Source: a virus (lineage: Duplodnaviria; Caudoviricetes). Taken from it: DNA of 62,172 bases. Each line of letters begins with the position of its first letter. Position 1 is the stretch's first letter. The position numbers were made by a program, and so were the translations under genes. Below the pieces are notes generated by a model. That model saw only the letters and a list, made by a program, of their open reading frames with translations, was not told the origin of the DNA and did no database searches. Of the stretch, positions 1 to 62,172 are shown one piece after another. The stretch covers positions 1-62,172 of IMG/VR virus record IMGVR_UViG_3300037991_004042; one strand, 5' to 3'.

Positions 1-98
1 TGTCCCATTGTAAGGAATCCAATGTGGTCAACCAAGTGAATTTTTGTGTGGTATCTTCTTGCAGACATACGAATTGACTCTACAACATTTTCGAAATC
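1..98. repeat. Terminal overlap with 62074-62171 (circular assembly)
   Basis: Bases 1-98 are identical to 62074-62171; only the last base of the window mismatches. One gene reads in frame through the junction. Confidence 0.95.
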
Positions 99-1529
99 TA
101 GTTCTCCGTAATGATCCAATATGTGGATTGGTATTGTGCCCAACCGATCCATTACCTTACGCCTTGCCTCTGGCGAGACTTGCGTGAAATCGCCCCCTAG
201 TTCCATTCTGAGGAGTTTCTGTACTGTACCAATGGGTCGCTGCTCAAAACTGGTCACCATCACGGGAACGCCCCTAGACGCTTGCTCCCACAATAGCCAA
301 GTGGTGAATGTGGTTTTTCCGTGCCCACTGTCTCCAGTCACGACCCAAAGCCCACTTGCAATACCACCAATCATTTGATCCATCTTAGCAGATCCGGTTG
401 GAATACCTGCCAAGTTTGATGGGTTTTGTATTAGACTTTCAATCTCGTCAACATAGTCATTGACGGACTTTAAGGTTACATTTATAAACGGACTTGCTTT
501 TGATATAGCCGTGTGAACAACATCAGCGAGGGCTCCGTCAGCAAGAGCATCACTAACATCATTGTAAGTTGGAAGCTTAACCCTGAAAGATCTGTATAAA
601 CCTATAATCTTTGATAGCTTATCTGCTCCCTTGTCTCCAGCAGAATCATCGTCATACATAATATGGAAAGTTTTAAATGATTCTATTTGATCGATCCATT
701 CTTCTTTCCAGTTTGCAGTTGCACCCGCAGTTCCTGAAACAACATTATCATAGCCGTAAGCTTGCATAGCCAGAACATCTAGTTCTCCTTCTGTAATAAT
801 GACTGTGTTCTTTGACTTGTCTATCCAGTTGCAACCATACAAGGGCAGTGGTTGATTGGGACATACTCTAAATGCTTTGTCACCGCTTATGGATCTAAAT
901 CTTATGTTTACAACTTCATTGTTCTCATTGAATAGAGGTATTGTGATCCACGCTCTATTGAATGAGTCTTTGTGAACGCCTAATTGAGCCTTTCGTATTA
1001 TGTGCTCTGGCAATTTGCGCTTGTCTTTTAAGTATTTCAAAGCATCAATTTCGTGTTGCTCTTTTGCGTTGATTAGAGACTCGTGAAAAGACTCCGCATC
1101 CTTTGTGCTCATTTTAAAATGACTTGTAAGCTTTTGCTGTTCTTCGGTTACCATTGGTTCTTCTCTCCTAGATATTGGTTCTGATTTTAAGGTTTTTCTT
1201 TTAAGGTTTTTGTTTTGGTTGCTGTATATTCCATTTAATGAAAGCCAATCATTAAAGGCTGTAATTTCTGATTGTGAAAGTTCTGAATATGATTTTTCAT
1301 GTAGTGCATATGCTAGAAACTCCACGGTGTTACCTTTGCTTTGGCACCTGAAGCAAGACCAACCAAGACCGTTAGAAGATATTCCCACTGGAAACCTTTT
1401 ATCAGATGATGATCTAGCAGACTCATTGCAAGCCGGACATGGGCTCACAGAAGACTTTTTTACAGATAAAGATAAGGCTTTTGATATGGTCTGTATAGAC
1501 TGACCATTTACAACTGTAAACATATTCAT
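1..1529 (-). CDS. Primase-helicase, T7 gp4/Twinkle type, 5' part (continues at 62073..61686; about 638 aa in total)
   Basis: Not in the ORF track because it runs off the window edge. Hand translation from ATG 1529 shows a Zn domain (CPAC...CFRC), TOPRIM motifs (ITEGELD, MYDDDSAG) and Walker A (TGDSGHGKTT), in frame with 61686..62141 across the overlap. Confidence 0.92.
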   Translation of the reverse strand, partial: MNMFTVVNGQSIQTISKALSLSVKKSSVSPCPACNESARSSSDKRFPVGISSNGLGWSCFRCQSKGNTVEFLAYALHEKSYSELSQSEITAFNDWLSLNGIYSNQNKNLKRKTLKSEPISRREEPMVTEEQQKLTSHFKMSTKDAESFHESLINAKEQHEIDALKYLKDKRKLPEHIIRKAQLGVHKDSFNRAWITIPLFNENNEVVNIRFRSISGDKAFRVCPNQPLPLYGCNWIDKSKNTVIITEGELDVLAMQAYGYDNVVSGTAGATANWKEEWIDQIESFKTFHIMYDDDSAGDKGADKLSKIIGLYRSFRVKLPTYNDVSDALADGALADVVHTAISKASPFINVTLKSVNDYVDEIESLIQNPSNLAGIPTGSAKMDQMIGGIASGLWVVTGDSGHGKTTFTTWLLWEQASRGVPVMVTSFEQRPIGTVQKLLRMELGGDFTQVSPEARRKVMDRLGTIPIHILDHYGELDFENVVESIRMSARRYHTKIHLVDHIGFLTMG

Positions 1530-1530
1530 T

Positions 1531-1875
1531 TTATTTAATCCTAAAAGGAATATATAAGTCTTGAACTTGTTCTCTTGTTCTTTTCCAAGCTTCTGACTTC
1601 TTCACTTTATCTTGCCATTTGTCTTCTTTGAATATGGTTCTAAGATCAAGCCATGCTTGTGTTGAGTTGAACGCTTGTCCTCTCATGAACATGGCATAAT
1701 TGTCATTAGAGTCTTTCAAATACTCCATAACAAGTATTACTTCTTTGTATCCAAAATCTACAATTGCTTGATGTATTGAAGAGGAAGTTGAGGAGTCGAG
1801 TTGGATTTCTGGTTGGTGGGATTTTTTAAGGACTTCTAAATATATGCTGAAGACCCTGTAGATTTTGTCTTTCAT
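1531..1875 (-). CDS. Hypothetical replication-associated protein
   Basis: 114 aa ORF directly upstream of the primase-helicase; function inferred from position only. Confidence 0.6.
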   Translation of the reverse strand: MKDKIYRVFSIYLEVLKKSHQPEIQLDSSTSSSIHQAIVDFGYKEVILVMEYLKDSNDNYAMFMRGQAFNSTQAWLDLRTIFKEDKWQDKVKKSEAWKRTREQVQDLYIPFRIK

Positions 1876-1921
1876 TTTTTATTTGTGTCTCATATTTAAG
1901 GTTTAAGTTTGCTCGTTTAAA

Positions 1922-2536
1922 TTATGATAGTTGTTGTTTTAAGTATAGAAGTATGCCCCCTGCATCGGTGATATGATCGTATCTTCCAAGTGAAAGAATG
2001 ACATCATCAAGATTTTTAAGTAAAGAAGGAATCATTTTAAGACTTGTTTCTTTGGCTTGTTTTCTTTTGGAAAAGTGTTTCATTCCAAGAACTTTGTGTC
2101 TCCAAATATTTGCTTTGACATACACAACATCTCTTTGAAACTTGTGTTCCAATGGGGCTACGATAGCACCTCCAATCCGAGAAACAATGATTGTTGATCT
2201 AGCATTGGCGTAATGTGTGTCTTCGCATGAGAAATGAACTTGTGATCCATCATTGACGGCTGGATGTTCAGATATAAAGAATCCAATGTCTGATATGGCT
2301 CGTACATAGTTTTTGGTTGGAGCATCTTTATTTATATCCCAAGTATGAATTACAAAACACTTTACTTTCTTTCTTGTTGCCCTTCGCCAGAGGAAGCAGA
2401 CTGCTACTTGTTCATTCTTGTAAACAACAGCAGCCCCTTCCGTGGCTGGGTCGATTCCAATCAGGGTTCTAGAATGGGAGTTCGTCAACTGAGTCTGGGA
2501 CTTCTCCGTCGTTATTTCCGGTATTTGAAGCTGCAT
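1922..2536 (-). CDS. RuvC-like Holliday junction resolvase (true start may be TTG 2488)
   Basis: LIGIDP, a central acidic residue (SCED), KANIWRHKVLG and C-terminal DHITDAGGI match the RuvC catalytic pattern. Confidence 0.8.
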   Translation of the reverse strand: MQLQIPEITTEKSQTQLTNSHSRTLIGIDPATEGAAVVYKNEQVAVCFLWRRATRKKVKCFVIHTWDINKDAPTKNYVRAISDIGFFISEHPAVNDGSQVHFSCEDTHYANARSTIIVSRIGGAIVAPLEHKFQRDVVYVKANIWRHKVLGMKHFSKRKQAKETSLKMIPSLLKNLDDVILSLGRYDHITDAGGILLYLKQQLS

Positions 2537-3140
2537 TTACACTACCTCTTGTTGCTGTAGTATACTTAGCACCTTTATTGATTGAACCTTCAATTATTTT
2601 GTCGTAATTATTTACAACCCTTTCAAGAATCCTTTCCTGCTCATCAGTTATCGAAGCAGAAGTAAAGTTGAAATACTTGAAGTTCTCATACTCTTTTCCG
2701 TTGTATTCTCTGGTTTCAAATACAGGTGTAAACATAGTTCTCAAGAGTAATGATTCCAAATAAATAACTTGGTCGGTATCAGTCTGACTAATGAACTTGT
2801 CAAAGTCAAATGAGTCTCTCAAGTTTTTCGGTACTCCGCACCCTTTCATAAGTGCTTGAATTCTCCAAGCCGATTTCTCTGTAAGCCAGAGATTATCGCT
2901 CTTGATGTTACCTGCATTTTCACCATTCAAGAAAGTAAACATGACTTCAATAACTGGTGTTTCGTTTTGACCTATAAGCTTTTTATTAAGCCCAACAACA
3001 GCCATGAGAATGTCTTCATTCTCTTCCTTCTCAACAATAAGGCAAAGAGGTTCCAAGAACTTTTTAAGGTTGTCCGTAATTCCTGATTGATTGTATTCTG
3101 CTACAAGTTGTTTTACTATTTCAGATTTAGATAAAGACAT
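2469..3140 (-). CDS. Single-stranded DNA-binding protein (DUF669-like)
   Basis: Acidic C-terminal tail ending DELPF; directly follows the Sak4-like ATPase. Confidence 0.7.
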   Translation of the reverse strand: MSLSKSEIVKQLVAEYNQSGITDNLKKFLEPLCLIVEKEENEDILMAVVGLNKKLIGQNETPVIEVMFTFLNGENAGNIKSDNLWLTEKSAWRIQALMKGCGVPKNLRDSFDFDKFISQTDTDQVIYLESLLLRTMFTPVFETREYNGKEYENFKYFNFTSASITDEQERILERVVNNYDKIIEGSINKGAKYTTATRGSVNAASNTGNNDGEVPDSVDELPF

Positions 3141-3143
3141 TTT

Positions 3144-3911
3144 CTATTTCTCCTTAGACTTTGATTTTTTGGTCTTTTGTTTTGGTTGTTCTTTTAAGAT
3201 TACTTCTTCTTGGTATACTCCAGTCATAATGGCGGTTTGTATCTTAGCCATATTTGGATTTGTTATAACTTGAGGTATTGGGAATGTTGACTTGCAATGA
3301 ACTCTAGAAGGCCCTTCGAACATAATCTTTCTAAGTAGTCCTTCGTCACTAAGTTCTTTGTAGATACATCCAACAGCATTAAAGTATTGGTTTACTTCAT
3401 TCGCTGTTTTCTTACCTTGGAACATTGGCTTTATGTGCCTCATTCCGTCTGCTTCGTCTAGTTCACTTTCTTGCAAGCAAATACATACGACATGTAACGG
3501 TATATCCCGAATAACTCTTATGAATCCCCTCATAGAGTCTGCAAGGTCACCCCACATCTGAAGTGTGAATCTGCTCTTTCCGCTTTTTTCAAGTATCTCA
3601 TTCTTGAACATTTGTTGAATTTCTGTAAGGCTATCAAATACAATTGTATCAAATTCATGGCCTTCAATCTTTCCGTCTTTTGCGGCTACAACTACTTCTC
3701 TAAGTGTCTTGGGATCAGGACATTCTACGATTAGTGCTTCGCCGTTTGAGTGCATGGCTGAAGTAAATCCATTTGGCTCTGTAAGTACAACCAATGGTCT
3801 TAAAGATCCCGCTGCAAGCCATGTTTTACCTGCTCCGGAATCTCCGTATATTAGTATTTTAGTTTTAGCAGCGTTGTCACGCACTGCATCTTTTGCTTTC
3901 TGAATAAGCAT
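3144..3911 (-). CDS. Sak4-like/AAA_24 ssDNA-annealing ATPase
   Basis: Walker A IYGDSGAGKT and Walker B DTIVFDSLTE. Start moved to ATG 3911, which follows GGAG. Confidence 0.85.
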   Translation of the reverse strand: MLIQKAKDAVRDNAAKTKILIYGDSGAGKTWLAAGSLRPLVVLTEPNGFTSAMHSNGEALIVECPDPKTLREVVVAAKDGKIEGHEFDTIVFDSLTEIQQMFKNEILEKSGKSRFTLQMWGDLADSMRGFIRVIRDIPLHVVCICLQESELDEADGMRHIKPMFQGKKTANEVNQYFNAVGCIYKELSDEGLLRKIMFEGPSRVHCKSTFPIPQVITNPNMAKIQTAIMTGVYQEEVILKEQPKQKTKKSKSKEK

Positions 3912-3934
3912 TTCGGTGCTCTCCAAGTTTGTGG

Positions 3935-5209
3935 TTAATCATTTTTTACAAGCCAACTGAACATTGGTGCTTGTTCATTTAGTATAACATTGTATGGCGT
4001 ATTAGCCAGACAGGGCGCAGAAAACTGACAAGAATTGTATGATTGGCACTGTGGGTATCTCGCGACAATAGAGGAAGTATGTGCAACATCGCTAACCCTC
4101 TGTAATCTTTCTCTCATTGAATTAATACGATCCGCATAGATAAGATCTTCTTGTGCAGACTGTATAATCTGATCCATGGAGCAGGGTGCTTCGTGCATCT
4201 GTACATACTTGTAAGCTTCTGTCATAAGGTATTCTAGGTGTGTTTCATATTCCTCCAAGTTTAAGTTATTTTGTATTATGGATTTTTTGTATTGCCAGTA
4301 CGGGGCCGCTCTCTTTGCTGTACTGAGCTTGCCGGATGCAAGTAGTTTCGGCGGGCTAGGTGTTTTTGAGTGAGATATATCCCAGATAAAACCTGCTATA
4401 TTGCAACCCTTAAACTCTGTCATTGAGCCCTCTTCTATTTCATAACGAAGAAGATTCGCATAAGATTGTAACTGCATGTCAAACTTTAGTTTTGACTTGT
4501 ACATGTTTGGACTTCCAGATGTTTTATGATCCAAGATATACAAGTCTCCAGTAGACTTCTCTTGTAGTATTACATCAGCCTTACCAATCTTGTATACAGG
4601 CACATTCATTATGACAGTGTTCTCACCAGAGAACGCATCGTCAGATTGAATCATTACAATGTCAGAGTTTTCTTCATCATACAATGTTTGAACTACAACT
4701 GAAGTTGTGTATTGAGTTCCATCTTCTTGAAAGATTGGTTTTATAAGTTCTTTCTCTACTGCAACTATATTAAACCTTGAATGTATATTTTTCATCCAGA
4801 GATCAAACCATCCGTCAATCACATTTAATATTCGTTCCTTACAACTCTCTATCTCTTCTTCAAGAGCCATAATCTCATAGTTTCCATCGCACTTATTGTA
4901 AAACTCTTCTTCCAATTCATTTGCTTTATCTTTAAGTATATCCAGAAAGGTTTGGGATGTTGATATTTCAGGATCAAATCTAGATACATCTACAATAATG
5001 TTTTCAACTACAAGGTGAAACAGTGATCCGTAAACCAAAGACTTTTTAAATCCTTTCTCTTGATAACATTTAAAATACTTGTAGTACCAAAACTTGGTAC
5101 ATGCAGAACTCATAAACTCGGAATACGAATGGACGATAGATATTCCTAAACTTTTTATTCTATTGTAATCCTCATATCTTCTATACAAGAGAATTGGTTT
5201 AACTTCCAT
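3935..5209 (-). CDS. PD-(D/E)XK exonuclease, Cas4/AddB-like
   Basis: HSYSEFMSSAC, GSLFH, GKADV...ILDHKTS, MQLQSY and C-terminal CQSYNSCQFSAPC (probable Fe-S cysteines). Confidence 0.85.
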   Translation of the reverse strand: MEVKPILLYRRYEDYNRIKSLGISIVHSYSEFMSSACTKFWYYKYFKCYQEKGFKKSLVYGSLFHLVVENIIVDVSRFDPEISTSQTFLDILKDKANELEEEFYNKCDGNYEIMALEEEIESCKERILNVIDGWFDLWMKNIHSRFNIVAVEKELIKPIFQEDGTQYTTSVVVQTLYDEENSDIVMIQSDDAFSGENTVIMNVPVYKIGKADVILQEKSTGDLYILDHKTSGSPNMYKSKLKFDMQLQSYANLLRYEIEEGSMTEFKGCNIAGFIWDISHSKTPSPPKLLASGKLSTAKRAAPYWQYKKSIIQNNLNLEEYETHLEYLMTEAYKYVQMHEAPCSMDQIIQSAQEDLIYADRINSMRERLQRVSDVAHTSSIVARYPQCQSYNSCQFSAPCLANTPYNVILNEQAPMFSWLVKND

Positions 5210-5366
5210 TACAACTCCGGTTTATCATTTAATATAAATTATTAATTATGTTTTATTTGTTTTTTGTTTAGGATCATTAGTTGAATTATTTGCCCCCCCA
5301 GCCCCCCCATTATAGCAATACCGGCACCAATAGCAAGAACAAAGATGTCAAAGAAATGTCAAGAGA

Positions 5367-5416
5367 TTAATCTTTTTGATTAAGTTGTTGCTCACTTAAT
5401 CATTTTGTGCTATTGA
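5367..5416 (+). promoter_or_regulatory. Operator-like palindrome plus candidate promoter of the first early operon
   Basis: TTAATC-TTTTT-GATTAA at 5367-5383, followed by TTGCTC-17 nt-TATTGA with a TG extension. Confidence 0.55.
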
Positions 5417-5456
5417 ATTATTGAGCATGAAGCTCACGACATCATACGAGGTAAAC

Positions 5457-5912
5457 ATGAGAATTCGAGATTTGGCTTTGTTGAGATATAAATTTCTTTG
5501 TGAGGCAGCAGCATACAAAAGCGTAATTAATGATCTTAAGAATAAAGAGATCGAGGGATACGATTATGAAGATCAGATCCAGTATTCAGAAGACTTGGAA
5601 TACTTGAAGGCTGAATCAGTTCAGACTTGCATGACATTCCAAGAGCAGTATTCTAATGGATGTGTCACCCTTGGATATATCAGCCCTAAGACAGTTCAAG
5701 ATTGGAAAGTAGTTTACATGCCAGCATTAAACGCTGATGAATGTGAAGACCTTATAAGTGGTGAATTTTACACCGTTGAATATGATGAACTTGGAAGGAA
5801 GTCTGTATACAAAGAAGGCACAGACAAGAAATTAAATTTTGTTGAGTTTCACTGTTCAGACTTGGAACAAAGATACAGGGCGATTCTTTTGGACTATTTA
5901 AAAGACTTATAA
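5457..5912 (+). CDS. Hypothetical protein, first gene of early operon
   Basis: ORF; ATG 5457 is preceded by GAGG. Confidence 0.75.
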   Translation: MRIRDLALLRYKFLCEAAAYKSVINDLKNKEIEGYDYEDQIQYSEDLEYLKAESVQTCMTFQEQYSNGCVTLGYISPKTVQDWKVVYMPALNADECEDLISGEFYTVEYDELGRKSVYKEGTDKKLNFVEFHCSDLEQRYRAILLDYLKDL

Positions 5913-5934
5913 TTAAAATTTAGGAGCACCGAAA

Positions 5935-6126
5935 ATGATTTATTTATTCCAAACAAAAGAAGGGTTGATTGGCAAAGCCCAGAAAGGCAAAGACAAATTT
6001 TGGGAGATTCAGATTAATGGCAAGCCTTACCACTGGTTCGGTGGAACGGTTGCCGATATGAAAAGAATGGTTTGTAAAGATTATCCAAATGCAACCTTCA
6101 GAAAAGTTTCAGCAAGAGGTAAGTAA
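5935..6126 (+). CDS. Hypothetical small protein
   Basis: AGGAG RBS; tightly packed operon. Confidence 0.7.
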   Translation: MIYLFQTKEGLIGKAQKGKDKFWEIQINGKPYHWFGGTVADMKRMVCKDYPNATFRKVSARGK

Positions 6127-6434
6127 TGAGTAAATCAAGAACACCTCTTAAGAAGTCAAGAGTTGCAATGGAAGTATCTATAGAAGAGTTTTCAGTCTAT
6201 GGCAAGCCTGAAATAATAATTATTCCCACATGGTGGGGAGGCTTTAAGTATCCAACTTATTCAATAAAACAAGGCTCTTTTGTCTGGTCTACAAGCAATA
6301 TGAGAAGACGAACATGGAGTTGGCTTTCGACCTGCTTAGAAGCATTATCGCAAGAAGAGAACCCACTACTGGTTCAAATGAAAGAAGACCTAATTTACAA
6401 ATTACATGAGGAAGGGCAAAATGATTACCTATAA
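6126..6434 (+). CDS. Hypothetical protein
   Basis: TAATG stop/start overlap; GAGG RBS. Confidence 0.7.
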   Translation: MSKSRTPLKKSRVAMEVSIEEFSVYGKPEIIIIPTWWGGFKYPTYSIKQGSFVWSTSNMRRRTWSWLSTCLEALSQEENPLLVQMKEDLIYKLHEEGQNDYL

Positions 6435-6696
6435 AGTATACTCAGCATATGGATTTATAAACTTAAGAACTTGTAATGAAGAAAATGTCTTAGAAGAAGT
6501 TCAAGCCGCTGTTGGCGGCTTGGTGGAAGTGGTTCAAAGAGAAAATGTTGTAGTCGCTCCAATTGCAAATGTAAAAGATGACCACATATTTATTGTTAAT
6601 GAAGAAGGATTATTTGTACCCAACAAAATGAGAAATCCATACTTCCCAAATTTATTTGGAACCGTGGTTGTCATGAAGAGTGAGGATTTCAAATAA
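6421..6696 (+). CDS. DUF3846-like protein
   Basis: LEEVQAAVGGLVEVV...FIVNEEG...RNP...LFGTVVV pattern. Confidence 0.7.
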   Translation: MITYKVYSAYGFINLRTCNEENVLEEVQAAVGGLVEVVQRENVVVAPIANVKDDHIFIVNEEGLFVPNKMRNPYFPNLFGTVVVMKSEDFK

Positions 6697-7025
6697 TGAT
6701 TACTCCAATTAAAATAGAGGCTGGAAGCAATTCAGCTAAAGTCGATAACAGTACCTTTGTAATAAAAACACATTCAGACACGGGTTGGATTGAGAACCTT
6801 GGTTCGGACTCCATCTATTACATAAAACTACCTCAAAGCCTCGGTGGTCAAAGGGTCTCCGTGGTGCGGCTATATGATGTTGTGTGCCCTGTTTGCAAGG
6901 TGGTGCATGTATCAGCCGAATTAGACCATTGCATTGACGAGCGGCCTGTATGCGTAATGGAGTGCCCCGAACAACAAAACTTTATCTTCTACAAGAAACG
7001 AATAGATCCAAACAACAGGGATTAG
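6696..7025 (+). CDS. Hypothetical protein, possibly Zn-binding
   Basis: TAATG coupling; CPVC...H...CVMEC. Confidence 0.65.
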   Translation: MITPIKIEAGSNSAKVDNSTFVIKTHSDTGWIENLGSDSIYYIKLPQSLGGQRVSVVRLYDVVCPVCKVVHVSAELDHCIDERPVCVMECPEQQNFIFYKKRIDPNNRD

Positions 7026-7027
7026 TC

Positions 7028-7219
7028 ATGGAAATAACAAGAGCAGATTTCTTCTCATACTTAGAAGTTCAAGAGTCAGGAAAAACAAATATGCTTGCCG
7101 TATACAAAGTCAGTGAACTTTCAGGACTTACGGAAGAACAAGTAATTTACATAATAAAAAATTACTGCAAGCTTTTCGATAAGCATGTTGGCAATCACAT
7201 CCTTGGTAAGGAAAGATGA
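7028..7219 (+). CDS. DUF5049-like small protein
   Basis: EVQESGKTNML motif; start ATG 7028. Confidence 0.6.
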   Translation: MEITRADFFSYLEVQESGKTNMLAVYKVSELSGLTEEQVIYIIKNYCKLFDKHVGNHILGKER

Positions 7220-7635
7220 AGACATTTTACTTTCAAGAAGAGCGGATCAAATTCTATAAAAAAAGATTGGATTTGATACAAAAAATAATACTCCAGTGTA
7301 TAGATGTTGGATGGACTAAATACATAGAAAGTGACTTACAAGTTGAGTTTATTCTAGACAAGAAGCATATAGTATTCACGAATCATGTATTGAATTCATT
7401 GCATGAAAGATGGAGTTGTTCAGCAGTTGGAATATTATCTTATCTTTCATCGACTGAAAAAGACCACGACTCACAATATAAGTTTATAAAAACATACTTT
7501 AAAAGGAGCAAAATCGAAGGGACAAACATGCACAAAGTTCAAGAGTTGGAGTTAGCACCAGAAGAATCTACTTTAGACATGGACGAAATAATGCTGATCT
7601 TAGAAGAAGATGAATACGAAATAATACAACTTTAA
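7216..7635 (+). CDS. Hypothetical protein
   Basis: ATGA overlap; AAGGA RBS. Confidence 0.7.
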   Translation: MKTFYFQEERIKFYKKRLDLIQKIILQCIDVGWTKYIESDLQVEFILDKKHIVFTNHVLNSLHERWSCSAVGILSYLSSTEKDHDSQYKFIKTYFKRSKIEGTNMHKVQELELAPEESTLDMDEIMLILEEDEYEIIQL

Positions 7636-7654
7636 ACATAGGAAAGACAAAGCA

Positions 7655-8032
7655 ATGAAAGATCAAATAAGCGAAATAGAACAAGCACGAATCGATATTT
7701 GTAAACATGTTATTGATGTGATTTATGGTCGGTGGAGCCATGCAAGACCTAAATTAATACCCCAAACTAATTCTAGAGATACTCATGTTGAGATTATTTA
7801 TTCAGCAGATATTGGTTCTCTTAATGTTTACGAGCGGCAAAAATATGAAGATGATATTCGCAAAGCTTACAGACGAAGATTGAATTCGAGCCCAAGACTA
7901 AGTGATCTTGAATTTGAAATTAAGGTTTGGGCAGAATGCGAAAGAGTTGAAATACAAATACAGCTTTTAGGCTGTCTAGAAGATTGGAGAATAACAAAAT
8001 TAAAGATCAAGCCACAAAGGACAAAACAATGA
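7655..8032 (+). CDS. Hypothetical protein
   Basis: ORF in a packed operon. Confidence 0.7.
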   Translation: MKDQISEIEQARIDICKHVIDVIYGRWSHARPKLIPQTNSRDTHVEIIYSADIGSLNVYERQKYEDDIRKAYRRRLNSSPRLSDLEFEIKVWAECERVEIQIQLLGCLEDWRITKLKIKPQRTKQ

Positions 8033-8226
8033 CTGCCAAAACAGAAAAACAACTTTTCGCATATACAAAAAGTCTACAGAGCAAAACAAAAGAAGAACTC
8101 AAAGACTTAGTGAAGTCTTGGAAAAAACTATTCGCTGAACACACTGAAGCAGGAAGGGAAGCAACCGCATTTAAGTGTTTAAGATTTGGACTCGCAGCTT
8201 GGGACGAACTTCAAACACGCCGATAA
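8029..8226 (+). CDS. Hypothetical protein
   Basis: ATGA overlap; AAGGA RBS. Confidence 0.65.
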   Translation: MTAKTEKQLFAYTKSLQSKTKEELKDLVKSWKKLFAEHTEAGREATAFKCLRFGLAAWDELQTRR

Positions 8227-8252
8227 ACTATCTACTTAAACCGAGGAACAAA

Positions 8253-8540
8253 ATGAAATTTGAAACACTACCATATTATGCCCGTAAGGGAACAAGCATT
8301 CCAAGAAAGGAATTATTCAATAACTTAAAGAGACTTTACTTGCAGAAGAGTGGAATGACAAAACAAGACTTGGCTGCACAACTAGAAGTATCTCCACAGT
8401 ATCTTTGCATGTGGGCCTCTATAACGAACAAGCGAAACCCGCCTCTATGGTCGATTATAAGGCTCTGCTCTTGGCTTGACTGCCATATATTGATTACTCC
8501 GGATACGGTCAAAATACAACAAAACGAAAGCGATTATTAG
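8253..8540 (+). CDS. XRE-family helix-turn-helix regulator
   Basis: SGMTKQDLAAQLEVSPQYLCMW...RNPPLWSIIRLCSWL; GAGG RBS before ATG 8253. Confidence 0.8.
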   Translation: MKFETLPYYARKGTSIPRKELFNNLKRLYLQKSGMTKQDLAAQLEVSPQYLCMWASITNKRNPPLWSIIRLCSWLDCHILITPDTVKIQQNESDY

Positions 8541-8548
8541 AGGTAAAA

Positions 8549-9220
8549 ATGAACAAGTCTATTACAGATAAAAAACTTAGTTGGATGCTTCAGCGTCTAA
8601 GAAAAAATTCAGCGAAAGAAGAAATAATAAATTCAAGCAAGACTATTCCAATACTAGAATTTATATGCAGCATCTACGATAGTGTAGATCCAGTGGTAAG
8701 GATGCAGTTAATTCAGTTTATAAATAATAATATATTTGATACAAGCGTTCTGAAAAAGCACTTCCTTGAAGAGCAAAGACAAAACTTCTTTGAGGGACTT
8801 GTAGAATCAACCACATGCCCAACCTGTGATCGGCATGCGAAGATATACAAACGAAAGCTCAGCAGCAACTCAATAAGGTTTCTAACCTCATTAATACAGC
8901 AGAACTCTTTGAAGAAAGAACCAGTCCATTACAAGGAATGTAATTTTGGGAGCAGAGACTATCCAGCATTACGGTGGTGGGGCCTTGCTCAAACATACAA
9001 GGATTCCAACCCAAAGAAGAACTGGTCAGGCTATTGGATTCCAACAGATAAAGGTATTGAGTTTGCAAAGTCTGAAATAAGAATACCTAAATATTTATAT
9101 ACTTATAATGGTGAGGTCATCGACATTGAGGTTGAAGACGAAACGCCAGAAATTTACATTACAGACATAATCGGAGAAAACTTTGATTATTTGGAGTTAA
9201 TGAAAGAATCAAGTTTTTAA
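8549..9220 (+). CDS. Hypothetical phage protein (CPTC motif, possible winged helix)
   Basis: GAGG RBS; TCPTCDRHAKIYKRKL...LRWWGL...GYWIPTDKG. Confidence 0.7.
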   Translation: MNKSITDKKLSWMLQRLRKNSAKEEIINSSKTIPILEFICSIYDSVDPVVRMQLIQFINNNIFDTSVLKKHFLEEQRQNFFEGLVESTTCPTCDRHAKIYKRKLSSNSIRFLTSLIQQNSLKKEPVHYKECNFGSRDYPALRWWGLAQTYKDSNPKKNWSGYWIPTDKGIEFAKSEIRIPKYLYTYNGEVIDIEVEDETPEIYITDIIGENFDYLELMKESSF

Positions 9221-9231
9221 GAATTAAAATA

Positions 9232-9253
9232 ATGCCTTTTAAATAAAGGGCAT
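9232..9253 (+). terminator. Hairpin after the early operon
   Basis: ATGCCTTT...AAAGGGCAT inverted repeat; weak U-tract. Confidence 0.4.
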
Positions 9254-9257
9254 CTAT

Positions 9258-9284
9258 TTGACACGAATTAATTATTGATATAAT
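9258..9284 (+). promoter_or_regulatory. Sigma70-type promoter with no downstream ORF
   Basis: TTGACA (9258-9263) and extended -10 TGA-TATAAT (9276-9284); the spacer is only 15 nt. Confidence 0.7.
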
Positions 9285-9290
9285 TAATAT

Positions 9291-9385
9291 TTGAATACAG
9301 GAAAACTGTATTCGTCCTAGATAAGGTTATAAGAGTTTAGACTCTTGGGAATTGGGAGTGGTTACCCAATTCCTTTCCTTATTTT
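9291..9385 (+). ncRNA. Candidate trans-antisense sRNA targeting the 50467 leader
   Basis: Own promoter, three hairpins and a terminal GGAATTGGG/CCCAATTCC stem with U-rich tail; 9315-9340 is complementary to 50435-50459. Confidence 0.6.
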
Positions 9386-9392
9386 AGGCTGT

Positions 9393-10718
9393 TTAAACCG
9401 TTGGTTTTACATACTTGTATGGATGGTCATTTGGAAGTCTAGGCCATGTTGCATACTTCTGAGCAAGATAACCTTCAAGCTTTTGTCGTTCTCCAGACCC
9501 TAACTTACCGCTTACCAATATGATTTCTGCGACATCACCGTCAAAGTAATTAGCGGATGCTGCTGATCCAATAGTTAAAGAATCTGAGTTTGCATTATCA
9601 CAAGTAACAGAAGTTGTAACTCCAGCACTTCCATCAATATAAAATCCTTCGCCTGAAACGATACCTACTATCTGAGCGACATTATTAGTTAGGCTTGCGT
9701 CTGCCGAATAAACATTTGTTGTACCCACAAAGTGCGCAGCGTCATTAGCAACACCAAGACTGTCTTCAACACCAAACTTGTAATTAGCACCTTTACCCAA
9801 AAGGCTTTGAGTTGAGCTTCCAAATGTTGGAGACATAAGAGCAAAGATTGTTATATCAGACCCCGCACTAATATCCAATGTACTATCATCAGGAGCAAGG
9901 AGAGTACTGCTAGCACCATCAAATCGTAAGATTGTAAGACCATTGATCGCAGATCCCACAGCAATCGGCTCAGAGCCCGATGTAGACGATAGATCATTAG
10001 TATTCCCTGAAGAGTCTGACCATGCAGTTACAGTTGTTCCAGTAACTCCTGCTTGTGCATTATACCACGCCATAAGCGTTAGGCCAGCCCCAGCAATATT
10101 TATTGGAGTCCAATCCGCTGGTGCTTCGCCATCAGATGTATATTCCAATACAGCAAAGTTATCCAAGTAAACTGTTCCTGAGCTTACAAGTATTCCAGCG
10201 TCACCACTTGTCAGTCTGTTAGCATTTGTATCACCAGTGCTAGCAACAATGTTGTCATCTAAAAGCAATTGTAAATTTACAGGATTTGTTCCATAACAAC
10301 GCATTTCAATTGTATGCTTTGGCCCTTTAGAAACATTATTTGAGTTTAATTTTGCATCTACAAGAGTTGTCTCTTCATTGCTTACTCTTCTAATAATCTT
10401 TACACTGTTGTCATTCTCTGAGAATTGTCCAATATAACAGTCATATGCTTCTTCTGGAGCACCTTGATAGTTACTTGCTCTTGAGATAAGGCCGAGAGTT
10501 CCGCTTGCAAATTCAGATGTGTTAGGCCAAGCATAATCCATTTTGGTGGAGTAATGAACCGCTGAGAACGCAGTAGAGGTTCCAACAATTTGTGTAAGAT
10601 AGTCCTCTGTAATTGCAGAGACGCCAGCAGCACCAACAAGAACCCTTCCAGTTAGAACCCCAGTTGGGTCGTCAATAGCACCCCAGCCACTTGATCCTTT
10701 CCAATTACTTTTAGACAT
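9393..10718 (-). CDS. Virion protein with concanavalin A/LamG-like lectin domains
   Basis: AWYNA...WSDSSGNTNDL...ILRFDG...YFDGDVAEII...ERQKLEGYLAQKY pattern; last gene of the structural operon. Confidence 0.7.
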   Translation of the reverse strand: MSKSNWKGSSGWGAIDDPTGVLTGRVLVGAAGVSAITEDYLTQIVGTSTAFSAVHYSTKMDYAWPNTSEFASGTLGLISRASNYQGAPEEAYDCYIGQFSENDNSVKIIRRVSNEETTLVDAKLNSNNVSKGPKHTIEMRCYGTNPVNLQLLLDDNIVASTGDTNANRLTSGDAGILVSSGTVYLDNFAVLEYTSDGEAPADWTPINIAGAGLTLMAWYNAQAGVTGTTVTAWSDSSGNTNDLSSTSGSEPIAVGSAINGLTILRFDGASSTLLAPDDSTLDISAGSDITIFALMSPTFGSSTQSLLGKGANYKFGVEDSLGVANDAAHFVGTTNVYSADASLTNNVAQIVGIVSGEGFYIDGSAGVTTSVTCDNANSDSLTIGSAASANYFDGDVAEIILVSGKLGSGERQKLEGYLAQKYATWPRLPNDHPYKYVKPTV

Positions 10719-10726
10719 ATTATCTC

Positions 10727-11080
10727 CTAGCGATTATCGCCCTCGCCATCTATTTTATTTCTAGATTCGCGATCCTTTAATTTTAATATATTTATGTTTG
10801 CTATTTCTTCTAAATCATATCCTAACTCAGATGAAAGCGCAGAAATGTACCAAAGAACATCTCCAAGCTCTTTTGCTATTTGATCTTTATTTTCTTCTAT
10901 ATAATCAAACTTATTCTTTCTAATTCCCTTTTTTATCTTTTCAGACACTTCTCCGGCTTCGCCGATTAATCCAAGAGAGACATAGGCAAATTTAGCAACC
11001 CAGTCGTTTCTCGGATATATTGCAAGCTTTTGCTGCTCGATTTGATACTCTTGAAAACTCTTCACTTTATCTCCATACAT
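10727..11080 (-). CDS. mazG: MazG-like nucleotide pyrophosphohydrolase
   Basis: LGLIGEAGEVSEKIKK...KELGDVLWY...NILKLKDR. Confidence 0.9.
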   Translation of the reverse strand: MYGDKVKSFQEYQIEQQKLAIYPRNDWVAKFAYVSLGLIGEAGEVSEKIKKGIRKNKFDYIEENKDQIAKELGDVLWYISALSSELGYDLEEIANINILKLKDRESRNKIDGEGDNR

Positions 11081-11414
11081 CGTCTATGTGTTCTTCGTCT
11101 ATGTGCTCTTCATCTTCGGAAAAGAAACATTCAGAAGAATCATCTTCTTCATTTGTAAGATCAACATTGCTGTCTTGTTGCTCTTGGACTTCTTCAACCT
11201 CTTCAATTTCACTGCCTATTGAAATATGAGATATTTTAGAATTTTGCAATATTATCTCGTCAATTTTAAATTGCGAAAAGATTGGATCACTGAGTGAAGT
11301 TACACCTTTAAAATGTGTTCGCTCTTTATACTCTTTTGATATTTCATAAGAGTCAGCAGCAACAGGAATTGTGTCTGGAGAATTTCCAAATCTAACATAT
11401 GCAATTACTTTCAT
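11067..11414 (-). CDS. Hypothetical protein with acidic tail
   Basis: ORF; probable start MKVIAY at 11414. Confidence 0.65.
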   Translation of the reverse strand: MKVIAYVRFGNSPDTIPVAADSYEISKEYKERTHFKGVTSLSDPIFSQFKIDEIILQNSKISHISIGSEIEEVEEVQEQQDSNVDLTNEEDDSSECFFSEDEEHIDEEHIDDVWR

Positions 11415-11435
11415 TAAGACTTCCAAAAATAAAGA

Positions 11436-11469
11436 ATCCCGCTGCATAATATATATCATGCAGCGGGAT
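11436..11469 (-). terminator. 12-bp stem hairpin after the fibre gene
   Basis: ATCCCGCTGCAT/ATGCAGCGGGAT followed by a T-rich run on the - strand. Confidence 0.7.
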
Positions 11470-11489
11470 AAAGTGTACTAATTTATTGA

Positions 11490-12719
11490 TTACTTGATAT
11501 AGTCAACCTGAATCAGGTCGTCACTTTCAAGCGCAGCACCGAATGTGATTGTACCATTAGCGGCAACACTGTATTCAGTGTTATCACTTGGAGAAGGATT
11601 AGCACGAAGACGCTGACCGTTTCTAAATACACAAACACCTTCAAGGAAGTTTGCATTAACAGCATGGGTAAGAGATACGCTTGTACCACTTTGTCCAGTA
11701 AATTCTTCATATACTGGACGCCATGATTGCTTTGCAAGACCAAGAGAATTGTCTTTTACTTGAAGATTATTTGAATCAATTTCAATCGTTGAGTTATCAA
11801 CTTGAACTTCAATAGCACCACTATTATAATCAAGAGCACCACCAAGATCGGTTTGAAGATCACCAGAAGCATCGAAAGAAAGTCCTTTAGAACTTGCAAG
11901 AATAACTCTGATAGCACCACTGGAAAAATCAAGACCATAAGATGTGTCAAGATTTACAGCAATTGCACCACTTGAAAATACAACACCTTTGGCAGTGTCA
12001 ATCTTAGCTTCTAAATTTCCAGTACCGCTCTCAAAGCCCAAACCAGAAGCTGCTTTCAGTTTAGCTTGAATAGCACCACTAGCTCCGAATTCCAGACCAG
12101 CAGCAGTATTAATCTTAGCTGCAAGTTCTGTACCGCTTATCTCAAGACCACTATTGGCCTTAAGGTCAACGCTAATTTCATTTCCACTTTTCTGAAGACC
12201 GTCACCAGCAGTTACTTGTCCAAGACCAGTGAACTGAGTGAATGAAATGTCTGTAGATCCGACGGTAACAGAGTCATTGGTACAAACATATCCTAAGTCT
12301 GCGCTTACAGTTCCTTGCTTAATAAATACTGCGGATCCCGGAAATTCAGCATCTGCATCCATGTCATCGGCTCGTGACCAAGCACCAGCAGCACAAACAT
12401 AGATACCGTTCTCTTTTGCATCAGTTTGATCTTTTACAAGAACTCTATCGTTAGCAGTTACAGCAATACCGTCAATCGTTTGGGTTCCTGAAAGAGTAAT
12501 GTTTGCAGTAGTAGCAACTTCACAAGCATCTTTCCAGAAAGCACCTTGTAAAACTCCATCAACATATGCTTTGTTAGCAGCATCAGTAGAGCCAACAGGG
12601 GCCGAGCATCGGAGGAGAGCAGATCCAGATCCAAAGTCATAGGTTCCTGCTTGGAGGTGAATTTTATCAGCAGTAACCGAATCATCTTTATACTGCGGGG
12701 TTCTAAATTGAATAGCCAT
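11490..12719 (-). CDS. Fibre protein (head or tail) with beta-spiral-like shaft repeats
   Basis: DAANKAYVD, WKDACEVATTANITLSGTQTIDG...RVLVKDQTDAKENGIY domain, then repeated GL-x-F-xx-G-x-(I/L) units. Confidence 0.8.
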   Translation of the reverse strand: MAIQFRTPQYKDDSVTADKIHLQAGTYDFGSGSALLRCSAPVGSTDAANKAYVDGVLQGAFWKDACEVATTANITLSGTQTIDGIAVTANDRVLVKDQTDAKENGIYVCAAGAWSRADDMDADAEFPGSAVFIKQGTVSADLGYVCTNDSVTVGSTDISFTQFTGLGQVTAGDGLQKSGNEISVDLKANSGLEISGTELAAKINTAAGLEFGASGAIQAKLKAASGLGFESGTGNLEAKIDTAKGVVFSSGAIAVNLDTSYGLDFSSGAIRVILASSKGLSFDASGDLQTDLGGALDYNSGAIEVQVDNSTIEIDSNNLQVKDNSLGLAKQSWRPVYEEFTGQSGTSVSLTHAVNANFLEGVCVFRNGQRLRANPSPSDNTEYSVAANGTITFGAALESDDLIQVDYIK

Positions 12720-12847
12720 ATTATAAGCTCCTATTATGTCTATTTGTTAAAATATACCAACCAATGATTGGCGGGTATGTATTCTATATACGAAAACTTA
12801 TACCTATGACCAGTGCCCACAACAAGGACTTGACTTGATCTCAATTT

Positions 12848-13711
12848 CTAGGCAGGAGAATAATCTACAACTATTCTATCCCCAGCAATAGTAGCTTCTG
12901 AGAAGTTGAATTGAGTATTATTTAGTTCTGTAATTGTTGAAGAATCTTGTCTCTGACCATTCCAATAGACTCTTAGTGTGCCGCTTGCGTATTCATTAGA
13001 CAATGTAAATATTCCGGTTGAAGATCCAGCTTGGCTAGACAAATCTTCTTTCTGTAAATCTGATCCACCAGAAGATGGGGTTGGACTTGTGCCTTGAGGC
13101 CATCCTTGGTCAAAAGTTTCAGTTTGACCCAACTTGTAAGATGTTTGATTGTCCCAGTTATCGTATCCTTTTTCGCCAAAATAAGATGTCGATATGGTTG
13201 TGCCCGCACCAGAATACCAGCCATCATAACCCGCATCTGTAAACTCTTCCTTTCCTATAAATCCAGAAGCATACCAGCCAACGCTATCATTGGTTACAAA
13301 TCTCTCACTTGTAACAGTTAGTCCAGTTGTCATTGTTACAGAAGCGTGAAGAACGAGATTATAGTTCCTTGAAGAGTCAACCTTGTCTACTTCTGTTACG
13401 CGATTTACAACATCAATAATAGTATTTGAGCTTGTATCAAGCCTGTGCTGAAACATTCCTGCAACTGCAATATTCGATGTTGTAACTCTTTTATTTGCAA
13501 GATAAGCCAATGCCCGAGCAACAGAGTCAGGGTCGTGAACAGATACAGCAACATCATCAGACTCATTCAGTTCAAGATCGTCAAATGAGGTAGAGTCAAC
13601 AGGTGTTCTAATCTCTGCTGGAAGATTATAAGCCAGTTGATCTCTTAAATCTGAGAAAACAGTATTCAATTGTGCTGCGGTATAGCTTGTACGGTCTATT
13701 GTCAAAGGCAT
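12848..13711 (-). CDS. Putative virion structural protein
   Basis: Position in the tail module; C-terminal domain shared with the fibre protein. Confidence 0.65.
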   Translation of the reverse strand: MPLTIDRTSYTAAQLNTVFSDLRDQLAYNLPAEIRTPVDSTSFDDLELNESDDVAVSVHDPDSVARALAYLANKRVTTSNIAVAGMFQHRLDTSSNTIIDVVNRVTEVDKVDSSRNYNLVLHASVTMTTGLTVTSERFVTNDSVGWYASGFIGKEEFTDAGYDGWYSGAGTTISTSYFGEKGYDNWDNQTSYKLGQTETFDQGWPQGTSPTPSSGGSDLQKEDLSSQAGSSTGIFTLSNEYASGTLRVYWNGQRQDSSTITELNNTQFNFSEATIAGDRIVVDYSPA

Positions 13712-13718
13712 TGTTTAC

Positions 13719-14162
13719 CTACTTTCTCTTTTCAAATATTTTTATACATTGAGAATATTTATTGTTTTCATTGATAGAGTTTTGACCTTCTGACAAATGT
13801 TCCAAACATGTATCTACAATAATTATAGAGTTATTTAGGTTGGCTATTTCATCACATTCAATACTTGTAGATCCAGAAGAGTTTCCCTGCCTGTACATTC
13901 GACAAAGTGTCTCTCTGCAAAGACCGTCTCCATATGTGTTTATATATTCCATTGAACATGGGATACTTACAATATCCAAGTTTGAAAGAGACTTTGTTAC
14001 TTCAGCATTTGCCTTGTCTTCAATCGTTGTTGCTTCTGATATAGTTGTAATTATTTTTTCATTGGCAGCGTTCTGCTTATTAAGAACAAGTTTAAATATT
14101 ACTCCACCAGTCACAGTTGAGCCAGCAAGTATACCAATAATTATTGAGGTTAATGTTGTCAT
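13719..14162 (-). CDS. Membrane-anchored Cys-rich protein (spanin-like?)
   Basis: N-terminal hydrophobic helix and six Cys; function is speculative. Confidence 0.5.
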   Translation of the reverse strand: MTTLTSIIIGILAGSTVTGGVIFKLVLNKQNAANEKIITTISEATTIEDKANAEVTKSLSNLDIVSIPCSMEYINTYGDGLCRETLCRMYRQGNSSGSTSIECDEIANLNNSIIIVDTCLEHLSEGQNSINENNKYSQCIKIFEKRK

Positions 14163-14163
14163 T

Positions 14164-15804
14164 TTAAAATGCTCTTGCAATATTTTCATAAAGAAACCAA
14201 AATCTGAGAGTAAGAATTACTTCACCTTTTTTATAGGAGATTCCAGTAACAGTTGCAATTCTTTCTGTAAATCCAAGCTCGTGATCGGTGATCTTTATAT
14301 TATCACCTATCTTCACAAATATAAAGATAGAAGGGAAACATTGATACTGAACTTCATATGATGGTAAGGACAAATGTGCCGCCATCCAGTCTAGAACATA
14401 CTCAACGCTATTGTCGTCATAGTGTACAACAGACTCAAGTATTTCATTTTCTCGCAAGCCAATTCTGTCTCTGGATATGGCACAAAATTCAGAATTAGAA
14501 CTGTCTCTAGTTTTTACTTTTCTGTAGTTATCATTGACAGCATCATAATCGTATTTGATAGTGAAAGAATTGTATATGTCCTCTTTTCCTAATTCAGAAA
14601 TAGAGGAGATTCTATCAACGATGTATTCTTGACCAACTACAAAGTTACCAGAGAACACTTCTGATCTTCTATCTATTACAACTGGAGCATATCCAATGCC
14701 AGAGAAGGCCATGCTTATCATTGGAAATGATTCGCATATTGTGCTCTCTATATACTGGAAAGTATCAACAGCCTGTGAGGAACTGTCATTGATAATGACC
14801 TGCCCAAATATATTTCCAAGCTTAGAATATGATCTAGACAACAAGTCCTTGTCTATTAAATTATAGTTATATTTCGAGTAGTTAGCAATCAGGTTTACAA
14901 TTGTGTTTAATATGTCACTTTGTTGATTGTCTATTCTACTTACCCGAGCATATACAGATTCGTCTTCCCAAACATTAGGAATACCAGCATTATTTGTTGT
15001 AAGCTGAAAGTCTATGTTCAAGTATGGCGTGTTAGTTTTTTCTGTATACTTTATTGATGATGACCATGCGTAAAATGGATCATTAGAAGCTTTGTCAACA
15101 CCATCTACATTTACAGAATCAATTTGAAATTCTGTTCCATAACACACAACAAATTCTGGCCCGTATTGAAATGCAGATTTACGAATACAAGGTATTCCTG
15201 TAGAGGATTTGTTTATAACTATTGGTATTCTTTGACCTTTTTGATCATCAGGAAGCGTGGATATTTCTTCTGAATTTAAAATTACATCTGGAATAATAAT
15301 TGGAAATGTTTTCTTGGGGTCTGCTATTTCTAACTCTACAAGTTCATCAAGAGCACCAAACACACAGTTTCCGGATATATCTCCTCTGAGAACAATTATT
15401 CTATCTGAATAAGATCCATCTCTTATCTGTAAGCTTACTTCTGCAAATCCACTTATGTGACTGCCGCTTAATACCATTGACATGGCGTCAACAAATCTTC
15501 CGTCTACGGTAAGGGGAAATGACCTTACAGAGGCTGCGCCACTAGACAGAGTTATCGAACTATCTATTTGCGGCTCAGACTGCAATAATGGCTGATAAGA
15601 GTATATCTTTCCATCATCATCAGTAGTCTGTATAAAATCAGTTGCAATAGATAACTTCTTTCCATTTCCGAAAACAAGATCAATACAAACAAATAGATCC
15701 GAAAGAATTGGATCTTTGTTTATTTGTGTCTTCCAGTAATTAGAGAGGCTTGTATTTTTGCCGTCCGCTGGAAATACAATATCTAGTAAATCCTTGAACT
15801 TCAT
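14164..15804 (-). CDS. Tail tip/hub protein
   Basis: Second large ORF after the tape measure; C-terminal VKIGDNIKITDHELG...VTGISY is typical of tail hub proteins. Confidence 0.65.
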   Translation of the reverse strand: MKFKDLLDIVFPADGKNTSLSNYWKTQINKDPILSDLFVCIDLVFGNGKKLSIATDFIQTTDDDGKIYSYQPLLQSEPQIDSSITLSSGAASVRSFPLTVDGRFVDAMSMVLSGSHISGFAEVSLQIRDGSYSDRIIVLRGDISGNCVFGALDELVELEIADPKKTFPIIIPDVILNSEEISTLPDDQKGQRIPIVINKSSTGIPCIRKSAFQYGPEFVVCYGTEFQIDSVNVDGVDKASNDPFYAWSSSIKYTEKTNTPYLNIDFQLTTNNAGIPNVWEDESVYARVSRIDNQQSDILNTIVNLIANYSKYNYNLIDKDLLSRSYSKLGNIFGQVIINDSSSQAVDTFQYIESTICESFPMISMAFSGIGYAPVVIDRRSEVFSGNFVVGQEYIVDRISSISELGKEDIYNSFTIKYDYDAVNDNYRKVKTRDSSNSEFCAISRDRIGLRENEILESVVHYDDNSVEYVLDWMAAHLSLPSYEVQYQCFPSIFIFVKIGDNIKITDHELGFTERIATVTGISYKKGEVILTLRFWFLYENIARAF

Positions 15805-18800
15805 TAAATAATTTCCTCAAACTGCAAGGATAGATTTCCTATTGGTAGCCACCTCTGATTAACTTCGTCGTAGTACCAACCTTCATTCTGATCATTTGAT
15901 CCACTTATAAGTCTACCAAAGAATATATTGTCTGGATCATCATCATTTGCATTGTTGACAAGGACTGCACCATACTGTGCATAATTCATTGTTGTTCTTG
16001 TAAGATCTCTAAACTCTCTTCTTTTCTGCTGACTTACATCGCCTTCCATTCTCAAGTCTAAGGTTCTTGAAGCAGGGCCGAGTTTATATCCCCAAGTAAC
16101 ATTTCCTCTAGACCTCATAGACTCTATGTTGGGTTGCTCATTATCTACATACTCCCAGTTTAACGGAACAGTAAAGGTGTATGTTGTACCTGCAATTGCA
16201 CTTCCAAGTTGAGCATATGTTTCAGGCATGAAATTACTTGAACTGGTCAATCTAATTTTCATGTATTTTTTTGCAACAGGAGCACTGTAAACACCAGACG
16301 CCCTATCACAATAAATGTAAATAGTAGAACCTACAACTGAAGAATCAAACATTTGAGTAACACCAGTTGTAAGTAAAAGTGTATCTTCACCATACATTCT
16401 ATCAACTAAATATTGATCATCATCCGACCATATGGCTCCCGCTGCCGCTTGATGAACTTTCAAGTAAAAAGATTTCTTATCATCGGACGAAAACTTTGAG
16501 CCCGTAATGCTGTAAGAGCTGTCAAAACTTATAGCCATTTGGTTACCGGAAGCAGAACTTACAACTCCCTCTGCCTGAACGAAAGATAAAATCTTTGAAG
16601 TTGAATAGGACACATTGTCATCAGAATACTGAATGGTTGCGGTTGTTGCATTTGTCTTGAATAGAGATATAGCCGAATGATAAAATATCTCGTTGTCTGG
16701 AGCCTTGAAAACTAGGTCAACATTCCCAGCACCAAGATTGGTTGCTGACCTGTATGAGATTCGCCCAGAATCGTATTTTACAGGGTTTAGAGCGGAGTAG
16801 GAGTATGCAATGTCGGCTGTGAACGAGTCGCCGTCAAATGCGCTTCCACCGCCCCATATGGCATCAAGTTTATCACCAATTAAAATGGGCTCACGACTCG
16901 TTAGTCTTCCCCTGTAAGCTTGTGCTCTTGAAAGATTGTCGAATACTGGAACATCTGTAAAGGTTGCATCCGAAAGTCTGAAGGTAGCCATGTCGTTACC
17001 TGCATGCACTCCAAACTCTTTCCAATAAGAAACTTGACTACTTGTAGCGGTTAAGTGACCAAACTGTACAGCTTGTCTAAATAGATCTACATTTGAACTA
17101 GGATAGCTTACAGATGTACTTTTAGATGGCTGAACAATAGTAGTTGCAAGCCAGGCATTTGTTCCCATTTTTCGGCATACTAAAATACAGTTTGCAATAT
17201 CACCAGAGAATACCGTTCCTTTCTCTGGAAACCAAGCCCATCTAAACTCCCAGTATTCGTCAGCGAATGGAGTAGATCCGTAAGTGCCTGATGGCGGCGT
17301 AAGTGTTGCTAATGTTGTGCTTGCTATCTCATCTCTTATTACGAGTCCTGTTTCAGCAAGTCTTACAGCAACTTGTATTCTAGTATAGTTGACACCAGCG
17401 GTTGAAGCGTCTCTAGAAACATAACCATTTATCCTTACAAAACAAGAAGTAGAAGCAAGCGTCCCGCCAGTTACTTTCATAACCCAGCGTATACATGAGC
17501 CGTGATAGAGTTTCGGATCTGGATATACAGAATTGTCATTTCTTGGAATGAAAAACCAATTTACCGGTGGGCTGTCTGAATTATGGTTCAACTTGTAATT
17601 GGGGTTGGAATAACTATTATCTAAAATATGTGGGTCTATGTATCTAAAAATACATTGCCCAGTTGAAGAAAGATCTCTAACAATCATTCCGCTTTGATTT
17701 GTATTTGAAAACGCTATTGTATTCTGCCTAAATACTTGCCAAGGAGTATTTGTTCCCGAGTCCCATCCTCCCGCTGGAATACCATTTATGTAGTTCCATT
17801 GAGCCACCATGAATCTACCTTTGGGCTGATGCGTAGAAATCATTTCATCAATCAATTGTAATTGATCAAAGTTTGGAATTACATCTACATTTAAAAGATA
17901 GTTTTCATAATTCATGTCGTATGCAGGACGATTTGACCAGTCTGAAAATCGAATGTAAGCAGTGGTTCTTTCCATCGCCATTGTTGATCTGTCATACATG
18001 GAAGAGAAAAGAAACAATGCACTTCCAGTAGAAACCAACTTTCCAATCTTTAGGGATCTATCCCCCTGTCCCAAAAATCCCGAAATACAAAACACATCTA
18101 AGTTATTCAAAAATGCAAGGTTCAATGGTGTTACATCATCTTTACTATTTAGGTCTATCCATCCTGAAGACAAGTCTGAACTTTTAAGCTTATAAAATAC
18201 TTTGTACTCTCTGTTGTATCTTGTTGTAGTTGCATTTTCATTTAGTGTATCAAAATCACTTGTAATATCTTCAATAAAGGCAATTATGTAATCAGACGCA
18301 TTTTGAATAAATATATTTTGAGGGGTATGAGTTGGAAGTTGCAACTCAGAGTATTCTGAATATGGCTGATTAGAGTATGCCAAATAAGTCTTTGTAAAAA
18401 GACTTGCATATCCTTGCTGTGCAGATGACTCCATCATACAGATTATAAATGTTCCGCTATCGTCATAAGAACATATGTCATACACATATCTGTCAGCAAC
18501 GAAATACTTTCCAGTTAAAACAGCGTTATCTGGATAGTTTGGAACATCAGTAGAGTTTGTAAGCTTCCAACTAGATCCACCGTCAAAGCTTGCCATTGAG
18601 AACAGAGTCTCTGCAAAGCTAATATTGAATGGAAATGTTGAGAATATAAACCTCAAGAAGTTTCCACTTGAAGCAATTTTTATATTTAGTGGGTAACATT
18701 TAGTTTCTGTTGATCTTGAAAAGACATTTGGACTTAAAAGAGTAAATGTCAATCCATCAGTAGACTTGTAGATAAATATATCATTGTCATGAACAGCACA

Positions 18801-19334
18801 TAGTATAATAGCGTCATTAAGAACACAAACATCGAAGCTTCCGTCTATTCCGTAACCAGCAATAGCGGTTATGTTTATTGACTGGTTTGCCCAAGTGTAA
18901 TTGCCATATGTGTCTGACGCAGTTCTGTAATATACTTTAATCGTGTCTTCATCGTACTTGTGATACAACAATTCTCTGTCTAGACTCTTTATGTAAGCAG
19001 CAGAGCAGTGTTCAGTTCCAAGGTTTGGAAACGGAGAATGAACATCATGAAAAAATCTTAGATCATTTTCGCCACGATATTCTGTGTCTGCCTCGGAACT
19101 CTTTTTCCAAAGGAAGGTTGACTGCTCGACTTTTCCACCGCTGTTAATCAAGAAGTTATAAGTTGTTTCAGTTGTTGGTGATCCATTCAAAAACAACTTC
19201 ATATTGCCATTATTAGAAGTTGCAGAGAATCCAACATTGCCCTTCATTCCACCTTGAGAAGTTGCAGACTGAAGTGTACTCTCCCTAAGAGAACGATCAG
19301 GAACAATCATATGATATTTTGGTGGTATAGCCAT
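15804..19334 (-). CDS. Large distal tail protein
   Basis: 1176 aa, beta-rich, Asp-box-like motifs (KSTDGLTF, SFDGGSSW), directly after the tape measure. Confidence 0.65.
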   Translation of the reverse strand: MAIPPKYHMIVPDRSLRESTLQSATSQGGMKGNVGFSATSNNGNMKLFLNGSPTTETTYNFLINSGGKVEQSTFLWKKSSEADTEYRGENDLRFFHDVHSPFPNLGTEHCSAAYIKSLDRELLYHKYDEDTIKVYYRTASDTYGNYTWANQSINITAIAGYGIDGSFDVCVLNDAIILCAVHDNDIFIYKSTDGLTFTLLSPNVFSRSTETKCYPLNIKIASSGNFLRFIFSTFPFNISFAETLFSMASFDGGSSWKLTNSTDVPNYPDNAVLTGKYFVADRYVYDICSYDDSGTFIICMMESSAQQGYASLFTKTYLAYSNQPYSEYSELQLPTHTPQNIFIQNASDYIIAFIEDITSDFDTLNENATTTRYNREYKVFYKLKSSDLSSGWIDLNSKDDVTPLNLAFLNNLDVFCISGFLGQGDRSLKIGKLVSTGSALFLFSSMYDRSTMAMERTTAYIRFSDWSNRPAYDMNYENYLLNVDVIPNFDQLQLIDEMISTHQPKGRFMVAQWNYINGIPAGGWDSGTNTPWQVFRQNTIAFSNTNQSGMIVRDLSSTGQCIFRYIDPHILDNSYSNPNYKLNHNSDSPPVNWFFIPRNDNSVYPDPKLYHGSCIRWVMKVTGGTLASTSCFVRINGYVSRDASTAGVNYTRIQVAVRLAETGLVIRDEIASTTLATLTPPSGTYGSTPFADEYWEFRWAWFPEKGTVFSGDIANCILVCRKMGTNAWLATTIVQPSKSTSVSYPSSNVDLFRQAVQFGHLTATSSQVSYWKEFGVHAGNDMATFRLSDATFTDVPVFDNLSRAQAYRGRLTSREPILIGDKLDAIWGGGSAFDGDSFTADIAYSYSALNPVKYDSGRISYRSATNLGAGNVDLVFKAPDNEIFYHSAISLFKTNATTATIQYSDDNVSYSTSKILSFVQAEGVVSSASGNQMAISFDSSYSITGSKFSSDDKKSFYLKVHQAAAGAIWSDDDQYLVDRMYGEDTLLLTTGVTQMFDSSVVGSTIYIYCDRASGVYSAPVAKKYMKIRLTSSSNFMPETYAQLGSAIAGTTYTFTVPLNWEYVDNEQPNIESMRSRGNVTWGYKLGPASRTLDLRMEGDVSQQKRREFRDLTRTTMNYAQYGAVLVNNANDDDPDNIFFGRLISGSNDQNEGWYYDEVNQRWLPIGNLSLQFEEII

Positions 19335-19336
19335 TA

Positions 19337-22300
19337 TTACCTCTTTCCGAATTTATTGAATCTACCACGATTAAAGCCAAGACTGGCACCAGAAGATCTT
19401 CTAATCTTCTTTGACATTTTAGGAGCATTTCCATTCTCCATTGCCCGAACTTGAATAGCATCAAGAAGCCTTCCGTCTGCCATTACAGCAATATCTACTT
19501 GTGACCCTCCACCTTGGAAAGACGGTGGTGCAACTGATGGTGCTTGCAAAGATGAAGATATGTTATCAACGAATCCAGTTATGTTGCTTCCCATAGCCAT
19601 TAAAGATTGTCTCATTAATTCTGCTGGCTCTTGAGCAGCAATAACGAAGTCACCACTTGCAAATCTAGCAACAAGGCCATTTGTACCTGCTTTCAGCGGA
19701 TGCGGCGTGTCTCCGAATGTGTTTGTTTGTGCCATGCCGTCACTAAATAATTCTAACAGAGCATCGCCAAATGGCGATCTATTCTCTGCTCTCTCAGCCC
19801 TTCTCTCAGCCCTTAGTTTTGCCTTGGCGTTCTTTTCTTCTTGTGTTCTTGCAATCCCAAGACTCAATGCCTTTTTAATTCTGTCTATAGCATCTCTAAA
19901 GAACTTTCTGATTCCATTCACAAAGTTTACAGCAAAGTCTCTTGCTGCCCTTACTAGGGCAACAGGCAATTGTATGAATATTGCCTTAACAAGCCTAAAT
20001 GCAATTTCTGGAAGCTTGCGAATAATTAGAGCAACAAGTTCTATTACAATTCTAGGAAGTCTTGTAACAATTGCAATTATCAGATCTGGAAGAGCGGCGA
20101 TTAGTGCTTGAATTATATCCGGTATTGCTTCTACTATAACAACGATGAATTCAAGGGCACCCTCAACAAGTCCGCTTACAATTTCAGGAAGCCCATTGAG
20201 TAGAGCCGTGAGAACTCTTGGTATAGCATCTGCAAGAGAAATAAGTAACTGCGAAACTAGATTGCCGAGTGATCCTATAAGGTCTGGTAGTGCCGCCGCA
20301 ATAGAGGTCAGAAGATCCGGCAGCATGTCCGCTATAGCGGTAACTATATTTGAAACAATAGGGCCAAGATTATTTATTATACTTGTTAGGGACGCAAGTA
20401 AAGAGGTTATAATCTCTGGCAATTTTTGTATTAGAGTTACAGCAATCTCACCTATTGCAGTAAGTAAAGTATTTACTATTTCTGTCAAGGAGCCGATTAT
20501 CTCAGGCAGATTTGCAACTATTTGCTGGATAGCAGTTGTTATGAATCCGGAAATCGATGTTAGAAGATTGACCATCTTCTCAGAAACTTTATCAAAGAAC
20601 TCTGATGCAGCCTCACCAGAGACGCTACTTAATTGCTCGGTCAGCGTATCAAATACTGCTGTAAGCCCATCTACTATGGCTATAAAGAACTCTGGAAGAG
20701 CATCGGCAAGAGCAGTTACTATCTTCGGTATTTCACTGATAAATGTTTGAACAAGTTCAGGTATTTTATCTGCAATTGCCTGTAACACTGGCCCAGCAAC
20801 CTGCGCTATCAACTCTATTCTGTCAGTTATCTTATCTATAAAATCATTTGCAAATTGCTGTGCCTGTTCTGGACTTGCAAGCTCTCCTTGACCTTGAAGA
20901 GCCTGAGACGCTACATCAAATTCAGATTGAGTTATTTGACCTGCATCTAATTGTTCTTGTAGTGCCTTCTGTTTCTCAGCAGCATCTTCGGACAACTTTG
21001 TAAATGTTGTAAGCGAATCATTTATGATTTCAAATGGATTGAAGTTTGCGCCACCAGTAAGAAAGCTTAGGCCAGACTTTAGTTTATCCAGTGAAAGTTT
21101 TGATAATGCTACTGCTGCCTTTCCAGCCTGAACGCCTATAGCAGTAATCAACTTTACAGCATCTTTTGCGGCTGACTTAAGTTTTTCTAAGCTTAGAAAT
21201 GAAAGAGCAAAACCTTTTATATCTCCAGACCTTAATTTATTTAGGTCGTCTATTATGGTATCTATGCCTATTAAAGAGTCGAATCCTCTTCTGATAGCAC
21301 CAAGTGATTTTGCAATCTCTTTAAATCCAGAAGGTAATTTTTCTACTGTTTCCGCTATAAACTCTGCTGCTTCCTTTTGAGCAAATCTGAATCCAATTAA
21401 TGCTTTGGCAAATTTTATCCTAGAAGCATTTGAACTATTTTGAAATTCATCTAGTTTATCTAAATTCTTTCTAAGCTCATTAAAGCCTTGAACGAATGAA
21501 CTCTTTGATTCCTGCTCATATTTTGAATATGAATTTATTAGGCCATCAAGAATTTGGCTTTGAAGGTCTGCATTTTCTTCAAGAATTTCTGTTCCAATAG
21601 AAAATGTAGGCTTGTCTGGATCAAATCGGTCTGCGGTTACTTGCGCTGCGTCTTTCTGAAGTTGTTCTGCGGCTGCTAAAAAATCACTTAAAGAGTTTAT
21701 GTTTTCAACATTTACTTTGTTGAAGTTCTTTGCATATTCTTGATTAAGTTTATCAAGCTCTCTAGTAGCATTTACCGCTATTGCTCTTTGCGCTGCTGCC
21801 GCAACACGACTTCTTTGCTCAACTCTTTCATCTGACTCAGCTTGTAACCTTTCTTTGCTTTGAAGATAATCTGCTGCCGCTTCTCTAAGTTTATTATAAG
21901 ACTCTTCTTCAGTTATCTGTCGAGCATCAAATGCGTCTTGAATTGCTGCTGTCCTTTCCCTATATGCAATATCAAGCTTTTCTTGAACATCGGCTTCATT
22001 TACCAACTCTGCTCTCAGGAAAGCTGTAAATGCTTTTTTGGATGCGGCTATTTCCGCTTCGGAGACTTTCTCTACAGTCTCAACTGAATCAAGTCGCTTG
22101 GATCTAATCTGTTCTAATTGTTTTTCAAGCTCATTTAATTCTTCTTGGTTCCTGTTTGCTCTGTCTTGTGCAATCCTTTCAGCAAGTATCTGGTTTAGTT
22201 TTAATGTCTCTTCGTCGAACCTGCCTCTTAAAGCAAGTTCAGAAGTAAAGACAGTTTCAATTGCTTTGATTCTATCTTGCTCAGAGGCTACCGCTTGTTC

Positions 22301-25300
22301 ATTTTTATTACCAGAGGCCGCTAGGGTTGCAGCATCTATTTCTGCTTCTAGATCCAGACGATCTTGGAGGGCTGAATTTAATAACTCCAGAAGATCTACT
22401 TGCTCTGAAAGCCCCTCGTTGACTTCTTCAAGGGTATCTGCTCTTCCATCATTCAAGTCAATAGATTCTCTTGTAAGAGCTATTTCTCTTTCTAATTGCT
22501 GGCTAGAACTTGCTTCTGCTCTAACAAGAGACTTATATCTATCTCTAAGCTTTACATAAATAGCTTCTTGCTTCTCAACGGCTATGGTTCTTTCTTCAAC
22601 GAACCTCCTCATAACCTTTTCGGCAGTAGCGTTCTTTTGACTCGTTCTAACAGCCTCGTCCCTAGATTGAATTAATTCATCTAACTTTCTTCTTGCGACT
22701 TCTGAAGCAGATTTTGCTCTTCTTATTTCTTGCGTTCTCTGCTCTTCAACTTGTAGTAGTTGACCAGTAGTTGTTGTGGCAAGTTTAGTAATGGCATTTT
22801 GACTAAGTAGTGCCTCACCAAATACAGTTGTAACTTTTATAAGTTCGCCTCTTTCGAACTTTTCTCTTGCTTGAGCCTCAGTAAGTCGTTCAACTGCTCC
22901 TATTTCCTGCTGTATATTTCTAAATGTTGCCGCACTTACACTTGGATCAGTTCTTAGATTTTCTATAAGTTCTGTGCCAACATCTTTTGAAGTAACTTGT
23001 AAAGAAGTAATATTGCCGATTAGTGCATCTATTGATCTACCAAAGTCTTCAATTCCTTCTTTATTTGCTTTTATTGCAAGTGCTATTCTTCTCTGTTCTT
23101 CTATAAATTTAGATTGTGCAACACTTATAAGTGCAAAACTAGCTACAGCGGTTGTTATTGCTATTATTAAACCAACTGGCCCCGTTAAAGCCGCTGCAAA
23201 TGTTTTTATTGCAGCAGCCGCTCTTGGGGCTACCACCACCAAATTGCCCATTTTGCTTATCATGGTAGCAATAGCCGCTGTACCTGAAGTAAATGCTATA
23301 GAAGCCGCAGCAGCAGATAAAGCAAGCAAACTTTTTATTACAAGAGCAATTTCTGATCGCCATTCAAAAAGCTTTGCTATAATCTTTATAATGGACTCAA
23401 TGAGCAGTATGAGTGCAGCACCAAGTGCCTCACTATTATTTTCAATTGAACCTATAAACTGATCAGCCCGTGTACTTATAAGATTTTTAAGTCTACCAGC
23501 AAACCCTTCGATGGCTATGTTTAGATCTCTGAATACAGTTTGAAGTGATTCTAGTATTCTAATAATTGGATTGTCTTCGGAAGATACACCATCTAAAGTA
23601 AGTAAATCAAATATTCTTAGGAAGGTTTCTTCTATTACAGATTTTAAAATAGCTGTTTGACCACTGACGGTGTTGATCATTGCGTCATAAGTCTTATCAG
23701 TTGTACCAGCAGACTCTCTAAATTTATCCTGCAAGAAAGATAGCTTTGATGTACCTTCAGTAACATCCTTCAGTATCTTTGCGAAAGAACCAGCAGCACG
23801 AATACTTACAAGCTCTTTAATTGCTGGGAGGTCATCTCCAATACCAGTGTCCGCAAGAGTTTCAAGAATCTCTTGAAAGGTATTTATTTTTGGATTTACA
23901 TCATCAAGACTTAATCCATACTGCTCTAAGACTTTTTGGGCCTTTTTTGTTGGAGCAGAAAGCCTTACAAATGCCTGTCTGAACTGTGTACCAGCAGTAG
24001 AGCCCTCCAAGCCTAAGTCTCTGAAGAGTGCAACCATTGCAACTGTCTCTTCAAAGCTTCTACCAAAAGATGCACCAACAGAACCAGCATAGCGCATTGC
24101 AACCTGAAGTGTCTCTACATTCAAAAGAGAGTTTTGTAATGCTGAAGTAAATGTGTCTACAACTCTTGTTGACTGAGAAGCGTTCAAACCAAACTGTGCC
24201 ATAGTTGCAGCAAGCAATGTGGTTGATGTTGTCATGTCGGTTGCGTTAGCACCTGCAAACTTTAATGCGTCATTTGAAGAGGCAATAATGTCTGAAGTCT
24301 GCATACCTGCACGAGCAAGCTCTTGCATGCCTCTTGCTGCCTCTGTAGCCGTAAATGCAGTTGTTTCACCTAGTAGTCTTGCTTGTTCCTCAAAAGGCTT
24401 TAGATCCGCTCCTGTCTGCCCTCTAATCGCTCCTAATGTTGTTACAGCTTGCTCAAAGTCAGCACCTATCTTTACCGTTGCGGCACCTAACGCAACCACG
24501 GCAAGTGTTGCAGCTTCTAATGCAAAAACAAGACCTGATGATATTCTATCGCCAATAGATGATATAGAACTATTAATACGACGGAAAGCATCGTTTTGCT
24601 GCTTCGCCATTCGAATAGTTTCTTGTGTGGCTTTTTTATGATTCCTAAGTCTTCGTCTTACTTCGACCGCTGCCGCTTTAGAGCTTTGTCTTCTTAGTCT
24701 TGCTTGCTCTTTTTCAGATCTTTGGGTCGCACGAACCTTTTCTCTTTCTGCCCTTACGGCCTCTCTTACAGCCTTTTTGGTTAGCCTCTCATGGAGTCTT
24801 GCAGCCTTTCTATTTGCTACCTCTAACTTTTTATCTACTTGTTGCTTAGTAAATAATTTAGCCTTTTCCGCATTCTTATCTGAAATTTTCTCTTTGGCTC
24901 TTAACCTTTCTTTTTCTCTTGCTTTTTTAAGCTCTATTTGCTGGTTTAGTCTAATAAATTGTCTTTTGATTCTAAGCTTCTCAGCTTCGTTTAATTTTAT
25001 CCCTTTCTTCTCAAGTGTTGCGATTGCTGCTGCTGTTCTTTTTGCTACATCCCTTCTTCTAAGGCTGGCGGCACCTTCCATTGCCATTGTATGCTTGATT
25101 GCATCATGACGAATCTGCCTTTTTAAATTTTCTGCGGCCTTCGCTATTTGAATTTCTCTTTTGGTTAAACCTTCTTTCTGCTTTGCAGCGGTTTTTTCAG
25201 CAGAGACTTCCCTCTTTATCCTTGTGATTTTCTTCTTTGATTGCTGCGCTTGCTTTTTATCATTAGCGTCTAGCATTCTTTGAAATGACGCAAAAAGAAG

Positions 25301-25378
25301 CTGTAAGGATTTTAGTGCCCTTTCAGCTTGTTTATTGTCTACATCTATCTTTATTGAAATGTCACTTGGTTTCGCCAT
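19337..25378 (-). CDS. Tail tape measure protein (TP901-type core)
   Basis: 2013 aa; LGETTAFTATEAARGMQELARAG...GLEGSTAGT core, coiled coils and amphipathic LP-x-(I/L) repeats. Confidence 0.95.
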   Translation of the reverse strand: MAKPSDISIKIDVDNKQAERALKSLQLLFASFQRMLDANDKKQAQQSKKKITRIKREVSAEKTAAKQKEGLTKREIQIAKAAENLKRQIRHDAIKHTMAMEGAASLRRRDVAKRTAAAIATLEKKGIKLNEAEKLRIKRQFIRLNQQIELKKAREKERLRAKEKISDKNAEKAKLFTKQQVDKKLEVANRKAARLHERLTKKAVREAVRAEREKVRATQRSEKEQARLRRQSSKAAAVEVRRRLRNHKKATQETIRMAKQQNDAFRRINSSISSIGDRISSGLVFALEAATLAVVALGAATVKIGADFEQAVTTLGAIRGQTGADLKPFEEQARLLGETTAFTATEAARGMQELARAGMQTSDIIASSNDALKFAGANATDMTTSTTLLAATMAQFGLNASQSTRVVDTFTSALQNSLLNVETLQVAMRYAGSVGASFGRSFEETVAMVALFRDLGLEGSTAGTQFRQAFVRLSAPTKKAQKVLEQYGLSLDDVNPKINTFQEILETLADTGIGDDLPAIKELVSIRAAGSFAKILKDVTEGTSKLSFLQDKFRESAGTTDKTYDAMINTVSGQTAILKSVIEETFLRIFDLLTLDGVSSEDNPIIRILESLQTVFRDLNIAIEGFAGRLKNLISTRADQFIGSIENNSEALGAALILLIESIIKIIAKLFEWRSEIALVIKSLLALSAAAASIAFTSGTAAIATMISKMGNLVVVAPRAAAAIKTFAAALTGPVGLIIAITTAVASFALISVAQSKFIEEQRRIALAIKANKEGIEDFGRSIDALIGNITSLQVTSKDVGTELIENLRTDPSVSAATFRNIQQEIGAVERLTEAQAREKFERGELIKVTTVFGEALLSQNAITKLATTTTGQLLQVEEQRTQEIRRAKSASEVARRKLDELIQSRDEAVRTSQKNATAEKVMRRFVEERTIAVEKQEAIYVKLRDRYKSLVRAEASSSQQLEREIALTRESIDLNDGRADTLEEVNEGLSEQVDLLELLNSALQDRLDLEAEIDAATLAASGNKNEQAVASEQDRIKAIETVFTSELALRGRFDEETLKLNQILAERIAQDRANRNQEELNELEKQLEQIRSKRLDSVETVEKVSEAEIAASKKAFTAFLRAELVNEADVQEKLDIAYRERTAAIQDAFDARQITEEESYNKLREAAADYLQSKERLQAESDERVEQRSRVAAAAQRAIAVNATRELDKLNQEYAKNFNKVNVENINSLSDFLAAAEQLQKDAAQVTADRFDPDKPTFSIGTEILEENADLQSQILDGLINSYSKYEQESKSSFVQGFNELRKNLDKLDEFQNSSNASRIKFAKALIGFRFAQKEAAEFIAETVEKLPSGFKEIAKSLGAIRRGFDSLIGIDTIIDDLNKLRSGDIKGFALSFLSLEKLKSAAKDAVKLITAIGVQAGKAAVALSKLSLDKLKSGLSFLTGGANFNPFEIINDSLTTFTKLSEDAAEKQKALQEQLDAGQITQSEFDVASQALQGQGELASPEQAQQFANDFIDKITDRIELIAQVAGPVLQAIADKIPELVQTFISEIPKIVTALADALPEFFIAIVDGLTAVFDTLTEQLSSVSGEAASEFFDKVSEKMVNLLTSISGFITTAIQQIVANLPEIIGSLTEIVNTLLTAIGEIAVTLIQKLPEIITSLLASLTSIINNLGPIVSNIVTAIADMLPDLLTSIAAALPDLIGSLGNLVSQLLISLADAIPRVLTALLNGLPEIVSGLVEGALEFIVVIVEAIPDIIQALIAALPDLIIAIVTRLPRIVIELVALIIRKLPEIAFRLVKAIFIQLPVALVRAARDFAVNFVNGIRKFFRDAIDRIKKALSLGIARTQEEKNAKAKLRAERRAERAENRSPFGDALLELFSDGMAQTNTFGDTPHPLKAGTNGLVARFASGDFVIAAQEPAELMRQSLMAMGSNITGFVDNISSSLQAPSVAPPSFQGGGSQVDIAVMADGRLLDAIQVRAMENGNAPKMSKKIRRSSGASLGFNRGRFNKFGKR

Positions 25379-25394
25379 TACTATTACCTACAGT

Positions 25395-25796
25395 TTACGA
25401 AATTGGAATACCCAGCGATTTTATTTTACCTAAAAGCGCAGCATCTTTCTGTTCGGGTTTCAAGTTTTTAGACTTTGTAACAGAAGATGTTCTTTTTCTC
25501 TTCGACTTTTTGCCTCCAAGCGCAACAGAGATAGGTTCGAATACCATTTCTAACATTGCAACTTTGTGTCTGTATATACATCTACTTGATAATTCGATCT
25601 GATTCCAAGACAGATCAAGAACTTGTTCAATTGTATATCCAGAAGAAAAAAGGACTCCTAGCACCTCTTCCATGTTCTCAAATGCTTCTTTCTCAGATCT
25701 AGCTTGTCTGGCTTTCTTTTGCTTTTCGCTTAAGCCACGCTGCTTAGTGCTTGTATCGCCTGACCCGTCCTTCGAGCTAGGCGTATAAACAAAGGG
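25395..25796 (-). CDS. Tail assembly chaperone -1 frameshift extension (gpT-like)
   Basis: The -1 frame is open from the slippery site at 25790-25796 into the 25395..25673 ORF. Confidence 0.8.
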   Translation of the reverse strand, partial: PFVYTPSSKDGSGDTSTKQRGLSEKQKKARQARSEKEAFENMEEVLGVLFSSGYTIEQVLDLSWNQIELSSRCIYRHKVAMLEMVFEPISVALGGKKSKRKRTSSVTKSKNLKPEQKDAALLGKIKSLGIPIS

Positions 25797-26215
25797 ACGA
25801 TAGCCGCTGCCATCTCCTCAAGCGGGAAAAGGTCTGCCGCTGCAAACACATTGTCTTCAAAATCTACCTTGAGCTTTTTGGCTGCCTTCTTAGAGGCTTC
25901 TAATTCTTTTGGATATGTGTCTGCGAATACTCCACTGAGAATCCCCAATATTTCTTCATTAGAAGCAAGTGATACCAGCCCATTGATAAATCCATTTATA
26001 GACCCCTCTATTTCTATATCCGTTCCAAGTTCACGGATCTTGTCTATTTGCCGGAGTATCTTAATTTGTTTCCGAGCAGAGCACACACCAGATACAGTAA
26101 ATTTTTCTCCAAATATATTTGTAATCTCTATCTCTTCTGGTGGTACTAGAGTTTCTAGTATCCCTTGTATTGTTTGACTGGCTTCTTCAATTGAAAGTTT
26201 ATCTTCTTCAGACAT
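25730..26215 (-). CDS. Tail assembly chaperone (gpG-like)
   Basis: Between tail tube and tape measure; AGGAG RBS; C-CCT-TTG heptamer near the 3' end. Confidence 0.85.
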   Translation of the reverse strand: MSEEDKLSIEEASQTIQGILETLVPPEEIEITNIFGEKFTVSGVCSARKQIKILRQIDKIRELGTDIEIEGSINGFINGLVSLASNEEILGILSGVFADTYPKELEASKKAAKKLKVDFEDNVFAAADLFPLEEMAAAIVPLFIRLARRTGQAIQALSSVA

Positions 26216-26338
26216 TTTAATTCTCCTAAAACATATCTTGTTGGTTAGAGTGAACTTTGAATAATGGTATATTTTTTGGTTGTCATTATTTGAAATAATT
26301 GCTATTTATTTCTATCCGATGAACAAAGGACAATCAAC

Positions 26339-26746
26339 ATGAATTTTAAACAATATTTAGATCAGAAGTTAATTCAATTCAATGTCACCGAAGAAGAGTT
26401 TATTTCTCATATGCCAAAGTCATATAAAAAGCTTGCTGAAAATTGGTTTGCAGGAGTTTCAAAGCCAAACAAAAAAAGTAGATTTGAAATAAATTCAGTA
26501 TTCAGAAAATTATTTCTAATCGAAGTCATAAAGGTAAATGCAGATTTGAATCTGGAAAATAAAGTTCTTATAGAAATACTTACAGATTATTTTGTAGATC
26601 AGTATGAACTAGATCCGAAAGAACTTCATGAAATACACGCTTATGAGTGTCAGGTTGTAAATGACACAATTAAACGCATGGTTCTTGCATTCGATAAGAT
26701 TGAAGAAAATACAAACAACTTGTACAAATTCGAAGACTTGAAATAA
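26339..26746 (+). CDS. Hypothetical protein, possible N-terminal HTH; counter-oriented insertion
   Basis: AAGGA RBS; ENWFAGVSKPNKK resembles an XRE-type motif. Confidence 0.6.
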   Translation: MNFKQYLDQKLIQFNVTEEEFISHMPKSYKKLAENWFAGVSKPNKKSRFEINSVFRKLFLIEVIKVNADLNLENKVLIEILTDYFVDQYELDPKELHEIHAYECQVVNDTIKRMVLAFDKIEENTNNLYKFEDLK

Positions 26747-26757
26747 TTACTTTGGCG

Positions 26758-26789
26758 CAAAAAAAAGGGGTGCAGCCCGCACCCCTTTA
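26758..26789. terminator. Bidirectional intrinsic terminator
   Basis: A-run, GGGGTGC-agcc-c-GCACCCC, TTT; lies between convergent genes. Confidence 0.85.
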
Positions 26790-26807
26790 GAAACACCCAA
26801 ATTATCT

Positions 26808-27359
26808 TTACGATACTCTTTCGATTTTGAGAAGTTGTTGTTCTGCTGGAAGAGCAGCACCATCCCAGCTATCGCTGGCTCTCAGGAGATTGAATGAGAA
26901 TTCAAACTGGTGCTCATCTTGACCAAGAGGAATATTAAATCCGCTTTCAGATTGCGCCTTCCAAGCGTAAATGTTTAATGTGTTACCCGTAACCGCCATT
27001 TCATGTTCGATGTGAAGAGCAGTCAGGATGTTGATTGGATCGCCACCGAATGAAAATGTGCTAACACCACCGCCAGAGGTGGTCACACCAGCACCAAGTG
27101 CAAACTTAAAGTTGTCAAAGTCCCACTGAATACTCGTGAAGTTTACCATTACAGACTGAGTTTGAACAAAGCTGTATTCGATCAAAGCAGGGTTACCCTG
27201 AACGATGTTTTTCTTTTCACTTGTAAGTTCGATGTTTACACCATCTTCGCCGATGTAACCTACATCTGTAGTTGGTGTTGTTCCTGCTGCGCCCATAAAA
27301 ACACGGGCTGGGCCGAAAGAAATATTATTGGTTGAACCGGTAGGTATATTTAATGGCAT
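26808..27359 (-). CDS. Major tail (tube) protein
   Basis: NISFGPARVF...DVGYIGEDGV siphovirus tube pattern; position before the chaperone. Confidence 0.8.
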   Translation of the reverse strand: MPLNIPTGSTNNISFGPARVFMGAAGTTPTTDVGYIGEDGVNIELTSEKKNIVQGNPALIEYSFVQTQSVMVNFTSIQWDFDNFKFALGAGVTTSGGGVSTFSFGGDPINILTALHIEHEMAVTGNTLNIYAWKAQSESGFNIPLGQDEHQFEFSFNLLRASDSWDGAALPAEQQLLKIERVS

Positions 27360-27426
27360 TATTATCCCCTATTCTGAATATGTATATCATAGATAAATTA
27401 ATAGTTTAAGTTTTACAATAGTGTGA

Positions 27427-27735
27427 TCAAGAACTTGTTGTTTCGGGGGTATATCTTACCTCATTTAATTCGGAACATCCACGACACACTATTTTAATAT
27501 AACCATCTTTTCCAGCTTTCATCCAACAAAAGAAATCTCTATATCTAATTCTAAGCTCATCACTTACCGGATCATATATCCCAAGCCTGAATCCACACTT
27601 CTTGCAAGACCAGATTTTATCCATTGGGCTTATTTTTTCAGCTTCATCTATTCTGCTTTGATATATATCTACAAGTTGAGAAAGTTCATGCTCCATTCCC
27701 TTGACTTGTCTTTCTAACTTTTCTAATCTTTCCAT
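27427..27735 (-). CDS. Zn-ribbon protein (Mu Com-like) with N-terminal coiled coil
   Basis: WSCKKCGFRLG...IKIVCRGCSELN. Confidence 0.6.
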   Translation of the reverse strand: MERLEKLERQVKGMEHELSQLVDIYQSRIDEAEKISPMDKIWSCKKCGFRLGIYDPVSDELRIRYRDFFCWMKAGKDGYIKIVCRGCSELNEVRYTPETTSS

Positions 27736-27738
27736 TCT

Positions 27739-28149
27739 TTATCCCGCTGTATGCAGACAGAAGTGTCCACGTTTTGCCCAAGCCAAAATACCGTCAGACC
27801 AATCCTCGACTGGCCTTGATTCCTCATAACAGTATCCTTTCATAGATAGATTTGCATTCGACAATCGCTGAGACTGTAAAGCCTGATAAACCGCAGAATA
27901 TATTTGACTACATTCAGCAGTGCTAGATCTTGAATAGCAATAAATATCTAATTCCAATTTCTGAGTAGCCTTACCATGATTGGCATAGCCACCTTTATTT
28001 TCAACAATTATAAGTGGCATCTTTACATTTGCCGTTTCTAATTCATTAAAGTGCTGCGTGTATATTCTGTCCTCAACTATATCCGTGACAGAAGAACTGG
28101 ATAACAATTCAAGCCTTATAAGTTGTGACGCTATTCCTATTTCATTCAT
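27739..28149 (-). CDS. Tail terminator/completion protein (DUF3168-like)
   Basis: VTDIVEDRIY...MPLIIV...LELDIYC; position. Confidence 0.75.
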   Translation of the reverse strand: MNEIGIASQLIRLELLSSSSVTDIVEDRIYTQHFNELETANVKMPLIIVENKGGYANHGKATQKLELDIYCYSRSSTAECSQIYSAVYQALQSQRLSNANLSMKGYCYEESRPVEDWSDGILAWAKRGHFCLHTAG

Positions 28150-28688
28150 CTTCCGATCCTTAATATCTTACGAATATCTTTTTGGTTCAATACTGTTCCA
28201 GTATTCATTAAATGTTGAGTCATGAATTTTATTGTGTGTTGTCTATTTGTTTTAGAAAGAACTTCATTTATTACATCTCTTCCCAACATGAACTTCGTTC
28301 CTTTGACAACATGTTTAACATATGCTGGAGAATCTTTTTTGAAGAATACATACAAGGTTTGCTGACTTCCCATCTTAGAAGAAACTACTTTAAAATCTAG
28401 AGACTCTGCAAGCTTACCAGTTCTTGTCATTATCTGATAACTTTTCAATCCACCAAGCTTAGAAGTTTGAATACTGCCGTGCTTTTTTGCATATGGATGG
28501 CCCAGTGCCCTGAGTCTGCCCAGAGGAATGGCTGGCTTGGTAATATCTTGAAGGACTCTCCTATATAAAATATTACCAAGCCTTTCCATTTGAATTTTGG
28601 ATTGCCGTCTCTTTTCTTTTCTAAGCTTAGAGACGGCACCAGCCTTTACTCGACCACGCTTTGTGATAGTTTTAATCTTGTAAGGCAT
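28146..28688 (-). CDS. Neck/tail completion protein (HK97 gp10-like)
   Basis: Basic protein with RTGKLAESL and YVKHVVKGTKFMLGR motifs. Confidence 0.7.
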   Translation of the reverse strand: MPYKIKTITKRGRVKAGAVSKLRKEKRRQSKIQMERLGNILYRRVLQDITKPAIPLGRLRALGHPYAKKHGSIQTSKLGGLKSYQIMTRTGKLAESLDFKVVSSKMGSQQTLYVFFKKDSPAYVKHVVKGTKFMLGRDVINEVLSKTNRQHTIKFMTQHLMNTGTVLNQKDIRKILRIGR

Positions 28689-28705
28689 ATTTATATCCAG
28701 ATAAA

Positions 28706-31561
28706 TTACTCAGGCAGTATTATGAACTCGCCAAACTCGTCAATACCTATTCTATTATAGTCAAAATTAGGAAGTTCCAAACCCTCACTCAAATCTTGAC
28801 TGGTTTTAATTATCTTCGCTTCTGGAGCCATTTGGTTTAATGCCTTCAGCATGTCTACAGATGTTTTGTAGTAAGGGTGAGCCTTATGGATTCTTGAATG
28901 GCTTTTCATCAGATAGGCTTTGGCTTCTCTTAGCAAGAGTAAGCCCATTTCTTTGAATGGCATATAAGCGGTTCCACCGGACATACATGCCCTTTCAAAG
29001 CATAGCTTTGCTTTGTCTGAGTATCCATCATTTATAAGTTGCATGCCAAGAGCAACCCAAGATCCAGAATCATACTGATCTTCTTCTAATTGTTTTATTA
29101 ATAGATCTTTGTATTTTATTAATTTCTCTGAAAGAATTTCAGGAGGCTGATTTAGACCATGATTAATGTATGAAACAGGTGACATTAGTATTTTTGGCTT
29201 TATTCCATTTAAGGTCATTTTTTTCAATGATATATCGAAGCCCTCATGGACTTTGCCATTCATTCTCATTGATCCACGACCATCAATCCTAAACATTCTA
29301 ATGCTTTCAGAATATGCTTTGTCTGATCCATTATTGATTATATTGTCAAATCTAAATGACCAGCCCAAACAATCATTTGCTTCACACATTCTTGTTATTG
29401 CAGAACAATCATGAGATTTTGGAGTCTCATCAGGATCTAAGAAAAGAATCCAACTTATAAATTTATTTTGATTGTATTCAATCTCATCAAATGTTGCATT
29501 TCTACATTCTGCAAGACCTTTATCTTTTGAGAACTCACAATGTATTACATCAACTTTATAAAGTTTTATATAGCAAGCAAACTCTTTACTAGGCCCTGTT
29601 TCAAACCAGTCTTCGATTTCTAAAATTTGTTCAAGGCTCATCTCAATCCAAGACTTGTCAGAATCATTCCATGAGTCTGTCCAACCCAAAACTATTCGAT
29701 CTACAACACCATAGAGCCTATCCCAAGTTGAAGAGTATTGGAATGGATCTTCTTTAGAATAAGCAAGCATTGATAATGCTAGTCCGTTTCGATTATTATA
29801 CAAACTAACTGGAACATTTTCTTGTCTTGCAATGTGAGAATAATCTTCAGCCCCTAATACTTGCTGATCTTTTTCTTTATCAATAGCGGTATAAAATTTG
29901 GTCTTCATATGCCGATCTATTGCTCGAACATGAGACAAGTGTCGAAATCTTATTGCTGATGCAAAGTAATTACAAGATGAAAGTTCAGGTGAATTACCGC
30001 AGTGCAAGCCAATTTTATTTCCAGCATGGATTCTAAATTTTAAACCTTTATTTACTTTCCATATTCTAGGGCCAACCATTCCACTCATATATCCGTGAGT
30101 AAATGGAGGATCATTTCTAACTAATTGTGTAGTTTCCCAATGATTAATCCATGAAACATTACATATTATATGATCGGGATTTGGATGGGCTAGAACTCTT
30201 CTAAAAGATTCTCTTGTAATTCTATCTTCAAAGAACTCATCTGCATCAATGCTTATAATCCAGTCAGCATCTAAAGATTCAGCCATTTCATGAGTTTTGT
30301 TTCTTTCATTTCTTTCGTTGAAATTTTTATTCCAGAAATCTATATTTGTAATAAAAGAATCTTTATTATCTCTACTCTTTATAAGGTCAATCCAATTTTC
30401 TGTATACTGCTTTAACTTTTCTAGGCTGTCAGCATTGGCACATTGCTCTAGATAAACTCTATCAGACTCTTCTAGTTGATTAAAAAGACCAGAGTCATAA
30501 GAGTTCAGAACCTCACTTGGATTATTTGTAATTAAGATAGCCGCACCATCTATTATATTCATTGATTTCTTCAAAGATAATTTAAATTGAACTAAGTCAT
30601 TTACACATTTAAATGAAACTCTATAAGCCGCTATTACACTTCCAATATTTTGAGTTTCATCTTTGTACTTTAAATAATAATTAAGCCTGTTATTCATTCC
30701 CCTTTTTTCAGACTTAAAATATTTATCTAAAGTTAAATGCCCTATATGATGTATAAATGTATCAATTGCAATACAGGAAATATAACCAAGTTCATAAACC
30801 CTCTTTGAAAGGTCATTATCCTCATACCCTCCGATTCCAAATGTTTGCGAATCTAGAAAGCCCCCATAATTGAAATTGTCTTCAAGCTTCTCAGCAAGTT
30901 CTTTCTTTATCGCAAAACAGAATCCACTTAAATAAGGATACATAAGTGTTTTATCAGGAACTAGATTACTTAGAACTTGAGCAAAGTAGTCTATGCCGTT
31001 CTCCTTAATTACTTTAAGTTCATTTTCTGATACCCTTTGGAGATTATAAACCCCAGTGCTTCTTGGGCCAACAAGACCAATTTTGTGATCTTTATATATG
31101 TCTTCTATTTCTTTAAGATCTCTAACATCTCCTGACATATGAAATCTTTGCATTGAATCTCTTGTAATAAAGTTTCTTTTTTCAAAATGACTGCAAAGTT
31201 TAGTTTGCCAATCTTTTGTTACTTGTACATCATCACTACATACTATTATGTTGTCTGGAAGTTCGTCTAATTCAGACTTCATAACTGCATATGCTTTATT
31301 GATTGCTCCTGAAAACCCAATAGGCTTATCTGACCAAACAACTTTAAAATCTACATTTGAATTAATATTGCTTAAAATCTTTTCGCATTCATGAATATGA
31401 GTCAAAGAGAGTATAACTTTGTTGGCTTCATCCATATTAAATGGGTTTACTGAAAAAACAATTAAAGTATTTTCACTCGCATTTTTTATTGCAACATTAA
31501 AAAATTTAGGAAGAACACCTATATCTGCCATTGTTGGGACAATTATCAAATAGTCATACAT
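28706..31561 (-). CDS. Multi-domain glycosyltransferase: three GT2 (GT-A) domains plus TPR
   Basis: Three DxD-type motifs (CSDD, IDADE, LDPDE), GGYEDNDL and GKVHE, then TPR-like helices (SWVALG...AKLCFERA). Confidence 0.85.
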   Translation of the reverse strand: MYDYLIIVPTMADIGVLPKFFNVAIKNASENTLIVFSVNPFNMDEANKVILSLTHIHECEKILSNINSNVDFKVVWSDKPIGFSGAINKAYAVMKSELDELPDNIIVCSDDVQVTKDWQTKLCSHFEKRNFITRDSMQRFHMSGDVRDLKEIEDIYKDHKIGLVGPRSTGVYNLQRVSENELKVIKENGIDYFAQVLSNLVPDKTLMYPYLSGFCFAIKKELAEKLEDNFNYGGFLDSQTFGIGGYEDNDLSKRVYELGYISCIAIDTFIHHIGHLTLDKYFKSEKRGMNNRLNYYLKYKDETQNIGSVIAAYRVSFKCVNDLVQFKLSLKKSMNIIDGAAILITNNPSEVLNSYDSGLFNQLEESDRVYLEQCANADSLEKLKQYTENWIDLIKSRDNKDSFITNIDFWNKNFNERNERNKTHEMAESLDADWIISIDADEFFEDRITRESFRRVLAHPNPDHIICNVSWINHWETTQLVRNDPPFTHGYMSGMVGPRIWKVNKGLKFRIHAGNKIGLHCGNSPELSSCNYFASAIRFRHLSHVRAIDRHMKTKFYTAIDKEKDQQVLGAEDYSHIARQENVPVSLYNNRNGLALSMLAYSKEDPFQYSSTWDRLYGVVDRIVLGWTDSWNDSDKSWIEMSLEQILEIEDWFETGPSKEFACYIKLYKVDVIHCEFSKDKGLAECRNATFDEIEYNQNKFISWILFLDPDETPKSHDCSAITRMCEANDCLGWSFRFDNIINNGSDKAYSESIRMFRIDGRGSMRMNGKVHEGFDISLKKMTLNGIKPKILMSPVSYINHGLNQPPEILSEKLIKYKDLLIKQLEEDQYDSGSWVALGMQLINDGYSDKAKLCFERACMSGGTAYMPFKEMGLLLLREAKAYLMKSHSRIHKAHPYYKTSVDMLKALNQMAPEAKIIKTSQDLSEGLELPNFDYNRIGIDEFGEFIILPE

Positions 31562-31646
31562 TTTACATACCTCAGTATCTCGTACCTTAATTGGTATGTT
31601 TTATTTAGCAGGTCAGAATTAATCTTTCAAAAAAATAGGCGTTTTT

Positions 31647-31980
31647 TTATTCGTCTATTGATTTCCTAAGAAGCTCATTCTCTTTTTCTAAGAATTCTAC
31701 TCTAGTTCGAAAGGTGGCAAGCTGTTCCCTCAACTCTGCAATTTGATCCTGAAGGGCTTGTATTTCGTCTTGCTTCTGTTGGTATGACTCTTCAAGCTTA
31801 GATCTGAGTCTTGCAACCTCGTCTCTAAGATCGTCTCTATATAAATGAGTCTCAGCAAGTTCCTTATTCTTCTCTTCCTGCTTTGATATCTGTTTCTTTT
31901 GGTAGTACTCCCAAGCCTTAGCGGAAGACAGCGCACCTATTAAGGTCACTACTACTGTAATAATGTCACTGCTTTCCATG
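31647..31980 (-). CDS. Membrane protein with coiled coil (holin-like candidate)
   Basis: One hydrophobic helix followed by a heptad coiled coil; probable start at MESS. Confidence 0.5.
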
Positions 31981-32439
31981 ACTGGCTCTCCTAACACAAA
32001 TAACAATATACTCTTTATTTAGTTTCCACAGAGTATACGATGCAAAAATAAATTGAATTAAATAACTTAAGTAGTATTGGGCTGGCATATACACTTCACA
32101 AACATATATCAAACTTGCGATTGATACACAAAGGCCCCAATACAATCTGAAGAATTTAACTCTCCAGCTTAATTTATTTACAAGTGCAGTGTAAAGAATA
32201 CCAATTCCCGTTATGCAGCACACAGCAGCCAAAATAAGAAATATATGCTGGCAACCTTGTATGTCAGGATTGCCAAACTTCACTTTTGTGCCACATGAGT
32301 CTGCAATTATTTTTAATTGATAAGAATTACTAAACGCCAAAAGAACTCCTTGCATGAGTTCTAGACTTTGAGTATCGCCATAGATTGCTATGCCTTTCAA
32401 CTCTTTCCATATCTTTTTAAGCTTAGAAATAAAATCCAT
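31966..32439 (-). CDS. Multi-pass membrane protein (holin candidate)
   Basis: Three to four hydrophobic segments; GAGG RBS. Confidence 0.55.
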   Translation of the reverse strand: MDFISKLKKIWKELKGIAIYGDTQSLELMQGVLLAFSNSYQLKIIADSCGTKVKFGNPDIQGCQHIFLILAAVCCITGIGILYTALVNKLSWRVKFFRLYWGLCVSIASLIYVCEVYMPAQYYLSYLIQFIFASYTLWKLNKEYIVICVRRASHGKQ

Positions 32440-32509
32440 GACACCTCTCCAGTATCAATTGTATCTATTTATAGCCCTAAAAGCTGTGCGCCGTACTCTA
32501 GATTTTGTA

Positions 32510-33148
32510 TCAGCTTAGTGCTACGAACGGCTCGTAAATTTCCATGTTACAACGCCAAAACATTGCTCTACCTCTGAATTGCTGTATAAGCTGAACACCT
32601 CTGATAGAGAAAATTTCATTTGTAAGCTTCTCTGTCATTAGGTCATTTACTTTCGGGTAGAAAACTTCGGTATAGGGAATATGGACGAATGGCCCTTCTT
32701 TAATGTAACTTCCGAAAACATCCACTCTCTGGTCTGCTGCGTGAATGGTCTGAGATCCTGTTCTTGTAATATTGACCGGATAATCATCGACCATTGTTTT
32801 AAATATTTCTATGACACCGCCAGCAAGTCCCATGTATTTTATTTCAATAGTAGATCCGGAAGAAACTATATTGCTGTCACAAGATATTGTAGAAATGTCA
32901 TCGAACTGAAGTGCTGTGCAAGCAAATCGACTAGAAGCGTAGTTCAGCGTCTCTGATTGTGCTGAGCCACCCAGTGAGCCCGTTACCGTTATAGAACCGG
33001 TTGTATTGGCACTCAGGTTGATCTGAACCACACATTGTGTGCTAGGTTGGCTTGTCATGCTTATAGAAGACGCAGGAGCCTGTGGCTCCAGTGCAAGACT
33101 GGTGCGCCTTCTAATAAGAACGATATTGTTGCAAACACTTATAAGCAT
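32510..33148 (-). CDS. Probable head-closure protein with inserted beta domain
   Basis: N-terminal CNNIVLIRR and C-terminal PKVNDLM...FSIRGV resemble head-closure proteins; position. Confidence 0.5.
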   Translation of the reverse strand: MLISVCNNIVLIRRRTSLALEPQAPASSISMTSQPSTQCVVQINLSANTTGSITVTGSLGGSAQSETLNYASSRFACTALQFDDISTISCDSNIVSSGSTIEIKYMGLAGGVIEIFKTMVDDYPVNITRTGSQTIHAADQRVDVFGSYIKEGPFVHIPYTEVFYPKVNDLMTEKLTNEIFSIRGVQLIQQFRGRAMFWRCNMEIYEPFVALS

Positions 33149-33753
33149 TATTGTTCTTCATCTTTCTCTATGCTTTCATTTTCATTAGAATTAATTATAA
33201 CATTAGGTTCTGCAATAATTATAGATGGGGGAACAAATGACTCTGGTTCTGGATCTGGTTCCGGTTCCGGTATTGGTTCAGGAATGGGAGCAGGTTCTGG
33301 CTCAGGCACAGGCATTGCAACGGCTTGTGGTGGCGGCTCAGGAGAAGCCTCGACCTGAAATGAGCCTTGTGAGTCGTCATAGACGGTCAAAGACACAAAG
33401 TGAGCACCGCCCCGTTTCAGGTTAAATGAAACTCGCCCTCTAAGATTAGGTTTATTCTCAACAAAGAATGTATTTTTTGGAACCTTCATATTTGCGGTAA
33501 TTGATTTTCTTGGGAAAGAAATTATAAAAACTCGCATTGCCAAGTGTTCTGATTCTTCCATCAATAATCTAAGTTTATTTATGTCAGTAACATACTCGAC
33601 CAAAACAGAACATTGTAATGCTCTTTTACTAAAGCAACTTGTAAGTCTGTGTTGAATTCTTGGGCCATCGATAAGAACACAATGCTGTTCATCCTGAAAA
33701 TATGTTGCTCTTAGGACATCTATATTCGATGCAAATCCGATATGTTTAGCCAT
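33148..33753 (-). CDS. Hypothetical protein with Pro/Glu-rich repeat tail
   Basis: PEPEPAPIPEPIPEPEPDPEPE; coupled to neighbouring genes. Confidence 0.6.
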   Translation of the reverse strand: MAKHIGFASNIDVLRATYFQDEQHCVLIDGPRIQHRLTSCFSKRALQCSVLVEYVTDINKLRLLMEESEHLAMRVFIISFPRKSITANMKVPKNTFFVENKPNLRGRVSFNLKRGGAHFVSLTVYDDSQGSFQVEASPEPPPQAVAMPVPEPEPAPIPEPIPEPEPDPEPESFVPPSIIIAEPNVIINSNENESIEKDEEQ

Positions 33754-34318
33754 GTCTTGCTCCTAATTGGTAAATGTTATTTACCTTACAAAAGTGTGAT
33801 ACGATAGATTTCTTAATTAAAAATAAATTAGACACAAAATCTTTATCAAATATGTAAGTAATATAGAATTTCTTTTCAAATGATTCTTCACATAATGAAG
33901 AAACGATTGATCTTATCTTTGAAGCTCTATTTATCTTTTCGGTATTATAGTTCTCAGCATCTTTGGGAAATGCAACATATATATCAAATTCAAAATGTGA
34001 CAGATCCAGAAGTATTCTTCTTAGGCTAGATTCATACTGATACGGATCTAGGTTGTCTTTTATTTGTTTAGAGCCGAGAAGAATATATACAGTTGTGCTA
34101 AAGTCTTTCTTTATTATGGACAAGTTAGAAATGTGCGAAGACACAGGATTTATATCTGATATGTCTTCTAAGTTTATTTCATAAAAAAATGGAACCTTTT
34201 CTACTCCAGTTGAAATAAACTCCTGTTGAACCTGAACCGCTATATTCACATTGTTGTTTTCAAATGTTGTATATTTATCGGTAATAAACAGACAACAATT
34301 ATTTGAAAGTCTTGTCAT
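33746..34318 (-). CDS. Hypothetical protein (possible degenerate SGNH fold)
   Basis: VYILLGS...YESSLRRIL pattern; weak. Confidence 0.45.
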   Translation of the reverse strand: MTRLSNNCCLFITDKYTTFENNNVNIAVQVQQEFISTGVEKVPFFYEINLEDISDINPVSSHISNLSIIKKDFSTTVYILLGSKQIKDNLDPYQYESSLRRILLDLSHFEFDIYVAFPKDAENYNTEKINRASKIRSIVSSLCEESFEKKFYITYIFDKDFVSNLFLIKKSIVSHFCKVNNIYQLGARHG

Positions 34319-35646
34319 GAAACTAATTCCTTGAAGAATGATTCTACTACAAGTTCAATATAATCCATTTGCTCTTCTGTGATCACAGGAGAAGTTCCCA
34401 AGAAGAAAGTATTTGTTGTTACTTTGGTTGATACAGGAAAATTTGACCCATGATTATCTAACGGAATTAATTCCTTATAGGCTGGTTGATAAGCAAAATT
34501 GCCAGCAAAGTAATTTCTGGTTTGTATTTTATTACTCTCTAAATACATCGTAAAGTCCTTTCTTTTGAACGGAGAGGAGTCTTTCACCGTAAGCGGAAAT
34601 GCAAACCAGCTTGGGTCAGAACCCTCTGTAGCCTTCGGCAAAACAAAGAACTCATTATATTTGCTAAATATGGAATACAGTCTGCTAAAGTTTTTCTTTC
34701 TAAGTCTGTGTATCTCTGGAAGCTTTTTTAATTGCATAAGCCCTATTGATGATTGAAGTTCTATAGGCTTTAAATTAAATCCTATTTCTTCATAAACATA
34801 CTTATGGTCAAAGACTTCATCTGGAAGCTCAGGTATCCAGTTGCTAAATCTCTTCTTACAAGTTCCATTCTTCATCATGTTGGCTTTCTTTCCAACACAG
34901 TAACAGCCTCTTCCCCACTCTCTAAAGCTTCTAATAACCTGCTCTTGAAGACAAGTTTTCGTAACAACAAAACCACCTTCGCCCATTGTCATGTGGTGAG
35001 CAGGGTAAAAAGAACAACTAGCAAACTCTCCAAAGCTTCCAAGCTTTTTTCCTTTATAGGTAGAGCCTAGAGCATCGCAGCAGTCTTCTAGGAGAACCAA
35101 ATCATATTTCTCAACGATAGACATTAAGTCGTCCATATTTGGCGGGTTACCTAAGACATGAGCAAATGTTATTACCTTTGCTCCAAGCTTTGCAGCTTCC
35201 TCGACCTGCTCAACATCTAAATTTAAAGTATCCAGTTTAATGTCTACGAACAAAGGCTCAAAGCCATTTTGAAATATAGGGTTTATCGTTGTTGGAAATC
35301 CAGCGATTGGAGTAATTACCTTTGTACCCTTGGGAAAGTTCCACAGCCTTTTCGACCTAAGTGCTGACATCATAAGTAGATTTGCACTAGATCCGCTATT
35401 GGTCAGAATGCCGTGCTTTCTTCCAAGGTGTGGCGGGAACTTTTTCTCAAATCTAAGAGAGTCAGATCCCATTACAAGCCAACCCTTTAATAAGGACTTG
35501 ACTGCATTCACATACTCATTTGAGTCCATGTAAGGGCCTGAGTATTGAACCCAGTCTTTTCCGGCTTCCCAATTATTTTCTTTTTCGTTTATATAAGTTT
35601 CTACAAGTTCTAATATTTTGTCTGTTTTCATTTTTTGCTCAATCAC
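34315..35646 (-). CDS. rfbH: NDP-4-keto-6-deoxyglucose 3-dehydrase (RfbH/DdhC, PMP and Fe-S dependent)
   Basis: NSGSSANLL, FPTTINP, EDCCDALGS, SFYPAHHMTMGEGG (His at the PLP-Lys position), WGRGCYC...GTC, FDHKYVY. Confidence 0.93.
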   Translation of the reverse strand: MIEQKMKTDKILELVETYINEKENNWEAGKDWVQYSGPYMDSNEYVNAVKSLLKGWLVMGSDSLRFEKKFPPHLGRKHGILTNSGSSANLLMMSALRSKRLWNFPKGTKVITPIAGFPTTINPIFQNGFEPLFVDIKLDTLNLDVEQVEEAAKLGAKVITFAHVLGNPPNMDDLMSIVEKYDLVLLEDCCDALGSTYKGKKLGSFGEFASCSFYPAHHMTMGEGGFVVTKTCLQEQVIRSFREWGRGCYCVGKKANMMKNGTCKKRFSNWIPELPDEVFDHKYVYEEIGFNLKPIELQSSIGLMQLKKLPEIHRLRKKNFSRLYSIFSKYNEFFVLPKATEGSDPSWFAFPLTVKDSSPFKRKDFTMYLESNKIQTRNYFAGNFAYQPAYKELIPLDNHGSNFPVSTKVTTNTFFLGTSPVITEEQMDYIELVVESFFKELVS

Positions 35647-36547
35647 ATATAATTTGGTTTACATTCATTTCTAAATATTTGGGACTCCACCCCAACGCCT
35701 TAACTTTGTCGTTTGAAATAGAGTACCGCAAGTCTTGGCCTGTCCTGTTGGGAACAAATTCAACTATGTCTTCACATATGTTCAGTCTTTCTTTGATATG
35801 ATTTACAACTTCAAGATTGGTCATTAAGCAGTTGCTAGATATGTTGTAAATCTCATTTATAGAGCCATCTGTTATTATCTTGTAAATAGCATCAACATTG
35901 TCTTGAACATGTATCCAATCTCTAACATAAGATCCGTCTCCGTGAAGAGGTACTTTTGTATTGGTTTTGATAGAGTGAATTATTCTTGGTATTAATTTCT
36001 CAAAGTACTGCCGAGGCCCATAATTGTTTGTACTTCTGGAAATAAAGTAGTCAATGTCGTATGTTCTACCGTATGACATAACAAGCATCTCTGCTGCTGC
36101 TTTTGCAGCCGAATATGGGTTTGATGGTTTAAGCTTGTCAGGCTCTGAAAATGAGCCTTCTAGTATATCTCCATAAACCTCATCAGTGCTTATCTGAAAG
36201 AACACGGGTCTATCACGCTTTACCTTTCTTCTTATAAGATCCAAAAGATTATGTACTCCAATTATGTTGCTTTCGATGAATGGAAAACTGTTGACTATAG
36301 AGTTGTCCACATGACTCTCTGCGGCAAAGTTTACAACATAGTGGCAGTAGGGCAGGTGTGTAATGTCCTTTATATCTTGCTTTATAAGTGTGTAATTTGG
36401 ATTCTTATCAAAACTTAATTCTGAGTTTGCAGCATAAGTCATCTTGTCAATGTCAATGACAGTGTGATTCTCTTTCAGTAAAAGCTCTACAAAATGAGAT
36501 CCTATAAAGCCTCTTCCTCCAGTTACAACGAATATTTTACTTTGCAT
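35639..36547 (-). CDS. rmlB: dTDP-glucose 4,6-dehydratase
   Basis: VTGGRGFIGSHF, DKMTYAA, NFAAESHVDNS, QISTDEVYG, PSNPYSAAKA, EKLIP, GQDLRY. Confidence 0.93.
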   Translation of the reverse strand: MQSKIFVVTGGRGFIGSHFVELLLKENHTVIDIDKMTYAANSELSFDKNPNYTLIKQDIKDITHLPYCHYVVNFAAESHVDNSIVNSFPFIESNIIGVHNLLDLIRRKVKRDRPVFFQISTDEVYGDILEGSFSEPDKLKPSNPYSAAKAAAEMLVMSYGRTYDIDYFISRSTNNYGPRQYFEKLIPRIIHSIKTNTKVPLHGDGSYVRDWIHVQDNVDAIYKIITDGSINEIYNISSNCLMTNLEVVNHIKERLNICEDIVEFVPNRTGQDLRYSISNDKVKALGWSPKYLEMNVNQIICD

Positions 36548-36555
36548 TTTTTCCC

Positions 36556-37389
36556 CTAAATCAGTAGTTTGATAGATTCATATATATTTAAGTTTGGAAC
36601 GAAGCCCAATTTCTGTATCTTTCTTGTGTCTATAATTATATCTCTAGCCTGAACAATCTTATGAAAGTTTGGTGGTTCTACACTTGTAATTTCAGAATTA
36701 GATTGAGTAATACCTTTGGCATACTCTATCATATCAGATATTGTATTCGACTCGCCTCGACCAACATTTATTATCTCATTCACGGGCATCTTTTTAATTA
36801 CAAGATTTATAGCCGAGCAAACATCGTGAACATGAAGATAATCTCTTAAGTGTTGTCCACCGTCATACAAGCTTACAGGATCGTCGTTCTTAAGGTTGTC
36901 TATCATCTTTTGTAGTGCGTTCTTCTTCAATGAAAAAGAGTCGCCCTTTCCAATAACATTGCACAACCTAATTATTCGATACTTCATATTGAAAGTTTCA
37001 CAATAGGAAATAAGAAGCTGTTCTGCTGCACGCTTTGTAATTGAGTAAAAACCCTTGGGATCACAATATGTTTCTTCTGAGCATGGGTTTAATCCATGGT
37101 CACCATAAACAAACCATGAGCTTATAAAATTAAATACAAATCCTTTTTTATTCTTATTTGATTCTAAAACATTTATAAGCTTAGAAAGATTTGTATTTAT
37201 ATCCAAGAAAGCATCTGCAAATACATTGTAGTTTGTTGTTGTGCTGATAAAGTACAACGCTTCATTTGACTCGGATGAGTCTTGGTTTCTGGGTATTTTT
37301 ATTAGGTTGTAATCTTCTTTGTATTTTTTCACAAAGTGTGAGCCTATGAATCCACTTGAGCCATAGACGGATATAGTTTTTTTATTCAT
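36556..37389 (-). CDS. NAD-dependent epimerase/4-reductase (extended SDR)
   Basis: GSSGFIG, SSWFVYG, YSITK, RDYLHVHDV. Confidence 0.88.
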   Translation of the reverse strand: MNKKTISVYGSSGFIGSHFVKKYKEDYNLIKIPRNQDSSESNEALYFISTTTNYNVFADAFLDINTNLSKLINVLESNKNKKGFVFNFISSWFVYGDHGLNPCSEETYCDPKGFYSITKRAAEQLLISYCETFNMKYRIIRLCNVIGKGDSFSLKKNALQKMIDNLKNDDPVSLYDGGQHLRDYLHVHDVCSAINLVIKKMPVNEIINVGRGESNTISDMIEYAKGITQSNSEITSVEPPNFHKIVQARDIIIDTRKIQKLGFVPNLNIYESIKLLI

Positions 37390-37540
37390 TTAATTTAATA
37401 AAGTTTAGTTTTGATAATAGTTTTTTTATTATAGTAATTAATTACTAATTATATTAATTTTTAGTATTAATACAATAACAGATTATCAGGAAAAAAGGGC
37501 CTCTTTTTTTCAAGAAGACCCATTTTATGTCCAAAAAGAA

Positions 37541-37816
37541 TTATTCTTCTTTCTTTCTGCGCCTTCTGCGCTTCGGTGCTTCAGTCTCTTCAGCCTTTTC
37601 TTTTTCTACGGGCTTAGGAGCTGGAGCGGGGGAAGATGCGACAATCTCAACACTTGCCTTCTTGAACTTGTGTTGTCTAATCAAAGCTCTTTCAATTCTA
37701 TTATTATCTACTTTCAATATTACAAGCCCATTGTGAACCTCACCCTTCAAGGTTTGGCCCAAAACTCTGAACTCTAAGTTCGTGCAATGTCTTTGTTGCT
37801 TTACTAAAGTAACCAT
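37541..37816 (-). CDS. Hypothetical protein with basic tail
   Basis: AGGAG RBS; followed by a hairpin near 37495-37525. Confidence 0.7.
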   Translation of the reverse strand: MVTLVKQQRHCTNLEFRVLGQTLKGEVHNGLVILKVDNNRIERALIRQHKFKKASVEIVASSPAPAPKPVEKEKAEETEAPKRRRRRKKEE

Positions 37817-37831
37817 TTGGATTCTCCTACA

Positions 37832-38377
37832 CTAAAAAGATATATCACATTGTACCTGATTTCCCCAAGAATCCCAACCATAAACTTTCTGCCTCGCAAA
37901 GAGTTCTATCTTGTTTTGACTTGGAAACATTTTATCAATCTCAGATCTTATTCCTTCTGGCTTTTTGGAATGAGCCTCTCTTTTGTGAAAGAAATATTGC
38001 CTAACATTCCGAGCACCTCTTGGTTTTGGTATCTTGTTGAACTTTCCAATTAGACATAATTCACACTGACTCATAGTGTAAAATCCGGGGTTTGTAACCC
38101 CTTTATTCCATACAAATCCAACAGTTGTATACTTGAAGCCCCAAGCTTTCATTAAATCAATACCTTGATCAAGATGCGGATTTGTACACCACATGAAGAG
38201 CAATGTCCCATCTGGATCTACTATATTACTAATTGGAAGCTTTTTAAGTTCAGATAACTTCATGGTAGAATAATGATTGATTGCCCCACCTGTATCCTTG
38301 CCGCCCTTTCCATTATGCTGTTTGCCTCCCTTGTAATCCCAAGGAGGGTCTGCATATATAATTTGATATTTTTTCAT
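37832..38377 (-). CDS. MT-A70 family adenine methyltransferase
   Basis: YQIIYADPPW, LFMWCT, HSKKPE, IELFAR, GWDSWGNQ. Confidence 0.92.
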   Translation of the reverse strand: MKKYQIIYADPPWDYKGGKQHNGKGGKDTGGAINHYSTMKLSELKKLPISNIVDPDGTLLFMWCTNPHLDQGIDLMKAWGFKYTTVGFVWNKGVTNPGFYTMSQCELCLIGKFNKIPKPRGARNVRQYFFHKREAHSKKPEGIRSEIDKMFPSQNKIELFARQKVYGWDSWGNQVQCDISF

Positions 38378-38380
38378 ATT

Positions 38381-38965
38381 CTAGGTAGACCTGTATCCTC
38401 TAGCGAAAAGCCTTCTGTGCTTTCCAAGAATTCTTTGTGCAAGTGTAGGTATTGTTGAACCCAAACCACCTTCCATTTGATACTGGTAATCACCGCTTCG
38501 CTCCATCTTATAACCAAGATGTGCTTGCTGATTAAACATTGAAACAGCAATCAAGTTCCCAGCATAAAGTAGATCCGCAGGAACTGAAGCAAAACCCGCA
38601 GTGTAAGTTACTTCTACAACATTTCTACCAGTTGGAAGAACCACACTAAGAGGTATAAATTTAATTACGCCTATATCCGGAATGAGTTGATAATCAACAT
38701 CTATTGTTTGCAACTGACCAGAAATGGTTAGAGCAACAATACTTGATACTGGTTTATATTCAAGTGCAACGGCACTGGTTCCACCAAATGTAACATCAAT
38801 GTAATCGGTGTAAGTGGTTAAACCAGATGTTGTAAGTCCTATTTCGTCCAAGACAATTTGGTCAACCGCATCTTGAAGATCTGTTAAAGTATCATCAAAG
38901 CGAGTAATTGCGGTAGTTATACCTAGCATTCGTTTTAGTCTTGCAACATCTGTAAAAGTAGCCAT
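38381..38965 (-). CDS. Head-tail adaptor/connector
   Basis: LKRMLGI...PVSSIV...VEVTYTAGFASVPADL...ERSGDY pattern. Confidence 0.85.
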   Translation of the reverse strand: MATFTDVARLKRMLGITTAITRFDDTLTDLQDAVDQIVLDEIGLTTSGLTTYTDYIDVTFGGTSAVALEYKPVSSIVALTISGQLQTIDVDYQLIPDIGVIKFIPLSVVLPTGRNVVEVTYTAGFASVPADLLYAGNLIAVSMFNQQAHLGYKMERSGDYQYQMEGGLGSTIPTLAQRILGKHRRLFARGYRST

Positions 38966-38972
38966 TGTTCAC

Positions 38973-39293
38973 CTATTGAGTTTCTTTCTTCTTTTTTCTA
39001 CCACGCTTTTTTGGCTTTTCATCAACTGTAAATTCAACAACTTGACTAGATGTTTGATTCTCAGTTTTTTCACTCAGCCAACTGGTGTATCTTTGAGTTT
39101 CGTCTTTCCAGCCAAGCTTTACAAATCTCTTAAATACATTCTCTGAATTTAAAAATGCTGTTGCAGCAACAACCCCGTCCATTTCAATAGGAACTGAGTT
39201 TGTTACTTCTTCATATCCACCAACTCTGATGCTAAGGTTTGGGTTTCTGTCATATCTTCTAAGCACAAACTTAAAATTATTTCTATCAGCCAT
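38973..39293 (-). CDS. Hypothetical protein (KPKKRGRKKK tail)
   Basis: GAGG RBS; typical small gene after a capsid gene. Confidence 0.7.
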   Translation of the reverse strand: MADRNNFKFVLRRYDRNPNLSIRVGGYEEVTNSVPIEMDGVVAATAFLNSENVFKRFVKLGWKDETQRYTSWLSEKTENQTSSQVVEFTVDEKPKKRGRKKKKETQ

Positions 39294-39361
39294 AATAGTT
39301 TCCTCTATAATAATGGTTTCAATAAAAATATATCACAACAATAATTAATCATCAAAAAAAT

Positions 39362-39391
39362 AAAAGGCCCAGTATTCCTGAGCCTTTTTTT
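39362..39391 (-). terminator. Terminator after the major capsid gene
   Basis: AAAAGGC.CAG...CTG.GCCTTTT stem flanked by A/T runs. Confidence 0.7.
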
Positions 39392-39406
39392 ATGTTCCAG
39401 TTTGAA

Positions 39407-40381
39407 CTAGACACCAACGATCATTGAAGCCCCAATTGGGTTTGCAATAACAGCGGCACCGTCCCAATACATGTCAAATTCATCGAACTGAGAACTTGAC
39501 TTAGCAAGTGGCATAACGGTGGTAGGTGTAAGTTCTGGAATGTAGCAGTAACGCTTGTTAAGAACCATAAGTCCTCGTGCAGTTCCACCAGCACCAGTGA
39601 TCAGACCAGCAGTGTGAGCCATGTCATCTGGCATTTGAGTACTTACAACCAATGGAATTCCATCGTAGGTACGAACTCGGAAACCAGCAGCGATTTCGGT
39701 TACATCATTGAAGACTTGTTGTGCTTGCATGATTGCATTTACTTGACGAAGTGAAGCATATGAACCAACAATTACAAGGTCAGAACGGTTAGCAGAACCC
39801 TTAACCAAGTCAATGGCTTGATCCAATTCATCAGCAGTCAAAGAACCTTGAGTTGCACAGGAAATAACTTGAGCTTGTGAAGCGTAGCTATTAATTTGTG
39901 TCAAGAAACCAGCAGGTTGATTAGCAACTGCTGAGTACAAGTTTCCAAGTACAAGTCCACCTTCAAGAGCATTTGAGAAGTCTTCTGCTTTAGCCATCAT
40001 TTCCAAGCCAAGAACATCAGCGTAAGAACGACCAGTTGCTTGAAGCTTACGAGTTATCTTACCGCGAGTAAGAAGAGTCTTGTAAGCAAATGACGCTTGA
40101 GCGTATGAACCAACTTCTGAGGTTGCAGCGGTACTATCAGCCACCCATTCACCACCAGTAGTACCGGCAGTTCGTTGGTTGATGTACTCAGCATCGCCAG
40201 ATCCAGCACGACGATCAAGAACAGCTTGAACACCAAACTCACGAAGAGTTAGCATTTGAACGGTTCGATTAATGAATTTTTGAAGAAGTTCAGATCCAGC
40301 ACCAGAAACATTTAATTCTGTTGCTCGTTGAAAAGCTTGTCGGGTCGCTTCATCTGACCCCATCCAATTTGATTTACTCAT
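39407..40381 (-). CDS. Major capsid protein (HK97 fold)
   Basis: GEWVADS, LEGGLVLGN...QPAGF, LDQAIDLV, TYDGIPLV; strong AAGGAG RBS before ATG 40381; follows the protease/scaffold. Confidence 0.9.
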   Translation of the reverse strand: MSKSNWMGSDEATRQAFQRATELNVSGAGSELLQKFINRTVQMLTLREFGVQAVLDRRAGSGDAEYINQRTAGTTGGEWVADSTAATSEVGSYAQASFAYKTLLTRGKITRKLQATGRSYADVLGLEMMAKAEDFSNALEGGLVLGNLYSAVANQPAGFLTQINSYASQAQVISCATQGSLTADELDQAIDLVKGSANRSDLVIVGSYASLRQVNAIMQAQQVFNDVTEIAAGFRVRTYDGIPLVVSTQMPDDMAHTAGLITGAGGTARGLMVLNKRYCYIPELTPTTVMPLAKSSSQFDEFDMYWDGAAVIANPIGASMIVGV

Positions 40382-40404
40382 TTTAATATTCTCCTTTTTG
40401 GTAA

Positions 40405-43400
40405 TTACCAATCAGATTTTAGGCCAGTAATCAAACCTTCCATTTCCGCTGCTCGCAATCCACGAGTAAGCATCTCTCCGATTTGATTAGTTGTTAATTG
40501 TGAGTGACCATTTTCTTCTGCAAGATTTTCAGCGGCACGCTCAACGAAAGATGGGAAGACTGAAAGTCCTTCACCTTTTGCAGCATTAGCTGATCTTACA
40601 AATTCATTGGTAGCACCAACTCCGGCTCGAACAAAAGCGGTTGTATGACGACCAGTTCGAACTGGAGTCTCAACAGCACGCTGAAGCATCGCTTCAGCTT
40701 TTTCAAGCCTAGAACGAAGTTGATCAATTTCAGAGTCTTCAGATTTGACCGAAGGCTCCGCAACTGAACGACTATTTACATTTTCAAGAACGGCCTTTGT
40801 GACCGTCTCAGTGATTTGACGGATTTGATCTTCAGTCATTTCATCTCCTGTATTGTTTGCATTAATTGAATTGTCGATTTTATTAGAATTGTCAAATTCT
40901 GTATCAACATTTTGAGAAAGTTTCAAAGGTGGTGCTTCTTTTCCAAACTTTGAATAATAAGCAGATACATGTTCATATATCGCCTTCTTATCATCGGCTG
41001 GAATATCAACGCCACCTCTTGCACCGTTCAAAGCTGCCATGGCTGCTTGTACAGCATGTAGAACTACATGTAGTTCCCCATCCATCATATAAGCAATTGG
41101 AAGTTTGTACGACGCTTTAACCTCCAGATTTTCTGGGTTGTAATACAAATGTGCTCTCATATACGAATCCCAATCGGGGTCATCGCTGTCCCCAAGGATT
41201 GCATTTTGAGCTTCTGTATTCCAATCCCAAATTGTATCAGGAGGAGCCAGTGGAAGATCTTGAAAGGGAGTTACAGATCGTATCTTGTAATAATCCCGTT
41301 CTTCTTCTTCCGAATCTTCATAAGCGGATTTGGTTTCTTGATTTTCAAGGTCAGACATTTCTTCATACTTGGAAAGCTCTTCTTTCATTCTTTCCATTTC
41401 TTCTTTCATACGCTCCATTTCTTCTTCCATTGCAGCATACTCTTTAAGGTATTTACCATATTCTTTCAGGTATTTACCTCTATCCATGTCCTCTTCCTCA
41501 TCCTCTTCGTCTTCAGCCTCATCTATTTCAAGATCTTCAATGTGGTCTTCGTCATCCTTAACAGCACCTTCATTGTGATCTTCTTTTTCTTCAGCATCTT
41601 CATCCATTAATTTTTCTTTGGCCTCATCATGATCGTTGAATGGCATGTAATAAACTTTGCCATCAACAGTATGTTCATGTGATCCTGAGCCACCAAGTCT
41701 TTCGGCTTCTTTCTCGGCAGCTTCTTCATTATCATAAAGAGGAAGCTTAATGTTATCAGTTACAAGGTATCCAATTATACCCTCATCTTCATAATGAGTT
41801 TTTCTAATTATCACTTCTTTAGTGGAATCAGAAACCTCTGTTTCAGTATTTTCATCCATAATAGTACCTCTATACTTTTGAATTGCAGAACGAATTGATA
41901 ATGTATCCAACGAATGAGAGTCTGGGTTTGCAGGTGCTCTTGTAATTGCGATATGGTCTAATACCACATCATCTACAATTATTCTTTGAATTTCTCCATT
42001 TTCAGACTCTTGAACTCTAACTCTTTCAAACCAGCCGCCAATGCTCTGACCAATAGGTTCTCCTCTATCTAACCTTCTAACAAGTTCTTTAGCACGCTCA
42101 TCGTCAACATATAGCCTTGACCTTACATTTAGAATGTATTGTTTCTCCATCGGCACACTTGGACTTTGAATCGCTGATCGCTGAATTGAAGCAGAATAAG
42201 TTCGGCCTATTACTTCGTCCCACTCGGCGATTCCGCTAGACTTAGTGCTATCGTGTCTTGGTAGAATTGGAACACCATTTCTTATTTGGGTGGACATTGA
42301 AAGTAAGCAGTCGTGACTCATTTCTGTTCCGTAGTGATCAACTGAGGTTGAACTTGCAACACCAGAAATCTCGTAATAACGGGAATCTCTTTCTTCATCA
42401 GTTGCAGTTCTAACTTGTAATTTGTCTACAGACAGCCATGTCTTTGAACGATAATCAATGTTGTATTCTCTAGAGCCATCTTCCATAACTTCAAGAGATC
42501 TGATTTTCATTTCATTATCTTTTACAAGGTCACTTCGATTTTCTTTCTTTTCATCGATCTTTTTCATTTCTTCTCCAACAAGGTCTTTCATGTATTTTAA
42601 TCCTCGACTACCAATTGCAAGCCATTTAATCTGAGCTATAACACCTGCAATTCTGAAGTCTTCAAGGTGTCTAGCAACCCAAGCTTCTCTAAGCCTTATC
42701 GCCTCTTCCTCTGTGTCTGTTTCGGGGGATCCACCTTTCTGGTGGATTGGAACCAATTTTCTATATTGGCTGTTACCCCTTATATTCCCGCCTTTATCCC
42801 AAATCTCTGGATAATCATTCTTTATTTTCTCTGCAAAGTCAATTGGAAAAATAGGCCACTGACTGTTTCTTAGAGAAACTTTTTTATCATCACCACGCTT
42901 CGGAAAGTTGGTCGGATCTACATCACCAACAGCACGAGAGTATTCCGGCTTATTTGGAACTTCCTTACCAAACATCTTGTAATATTTTGCAAGTTCATTG
43001 AACAACTTGTCATAGTCGTCAACATGTATTCCATCAACAGGAATCTTTATCTCGTCATATCTTCTTTCTAAAAGAAGCTTAACTGCACCCATGGCAGAAG
43101 CTATCCCTCTAAAAACGAGGTGAAGTTTCCCGTCAACCATTTTTGCAATTGGAAGTCTATATCCGGAAAGGCTCTCTGGCTTCGAAGGGTCGTACCATAA
43201 ATGCGCCCTTTTATATCTGCCCCAATTAGGAGGGTCGCCAAGAACTTCTTCTTTGGCTCCTGCTTCCCAGCCCCATATTTCTTCGTCTTCAGCCATAGGA
43301 TAGTTCTTAAAGCTTGCAACTGTTCTCTTACTTGTGCTGTGGGGATGATCTTTCGGGAGAAGGTCTGTGTCAAAAGGCTTCCTTTTGAATTTCAACTTCC

Positions 43401-43701
43401 TAAGAGCATATAGAAAACCATTCACTCTACCCATGGCCCACTGTTCTGCACTTGTAACTTGTGGTCTTACCGACTCAGGATTACCATAATAGGCCCCACG
43501 ACCTCTCCACCAAACAACTGCAAGTATTTCTTTGGTTGTTTTCTTTCTGGAATCATCGCCATATTTCTCCATATGGTCTTCTGTTTTTTTGGTAATAGAT
43601 TTTTTAGTAGCATCTGAAAGCTCTTCAAATGCTTGTTTGCGATTCTTGTAATCGGCTAATTTATCATTATCTTGTGCTAAAGTAAATTGATCTTGGGGCA
43701 T
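40405..43701 (-). CDS. Prohead protease/scaffold polyprotein with accessory domains
   Basis: HK97-type protease core (ISGVASSTSVDHYG, RH, SIGG, LDHIAITRAPANPDS), acidic coiled coil, duplicated domain and C-terminal scaffold. Confidence 0.88.
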   Translation of the reverse strand: MPQDQFTLAQDNDKLADYKNRKQAFEELSDATKKSITKKTEDHMEKYGDDSRKKTTKEILAVVWWRGRGAYYGNPESVRPQVTSAEQWAMGRVNGFLYALRKLKFKRKPFDTDLLPKDHPHSTSKRTVASFKNYPMAEDEEIWGWEAGAKEEVLGDPPNWGRYKRAHLWYDPSKPESLSGYRLPIAKMVDGKLHLVFRGIASAMGAVKLLLERRYDEIKIPVDGIHVDDYDKLFNELAKYYKMFGKEVPNKPEYSRAVGDVDPTNFPKRGDDKKVSLRNSQWPIFPIDFAEKIKNDYPEIWDKGGNIRGNSQYRKLVPIHQKGGSPETDTEEEAIRLREAWVARHLEDFRIAGVIAQIKWLAIGSRGLKYMKDLVGEEMKKIDEKKENRSDLVKDNEMKIRSLEVMEDGSREYNIDYRSKTWLSVDKLQVRTATDEERDSRYYEISGVASSTSVDHYGTEMSHDCLLSMSTQIRNGVPILPRHDSTKSSGIAEWDEVIGRTYSASIQRSAIQSPSVPMEKQYILNVRSRLYVDDERAKELVRRLDRGEPIGQSIGGWFERVRVQESENGEIQRIIVDDVVLDHIAITRAPANPDSHSLDTLSIRSAIQKYRGTIMDENTETEVSDSTKEVIIRKTHYEDEGIIGYLVTDNIKLPLYDNEEAAEKEAERLGGSGSHEHTVDGKVYYMPFNDHDEAKEKLMDEDAEEKEDHNEGAVKDDEDHIEDLEIDEAEDEEDEEEDMDRGKYLKEYGKYLKEYAAMEEEMERMKEEMERMKEELSKYEEMSDLENQETKSAYEDSEEEERDYYKIRSVTPFQDLPLAPPDTIWDWNTEAQNAILGDSDDPDWDSYMRAHLYYNPENLEVKASYKLPIAYMMDGELHVVLHAVQAAMAALNGARGGVDIPADDKKAIYEHVSAYYSKFGKEAPPLKLSQNVDTEFDNSNKIDNSINANNTGDEMTEDQIRQITETVTKAVLENVNSRSVAEPSVKSEDSEIDQLRSRLEKAEAMLQRAVETPVRTGRHTTAFVRAGVGATNEFVRSANAAKGEGLSVFPSFVERAAENLAEENGHSQLTTNQIGEMLTRGLRAAEMEGLITGLKSDW

Positions 43702-43783
43702 TTTATCCTCAAACTCATTATTATCATATATACAAATAATAGTACAAATTAATCAACTATTTGTAGTCTTCCAATGGTGTAAA

Positions 43784-45217
43784 ATGAAAATACTTTCAAA
43801 TCATGTTTCAATTAATACAAAAGGCACCGCAATTCAAAATTACAATGGGAATTGGGGATCTGTTCAAGTAAGAAAAAGAGAAGGTATTCATTTTAATCAG
43901 GATTATGTATATGGGAGCAGTCCTGTAGCATTTGGAAGTGAATACAATAAACCCAATAGACTTTTATCTGATTCTGACATGTGGGAAGCCTACAGAAGGT
44001 GTTCAGATGTAAGGGCATCAATTGATTCTATCGTTAGAAGAGTTGCAACTTTTGATTGGATAGTAGAGCCGAAAGTGTCTCCTCAGCATCCAATGTATGA
44101 TGAGCTTCTGGAAATATGCTACGAGATAACTAACTTTTTGCATGTTCCAAATAAGAATGGAGATACATGGCAAGAAATCATGACTGCAATGCTTACAGAT
44201 ACATTGTGCTTTGATGTTGGTGTATTGGAAATCGTATACGATAAAAACGGCAAGTTGCAGGAACTTGTTCCACTTAGGGGTTCAACCATAGAACCAATAA
44301 CGGATGAATATGGAAGACTTGTAGAGTATCAACAAGACATATACGCAGAGACTGACCTTTACGGATCTGTTCGACAACCTGAAGACGCTGCGGTTCCAAC
44401 CTTTAAGAAAGACCAGATAATGCTGGTATCGCTATTTAAAAATACAAGTACAGCGAAAGGAAATCCATTAATAGAATCACTTGTAAATGAAATCATAGCA
44501 CTGCTTAGAGCAACAGAAAATTCAATGTTAAACCTCGATGCAGACGAGATACCCCCCGGAATTTTGGTACTTGCAGGTATCGCAGGAAGGGCAGCAGAAG
44601 AAGCAAAAGCGGACTTGCAAAGATTAAAAGGACAAGACCACAAAATAAGAGTTATGACCACGCCAGACCCAACTGGACTTGGCGCAAGTTGGCTTGAACT
44701 TAAAAGAACTCCAAGAGAGTTGGACATGAGAGCCATTGTCGATGATATTAGAAGAACAATATATCGAACATTTGGAGTTATGCCCGTAGAAATGGGTATG
44801 ACAGAATCAATGCCAAGGGCTACTGCTGCTGTTCAGATGGATGTATCTTCGTCTCACCTTGTAACTCCCATACTAGAAATACTTCAAGCAAAGATAAATG
44901 CTCAAATAATTCCAAACCTCGTCGATGAAACAATAAAAAAATATATTAATTTCAAGTTCGACAGAGAGGCAAGACTTACTCCACAAGAGCAACACTTCAT
45001 TGCAGACACGCAAAGAATATATGTTCAGAATGGTATCATGACCAGAAATGAAATAAGAGAGTATTTAGGATTACGACCCATTGATGGCGGTGATGTAATA
45101 ACAGCGGAAATAGCAGGGACACCTGTTCCGCTTACAAACATTACTGACAAGGCAGAAGAACATGAAGAATCACCAGAAATCGACCTTTATGAAAACACCG
45201 TATACGACGATGAGTGA
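43784..45217 (+). CDS. Portal protein
   Basis: VRASIDSI, FLHVPN, ELVPLRG, GNPLIE, IYRTFGVMPVEMG, NGIMTRNEIREYLGLRPIDGGD. Confidence 0.92.
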   Translation: MKILSNHVSINTKGTAIQNYNGNWGSVQVRKREGIHFNQDYVYGSSPVAFGSEYNKPNRLLSDSDMWEAYRRCSDVRASIDSIVRRVATFDWIVEPKVSPQHPMYDELLEICYEITNFLHVPNKNGDTWQEIMTAMLTDTLCFDVGVLEIVYDKNGKLQELVPLRGSTIEPITDEYGRLVEYQQDIYAETDLYGSVRQPEDAAVPTFKKDQIMLVSLFKNTSTAKGNPLIESLVNEIIALLRATENSMLNLDADEIPPGILVLAGIAGRAAEEAKADLQRLKGQDHKIRVMTTPDPTGLGASWLELKRTPRELDMRAIVDDIRRTIYRTFGVMPVEMGMTESMPRATAAVQMDVSSSHLVTPILEILQAKINAQIIPNLVDETIKKYINFKFDREARLTPQEQHFIADTQRIYVQNGIMTRNEIREYLGLRPIDGGDVITAEIAGTPVPLTNITDKAEEHEESPEIDLYENTVYDDE

Positions 45218-45644
45218 CAACCCTAAATATGCTTCTGGCCCTACAACTAAGAAAGGTTCACTGCCCATAGAGTTTTCGACTTGTAAAGATGTTGAGTCGC
45301 TGGTTCTCAGGGGCATTGGTATAGAACCAATTATACCAAAAAAAGAGTTTGTACTTTCATTAATTGCTGTTTGTAAAAGAATGTTTGAAGATGATGTCGA
45401 ATTAGCATTTGATTTGAACTTCGATCTGTTTTTGATGATTTCAAGTGAAATGATTATGAAGATTGAGTTCGATAGAAAAGGATTGTGCTTTGTTCCAACT
45501 TGCGAGCACACAGCAATTGATAAATGGCTAGATAAATGGACTCACGATTTAAGAGTAATCTACTTTGTGGGAAATGTATTACAAATACTCAATGAGGTAT
45601 GTTTAAATAAAAATGAGTCAAAAAAAGATAAGAGCAAAAAATAA
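45210..45644 (+). CDS. Hypothetical protein
   Basis: ORF overlapping the portal stop; probable start MSDN at 45210. Confidence 0.6.
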   Translation: MSDNPKYASGPTTKKGSLPIEFSTCKDVESLVLRGIGIEPIIPKKEFVLSLIAVCKRMFEDDVELAFDLNFDLFLMISSEMIMKIEFDRKGLCFVPTCEHTAIDKWLDKWTHDLRVIYFVGNVLQILNEVCLNKNESKKDKSKK

Positions 45645-46488
45645 ATTAATTAGACCAACCTTCAAAATGCCAGGTTCTAAGGCAGTTTTAGGGATAAAGT
45701 TCATAAGAAGAAAATTGTTTCCAATGTCTGTAGATAGGTATCTTGAACCATTCCACGGAAGAGGAAATATGTTCTTCACATATGCCTTCCATAATGGTAA
45801 GGCTCGTGAGTTTCATCTGAACGACCTCAATCAGCATTACTTTATGAAATCGCTGAAAGAATATAATGGCGACTACTCATTTGTTGATCACGGGCCGATT
45901 ACAAATGAACACTTCGACTTTTGGTTAGAAAGGCCACCATCCTTTGAAAGGGAAATGGCTGAGTCATATGTTGTAAGGTCAGGCGCAAAGTTTACTGTTC
46001 ACATAGATCCAGAAAAAGATCCGCATAACAAAGTAAAAAATAAAAATAAGCATGCCGGTGTGAACAAGACTTCCGGACTTAAAAAAGGAAATTACTACGA
46101 TAGAAACAACACTATCCTTAGATTCCGGTCAGCGAGACACCTGCTAAAAACAAGGAACACAACACTCCACAACATGGACTATTTGAGCTTTGTAAAACAA
46201 TTCGAACTTACAGAAAACGATTTTATTTACTTTGACCCACCATACTTGTGTGACCAAGAAGTATTTTATGCAAACATAAACCATGTTGAGTTTCTAGATT
46301 ATTGTTTGGCTCAAAAATGCAAAATAGCAATATCTGGATACTGGTCTGATTTATACGGCAAGAAATTAAAAGACTGGAAAGTGATAAAGATAGGCCACCA
46401 TGCAACGCTGAGAGCATCAAATGAGTTGGGCAAAAAACCCATAGTTTACGATTATCTATGGGTTAATTACGAAACTCCAACCTTCTAA
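45613..46488 (+). CDS. Dam-like (D12 class) DNA adenine methyltransferase
   Basis: FKMPGSK, YLEPFHGRG, LNDLN, FIYFDPPY, ISGY, LWVNY. Confidence 0.88.
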   Translation: MSQKKIRAKNKLIRPTFKMPGSKAVLGIKFIRRKLFPMSVDRYLEPFHGRGNMFFTYAFHNGKAREFHLNDLNQHYFMKSLKEYNGDYSFVDHGPITNEHFDFWLERPPSFEREMAESYVVRSGAKFTVHIDPEKDPHNKVKNKNKHAGVNKTSGLKKGNYYDRNNTILRFRSARHLLKTRNTTLHNMDYLSFVKQFELTENDFIYFDPPYLCDQEVFYANINHVEFLDYCLAQKCKIAISGYWSDLYGKKLKDWKVIKIGHHATLRASNELGKKPIVYDYLWVNYETPTF

Positions 46489-47927
46489 GGCTCTACCGGA
46501 GAAAAGTGAGTCGTTATCACACCACGCCGCTGTGATATGATGTAGCCCGTTATTCCTCGTCGAGACTTGTAACCTTTACGGTGATGGTAGTCGTCAGTGC
46601 CACATAAAGACGGCATTCGGTAAACCGTTATATCTCCCCACTGAGGCAGTTCTCGCTCGGTGTGGAGGTGACCAGTGAATATGAATCTATAATCGGACTT
46701 ACCCCACAATTTGGGCCTCTCACTGGCTATTATTGACGCCAGATCGTTTACTTTCCCATCATCGCCGTGAACCAGTGTGATCAGGCTGTTACCATACAGA
46801 AATGTCTGCCGTACAGACAGGTCTTGAACAACTTCAACATCTTCAGTGTCATTGAAGAAACCAGTTACCGCTGCCCTTATAAGTGTTGTAGTGTAAAAGT
46901 CATGGTTACCCGCAACACAAAATACTTTCAAGGGACAAAGTTGACGAAGAAAGTTGATATAATCAACCAGCATATGAAGATATGAATTTACAATTTCAGT
47001 CGGTGTGCCGTCAGTATCTTGCAATGTTCCCCTAGTGGTCGTCTTGTTTTGCGTATCAAAATGAAGTCCGTCACCACCTATTCCAAGAACAATGTAGTCC
47101 GGCCTACCCGAAACATTGATTCTTGAAATCAAATCCTGAGTAGTCTTGAACAAAAGTTTACGGGCAATATCACGGTTGTAAGGTTCGCCAGTGTAGTCTG
47201 GACTATAGCCACCCCAATGAAAATCAGTTGGACTAATTAAATAAATATAATTCTCAGTTGGGTTCTTCATTTCTACAAGTGGAATTTCAAAACCACCATT
47301 CATGTCATCAAAGTATTGCATGATGGATTCGGCATAGTTGACCTTCGACCTATACTTTTCGGCATCCGACCTAACCTTGCGCCATTCCTTGCGTTGCGAC
47401 TTTATGTAAACTGACTCTTCTTTTTTCCTTAAAAGATCTTCAATCAAAGAGTCTTCACTTTCTTCTTCCAAGACTTCATCAGTGAATGGGGAACTGCTAT
47501 GAGTTAAACCCATTGAACGAATAATTTCTATCGCCGTTTGACGAGAAAAATGAAAACGCCTACAAATTTCGTTTATACTTGTAGGCTGACCGTCCCAATT
47601 TGAATATGATTCTCGAATTGCACGCCACTTTACACCATCTAAAGCTATCGGCCTCTTCTTGCTTGGGATATGAATTATATACTTGTCCCTTTTTTCATCA
47701 TAATAATAAAGTTTGTCATAATAAATGTCTTCATCTTTAAACTGCTCTTCTTTCTCTTCCTGCTCATCCAAGAGCCACAAAGTGAAAGACTTGGCATCAA
47801 ATTTATCATCAAAAAAATCAGGATACTTTCTCGCCATTCTCATCCATTGATGATTCGGCAGGAATACTTTTAAAATTTGTTCAAGTTGAGCCTCTGTAAG
47901 AGTATTCTTTATTTCTTTATATTTCAT
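46485..47927 (-). CDS. Calcineurin-like metallophosphoesterase with N-terminal HTH-like region
   Basis: TDFHWG, GGDGLH, AGNHD, VHGD, TGHLH; probable start MKYK at 47927. Confidence 0.85.
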   Translation of the reverse strand: MKYKEIKNTLTEAQLEQILKVFLPNHQWMRMARKYPDFFDDKFDAKSFTLWLLDEQEEKEEQFKDEDIYYDKLYYYDEKRDKYIIHIPSKKRPIALDGVKWRAIRESYSNWDGQPTSINEICRRFHFSRQTAIEIIRSMGLTHSSSPFTDEVLEEESEDSLIEDLLRKKEESVYIKSQRKEWRKVRSDAEKYRSKVNYAESIMQYFDDMNGGFEIPLVEMKNPTENYIYLISPTDFHWGGYSPDYTGEPYNRDIARKLLFKTTQDLISRINVSGRPDYIVLGIGGDGLHFDTQNKTTTRGTLQDTDGTPTEIVNSYLHMLVDYINFLRQLCPLKVFCVAGNHDFYTTTLIRAAVTGFFNDTEDVEVVQDLSVRQTFLYGNSLITLVHGDDGKVNDLASIIASERPKLWGKSDYRFIFTGHLHTERELPQWGDITVYRMPSLCGTDDYHHRKGYKSRRGITGYIISQRRGVITTHFSPVEP

Positions 47928-47987
47928 GCTAGTCCCGTATCTAAGGTCGCAATTGATATAGCAAACAAAAATTGGAGTTAAACACAA

Positions 47988-49646
47988 ATGCTTGATCAGT
48001 ACAAATCAACACTTTCAACACTTGCAAATGAATACCCACTCATTGGACAGGCCCTACTGCACCACACCAACACAAGGGGCGAGCCAATGTCATTTAAGGA
48101 ATTTCCCTATTTAATACCCCTATATGACAAATTATACTCGTCAAAAGGAGCCGATATAAGGAAGGGAGTACAGACCGGACTTTCTGAGCTTTTGATATGT
48201 CTGACACTATATCAAGCCGGATGGGAAGGAAAAATAGTCGCATATATTTTGCCAACTTTCTCAATAAGAGACAGATTTGTGAACCAAAGAATCAACAAAG
48301 TGATCTTATCTAACGATGTTTACAAGTCTCACCTACCAACGACATACGGCACAGGAAACAACAGAACAAAAAGGTTTGGAAGCGGTTCAATGCTGTTCCT
48401 CGGATCTAATACCACCGTTGACTTCGTGGAATTCTCAGCAGACACCATGATCGTAGACGAGTTCGACCAATGTGACCCTGATAACCTTGCAAAGGCAAAA
48501 GACCGTATCAGAGCATCAAGAGATCCAAGAATGTTTAGAATTGGAAACCCAACTCTACCAAATACTGGAATATGCCAACTATTCGATAAGTCAAATCAAC
48601 ACCACTGGTACACTCAATGCCCACACTGTGAACACTGGCAAACTCTAGACTGGGAGAAACATATCGTCCGTAAAAATGATCGAGACGAGTACGAGCCAAG
48701 AGATCCAAATGCGCTTGCAATTCTGAAGAGTACCCACATTGATAAAATGAAATACGAAATGCTACCTGTCTGCGAAAAATGCCATAAACCCTTTCCACGA
48801 CAAACCTCCGGTGACTGGGTTCCAATATATCCAACGATAGAAAGAGACGGCTTTACAATCTCAAGACTTGATGTGCTAAACCAGTCCTTGACTGACCTCT
48901 ACAAGGAATGGATGGACGCACAACACGACACAAGTAGACTCTCTACATTCTATACCTCCGTACTCGGTAAAGGATTCGAGTTCTCCGGCTCTAGAATCAC
49001 CGCTGAAATGATTTCAAATTGCAGCACTGGAGAATCACTCGACTACGGTGGAGAAGTATATGAAGACGAACTTATAAGCATGGGCGTCGATGTTGGATCT
49101 GTACTAAATGTCGTCATATCAAAACAAAAAGTCACGGCACACGGAGATGTAATAAGAGAGTCCGTACTTATCATCGCTGTAAAGTTCTTCGAAGAAATAA
49201 AAGACCTCGCAATCAGATTTAGCGTCAGCACACTCGTAATCGACTCCATGCCCGAAACAAGGAAGTGTCAAGAACTAAGAGACTGGGGAACCGAAAATGG
49301 AATCAATGTGTGGTTATGTCGATTCTACCCAACACCAAGGGTCGCAAGCCAAAAATACGGGCGGAAGCTGGACTGGAGAAAGAAAATCGTCACCGTCGAT
49401 AGAACACAAATCATGGACACCACTTTCGATGAATTTAAAACCGGCGAACGAATAATACCTGTGGACGCAAATACTGTGCTCGGCTTCTACGACCAAATGA
49501 AAGCACCCGTTAGAATCATCGACCAAAACAAGTCAAGAATAATATGGCACGAAGGAAATGCCCCTGACCATTTCAGGTTTGCAGATGTATACGACCGAAT
49601 AGCATTTGACATGCTACAAATGTCCGGATCATACGGGGCTCTTTGA
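47988..49646 (+). CDS. Terminase large subunit (lambda GpA-like)
   Basis: KGVQTGLSE, MIVDEFD, IGNPT, CPHC/CEKC Zn motif, MGVDVG, VIDSMP, PDHFRFA. Confidence 0.9.
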   Translation: MLDQYKSTLSTLANEYPLIGQALLHHTNTRGEPMSFKEFPYLIPLYDKLYSSKGADIRKGVQTGLSELLICLTLYQAGWEGKIVAYILPTFSIRDRFVNQRINKVILSNDVYKSHLPTTYGTGNNRTKRFGSGSMLFLGSNTTVDFVEFSADTMIVDEFDQCDPDNLAKAKDRIRASRDPRMFRIGNPTLPNTGICQLFDKSNQHHWYTQCPHCEHWQTLDWEKHIVRKNDRDEYEPRDPNALAILKSTHIDKMKYEMLPVCEKCHKPFPRQTSGDWVPIYPTIERDGFTISRLDVLNQSLTDLYKEWMDAQHDTSRLSTFYTSVLGKGFEFSGSRITAEMISNCSTGESLDYGGEVYEDELISMGVDVGSVLNVVISKQKVTAHGDVIRESVLIIAVKFFEEIKDLAIRFSVSTLVIDSMPETRKCQELRDWGTENGINVWLCRFYPTPRVASQKYGRKLDWRKKIVTVDRTQIMDTTFDEFKTGERIIPVDANTVLGFYDQMKAPVRIIDQNKSRIIWHEGNAPDHFRFADVYDRIAFDMLQMSGSYGAL

Positions 49647-50340
49647 AGAAAGCGTAAAAAACCAGAAAAAATTTTCTTGAGGTAGCTATTTATCTACTGT
49701 ACAGTAGACATTTTTAGCACGAAAATAATTATTCCAAGGGGTGGGGTAGGGGTTGACGGGTAAATGGTGACGGGTCAAGAGTTGAAGGTTGATTAGCCAG
49801 AAAGTACTGAATGTTTATTCAGTGTTTATTGTCATTATCAATAAGTGTGTTTATTGATAACGGTGAAATTCAGTTTTCAAAAACGGCTGAAAAGGTAGGT
49901 TGAACCTGCATTCTTGTCCTAGCATATGCCTCCCTGTCTATATACCTTTTGACCTTAAAACCCGTCAGAATCGATTTATGGGCCGGTTCCGTTGATTGTT
50001 GCTTTTTGGACAAAAAAAGACCGACTTATTTTGCCAGCCTAGCAAATGCTCTTGGTAGGTCAAGACAAAACGACGATAGCAATTTCACCCTTGCAAAGGT
50101 TGAAGTGGTGACAAGAGTAATTCAACACTTGCAAACCTGATCGGGAATGATCCCCCAATTCCGATCGGGGTTGACATGCAAAGAGTACTCCCCCCTTTTT
50201 TATTAGAAGAACCGCACCCGCACGAAGGCGTGAAATAATCAAGGTTGAACCTGTAATATCAGCCTGTTTTTTTTGGTGCCTATTTCCGGATCATAATTCG
50301 TGATCGGCTACGATGCCGATCATACCTTGATCTCTTCAAA

Positions 50341-50408
50341 AACTTAATCAAAATGATTAAAAAACAGTAGCCAAATCTTGTAAACATGGAATTACAAAGT
50401 TATTGAAT
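50341..50408 (+). promoter_or_regulatory. Operator-like palindrome plus candidate promoter of gene 50467
   Basis: TTAATCA-AAA-TGATTAA at 50344-50360, then TTGTAA-17 nt-TATTGA. Confidence 0.55.
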
Positions 50409-50466
50409 ACTTGCGGGGCCGGTCTGCTCTGCGCTAACCTTAAACTCTATTATCTAGGAGCCTATC

Positions 50467-51630
50467 ATGACCAATCAAACCAATAACACCACAACCACGA
50501 CCTCGGCGTCAACCTTTAAACTGAGTCTCATGTCTTGGAAGAGCACGGGGCTTTATGATTTGAGTGAAATCAATACTATCATTGAAGCCCTAACTTCAAC
50601 GGATAGGGGCCGAATTGTCTACGGTAAATTGTCAGCACTTCAATTCAATAATGGGCATAGTGTCGCAGCAAATGCTAGCACGATGATCCGAAATGACGAG
50701 ACGATTGCCGACCTCTATGAGATCAAGCATATCGCCAAGGGTCAAAATGACAACGGTGAACGGTGCGGGCACTTTGTCCTTTCCAAGGGATATGCTGTAC
50801 ATCTTGACGACAAAGGAGTTGCAAGTAACAAGATCCAATTGGAAATCGAACAAACAATTGGCTACACGATCACTCGTGATTTTGATACGGGCGAAATGAC
50901 TTACAAATTCCACGGTCAATTCTCCGACTTCATACAAGAACACTTAGAAGCTGCTGTTACTAAGTTCAACGGTAATGATGTTAAGCAAATGCTTATCGAT
51001 CCCGTGATCAAGGGCTTTAAAATGATGAGATATGGCGGATCCGGTGTATATGTGACACCGACCGACTTGGAGCCCCCTAAGAGACGATTCCTAGGATTGT
51101 TAGAAGATCACCTTGGGGATCTACTTCCTGAATTCGGATTTGACAAAGTTGTGGTCAATGAAGACGACGCTCGCCAAGTAAAGAAGGCTTGTAAATCTTT
51201 ATTGGGTGGGCTTGAAAGTCGTATGGCAGAAGCTTTACAAGTGGTTGATAAATTGCAACACCAAGATGATTATGGAAAGCGGGAAGTAAGCAGCAAAGCA
51301 ATAACTAAAGCCTTTCGACAAATCTCAGATATGCAACAGCAAATTTATATGTATGAAGACCTTATGAATATGAAAAAAGATCTAACAGAGTCACGAATTT
51401 CCTACATAAGCGAGATGTTGGAAAAGGGACACGCAAGAGTAACCCAAATCAAAGAAGATCAAAAAGCTCGATTGTCTGCAAAGCAATCGCAGCCTTCAGC
51501 CCGCAAAAGTAAAATGCAAGCCTTACAAGCGGAAAAAGATGCGGCCCTGCTAGCACAAGAGGAATTGCAAGCACAATTAGCGGCAATGCAAGCACAATTG
51601 GCAGCCCTAACCGCTCAAGCTTCCAAGTAA
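50467..51630 (+). CDS. DUF6744/DUF3150-like protein with C-terminal coiled coil
   Basis: AGGAG RBS; FNGNDVKQML...MRYGGSGVYVTP motif recalled from that family; family call is tentative. Confidence 0.55.
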   Translation: MTNQTNNTTTTTSASTFKLSLMSWKSTGLYDLSEINTIIEALTSTDRGRIVYGKLSALQFNNGHSVAANASTMIRNDETIADLYEIKHIAKGQNDNGERCGHFVLSKGYAVHLDDKGVASNKIQLEIEQTIGYTITRDFDTGEMTYKFHGQFSDFIQEHLEAAVTKFNGNDVKQMLIDPVIKGFKMMRYGGSGVYVTPTDLEPPKRRFLGLLEDHLGDLLPEFGFDKVVVNEDDARQVKKACKSLLGGLESRMAEALQVVDKLQHQDDYGKREVSSKAITKAFRQISDMQQQIYMYEDLMNMKKDLTESRISYISEMLEKGHARVTQIKEDQKARLSAKQSQPSARKSKMQALQAEKDAALLAQEELQAQLAAMQAQLAALTAQASK

Positions 51631-51650
51631 GCGTAAGTGATAAAATTCCC

Positions 51651-51677
51651 AAGGGGACTCGCAAGAGTCCCCTTTTT
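51651..51677 (+). terminator. Intrinsic terminator
   Basis: AAGGGGACTC-GCAA-GAGTCCCCTT-TTT with a GNRA loop. Confidence 0.9.
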
Positions 51678-51947
51678 GCTTTGCAAGTTTTTTATTTTCA
51701 ACTTGCAAGAAATAACTTCCAAACTCAAACGAAGCGTTTTCAGTTTCGTTCTTTTGCTTTGCAAGTATAAAACGCGTGTTCAAGAATTGTGCGCTCTCAG
51801 GCTTTACAAGTATGCGCTCTTGAAGATTCGCATAATTATATTATGTAAGCGTTTATAAGCGCAATATGTCAAAATAAACAAATTGCCGCTTATTACAATA
51901 TATTATACAAATTCACATGCGTTGAGTAGTAAAATATTACAAATATA

Positions 51948-52235
51948 TTAATTGTCTCTTATCTTATTTTTTGATTGCGGAACAGAATCAACCGGCAAGA
52001 ATTGTTCGTCCTTGCAAATGCGCATCATCTCAAACAAGTCGGGTATAAACAATTCTACTGTAACTGTATCGTATCCACACTCATTCGATGAGCAGCGACG
52101 CCTTCTAACTATATAATCGCTTGAATACCAATCGATCAGAACAGCGGCCTTAGAACGCAAGTATGTGCGTGTATTATCATCCTTTGAAGATGTGTTTATA
52201 ACTTTAAACTTTGAACCACATCTAGGACATTCCAT
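51948..52235 (-). CDS. NrdR N-terminal-like Zn-ribbon protein
   Basis: MECPRCGSKFKVINTS...VRRRRCSSNECGYDTVTVE; no ATP-cone. Confidence 0.7.
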   Translation of the reverse strand: MECPRCGSKFKVINTSSKDDNTRTYLRSKAAVLIDWYSSDYIVRRRRCSSNECGYDTVTVELFIPDLFEMMRICKDEQFLPVDSVPQSKNKIRDN

Positions 52236-52573
52236 ATCGCAACCTAATTGAGTAGTGAGCGCAGTTGTAATATATCTTTTAATTCAATTGTTTATTTTAT
52301 AATTACAACTATTTGTACACGCCATGTAAGCGGTTCTGGGATTCGCTCGTATTTGGCCCGTGTTGCGTTTTGGTTGATAGCCTAGCCTAGACACAAGACA
52401 CGGTCAAAGAAGGCGACACAAGGCGAGTATGAAGGCCAATTATGATGGTCTTAGACTGCTGATTGGTTGTTATCTGTATATCCGGAAATGGTGAATTGAT
52501 GCCATATCAATAATTATTATTTATAAGTGAATTAAAAGTGATCTTATCTTCAGCCTTGGAAGTGGAGCCATGC

Positions 52574-52596
52574 GCGTCAGGCGTCAGGCGTCAGGC
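52574..52596. repeat. (GCGTCAG)x3 tandem repeat
   Basis: Directly visible. Confidence 0.85.
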
Positions 52597-52947
52597 TTGG
52601 AAGCCTTTTCAGGCGAGTCGCGATTTGGCGTTTTTGGTGCTGTATTCGTGTTCAGTAAAAGATCCGGACACAAGACAATAATTGTCCAAAGCGATCCCAA
52701 TTGTCAGAAAGATGTCAAGAAATGACCATTTTTCATGCGTTCAGCATGTCAATTAAACAATACAATGATAATTTGAGATTAGGCAATTACGCCGATCAAA
52801 CCTACCATGCGAGCGACCCATGACCTTATCAGATCTTGCAACTTTAATTCATGAGTGGACTGTAATAGTTCACTTCGAAACGATTTTTGCTGTAGCACTA
52901 ACAGCAATTGTCTTAATCATTCCAACCCTCAAAGTACAGGAGTAATC

Positions 52948-54333
52948 ATGCCAAACAATTCTTATAACCTTCAAGAACTAGGAGCCGAGATGCTAACCAC
53001 ATCGCAAGCAGAAATACAGGAGTCTTTCAGTAGATTTGCAAATCTATATCAACTGACCAAAGACTCTTTCATTGAAAGAAATGAACTTACAACTTGTATC
53101 TTTACCGCTATGATCGCCGGTGAAAATGTTGCAACTGTTGGATTGCCGGGGACTGGTAAGTCCATGATAATCAGAACGATAGCAAAGAATATCTTACAAG
53201 CTAAGTATTACGAAACTATTGTTGATAAGTATACGAAGAAGTCAGATTTACTTGGAGAGGTTTCCATTCCCGCAATGAAAGAGGGTCGCAGGGAAATTTT
53301 TATCCAAGACACATTTGCAGATTGCAACTTTGCATTTGTTGACGAATTCTTTAAGGCTTCAGGAGCCACAAGTAACGCAATGCTCGGTGTCCTGAATGAT
53401 AAAAGGGCTTGGGATGGAAATCAGTATGTTGATTGTCCGCTTATCTCATGCGTCGTTGCAAGTAACGAGTACCCAAACGCAAAAGAACTTGGGGCTCTTT
53501 GGGATCGATTCCCGCTTCGATACCATGTACTTCCAATCCAGTCAGAAGACAATTTCGAAAGGCTAATCTTCCAAGATAGCTTCGATGTTGACTCACCAAT
53601 CAACCTTGCAGATATATATAATGTGCAAGCGATGGTCGATACAGTTGGATTTTGTAAGGGTGCATTTGAAGTGCTCAAAGAGCTTAGGCTGAAAATGATT
53701 GCTTATAAAATATATGTATCTGATAGGCGTTGGAAGAAAGCCATAAAGATAATGAAGGCTTATGCAGTATTGCAAGGCAAATCTTCAATTGACCGTGAGT
53801 GTTTCAACATTCTAATGCACATGATGTGGGACAAGCCCTCTCAAAGAACAACAATTGTAAACATTATTGAAGAACTTCCCCCAATGGCTACACCGAAGCA
53901 GTTGCGAGAAGGCCAATTCAAAGATCGTTGCAATTCATTACAAGAAGAGTGGGAAGAGCACAAGTGGAATATAAAGACTGCAAGTGTTCGGCATACAGGC
54001 GGAAGCCTAGTCGAAAGAACAGAAGCATTTGTAAGCGAAGTTGAAACCGCAATACAAGAGGAAGGTCTAGACGGCTTACAACGCGTTCTTGACAGATCAT
54101 GCGATTGGGTTGTTGAAGCTACAACTTTATCATTCGAGCGCGATGTCAATGATTTGATCGCAAAGCTTAACAGTGAAAAAGATCCACTTAAAAGTGCGGT
54201 AGAAGCAACACAATTCACACTTAATTATTACAAAGGCAAAAGAGAGGAACTTACAAATAGCGGCCTAGATGTTGAAAGAATCGTGGGCTGTGACAAACTT
54301 ATCAACCAATTACAAAGCATGTTTGGAGCTTAA
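52948..54333 (+). CDS. MoxR-family AAA+ ATPase, RavA-like
   Basis: GLPGTGKS, FVDEFFKA, ASNEYP, ALWDRF, VSDRRWKK; AGGAG RBS before ATG 52948. Confidence 0.9.
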   Translation: MPNNSYNLQELGAEMLTTSQAEIQESFSRFANLYQLTKDSFIERNELTTCIFTAMIAGENVATVGLPGTGKSMIIRTIAKNILQAKYYETIVDKYTKKSDLLGEVSIPAMKEGRREIFIQDTFADCNFAFVDEFFKASGATSNAMLGVLNDKRAWDGNQYVDCPLISCVVASNEYPNAKELGALWDRFPLRYHVLPIQSEDNFERLIFQDSFDVDSPINLADIYNVQAMVDTVGFCKGAFEVLKELRLKMIAYKIYVSDRRWKKAIKIMKAYAVLQGKSSIDRECFNILMHMMWDKPSQRTTIVNIIEELPPMATPKQLREGQFKDRCNSLQEEWEEHKWNIKTASVRHTGGSLVERTEAFVSEVETAIQEEGLDGLQRVLDRSCDWVVEATTLSFERDVNDLIAKLNSEKDPLKSAVEATQFTLNYYKGKREELTNSGLDVERIVGCDKLINQLQSMFGA

Positions 54334-54334
54334 A

Positions 54335-55672
54335 ATGAAAAGACTTACAGAAATAAAGTATGAGCAAAACGAAAAAACTATTAATGGCGTCAATGATCCG
54401 CTTACAAGATATGTATTTGCAAGCGTCGTTGAGCAAGCCGTGATCCCGCTTCCAAGTGAGATGATAGGCGTTGATAAGATTCTCTATCAAAAGATTACAG
54501 AAGACGATCAGTTTCTAGACCTTGCAAGGAACTTAGAAGACTCGGATGGCAGCGCATTTGCTGTATCATCTTGGCTTGTAAACAAATGCAGGGAGCTATT
54601 CAAGAAAGAGCTTAGATACTTTGACGGTGATCTTGAGAAGACAAAAGATTACTTGGAAAAAAGAGATGGTATCTTGGGTGAGAATGATGCTGTTCAAAAG
54701 TCGGAAGCAATTTCCAACTTTGAAAAGGCGTTAGGTAGGGACTTGTCAGGAGATATTGTTGTCAACTGTGGAGCAGGAGACTCGGAAGGTCAATTTGGGG
54801 TTCATATCAATGAAACACTTATTGAAATTCTAGGTAGCAAAAACCTCTCGCCGTTCGCTAGTGCGATTGGAAGGCTTGAAAAGGCAATGAGTATCGCAGA
54901 TAATTCCAGAGGCTTACGAGGTCAACAGACTACAAACATCGATATGTCAGATGATATATCGCGAGTCTTGGAAAGCGAGTTCGCTATGCTGTCAGACGAT
55001 GATTGCGAGGACAAGTTTTATGAAGACTATCTAAACTCATCATTGCAAAGCTGGGAAGAAGACGGTGACGAAAGTCTTTCCAATGGTAACCTTATCATTC
55101 TTTTGGATATATCCGGAAGCATGGATAAGCAATTGTATTTCGGTACTAAGTCAAATGGTAGCGGGCTTTATGTGTCGTCTTTGGATCTTGCAAAGTCAAT
55201 CATATATGCGATACTTAAAGATCGCAAGGATAAGTCTGATACGCTCTTCCAATTTGATTACCAGTGTAGAGATGTACAAGCCATTACAAACTTCAGTGCA
55301 AGCGATCTCAAAAAGCTTCTAAGTATTCATACTGGAGGCGGTACTGACTTTGCTCCAACCTTGGAAAAGGCTGTAAGGTATTGCGATAATAGACCAGAGT
55401 TGGGATATGACATATTGCTTATAACTGACGCTGATTTTGATTCCGATGATGTTGCTGCGATGGAGCACTTCAAAAAGAATTGCAAGTCAGAAGCTAGAAT
55501 CTTCAGCCTAGTGATTCACAATAGAATTGCAAATGTAATAAAGAAGATAAGTCACAAGTCAATCTTGCTAGACACTTACGAGGACATGCCTGAGCAACTT
55601 GATAAGCTTGCAAACCTTGTCCTTGACATCGAGGAAGCCACAATAGAATTGGGAGCGACTCATGCTAAGTAG
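54335..55672 (+). CDS. vWA-domain protein, ViaA-like
   Basis: DDISRVLESE, MIDAS LLDISGSM, GGGTDF, LLITDA; adjacent to the AAA+ gene. Confidence 0.9.
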   Translation: MKRLTEIKYEQNEKTINGVNDPLTRYVFASVVEQAVIPLPSEMIGVDKILYQKITEDDQFLDLARNLEDSDGSAFAVSSWLVNKCRELFKKELRYFDGDLEKTKDYLEKRDGILGENDAVQKSEAISNFEKALGRDLSGDIVVNCGAGDSEGQFGVHINETLIEILGSKNLSPFASAIGRLEKAMSIADNSRGLRGQQTTNIDMSDDISRVLESEFAMLSDDDCEDKFYEDYLNSSLQSWEEDGDESLSNGNLIILLDISGSMDKQLYFGTKSNGSGLYVSSLDLAKSIIYAILKDRKDKSDTLFQFDYQCRDVQAITNFSASDLKKLLSIHTGGGTDFAPTLEKAVRYCDNRPELGYDILLITDADFDSDDVAAMEHFKKNCKSEARIFSLVIHNRIANVIKKISHKSILLDTYEDMPEQLDKLANLVLDIEEATIELGATHAK

Positions 55673-55916
55673 TTTGCAAGTTAGAAAGGCTTTGGAGTGG
55701 TGGAGGCCACTCCACAAGTCTACAACTCTACCTAACGCCCTGCTCTGGGCAGAATTGAAAGGTCTAGAAGTGACATTCCATGAGACTGGTCGGTCTTACG
55801 AGTACATAAGTGTGACCAAAGAAGGTTGGGACTTCGAGATACAACTTAAATTTTCATATGGATTTATTCGAGAGATTCTAATCCACCAATCAATGCAATT
55901 AAAGATGGAGCTTTAA
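55662..55916 (+). CDS. Hypothetical protein
   Basis: GGAG RBS; operon packing. Confidence 0.65.
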   Translation: MLSSLQVRKALEWWRPLHKSTTLPNALLWAELKGLEVTFHETGRSYEYISVTKEGWDFEIQLKFSYGFIREILIHQSMQLKMEL

Positions 55917-55917
55917 A

Positions 55918-56106
55918 ATGACTCACAAGGAAAGATACCCTAGCCAGTACAATCATCCTCTTGTAGGCCGCAAAGTAATGGCGCACGACGGAAGCGAGTT
56001 TATTGTCTTCCGAGTAGTCGATTCTCGATTCGGGAAACTGGCTATGTCAGAATCGCAAACTCGAGCATTCCAAATATCAACACTTACAATTATAGAGGAA
56101 CAATAA
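55918..56106 (+). CDS. Hypothetical small protein
   Basis: GGAG RBS; operon packing. Confidence 0.65.
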   Translation: MTHKERYPSQYNHPLVGRKVMAHDGSEFIVFRVVDSRFGKLAMSESQTRAFQISTLTIIEEQ

Positions 56107-56107
56107 A

Positions 56108-56803
56108 ATGGAAAACATTATAAGCGAAGACGAACAACTAATCATATCGTTCAATGGTAAGTATGGGCGCACCGAAGGGTTCAGGAGATTTGTAAACGCA
56201 GAGTTAGACTTTGATACCTTCGAGCAATCATACATGGTAAACGGTCAATTGCTACTTGAAAGGTTGTACCCTGCAAGAATGGGAACATACACGCTCTGGA
56301 AGTACAGCGTTTGCAAGAGTGGAGAAGTCAAGGGAACGATACTCGCAGACCCAATCTTTGAAATGTCAAAGATCGTTGGCGAGGTAACCGTGCTTGACCT
56401 TCTAGCCATAACAGAAGCGATGCACCGGTACAAAGGCGCAAGCTTTATAAGGCCACCACTGCACCATATAACTGATGACCTTCTAAAGGTGCGCTTGGGC
56501 ATGCAAGTCCCATCGTTTGTAAGTATTGAACCAATGCTAACGAGGGTCAAGAATAAACGGTCTAACAATAGGAGGCTACTTAAGAGGCATTCGTCGAATA
56601 AAAACGGACTGAAGGCCCTCTCAGGAGCCTTCTTGACGGCAAATATCGACCGCCTATCCGAGCCAGAAATCAAAGGCCCGTTTGAGCAAGCAACCGTGCT
56701 GTGGTACGGCGAAAGTGTACACTTACAATATGATAACTTCAACTCAGCAGAGGAGTTTATAGACTTCGAATATGCGTGGGCGAACTTCTTTTATAGAAAG
56801 TAA
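56108..56803 (+). CDS. Hypothetical protein
   Basis: GAGG RBS; followed by a terminator. Confidence 0.7.
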   Translation: MENIISEDEQLIISFNGKYGRTEGFRRFVNAELDFDTFEQSYMVNGQLLLERLYPARMGTYTLWKYSVCKSGEVKGTILADPIFEMSKIVGEVTVLDLLAITEAMHRYKGASFIRPPLHHITDDLLKVRLGMQVPSFVSIEPMLTRVKNKRSNNRRLLKRHSSNKNGLKALSGAFLTANIDRLSEPEIKGPFEQATVLWYGESVHLQYDNFNSAEEFIDFEYAWANFFYRK

Positions 56804-56823
56804 TACACTTACAAGCAGGTAGG

Positions 56824-56853
56824 AATGGGGCGCGGTTGAACGCCCCATTTTTT
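56824..56853 (+). terminator. Intrinsic terminator
   Basis: AATGGGGCG...CGCCCCATT followed by a T-run. Confidence 0.88.
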
Positions 56854-57218
56854 ATTTGCAATATGCGGCTTGGCGAATTGCGCCTTACCACAAATCCAAA
56901 CTGGATTAGGTAGATCCAAAGAAGAAATTGTAACTAGTTTCACCCTCACAAAATGTAACCGTTACAACATATGAATCTTGGTGGGATTGAATCAGTATAT
57001 CTTCATTGTAAGTAAATGCCTAATATTTATTCAGGCGATCAACATATGTTCTTAAATGTAAAATATATGTCAAACGACTTGCAAGAACTATTGACATTGG
57101 GGTAATATTGGGGGGAGGTTAGGAGGGGGGTCAACCGCAAGGCTTATAGGTAAACCCCAAAAAAACAATTAAAACCTCATAGAATTATAATTAATTAATT
57201 ACTAATTACTAATTAGAA

Positions 57219-57578
57219 CTATTTTTTCCAACTAGAAACGATACGCCTAGCATCAGCACGACTTGTAGGCATAGAAAGAGTGGAAGACACATTTTCGGGT
57301 TTAGGTTGCAACCCATTAAGATGAAGAGTCTCATATTGGTGACCGCTTTTTGCCCTTCTAAGTTTTATTTTGATACCCGCCTTGTCGATAACAACTCGAC
57401 CTGTGTGACTGCTACGAGCCACAGAGAGGAGATGGTCTAGAGTTTCGACTTCCAAGTATAATCGTACATCGCGATTACTCTCTGGCCCGCCAAGTTCAAA
57501 CTCTACTAATATATCATCACCACCATCTTGTAATGGTAATAGTTTTTGTATTATTCTATTCTTGAAATAATCAAGCAT
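57219..57578 (-). CDS. Hypothetical protein
   Basis: GAGG RBS before ATG 57578; overlaps the upstream stop. Confidence 0.65.
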   Translation of the reverse strand: MLDYFKNRIIQKLLPLQDGGDDILVEFELGGPESNRDVRLYLEVETLDHLLSVARSSHTGRVVIDKAGIKIKLRRAKSGHQYETLHLNGLQPKPENVSSTLSMPTSRADARRIVSSWKK

Positions 57579-58371
57579 CGATAACCTCATTCCCGTGTAT
57601 TGCAAGTACTCCCTTGCCCTTCATCTTCAACGCACTAAGGATTGCAACTAATTCCTCAGTGTCTTCCAACATAGCCTCTACAACATCACCACCATTCTGC
57701 TTTGCATGCTTAACCCTCAAAGATTCAGCCACAAACCTTGCCCCACCATTTTTGGAACCATCATCCAATAGTTCTCGGCGCAAGGCAATTAATGTTGGTA
57801 AGTCTCGCAAATTCTTGCGTAAGCTTCCATCTTTTATACCGCTTGCAAGATAACCAATCGCAGCATCTATTAGAATAAGATGTTTGCGCTTAACTTCCTT
57901 GTCAAACAAAGTTTCTTTCGGTTTTGTTTCTTCAATAGACTTCTGGACACCTTCAGAAACTGAACGAACTTTCCCGTCAGTTATACTTATAGGCGCAGCA
58001 ATGTTCTCTTGAACCATAACTATCTCGGAAGTTCCATACTTCACAGCATAAACCTCATTGTAAAGACGCTGAGCCTCTATATCCGAGGTAGCAGAGTAGC
58101 CAGCACGACTTTTCCAGTCCCAGTCTTTCTTATACTTGTAGACTGAGGAGTATGAACGCTCGATAGCCTTGGAAACCAAAGCAAGGTTGCGCTTAGACTC
58201 AACCTGCATAGCCCACAAAAGAAAAGCACGGTGTGCTCTTTCTGACTCGGCACTCATTCTTAATAGTGGACTTGCACCTTGTACATTTATTTCAATTCTA
58301 CTCATTTCTTCTTTATTTTTTTTCTTTATATTGGGCCTACCAACTGGATTTTTCTTCTTTATATTAGCCAT
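57571..58371 (-). CDS. Putative terminase small subunit (HTH)
   Basis: ESERAHRAF...KRNLALVSKAIERS...DWDWKSRA resembles TerS-type HTH proteins, followed by a helical region. Confidence 0.55.
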   Translation of the reverse strand: MANIKKKNPVGRPNIKKKNKEEMSRIEINVQGASPLLRMSAESERAHRAFLLWAMQVESKRNLALVSKAIERSYSSVYKYKKDWDWKSRAGYSATSDIEAQRLYNEVYAVKYGTSEIVMVQENIAAPISITDGKVRSVSEGVQKSIEETKPKETLFDKEVKRKHLILIDAAIGYLASGIKDGSLRKNLRDLPTLIALRRELLDDGSKNGGARFVAESLRVKHAKQNGGDVVEAMLEDTEELVAILSALKMKGKGVLAIHGNEVIDA

Positions 58372-58643
58372 AATTGAAACTCCAATTCAATAATTACATA
58401 ATTATATTAAAGATATATATCAATATTCGTATAAAACTAAACAATTTGTATGAGCTTACAGTCTTTTTTTCAAGTATTAGTGAAGTTGAGATTGCATTTG
58501 GGTTATGAACTTAGAGTTCTTGATTGTGATAAGTAGGTTTCATAGGTAGTTATTTAGTTATTCAAATTGAATTAAAGAATTGAATGTAAAATTGAAAGTA
58601 TTTTACTTATCTTAATCATTTTTAATAATAATAGAAGGATATT

Positions 58644-58716
58644 TTACAGGCGTTCTGTAATTAGGTTTCAAGCGTCCTGTAATATGTTTACAGGCGTTCA
58701 GTCAGGCGTCCTGTAA
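58644..58716. repeat. Four 17-bp pseudo-palindromic repeats, consensus TTACAGGCGTYCTGTAA
   Basis: Copies start at 58644, 58666, 58688 and 58700. Confidence 0.8.
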
Positions 58717-59082
58717 GTCCTTGTTTTTTTTGAGATATTTGATCCACGCGAATCTTTTTCTTTTGGCGCAGTATTCCAAGTTTGTTTCGTGTTCATACGC
58801 TTCTAGTTCGAATGGTAATAGGTGGTATGCTATTTCGCCGCTTCGATGTTTGATTAACAATGCGAGCCACATTGCAAGGTACAGGAACCATTGTCCGACG
58901 AATAGGAGTTCTATTTGTTGTTGGAAGTGTATTGTCTCGTGATTTTTTGTTTGTGGGTCGAGTTCTCCTCTGCACCATACGAACCATCCCAATGCGATGG
59001 CCCATATTTCTATTGGTGCCACCTTTGAAAGTATAATTGGTAGGCTTGAGTTTTCGATAAAGATTGGCTTCCAGTTTTTCAT
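58702..59082 (-). CDS. HExxH zincin-like protein
   Basis: NHETIHFQQQ...PFELEAY. Confidence 0.75.
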   Translation of the reverse strand: MKNWKPIFIENSSLPIILSKVAPIEIWAIALGWFVWCRGELDPQTKNHETIHFQQQIELLFVGQWFLYLAMWLALLIKHRSGEIAYHLLPFELEAYEHETNLEYCAKRKRFAWIKYLKKNKDLQDA

Positions 59083-59084
59083 AA

Positions 59085-59351
59085 CTACCTCTTTCCGTGT
59101 CGTTTGTAATTAAGGAATAGCTTATCTTTATCGTATATTTCCCAGTATATTGTTTTGTACTCCATCTTGTTTTCTTCTGGTATTTCTTTTAAGAATAAGT
59201 AGAGTAAACATTCTGATGCGAATTTACTTGGTTGGTGTCTTCTGTAGAGCCATCCTTCGATAGTCTTGTAATGGAAGCCTAGTTTTTTTGCGAATTGTGT
59301 TGGCGTGATACACTTTTGGGACATGTATTCGTCAATGAGCCACGGTATCAT
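59085..59351 (-). CDS. XRE-like HTH regulator
   Basis: ITPTQFAKKLGFHYKTIEGWLYRRHQP. Confidence 0.8.
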   Translation of the reverse strand: MIPWLIDEYMSQKCITPTQFAKKLGFHYKTIEGWLYRRHQPSKFASECLLYLFLKEIPEENKMEYKTIYWEIYDKDKLFLNYKRHGKR

Positions 59352-59365
59352 TTTGGATTCCGAGT

Positions 59366-60256
59366 TTATGATTGGTTCAATTCTATTGCGTCGTATTTTA
59401 TTGTCTGTAGATTTACGCCAGCAATATCTATTTTGTTGCTTGTAATGTGATAGTGTGCGCAGAATCCGGTGAACTTTTTATCTCTTACCATTGGATCTAC
59501 GCCATGATTAATGATGGGTATTTCAAGAGGTATGTTGTAAGCATTTGATATAGCCGCCCAAAGAGCAGAGAGTGCTTTCAGTTGTACTGGATAGAATCCC
59601 AAGTGTGTTTCAAGTGGTTTTCCGTGTACTGTAACGCCTTCTTTAATGGGTCTTTTTCCGTATCCATTTTTGACATACCAGTCTTGGTACTTTGTGTAGA
59701 AGGCATTTGTAATTTCTACGCCGATTGAAATTGAGTTGTGATTTCCTGCATGGTATGTGATGTGGTTTGTATCAACTGATTGCAAGATGGTTCCGTCGTT
59801 ATCAATCATAAAGTGAACGGATAGTCCACGGTTGTTTAGTATTCTAAGGCAGTGGTTTGATGATAGTGTTGCATCCCAATGGTTTACAAAGAGTATTGGA
59901 TCTCTTCTTTTATCGCAGAGTTTAAATGCTGAGTGGTTTGGTAGTAGTGTTGGGTCATCGAGATAGGTTACAACATTATCCCATTCGATAGGCATCTTTA
60001 CGCCATCGCAAATAATAGCCTTGTCACCAGCATTTTTCTTGAAGTGTATGTGAGCTTCCTTTTCTTTTCGCTTCGTCCATATTCTTCTAAATGTAATTTC
60101 ACCGACCATACCATCCGGTGTGAGTCCATTTTCCATTTGGAATGCTTTTACATTGTCTATAAGCTCTTCATTAAAGTCGGCGACACCAAACCATCTAGGC
60201 TTCCAACCATAGTCAAGTGAAGATTGCTGATTGTAAAGTATTGCTTTCTGACTCAT
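59366..60256 (-). CDS. Endolysin: peptidoglycan-binding domain plus N-acetylmuramoyl-L-alanine amidase
   Basis: VKAFQMENGLTPDGMVGEIT; VNHWD, SVHFMIDNDG, YHAG...SIGVEI, AHYHITSNKID. Confidence 0.92.
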   Translation of the reverse strand: MSQKAILYNQQSSLDYGWKPRWFGVADFNEELIDNVKAFQMENGLTPDGMVGEITFRRIWTKRKEKEAHIHFKKNAGDKAIICDGVKMPIEWDNVVTYLDDPTLLPNHSAFKLCDKRRDPILFVNHWDATLSSNHCLRILNNRGLSVHFMIDNDGTILQSVDTNHITYHAGNHNSISIGVEITNAFYTKYQDWYVKNGYGKRPIKEGVTVHGKPLETHLGFYPVQLKALSALWAAISNAYNIPLEIPIINHGVDPMVRDKKFTGFCAHYHITSNKIDIAGVNLQTIKYDAIELNQS

Positions 60257-60294
60257 GACTACTTCCCGTTTGTTTATTGTTGTCTTGTAAGCTT

Positions 60295-60390
60295 TAATAA
60301 GTGAGGAGGGCAGTTACGCCCCCCTCTTTAGGGCTAGCAACTGAAAGCAATCGTTTAATTATTAAAAGAAATGATGCCAGCCCCAAAATT
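60295..60390 (-). ncRNA. Two-hairpin structured element, possible third sRNA or endolysin leader
   Basis: Stems 60331-60339/60375-60383 and 60303-60311/60318-60326 form G-U pairs only on the - strand. Confidence 0.4.
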
Positions 60391-60398
60391 CAATGAAG

Positions 60399-61001
60399 TT
60401 ACTCTTCTTTTGTTTCTCTGAATGAGTATTCATAACCATATTCTTCTAATGCCGCTTTAATAACTTCAGTGGCAGACACTTTATATTGATTTTCTACGAA
60501 GACTGTTACTGCTGTCATTGAGTTGTCGTCATACTCTGCTGAGTCTTCTAGTTCTTCGTTTGCAAAGTCGTCCCAATCAGTTGTGTGCTCCATTAATTTC
60601 TCAATGTCGAAGTCAGAGAAGCCGAGATCATTCATGTCGAAGTCTTCTTGTAGATCCGAGATAAGTTCTTTGAGTTGTTTTTCATCCCATTGAGACAGTT
60701 CGCCGATTTTGTTGTCTGCAATTGCAAGTGCATCGGCTTCTTTGTCTGTTAGATCCATGAAACGGACAGGCACAAAGTCAAGATTTAGTTTTTTTGCAGC
60801 CTTAAACCTAGTGTGACCTGCAATTATTCTCTTTGTTTTAAGTTGAGCAATAATTGGGCTTGCAAATCCAAACTTTTGTATGGATACTGCCACATTTTCT
60901 ACTGCATGATTGTTTAATCTTGGGTTCAGATCCCATTCTATCAACTCTTCTATTCCAACCCACTCAGCAGCGGCGGGTTTTTCTACTTTTTCTATGTCCA
61001 T
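60399..61001 (-). CDS. ParB/Srx N-terminal domain protein
   Basis: NPRLN...SIQKFGFASPII...IIAGHTRFKAAKKL...IADNK...WD. Confidence 0.88.
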   Translation of the reverse strand: MDIEKVEKPAAAEWVGIEELIEWDLNPRLNNHAVENVAVSIQKFGFASPIIAQLKTKRIIAGHTRFKAAKKLNLDFVPVRFMDLTDKEADALAIADNKIGELSQWDEKQLKELISDLQEDFDMNDLGFSDFDIEKLMEHTTDWDDFANEELEDSAEYDDNSMTAVTVFVENQYKVSATEVIKAALEEYGYEYSFRETKEE

Positions 61002-61267
61002 AATAGTGCTCCCATTAAAAGTGTTTGTGCAATTCCTATTGCGATAATAAACTTAAGCTTAAAAGAATAATCTTTTGGCTTTTTGTCAGTGTTTCTTTTA
61101 AGAAATAGAAGCATTACTGGCTTGCCGTCTTTTTCAATTGCAAGCTGAGAGAATATTTCATAATCGTTCTTAAAAAGCGCATTCAACACCGCATCATTTA
61201 CGGAGTTTTTTGGGTTTGTAAGATCAATTTCTACGATAGTATTTGTATTTTCTTCGATAATGTTCAT
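60992..61267 (-). CDS. Hypothetical protein with C-terminal TM helix
   Basis: ORF overlapping the ParB-like start. Confidence 0.6.
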   Translation of the reverse strand: MNIIEENTNTIVEIDLTNPKNSVNDAVLNALFKNDYEIFSQLAIEKDGKPVMLLFLKRNTDKKPKDYSFKLKFIIAIGIAQTLLMGALLWT

Positions 61268-61313
61268 TTTTTTTCTTTATGTAAAATATAATAAGTTTTT
61301 TTTCTAATACAAC

Positions 61314-61403
61314 AAAAAAATTAAAGACGCTAGATAAAAGCGGTATCCCACAACCTCCTCTATCTAGCGTCTGACATCATGCTCACGAGCACCGAGCATG
61401 AAG
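61314..61403 (-). ncRNA. Candidate trans-antisense sRNA targeting the 5457, 5935 and 3911 leaders
   Basis: Promoter TTGACC-17 nt-TAACTT with TG extension (61434-61406), 8-bp 5' hairpin, 12-bp 3' stem (61325-61336/61361-61372) and U-tract. Confidence 0.6.
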
Positions 61404-61453
61404 AAAAGTTATCACTAATTTCTTTGAAGGTCAAGAATAAACAACAAACTTTT

Positions 61454-61684
61454 TCAAAGTTTTATTACCACATCTTTTCCAATGACGAAATACCTCAGTT
61501 GTCCCTCGGCAAATAGGATTACGGATCTGCATTTCTTTCTTTGCTCAAAACGCTTTTGTCCATAAATCATAGCAGGAGGTATTTGGTTTCGTGTTGCAAC
61601 AGGGTAAGTTGATCCCGCCTTAAGGGTTACTATTGACTTGTCAGAGCGATAAAATTGCATTTCTCTTATGAGTTCATATTTCAT
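61454..61684 (-). CDS. Hypothetical protein
   Basis: GGAGG RBS; directly after the helicase stop. Confidence 0.7.
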   Translation of the reverse strand: MKYELIREMQFYRSDKSIVTLKAGSTYPVATRNQIPPAMIYGQKRFEQRKKCRSVILFAEGQLRYFVIGKDVVIKL

Positions 61685-61685
61685 T

Positions 61686-62172
61686 TTACATGTCCTCCTT
61701 TATACATTCCAATCCCTTTGATCCGCTTGGGGTTTCTATCCATTCATCCGCATAGACACAACTCAATGGGTCAAATGCCATTGTGCAATGTGAACCTGCA
61801 ACTCCAAACTCAGACCTGATCTTGTCTGCATATACAGCGCATGCCGTGTACTTTCTTTTTTCATTTGGCTCCAGTCTTTGAACTACAAGCCCCACATGAG
61901 CATCTTGCCTGATGGCACTAGCACCTTTTAAGTCTGTTATTCGAACCCTTCTTTGTTGTTGAACTGAAAGATTGTTTGGGTGGCATATGAGCATGATTGT
62001 AATATCATCTGCGACAGCGACGGTAGCCAACTTTCTAACTATGTATTCGAGCATTTGTCTTTCGTTGTCCTCTTGTCCCATTGTAAGGAATCCAATGTGG
62101 TCAACCAAGTGAATTTTTGTGTGGTATCTTCTTGCAGACATACGAATTGACTCTACAACATTTTCGAAATCA
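61686..62172 (-). CDS. Primase-helicase, 3' part (SF4 helicase C-terminus)
   Basis: HLVDHIG, ICHPN, DLKGASAIRQDAH, KIR; in frame with 1..1529. Confidence 0.92.
   Translation of the reverse strand, partial: DFENVVESIRMSARRYHTKIHLVDHIGFLTMGQEDNERQMLEYIVRKLATVAVADDITIMLICHPNNLSVQQQRRVRITDLKGASAIRQDAHVGLVVQRLEPNEKRKYTACAVYADKIRSEFGVAGSHCTMAFDPLSCVYADEWIETPSGSKGLECIKEDM
62074..62171. repeat. Terminal overlap with 1-98
   Basis: Exact 98-nt match. Confidence 0.95.

Follow-up and report, generated by a model that had tools for sequence, protein, structure and literature searches.

The 62,172-nt window (the whole stretch of DNA analyzed) comes from an uncultured marine phage and carries two short units, here called s1 and s2, that by prediction look like real small transcription units. 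s1 lies on the + strand between the convergent genes 8549–9220 (+) and 9393–10718 (−). Its putative promoter (9258–9284, +), identified by sequence reading, consists of TTGACA (9258–9263) and TATAAT (9279–9284) separated by a 15-nt spacer and is absent from the promoter scan because the scan accepted only 16–18-nt spacers. The predicted RNA of ~95 nt (9291–9385, +) contains three hairpins followed by a T-tail to position 9385. A 5′ hairpin (9293–9313) with a GAAAA loop is followed by an open segment, hairpin 2, and a terminator hairpin (9347–9374), present in the terminator listing, that precedes the U-tail. The minimum free energy (MFE) of this fold is −34.7 kcal/mol (z = −4.88), equaled in 0 of 200 shuffles. 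No credible ORF was found in the unit and no ORF overlaps it; overlap is limited to the presumed 3′ UTR of the late operon. A further hairpin (9232–9253, sequence reading), located between gene 9220 and the s1 promoter, is likely the terminator of the − strand late operon. Sequence reading found no U-tailed hairpin on the − strand from 9393 to 9254, so transcripts of the late operon are expected to run through s1. Among the differences listed between metagenomic strains, those within s1 are confined to the loop of hairpin 1.

The s2 unit lies on the − strand between 61454–61684 and 60992–61267, overlaps nothing, and contains no credible ORF. Its putative promoter (61406–61434, −) comprises TTGACC (61434–61429), a 17-nt spacer, and TGATAACTT (61414–61406), and the predicted RNA of 86–90 nt (61314–61403, −) consists of a hairpin, a terminator stem, and a U-tail. 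Hairpin 1 (61401–61377) has 9 base pairs and a loop at 61392–61386, and the 16-bp terminator stem (61372–61325) is followed by a T-run. The fold has an MFE of −40.9 kcal/mol and a z-score of −7.03 (0 of 200 shuffles reached it). From the promoter geometry, the transcript would start near 61399. A separate promoter for gene 61267 (61285–61312, −; TTGTAT, 16 nt, TATATT) follows the s2 terminator. Read on the + strand, the s2 locus resembles a decayed start region, with GAGCACCGAGC-ATG and six codons.

A preliminary description of this DNA had reported both loci as ORF-less promoter-hairpin-terminator units. This holds for both, and L004, a phage of ~67–74% nucleotide identity and the only relative with both loci, has a unit of the same architecture at each of the two positions (fold z = −4.08 and −3.63). 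At s1, 19 nt of the promoter, TATTTGACAYGAATTAATT, are kept in L004, and the rest of the intergenic region is unalignable. At the position of the s2 promoter, L004 reads ATGACA, 17 nt (the last three TGA), and TAATAG, a looser likeness than at s1. The L004 s2-like terminator is followed by TTGTAA, 17 nt, and TATATT, at the same place as the promoter of gene 61267. Comparison of the RNA bodies of the window with those of L004 detected no conservation (P = 0.73 and 0.34). An 89-aa helix-turn-helix ORF of L004, on the opposite strand, has its 3′ end within the s1-like terminator.

The open segment of s1 (RNA nt 25–48, 9315–9338, +; UCCUAGAUAAGGUUAUAAGAGUUU) is complementary to a two-part tag, AACCTT...CTAGGA. 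The pattern AACCTT-N(0–25)-CTAGGA, derived, like the s2 tag below, from the same data in which it is counted, occurs four times against 0.15 expected, and four copies were reached in 0 of 100 shuffles. All three copies outside s1 lie on the sense strand, 5–10 nt upstream of an in-frame ATG. The first (50435–50460, +; TAACCTT...TTATCTAGGAG) spans the leader and Shine-Dalgarno of gene 50467. The second (52960–52992, +) reads TCTTATAACCTT-CAAGAA-CTAGGAG and is followed by ATG 52990 of a MoxR-type AAA+ ATPase, in which a bpMoxR domain was found; the start codon of this gene is ambiguous, with in-frame ATGs at 52948 and 52990. The third (1152–1194, −; AACCTTAAAA...TATCTAGGAG) precedes an ATG within the primase-helicase gene, which encodes Met126, falls after the zinc-finger region, and may be an internal start (ATG 1154). 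The primase site shares 9- and 10-mers with the 50467 leader, as copies of one element would. Among 75 start regions, with opening costs counted, the best s1 partner is 52990 (−10.2 kcal/mol, hybrid −23.5), followed by 1154 (−8.8 kcal/mol); the 50467 leader pairs with −4.7 to −7.5 kcal/mol and ranks third to sixth among 73–75 leaders. Nucleotides 25–48 alone form the best duplexes with all three sites. Opening this segment costs 5.5–10 kcal/mol, and part of it pairs with the 3′ tail of the RNA itself in the MFE fold, which counts against such pairing.

In s2, the predicted seed UCGGUGCUC (61387–61395, −) is formed by the hairpin-1 loop and three nucleotides from its 5′ arm. The loop is complementary to GAGCACCG, found four times against 0.41 expected (four reached in 0 of 100 shuffles) and placed between the Shine-Dalgarno and ATG at gene 5935 and at a Sak4-like annealing-protein gene. 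A longer 11-mer, GAGCACCGAAA, is restricted to these two start regions. At gene 5935 (63 aa) it lies at 5924–5937 (+), and this site is the top s2 partner among 73–75, with −10.1 to −11.1 kcal/mol. The Sak4-like gene, whose start was revised to ATG 3911, carries GGAGAGCACCGAA-ATG in its start region (3909–3924, −) and ranks second of 75 with −8.6 kcal/mol.

These rankings bear on the main targets named in the preliminary description, namely the 50467 leader for s1 and the 5457 leader for s2, with one RNA per operon. Neither leader is the top partner: 52990 and 1154 rank higher for s1, as do 5935 and 3911 for s2. The best partners are two to three start regions per RNA in different operons and on both strands. 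The 5457 leader ranks fourth to sixth for s2 and becomes marginal after RNA opening costs and predicted transcript starts are considered; its pairing is weak, at −5.7 kcal/mol, or −2.8 kcal/mol using the predicted transcript only. The six complementary blocks were all recovered, including those in the 5457 leader (5423–5445, +), but the proposed common permuted layout with register switching was not, since against targets ordered B-C-A the complements run A′-B′-C′ in s1 and B′-C′-A′ in s2. With a start at ~61399, four of the ten nucleotides of block CUUCAUGCUC would fall upstream of the s2 RNA. The promoter and leader of gene 5457 (5377–5456, +) contain an inverted repeat, TGATTAAGT...ACTTAATCA, a −35 box TTGCTC, and a TG-extended −10 box TATTGA (5411–5416), and the promoter of gene 50467 (50378–50408, +) reads TTGTAA, 17 nt, TATTGA(AT), with the inverted repeat TTGTAA-N8-TTACAA. 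Both promoters do share TATTGAAT (5411 and 50401) and ACTTAATCA (5394 and 50342), as had been claimed, but TATTGAAT is not rare, occurring six times on the + strand and five on the − strand, and relatives read TATTTATT/TACTTATT.

The longest perfect matches between the RNAs and their targets are ordinary (P = 0.20 for s1 and 0.46 for s2), and 6-mer tiling revealed nothing unusual for either. Tiling with 7-mers is unusual, reaching 24 nt for s1 (P = 0.0455/0.004) and 23 nt for s2 (P = 0.024/0.094); the top leaders are 50467 (24 nt) and 5457 (23 nt), with runners-up at 9 and 17, and the per-leader P values are 0.019 for s1-50467 and 0.013 for s2-5457. Pairing energies were also compared with shuffled start regions (56 + 63 = 119 sets), with the RNAs' own structure held fixed. 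The best and second-best s1 energies were each reached in 0 of 119 sets, and s2 is borderline, with its best, second, and third energies reached in 6, 4, and 3 of 119; of the four top start regions behind these values, 3911, 52990, and 1154 were tested only after start codons had been revised or added, with the matches already seen. Complementarity of s1 and s2 to phage translation-initiation regions in excess of a shuffled-target null is supported, borderline for s2. Shuffled RNAs equal the real ones in best energy (means −9.7 and −10.3, 60 shuffles each), so the excess over shuffled targets depends on keeping the RNAs' own structure fixed.

Pairing had been expected to persist in related phages, which is not so in L004: neither conservation nor co-variation of seed and target was found in this sole relative with both loci. 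For the L004 s1-like RNA, the best match among 34 leaders again falls on a Shine-Dalgarno, that of the first gene in an early operon; the duplex has 11 bp and −12.5 kcal/mol (per-leader P = 0.011; family-wise P = 0.30, not significant). The s2-like RNA has no outstanding partner in the 21 kb of L004 covered (family-wise P = 0.28; 5 matches versus 4.3 expected), and its pairing with the leader equivalent to 5457 (−4.2 kcal/mol) falls outside the top 8 of 34. The Sak4 start-region tag is absent from L004, where a poly-A spacer takes its place, as it does in L003.

Judged from sequence, s1 and s2 are plausible trans-antisense regulators of phage genes. We tentatively favor, with a confidence slightly short of even, a model in which they are noncoding RNAs, made from their own promoters, whose exposed segments mask the ribosome sites of several phage genes. 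Host sigma-70 RNA polymerase would transcribe both units, and the intrinsic terminators would stop both. Nucleotides 25–48 of s1 would pair with AACCUU...CUAGGA(G) at 50467, the MoxR ATPase (52990), and the primase-helicase internal start (1154). The s2 hairpin-1 loop would pair with GAGCACCGA between the Shine-Dalgarno and AUG of 5935 and the Sak4-like gene (3911), with weaker contacts to the 5457 leader. Such pairing may hide the ribosome-binding site and lower the translation, perhaps also the mRNA stability, of early and replication genes; damping of early-gene translation is probable because the predicted RNAs mirror tags on ribosome-binding sites. The late-operon transcript, probably antisense across s1, could clear s1 late in infection. 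If this model is true, s1 and s2 would reveal post-transcriptional regulons that span operons, and would also suggest control of the ratio of long to short primase-helicase and of a MoxR-vWA module. A bolder version, which we hold to be doubtful, is that the phage runs an RNA address system, each RNA mirroring the private ribosome-site tag of a gene set spread across operons. One set would comprise MoxR, its partner gene, and the short primase form, and the other Sak4 and the 63-aa early gene. Relatives would rewire these sets fast, gaining new RNA genes when a start region is copied, inverted, behind the conserved promoter-terminator cassette; keeping the cassette while exchanging the body would offer a simple way to evolve new regulators.

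The units may instead be mainly punctuation: s1 would separate the convergent operons as a terminator or insulator, and s2 would close the replication operon as its terminator. In that case the promoter-like boxes would be incidental or serve other ends, and the complementarity would have no regulatory role, being a by-product of short start-region cassettes copied around the genome, one inverted per unit. Both units sit where terminators are expected, their bodies are free to diverge in L004, and real RNAs pair no better than shuffled ones; the decayed start region opposite s2 and the 9- and 10-mers joining the 50467 leader to the primase site, which look like one copied element, agree with this account. 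We consider it unlikely, however, as the s1 promoter is the best-kept piece of its intergenic region, and the separate promoter past the s2 terminator in both phages leaves the s2 promoter no downstream gene to serve. The inverted copies also coincide exactly with the open and loop parts of the predicted RNAs, and an inverted cassette behind a promoter yields an antisense RNA, whatever its origin. Action in cis rather than in trans would make s1 an antisense RNA or convergent promoter directed at the 3′ end of the late operon on the − strand, or at the XRE-like gene in L004, and s2 a 3′-end or leader element of its own operon, such as an attenuator with conditional read-through. Late transcripts are expected across s1 from the missing U-tailed hairpin, the L004 helix-turn-helix ORF ends in the opposing s1-like terminator, and position and architecture are kept where sequence is not, as a cis role predicts. 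Lambda OOP (77 nt) and P22 sar (68/69 nt) are likewise promoter-to-terminator units, as listed in a review (PMC12197685). A purely cis role is nevertheless quite improbable: it leaves the excess of both tags at distant start codons unexplained, the neighbors searched include no Q- or N-like antiterminator, and the downstream genes are served by a promoter of their own; cis and trans roles are, moreover, compatible.

Least probable, and very unlikely, is the original proposal as written, with s1 serving 50467, s2 serving 5457, a shared three-block layout, and early shut-off or immunity as the outcome. In its favor, every block exists, 7-mer tiling places both leaders on top with low per-leader P values, and TATTGAAT and ACTTAATCA are common to both promoters; yet the block layouts differ, both leaders rank below other start regions, s2-5457 pairing fades on the predicted transcript with one block partly before its start, 6-mer tiling is not significant, and in L004 the s2-like RNA shows no match to the corresponding leader. 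In the lambda pR′-tR′ type, a promoter and short terminated leader serve late or lysis genes that lack their own promoter, and there is an antiterminator gene. A Q-type late-promoter leader of this kind was rejected for s2, given the separate promoter after its terminator and neighboring small proteins that match no family; at s1, read-through would go antisense into late genes.

Rfam covariance models gave no match at gathering thresholds across the whole window, in line with the earlier remark that these RNAs were not recognized as any named family. C4 antisense RNA regulates Ant expression, according to a published article (PMC8201110). Neither locus matched the C4 covariance model even at E up to 10, and a C4-type organization was not found, both units having their own promoter boxes and best partners in other operons. 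The c4 RNA of P1/P7 (immI region) is encoded ahead of its target within one operon and is released by cutting of the shared transcript. Like c4, s1 and s2 are predicted phage RNAs of less than 100 nt whose short split complementarity would block the ribosome-binding region of phage mRNA, a mechanism reportedly described for c4 by Citron and Schuster in 1990; unlike c4, they have their own promoters and two to three partners per RNA, in other operons, on both strands, and at distances of 6–21 kb on the circular map (as much as 58 kb by window coordinates). To our knowledge, very few trans-acting sRNAs from virulent or environmental phages have targets assigned within the phage's own genome.

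OOP and sar both overlap the genes they act on. They resemble s1 and s2 as stand-alone promoter-to-terminator units in a phage genome, whereas neither s1 nor s2 overlaps any of its best partners. The review describes both OOP and sar as lowering a phage regulator by pairing, and a table there lists sar as trans (PMC12197685). By prediction, s1 and s2 each have their own promoter and an intrinsic terminator without an ORF, as trans-encoded sRNAs do. The same review, where it treats DicF of the Qin prophage, gives it as a 53-nt trans-acting inhibitor of ftsZ (PMC12197685). With DicF and bacterial trans-encoded sRNAs, s1 and s2 share a predicted terminator hairpin with a U-tail, and their short putative seeds would likewise mask a translation-initiation region; DicF targets a host gene, whereas the candidate partners of s1 and s2 are all the phage's own genes.

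Two predicted small RNAs, s1 (9291–9385, + strand) and s2 (61403–61314, − strand; 86–90 nt), are each encoded by a compact unit that runs from a promoter to a terminator. The s1 promoter pairs TTGACA (9258–9263) with TATAAT (9279–9284) across a 15-nt spacer and precedes a ~95-nt body that folds into three hairpins and ends in a terminator hairpin with a U-tail (MFE −34.7 kcal/mol, z −4.88). The s2 promoter consists of TTGACC, a 17-nt spacer, and TGATAACTT; its body forms a 9-bp hairpin followed by a 16-bp terminator stem and a U-run (MFE −40.9 kcal/mol, z −7.03). Neither s1 nor s2 contains a credible ORF, and Rfam returned 0 matches at gathering thresholds, with no meaningful one added at E values as high as 10. 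The preliminary description of two ORF-less promoter–hairpin–terminator units outside the named RNA families is thus borne out at the level of sequence features. In anatomy the two units resemble OOP and sar, which likewise extend from a promoter to a terminator over 68–77 nt (PMC12197685). A second promoter (TTGTAW, 16–17 nt, TATATT) follows the s2 terminator in both the window and its relative L004, so the upstream s2 promoter serves the short unit only. On its + strand the s2 locus looks like a start region that has decayed, and a tag of the type found at gene 50467 lies on the − strand of s1, which points to inverted copying of start regions as the likely origin of both RNA bodies. The idea that the GAAAA loop in s1 hairpin 1 is boxB/nut-like was rejected, as the loop is altered in two metagenomic strains and missing from L004.

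The window, a 62,172-bp virus record with a G+C content of 38%, carries a 98-bp terminal repeat, with bases 1–98 identical to 62074–62171. Because of this repeat and because L004 is colinear with the window across its ends, the genome is circular or circularly assembled, and the record probably represents a whole genome of ~62,073 bp, either circular or circularly permuted. Divergent early promoters lie at 5210–5456. Leftward, they are followed in order by genes for an exonuclease, a Sak4-like annealing protein, SSB-like and resolvase-like proteins, and a primase-helicase whose gene (1529..3 and 62171..61686, − strand) spans the window junction; beyond it lie a 76-aa gene, the s2 unit, a 91-aa gene, a ParB-N protein, and an amidase. 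The rightward operon (5457–9220) is a row of small unknown genes with the s1 unit at its end, facing the end of a long structural block that runs from 43701 down to 9393 on the − strand. The block after TerL (50467–55672, + strand) encodes an unknown 387-aa protein (gene 50467, named, like other genes here, by its start codon), a bpMoxR-type AAA+ ATPase, and a vWA protein. Window DNA occurs in runs that are marine metagenomes, from 8 studies, and none of the 24 runs listed is an RNA run. No cultured phage is close (TerL identity at most ~25%, 0 DNA matches).

It had been proposed that s1 pairs with the leader of gene 50467 and s2 with that of gene 5457, through three blocks (A, B, and C in the leader, primed in the RNA) in a permuted order common to both. 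Every complementary block listed for the two RNAs is present in the sequence; the common layout is not, since s1 reads A′-B′-C′ against B-C-A and s2 reads B′-C′-A′ against B-C-A. Promoter geometry places the predicted start of s2 near 61399 and that of the 5457 mRNA near 5423, so the 10-mer block of the s2/5457 pair would sit at or before the 5′ ends of both RNAs. We scored interactions in the manner of IntaRNA, adding opening energies to duplex energies on 28-nt windows for 73 leaders (−50 to +20), and discarded raw full-length duplex energies for their unrealistic 60–90-nt duplexes. The s1/50467 pair scored −4.7 kcal/mol (−7.5 on a finer grid; rank 3–4 among the 73 leaders) and the s2/5457 pair −5.7 kcal/mol (−2.8 on the predicted transcript only; rank 4–6), with per-leader P values of 0.019 and 0.013, respectively, against 4,088 shuffled leaders. 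The longest perfect sRNA–leader matches are of ordinary length. Coverage by 7-mers, a statistic picked post hoc with the claim already read, singles out exactly these two leaders, with 24 nt for s1 at 50467 (next best 9; P 0.0455 or 0.004) and 23 nt for s2 at 5457 (next best 17; P 0.024 or 0.094). Coverage by 6-mers does not single them out.

A genome-wide scan for partners was seeded with 7-mers, and its sites were read individually. The open segment of s1 (nt 25–48) fits two places besides 50467, at 52957–52984 and at 1194–1165 (− strand). The first reads TCTTATAACCTT-CAAGAA-CTAGGAG, then GCCGAG and the ATG at 52990, which keeps the reading frame of the MoxR gene; the CTAGGAGCC of this site is the same as in the 50467 leader, and an alternative ATPase start at 52948 would put the site at +13 to +36. 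The second reads AACCTTAAAA...TATCTAGGAG and precedes an in-frame ATG that encodes Met126 of the primase-helicase; this ATG has a Shine-Dalgarno-like AGGAG (window 1152–1194, − strand) and lies directly past the zinc-finger region. The codon aligned to Met126 in L004 is GTG, accompanied by an AAGGA box. Met126 may be an internal start that yields a short form of the primase-helicase; the short form of T7 gene 4 is made in a similar way. The s1 tag, AACCTT-N(0–25)-CTAGGA, occurs four times against 0.15 expected (0/100 shuffles reach 4), and as the pattern was defined from two of its four copies, the extra copies number two against 0.15 expected. Zero matches to the pattern GGAGNNNNNCGAAAWTG are uninformative, its spacing having been wrongly specified. 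The other top matches of the scan, 7–9 nt to the two terminator loops, were scattered across coding DNA and wrong strands and were taken as noise.

The loop and 5′ arm of s2 (UCGGUGCUC) find their complementary match in GAGCACCG, present four times against 0.41 expected (0/100 shuffles reach 4). GAGCACCGAAA has exactly two occurrences, each between a GGAG box and an ATG, one at gene 5935 and one at the Sak4-like gene. The latter most likely starts at the ATG at 3911 and not at the TTG at 3926 that opens the longest ORF, given the GGAG box between these two codons and the conservation of the ATG in L004 and in its close relative L003.

When 75 corrected start regions are ranked, s1 scores best with 52990 (−10.2 kcal/mol) and next with 1154 (−8.8), and s2 best with 5935 (−10.1) and next with 3911 (−8.6); three of these four were added or moved once the matches were already known. 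We scored 56 + 63 sets of shuffled start regions (~120 in total) by the same method as the real ones. The best, second, and third energies of s1 were reached in 0/119, 0/119, and 19/119 sets, and those of s2 in 6/119, 4/119, and 3/119. Shuffled sRNAs gave mean best energies of −9.7 and −10.3 (60 each), a null against which the real RNAs are not special; being less folded, the shuffled RNAs have more of their length open.

The sole relative with both RNA loci is L004, 21 kb taken from a metagenome contig of 63.8 kb. Its flanking genes are 67–74% identical to those of the window, and its intergenic regions at the two loci are almost unaligned by blastn. Both positions hold a promoter, hairpin(s), and a terminator (z −4.08 for the s1-like unit and −3.63 for the s2-like unit); a 19-nt stretch around the s1 −35 box differs by a single transition, and the s2 promoter boxes are only loosely alike. 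The RNA bodies show no likeness to those of the window (local alignment P 0.73 for s1 and 0.34 for s2). A 15-nt "conserved core" seen by eye in s2 hairpin 1 and its counterpart was dropped, its best local alignment being no better than shuffles. The s1-like RNA presents UUUUUCCUCUUAG in an open stretch, and its best match of 34 leaders, CUAAGAGGAAA, covers the Shine-Dalgarno of the gene that opens the rightward early operon (11 bp, −12.5 kcal/mol; per-leader P 0.011, family-wise P 0.30). In L003 a U replaces the first C of this site, which would keep a G-U pair if the L003 RNA is the same as that of L004. The s2-like RNA has no outstanding partner among the 34 leaders of the 21-kb piece, and L004 is enriched neither for TAAGAGGAA nor for the complement of the s2-like loop. 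The Sak4 start region of L004 and L003 has a poly-A spacer in place of the AGCACCG of the window. The first three rightward early genes (window 5457–6434, L004 8603–9637) are not homologous, the promoter and later genes are, and the three look like a hypervariable early region. L004 also has an extra 89-aa helix-turn-helix ORF (5914–6183, + strand), XRE-like by eye, which sits between the s1-like unit and a 444-aa structural gene; the final codons of this ORF cross the terminator of the s1-like unit on the opposite strand, and the ORF is absent from the window.

Searches led to further genomes. TerL led to L002, which diverges 100 nt past TerL and is missing the RNA loci; at the position of the 387-aa gene it has a distant homologue whose Shine-Dalgarno is CTAGGA. 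The primase led to the more distant L007 (42% identity), which has no such intergenic unit, and a genome_contigs search led to L005, a rearranged distant relative whose MAG has no match for two further proteins. Searches of viral_contigs with the 441-aa protein, the 387-aa protein, an exonuclease alignment, and MoxR returned nothing. The sole match of the promoter pattern, in a giant-virus MAG (L006), was judged chance.

On the most likely account, which we offer tentatively, s1 and s2 are two small RNAs, and each would mask the set of ribosome-binding sites that carries its tag. Such a mechanism is like that of bacterial trans sRNAs such as DicF (PMC12197685) and like that of P1/P7 c4 RNA, with short split matches over a ribosome site. 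C4 antisense RNA regulates Ant expression (PMC8201110). When tested for membership, s1 and s2 did not classify with the C4 family. Details of the c4 mechanism are reportedly given by Citron and Schuster (1990). The model of one RNA per operon with permuted blocks has 7-mer coverage on its side and is improbable, the best partners being 52990 and 1154 rather than 50467 for s1, and 5935 and 3911 rather than 5457 for s2. Nor is complementarity between sRNA and target kept in L004, with its unlike bodies, absent Sak4 tag, and partnerless s2-like RNA. By sequence comparison, the promoter–terminator cassette is conserved and the bodies and partners are lineage-specific, a pattern that fits rapid rewiring and, equally, a structural cassette role with accidental partners. 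Pure punctuation by units carrying copied start-region cassettes is a competitor to tag masking, though a rather unlikely one. We also consider it unlikely that s1 acts in cis, against the 3′ end of the late operon in the window and against the XRE-like gene in L004; the overlap of the 3′ end of that gene with the s1-like unit speaks for it, and the excess of the two tags at distant start codons is left unexplained by it.

Natural variation was assessed in contigs of four runs (four studies) over 5330–9420, with partial coverage in X5, X6, and X10, an interval that leaves out s2 and the partners at 50.4, 53.0, 1.2, and 3.9 kb. Among the differences listed, s1 has only G9301C and the loss of 9302, both in the hairpin 1 loop and both in X6 and X10; the same X6 contig has 12 in coding DNA just upstream of s1. 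The leader of 5457 and the start region of 5935 show none of the listed differences. These numbers are too small to show constraint. Two records of run X10 match the window to 9289 and continue into unrelated sequence starting AAGAGGAAAA, and the match of an X6 contig is limited to 9254–9290 with 6 differences. Other phages may carry the s1 promoter as a module with different sequences attached downstream; alternatively, the short matches may be spurious.

The window also has several short repeats. Three tandem copies of GCGTCAG (52570–52600) fall within a 700-bp non-coding stretch preceding the MoxR gene, and ATGTCAA(A)GAAATG repeats are found at 5343–5365 and 52711–52725. Read on the − strand, the latter repeats give TTGACA boxes, twice 11 nt apart, before the leftward early operon. 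A ~38-nt piece (5330–5367) alone is common to other metagenomic contigs, which diverge beyond it.

What the first reader, a model, noticed from the sequence alone, without database searches (positions are those of the whole stretch)
9258..9385. sRNA candidate A is complementary to the ribosome-binding site of gene 50467
TCCTAGATAA (9315-9324) is the exact reverse complement of TTATCTAGGA (50450-50459, includes SD AGGA). AAGGTTA (9323-9329) pairs with TAACCTT (50435-50441). AGAGTTTA (9332-9339) pairs with TAAACTCT (50441-50448). Together they cover almost all of the 25 nt up to and including the SD. The unit has the best consensus promoter I found in the genome but no ORF.
Basis: partly seen in the sequence, partly recalled or inferred. 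Interest (0 to 1): 0.82.

Follow-up and report, generated by a model that had tools for sequence, protein, structure and literature searches.

The report
Probable phage small RNA, target unproven
An uncultured marine phage carries what looks like a small non-coding RNA gene with its own strong promoter and terminator; it may block translation of another phage gene by pairing with that gene's ribosome-binding site, but the match is only modestly better than chance.

Summary

**The unit is probably real.**
- 9258-9385 holds the only perfect TTGACA/TATAAT pair in the 62-kb phage genome. The spacer is a short 15 nt, with a TGn extended -10.
- Downstream lies a ~95-nt stretch that folds far better than shuffles (z -4.9), then a + strand intrinsic terminator.
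- It has no credible ORF and no Rfam match.
- A distant relative (L003) has the same promoter block at the same place, a diverged ~85-nt hairpin RNA and a terminator.

So a stand-alone sRNA gene is likely (about 0.65-0.7).

**The target is plausible but not shown.**
- Null tests gave p from 0.53 to 0.001, depending on the statistic.
- The three pairings cannot all form at once.
- Net folding energy ranks this site 4th of 89 start regions.
- Equally good sites exist elsewhere.
- No RNA data were available.

This is a new member of a known kind: a phage base-pairing sRNA that works like P1 c4.

The parts
9232..9253 (.). 9-bp hairpin (loop AAAT) just after the stop of gene 8549-9220. It is followed by CTATTT on + and by TATTTTAA on -. 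It is the likely terminator of the upstream + operon and, by inference, of late - strand read-through.
   Evidence: Sequence; fold -11.0 kcal/mol. Its 5' half is absent in L003.
9249..9273 (+). Conserved promoter block GGCATyTATTTGACAyGAATTAATT.
   Evidence: It occurs once in the window even with up to 3 mismatches allowed. Its 25 nt are the same in L003 apart from two pyrimidine changes (C/T). In the alignment the wider block is 30 of 33 aligned columns identical, while the rest of the spacer is unalignable.
9258..9263 (+). -35 hexamer TTGACA.
9276..9284 (+). Extended -10, TGaTATAAT, with a 15-nt spacer to the -35.
9291..9385 (+). Inferred ~95-nt transcript. The start is inferred from the -10 and the end from the U-rich tail.
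   Evidence: MFE -34.7 kcal/mol, z -4.88, 0 of 200 shuffles as good. No + strand ORF of 30 aa or more starts between 9221 and 9344. No Rfam family.
9293..9313 (+). 5' hairpin GAATACAG-GAAAA-CTGTATTC.
   Evidence: The only strain variation in the unit (G9301C plus loss of one A at 9302) falls in its loop (X6 record 9 and X7 record 18).
9315..9324 (+). Proposed seed UCCUAGAUAA (anti-SD).
   Evidence: Exact complement of 50450-50459. Mean unpaired probability is 0.44-0.71, depending on the assumed 3' end.
9331..9346 (+). Small hairpin AAGAGU-UUAG-ACUCUU. Its 5' arm holds the second block AGAGUUUA (9332-9339).
9347..9385 (+). Intrinsic terminator: a 10-bp stem, an 8-nt loop, then UUUCCUUAUUUU.
   Evidence: It is the only terminator-like site found in 8500-10000. 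On the - strand no T run follows the stem (read).
50337..50360 (.). Operator-like palindrome upstream of gene 50467, shared with 5367-5390.
50435..50459 (+). Leader segment complementary to the sRNA in three blocks: 50450-50459, 50441-50448 and 50435-50442.
   Evidence: Mean unpaired probability is 0.65-0.76. The leader has no significant structure (z 0.03).
50467..51630 (+). Proposed target gene, 387 aa, with its own terminator at 51651-51674. It is DUF6744-like by inference and lies upstream of MoxR-type AAA+ (52855-54333) and vWA (54269-55672) genes.
   Evidence: It has no Pfam or PHROG hit of its own. A distant homologue in L006, next to MoxR and vWA genes, hits DUF6744 at E 3.5e-7 and 29.9 bits against a cut-off of 27. 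Terminator.

Best explanation
9258-9385 is a stand-alone gene for a ~95-nt non-coding RNA of an uncultured marine phage.

**Shown at sequence level.**
- Transcription would come from a host sigma-70-type promoter with an extended -10.
- The RNA has a 5' hairpin, a ~17-nt mostly single-stranded linker that carries an anti-Shine-Dalgarno motif (UCCUAGAUAA), a small second hairpin and an intrinsic terminator.

**Inferred.**
- It acts in trans as a base-pairing regulator.
- Its best candidate phage target is the leader of the monocistronic DUF6744-like gene 50467.
- The 10-nt seed would nucleate on UUAUCUAGGA, covering AGGA of the SD seven bases before the ATG.
- Pairing could then extend by opening hairpin 2 (AGAGUUUA with UAAACUCU) to 18 bp. 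That would keep 30S subunits off the start site and so shut down that gene.
- This is the logic of P1/P7 c4 RNA, but from an unlinked locus 41 kb away in the record (about 21 kb the other way round the circle).
For: **The unit.**
- Unique perfect hexamers with TGn.
- Structure z -4.88.
- A terminator on the + strand only.
- No ORF, no tRNA or tmRNA and no Rfam family.
- The upstream gene has its own hairpin, so the unit is not simply its 3' UTR.

**Conservation.**
- In L003 the neighbouring protein is 63% identical and the region is collinear with window 4229-13106.
- There the promoter block is 30 of 33 identical.
- It is followed by a diverged ~85-nt RNA: a 5' hairpin that also begins GAAUA, a pyrimidine anti-SD loop UUUUUCCUCUU, and a + strand terminator. 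Its z is -4.14.
- In a 98.3%-identical strain, the only change between 9221 and 9392 is in the loop of the 5' hairpin.

**The target.**
- The seed is an exact 10-mer over the SD, with a colinear 8-mer.
- 50467 is the top start region by longest match, by gapped score, by block cover and by raw duplex energy.
- Gapped score p=0.027.
- Block cover p=0.001 against shuffles and 0.004 against natural 34-mers.
- The leader is unstructured and accessible.
- The gene has its own operator-like palindrome and its own terminator, so it is a separately controlled unit.

**A parallel in L003.** Its sRNA loop holds an 11-nt perfect complement (UUUCCUCUUAG) of the RBS of the first gene (1327) of the conserved early operon.
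Against: **Weak or failed tests.**
- There is no expression evidence. No RNA run holds the phage, so the transcript is inferred from sequence only.
- The spacer is 15 nt, not 17, and the -10 is not conserved in L003.
- By hybridisation energy the match is ordinary: 53% of shuffles do as well.
- A 10-mer alone arises in 17% of shuffles.
- After paying for intramolecular structure, the net gain is -9.2 kcal/mol, 4th of 89.

**Rival sites.** Equal or better complementary sites exist:
- the - strand mRNA 30485-30515 (cover 25, -28.5 kcal/mol);
- the + strand 52202-52229 (colinear, -26.4 kcal/mol);
- the - strand 15536-15582 (-27.2 kcal/mol).

**Limits of the supporting evidence.**
- The favourable block statistic was chosen after the fact, and it counts blocks that cannot pair together.
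- The seed's 3' half can pair with the RNA's own U-rich tail. Its unpaired probability falls to 0.06 for 9319-9326 if the RNA ends at 9385.
- The L003 match is not significant by itself (p=0.16). That loop also pairs with another SD, at 2917, so it may be a generic anti-SD.
- The substitution rate in the unit equals that of the flanks (2 events in 128 nt against 17 in 929 nt).
- The seed sequence itself is not conserved in L003.
- In L002 (TerL 90%) the homologous leader keeps only CTAGGA.
Confidence: 0.3

Rival explanations
1. It is a real sRNA, but 50467 is not its physiological target. It would act on host mRNAs (host unknown) or on other phage RNAs. Candidates are the + strand RNA at 52202-52229, the late glycosyltransferase mRNA at 30485-30515, or several Shine-Dalgarno sites as a general anti-SD.
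For: - All the evidence for the unit applies here too.
- Target statistics are weak by energy.
- Other sites are as good or better.
- The 52202-52229 site is fully colinear (9 + 4 + 10 bp, -26.4 kcal/mol).
- The body of the RNA is not conserved in L003, while an anti-SD pyrimidine motif is. The L003 loop pairs with two different SDs.
- Many described phage sRNAs act on host transcripts (passages of the review PMC12197685).
Against: - Among 89 start regions, 50467 is the best by four sequence measures.
- Its block cover is rare for natural 34-mers (0.4%).
- The 30485-30515 and 15536-15582 sites lie deep inside coding regions, where occlusion of initiation cannot work.
- It is not known whether 52202-52229 is transcribed on the + strand.
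- The host is unknown, so host targets cannot be examined.
Confidence: 0.35
2. The stretch serves mainly as a boundary between the convergent early (+) and late (-) operons. Its hairpins would stop or stabilise the flanking transcripts. The inward-facing promoter would act by transcriptional interference or collision with late read-through, or would make an RNA whose only role is to be antisense to the late 3' UTR. There would be no trans target.
For: - The unit lies exactly between the convergent genes 8549-9220 (+) and 9393-10718 (-).
- On the - strand neither the terminator stem nor the 5' hairpin is followed by a T run. Late transcripts would plausibly read through the whole unit to the 9232-9253 hairpin, which is followed by TATTTTAA on - (read).
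- In L003 the same terminator also ends the upstream + operon and overlaps the 3' end of a small - strand ORF.
- What is conserved between the two phages is the promoter and the terminator, not the RNA body.
Against: - A boundary does not need a perfect, conserved promoter.
- The window has a separate hairpin for the upstream operon.
- The RNA is more structured than a terminator alone needs: it has two extra hairpins.
- Block complementarity to the 50467 leader is rare.
Confidence: 0.2
3. It is not a functional unit. A promoter-like string in AT-rich spacer DNA sits next to an ordinary terminator, and the complementarity is coincidence.
For: - No transcript has been observed.
- The spacer is 15 nt.
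- AT-rich DNA yields promoter-like strings (6 found against 4.7 expected).
- 37-nt look-alikes of the promoter block occur in unrelated metagenome contigs (records 10, 19, 20) and in a giant-virus MAG coding region.
Against: - With TGn, 0 of 100 shuffles give such a promoter.
- The 25-nt block is the same in L003 apart from two pyrimidine changes, while the surrounding spacer has diverged beyond alignment.
- Both phages keep a + strand terminator 85-95 nt downstream, with significant folding.
Confidence: 0.1

Closest known systems
c4 antisense RNA of phages P1 and P7 (the P4 CI RNA is similar, from memory)
   Same: It is a short structured phage RNA that represses a phage gene. Short complementary segments, lying in exposed parts of the RNA, pair around the ribosome-binding site (passages of the review PMC12197685). 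Here the segments are 10 and 8 nt.
   Different: As I recall, c4 is processed from the same transcript, just upstream of its target. Here the RNA has its own promoter and terminator and lies 41 kb from the proposed target. There is no sequence or structure match to any Rfam family. Function is untested.
Trans-encoded base-pairing sRNAs of prophages and phages (DicF, Esr41, and the sRNAs of the quorum-sensing vibriophage)
   Same: It has its own promoter, a Rho-independent terminator, no ORF, a short seed, and imperfect pairing at the 5' UTR or RBS of an unlinked gene. DicF and Esr41 are described in passages of PMC12197685. The vibriophage work is only a reference in that review's list (Sprenger et al. 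2024), which I did not read.
   Different: Those have experimentally shown transcripts and targets, mostly host mRNAs, and known chaperone dependence. Here the host, the chaperone, expression and the target are all unknown. The proposed target is a phage gene.
Cis-antisense phage RNAs (lambda OOP, P22 sar)
   Same: It is a small phage RNA from a strong promoter at an operon boundary, ending at a terminator. These are cited in the reference list of PMC12197685.
   Different: Those overlap their target gene on the opposite strand. In the window the unit ends at about 9385, before the stop codon of the convergent gene at 9393-9395, so it overlaps no coding sequence.

Membership tests
Trans-encoded base-pairing sRNA (generic class) | Independent transcription unit: own promoter and intrinsic terminator, about 50-300 nt. 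| tested here: met
   Met at sequence level only. Promoter, terminator, inferred length about 95 nt. The positional homologue in L003 keeps both.
Trans-encoded base-pairing sRNA (generic class) | Non-coding: no conserved ORF with a start signal. | tested here: met
   No + strand ORF of 30 aa or more starts in 9221-9344. The 52-aa TTG frame at 9345 starts inside the terminator stem. No shared frame was seen with L003 (by eye).
Trans-encoded base-pairing sRNA (generic class) | The RNA is actually made and stable. | not testable with these tools
   No listed run is on record as RNA.
Trans-encoded base-pairing sRNA (generic class) | An accessible seed whose complementarity to the target exceeds chance and is conserved or covaries in relatives. 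| tested here: inconclusive
   Seed unpaired probability is 0.44-0.71. p ranges from 0.53 to 0.001 by statistic. No relative shows both loci. L003 has a different seed, with an 11-nt match to a different RBS at p=0.16.
P1/P7 c4-type antisense RNA | Encoded on the same transcript, directly upstream of the repressed gene, and released by processing (recalled). | tested here: not met
   It has its own promoter and terminator and lies 41 kb from the proposed target.
P1/P7 c4-type antisense RNA | Sequence and structure similarity to the family model (as I recall, Rfam holds a C4 model). | tested here: not met
   0 Rfam matches at gathering scores in the whole window. At E up to 1 in 9200-9420, the only match is a sub-threshold U7 hit on the - strand.
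P1/P7 c4-type antisense RNA | Two short segments complementary to the target around its RBS. | tested here: met
   10-nt and 8-nt colinear blocks; the first covers AGGA of the SD.
Cis-antisense RNA | Overlaps its target gene on the opposite strand. | tested here: not met
   The terminator tail ends at about 9385 and the convergent gene's stop codon is at 9393-9395. In L003, a possible overlap with the 3' end of a small - strand ORF was seen.

The most novel reading that the evidence does not exclude
The phage runs an RNA-based early shut-off. Each operator-controlled early transcription unit would have its own dedicated anti-RBS sRNA:
- candidate A for the DUF6744-like gene 50467;
- candidate B for gene 5457;
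- in L003, the A-locus RNA for the first early gene, 1327.

The sRNAs would be neutralised late, when read-through of the late operon produces their full antisense. Seeds and RBSs would co-evolve, giving each phage lineage its own specificity, much like heteroimmunity.
Probability: 0.1. Interest if true: 0.7.

Novelty: new member of a known kind. Interest (0 to 1): 0.35.

Why it matters
Phage sRNAs that regulate phage genes in trans are known from only a few cultured model phages. This phage lineage has no cultured relative: TerL identity to GenBank phages is at most about 25%.

If the RNA is real, it would do two things:
- It would add a post-transcriptional layer to gene timing in an abundant type of uncultured marine phage.
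- It would give an experimental handle on the unexplained DUF6744 / MoxR-AAA+ / vWA module, because the sRNA would be a natural switch for it.

As it stands, it is a well-formed prediction whose target is not established.

Tried and rejected
**Searches for relatives that would show both the sRNA and the target**
- Single-protein scans of viral contigs with the 441-aa, 387-aa and 223-aa proteins found none.
- The exact 25-nt sRNA core found none in viral contigs.
- Alignment A1 found none in viral contigs or genome contigs.
- The C-run motif found none in viral contigs.
- The promoter pattern gave one hit, L005, inside a giant-virus MAG. I judged it chance, because it lies in an AT-rich coding-like context.
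- TerL gave L002, a 9.4-kb fragment with the target side only.
- TerL also gave L006, a 17-kb contig binned in a Pseudomonadota MAG. A1 and the 387-aa protein were not found in that MAG.
- A1 in metagenome contigs gave L003, which has the sRNA side only.
- It also gave L004, a 1.3-kb contig where the gene is followed by other + strand ORFs and no such unit.
- The search for homologous proteins found only near-identical copies of the 387-aa protein, and two relatives at 60-63% identity of the 223-aa protein.
- blastn and tblastn against GenBank phages found no close relative.
- Earlier scan notes held no look-alikes.

**Expression**
- No RNA holder was listed. This is neither for nor against expression.
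- Read laying used DNA contigs only, and parts of the stretch had no cover in X7 and X11.

**Readings considered and rejected**
- A tRNA, tmRNA or known RNA family.
- A riboswitch or leader: there is no downstream + strand gene.
- A small protein gene.
- A U7 snRNA hit: 16.5 bits against a gathering score of 34, E 0.2.

**Limits**
- I did not test the pairing claims for candidates B and C.
- Supplementary files were not consulted.
- Of papers, I saw the listing and passages of PMC12197685. P1 c4 processing, P4 CI and the Rfam C4 model are recalled.

Full report
**What the window is.** It is an IMG/VR virus record of 62,172 nt. Its first 98 nt recur at its end (family D1), so it is a circularly assembled or terminally redundant phage genome.
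- GC content is about 38%.
- It encodes a GpA-type large terminase, MazG, a MoxR-type AAA+ ATPase, a vWA protein and long structural genes.
- The exact protein of gene 8549-9220 is on record from 12 contigs, with marine sources among them. All sequencing runs that hold the stretch are marine metagenomes except X6, which is labelled organism A.
- No cultured relative exists in the GenBank phage set: TerL identity is at most about 25%, and blastn found nothing.

**The observation.**
- TCCTAGATAA (9315-9324) is the exact reverse complement of TTATCTAGGA (50450-50459), which includes AGGA of the AGGAG Shine-Dalgarno. The ATG is at 50467.
- AGAGTTTA (9332-9339) complements TAAACTCT (50441-50448).
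- AAGGTTA, really TAAGGTTA (9322-9329), complements 50435-50442.
- Written as one strand, the sRNA reads A-C-B while the reverse complement of the leader reads A-B-C. Blocks B and C therefore cross and cannot pair in one duplex.
- The physically possible forms are A+B (18 bp, a 7x1 internal loop, -17.0 kcal/mol) or A+C (a 10-nt bulge, -14.1 kcal/mol). The 10-mer alone gives -11.8 kcal/mol.

**The unit itself.**
- TTGACA (9258-9263) and TATAAT (9279-9284) are the only perfect hexamer pair in the window with a 14-19-nt spacer (7 of 100 shuffles have one).
- With the TG at 9276-9277 it is an extended -10, which 0 of 100 shuffles give.
- The spacer is 15 nt, shorter than the 17 nt that sigma-70 prefers (established knowledge). 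That is why the consensus scan, which asks for 16-18 nt, missed it.
- The 95 nt from about 9291 fold into a 5' hairpin (9293-9313), a linker, a small hairpin (9331-9346) and a terminator hairpin (9347-9374) with a U-rich tail. The MFE is -34.7 kcal/mol, z is -4.88, and 0 of 200 shuffles fold as well.
- No + strand ORF of 30 aa or more begins before 9345. There is no tRNA or tmRNA and no Rfam family.
- Gene 8549-9220 has its own 9-bp hairpin at 9232-9253, so the unit is not just that gene's 3' UTR.
- On the - strand neither the terminator stem nor the 5' hairpin is followed by a T run, while the 9232-9253 hairpin is (TATTTTAA). I therefore infer that late - strand transcripts from the long structural operon ending at 9393 read through the unit in antisense. 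This is inference from sequence only.

**Relatives.** Few could be reached.
- *L003* is 8.6 kb of a 63.8-kb metagenome contig. Its neighbouring protein is 63% identical, and the locus is collinear with window 4229-13106.
  - At the same position it has the block GGCATtTATTTGACAtGAATTAATT (30 of 33 aligned columns identical). The remainder of the spacer is unalignable.
  - About 85 nt follow. They form a 5' hairpin that also starts GAAUA, with an 18-nt loop UUUUUCCUCUUAGUUUUU, then a strong + strand terminator. z is -4.14.
  - The two terminator stems, if homologous, differ by two double (compensatory) changes and two single ones. This is my reading.
  - Promoter, size and architecture are thus kept while the body is not, as is common for sRNAs.
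- *L004* (60% protein identity, 1.3 kb) has no such unit after the gene.
- *A 98.3%-identical strain* was seen in run X6 (record 9; 18 substitutions and 1 gap over 1101 nt).
  - It has 10 changes in 8800-9220 and 7 in 9393-9900.
  - Between 9221 and 9392 it has only G9301C plus the loss of one A at 9302, both in the loop of the 5' hairpin. X7 record 18 shows the same.
  - This fits the fold, but the rate equals that of the flanks, so it proves little.

**Is the target match more than chance?** I called 75 genes crudely and took 89 candidate start regions, from -40 to +20.

| Measure (34-nt region 9313-9346) | Observed at 50467 | How often the null does as well |
|---|---|---|
| Raw duplex energy | -20.2 kcal/mol, best of 89 | 53% of 300 shuffles |
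| Longest perfect complement | 10 nt, best of 89 | 17.4% of 1000 shuffles |
| Gapped colinear alignment | score 26, best of 89 | 2.7% of 1000 shuffles |
| Order-free cover by exact words | 23 of 34 nt, best of 89 | 0.75%, 0.1% and 0.05% of 2000 shuffles (k = 6, 7, 8) |
| Same cover, natural 34-mers of the genome as pseudo-seeds | 23 of 34 nt | 0.4% of 3000 |

- With the whole sRNA and intramolecular folding paid for, the net gain at 50467 is -9.2 kcal/mol, 4th of 89 (mean -3.6, sd 2.5).
- The three start regions ranked above it are 52570, 55065 and 52948. The first and third are small frames in a mostly non-coding stretch, and the second is an internal start.
- Genome-wide, other sites are as good or better:
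  - the - strand RNA 30485-30515 (cover 25, -28.5 kcal/mol, deep in the 951-aa gene);
  - the - strand 15536-15582 (-27.2 kcal/mol);
  - the + strand 52202-52229 (-26.4 kcal/mol), which is fully colinear at 9 + 4 + 10 bp.
- Genome-wide, shuffles reach a cover of 23 or more in 3% of 2000.

My reading is that the relation to the 50467 leader is probably not pure chance, but the case is moderate.

**Context that favours the target.**
- The leader around the RBS is unstructured (z 0.03) and mostly unpaired (0.65).
- The seed is 0.44-0.71 unpaired, depending on the assumed 3' end. Its 3' half can pair with the RNA's own tail.
- Gene 50467 has an operator-like palindrome upstream that is shared with the other early promoter at 5367-5390 (I15; note e1-6339807). 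It also has its own terminator at 51651-51674.
- The early promoter and operator region at 5357-5430 is conserved in L003 at 1198-1280.
- In L003 the RBS of the first gene behind that region (CTAAGAGGAAA, ATG at 1327) is an 11-nt perfect complement of the L003 sRNA loop.
- That parallel is suggestive, but it is not significant alone: 16% of 1000 shuffles of this T-rich RNA reach 11 nt. The same loop also pairs with the SD of the gene at 2917 (-23.1 kcal/mol), so it may be a generic anti-SD.
- In L002 (TerL 90% identical) the diverged homologue of gene 50467 keeps only CTAGGA before its start.

**What the target gene is.**
- The 387-aa protein has no Pfam or PHROG hit and only near-identical database relatives.
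- A distant homologue in L006 (BLASTP E 0.007 over 153 aa) sits beside MoxR and vWA genes and matches DUF6744 above Pfam's cut-off (E 3.5e-7, 29.9 bits against 27).

**Comparison with what is known.**
- It would work like P1/P7 c4 RNA, with short exposed segments pairing around an RBS (passages of PMC12197685).
- It would also work like trans-encoded sRNAs of prophages and phages (same review; listing).
- It is not a member of the c4 family. It has its own promoter, is unlinked to the target, and has no Rfam match.
- It is not a cis-antisense RNA in the window, because the unit ends before the convergent stop codon.

**Verdict.**
- A real, newly seen sRNA gene is likely, at about 0.65-0.7 summed over the first three explanations.
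- Repression of gene 50467 at its RBS is the best single phage target, but it is unproven (0.3).
- It is a new member of a known kind, of moderate interest.

Noticed in passing
window 5296-5317; L003 1116-1137: An unusual C7-AG-C7-ATTATA motif (G7-CT-G7 on the other strand) in AT-rich DNA is identical in both phages. It sits upstream of a conserved early promoter and operator block (window 5357-5430, L003 1198-1280). An exact search of IMG/VR found no other copy.
   Followed up: partly
window 49647-50466; L002 5650-6400: The 820 nt between TerL and gene 50467 hold no ORF above 63 aa. Although they have diverged beyond blastn, they keep short blocks shared with L002, for example AAAAGGTAGGTTGAACCT and ATCGATTTA..GG..GTTC.GTTGATT. 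This could be a packaging site, an origin or a structured RNA.
   Followed up: partly
window 51948-52235 (-) and 52202-52229 (+): A 95-aa zinc-ribbon ORF has Ogr/Delta-like and NrdR-like hits below cut-off. It sits alone on the - strand in a 1.2-kb mostly non-coding stretch. Its first codons (MECPRCGSKFK) resemble the sRNA seed region, so the + strand RNA there is colinearly complementary to the sRNA (9 + 4 + 10 bp, -26.4 kcal/mol).
   Followed up: partly
window 9252-9290: 37-nt look-alikes of the promoter block (6 differences) occur in other contigs of two marine runs, and those contigs run on unlike on both sides (records 10, 19, 20). This is either a shared promoter type or an AT-rich chance match.
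   Followed up: no
L003 4781-5050 (-): L003 has an extra small HTH-like ORF between the sRNA unit and the virion-protein gene. Its last ~15 codons run through the + strand terminator hairpin.
   Followed up: no
Its terminator arm holds TTATCTAG, the complement of candidate A's CTAGATAA. I did not test its pairing claims.
   Followed up: partly
window 50467 and 50530: One gene call for this record starts the target protein at 50530 (366 aa), while the other eight cluster members are 387 aa. Only the 50467 ATG has an AGGAG 6 nt upstream.
   Followed up: partly
window 1-98 and 62074-62171: A 98-nt exact terminal direct repeat shows that the record is a circular assembly or a terminally redundant genome, although it is labelled linear and 85% complete.
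   Followed up: partly
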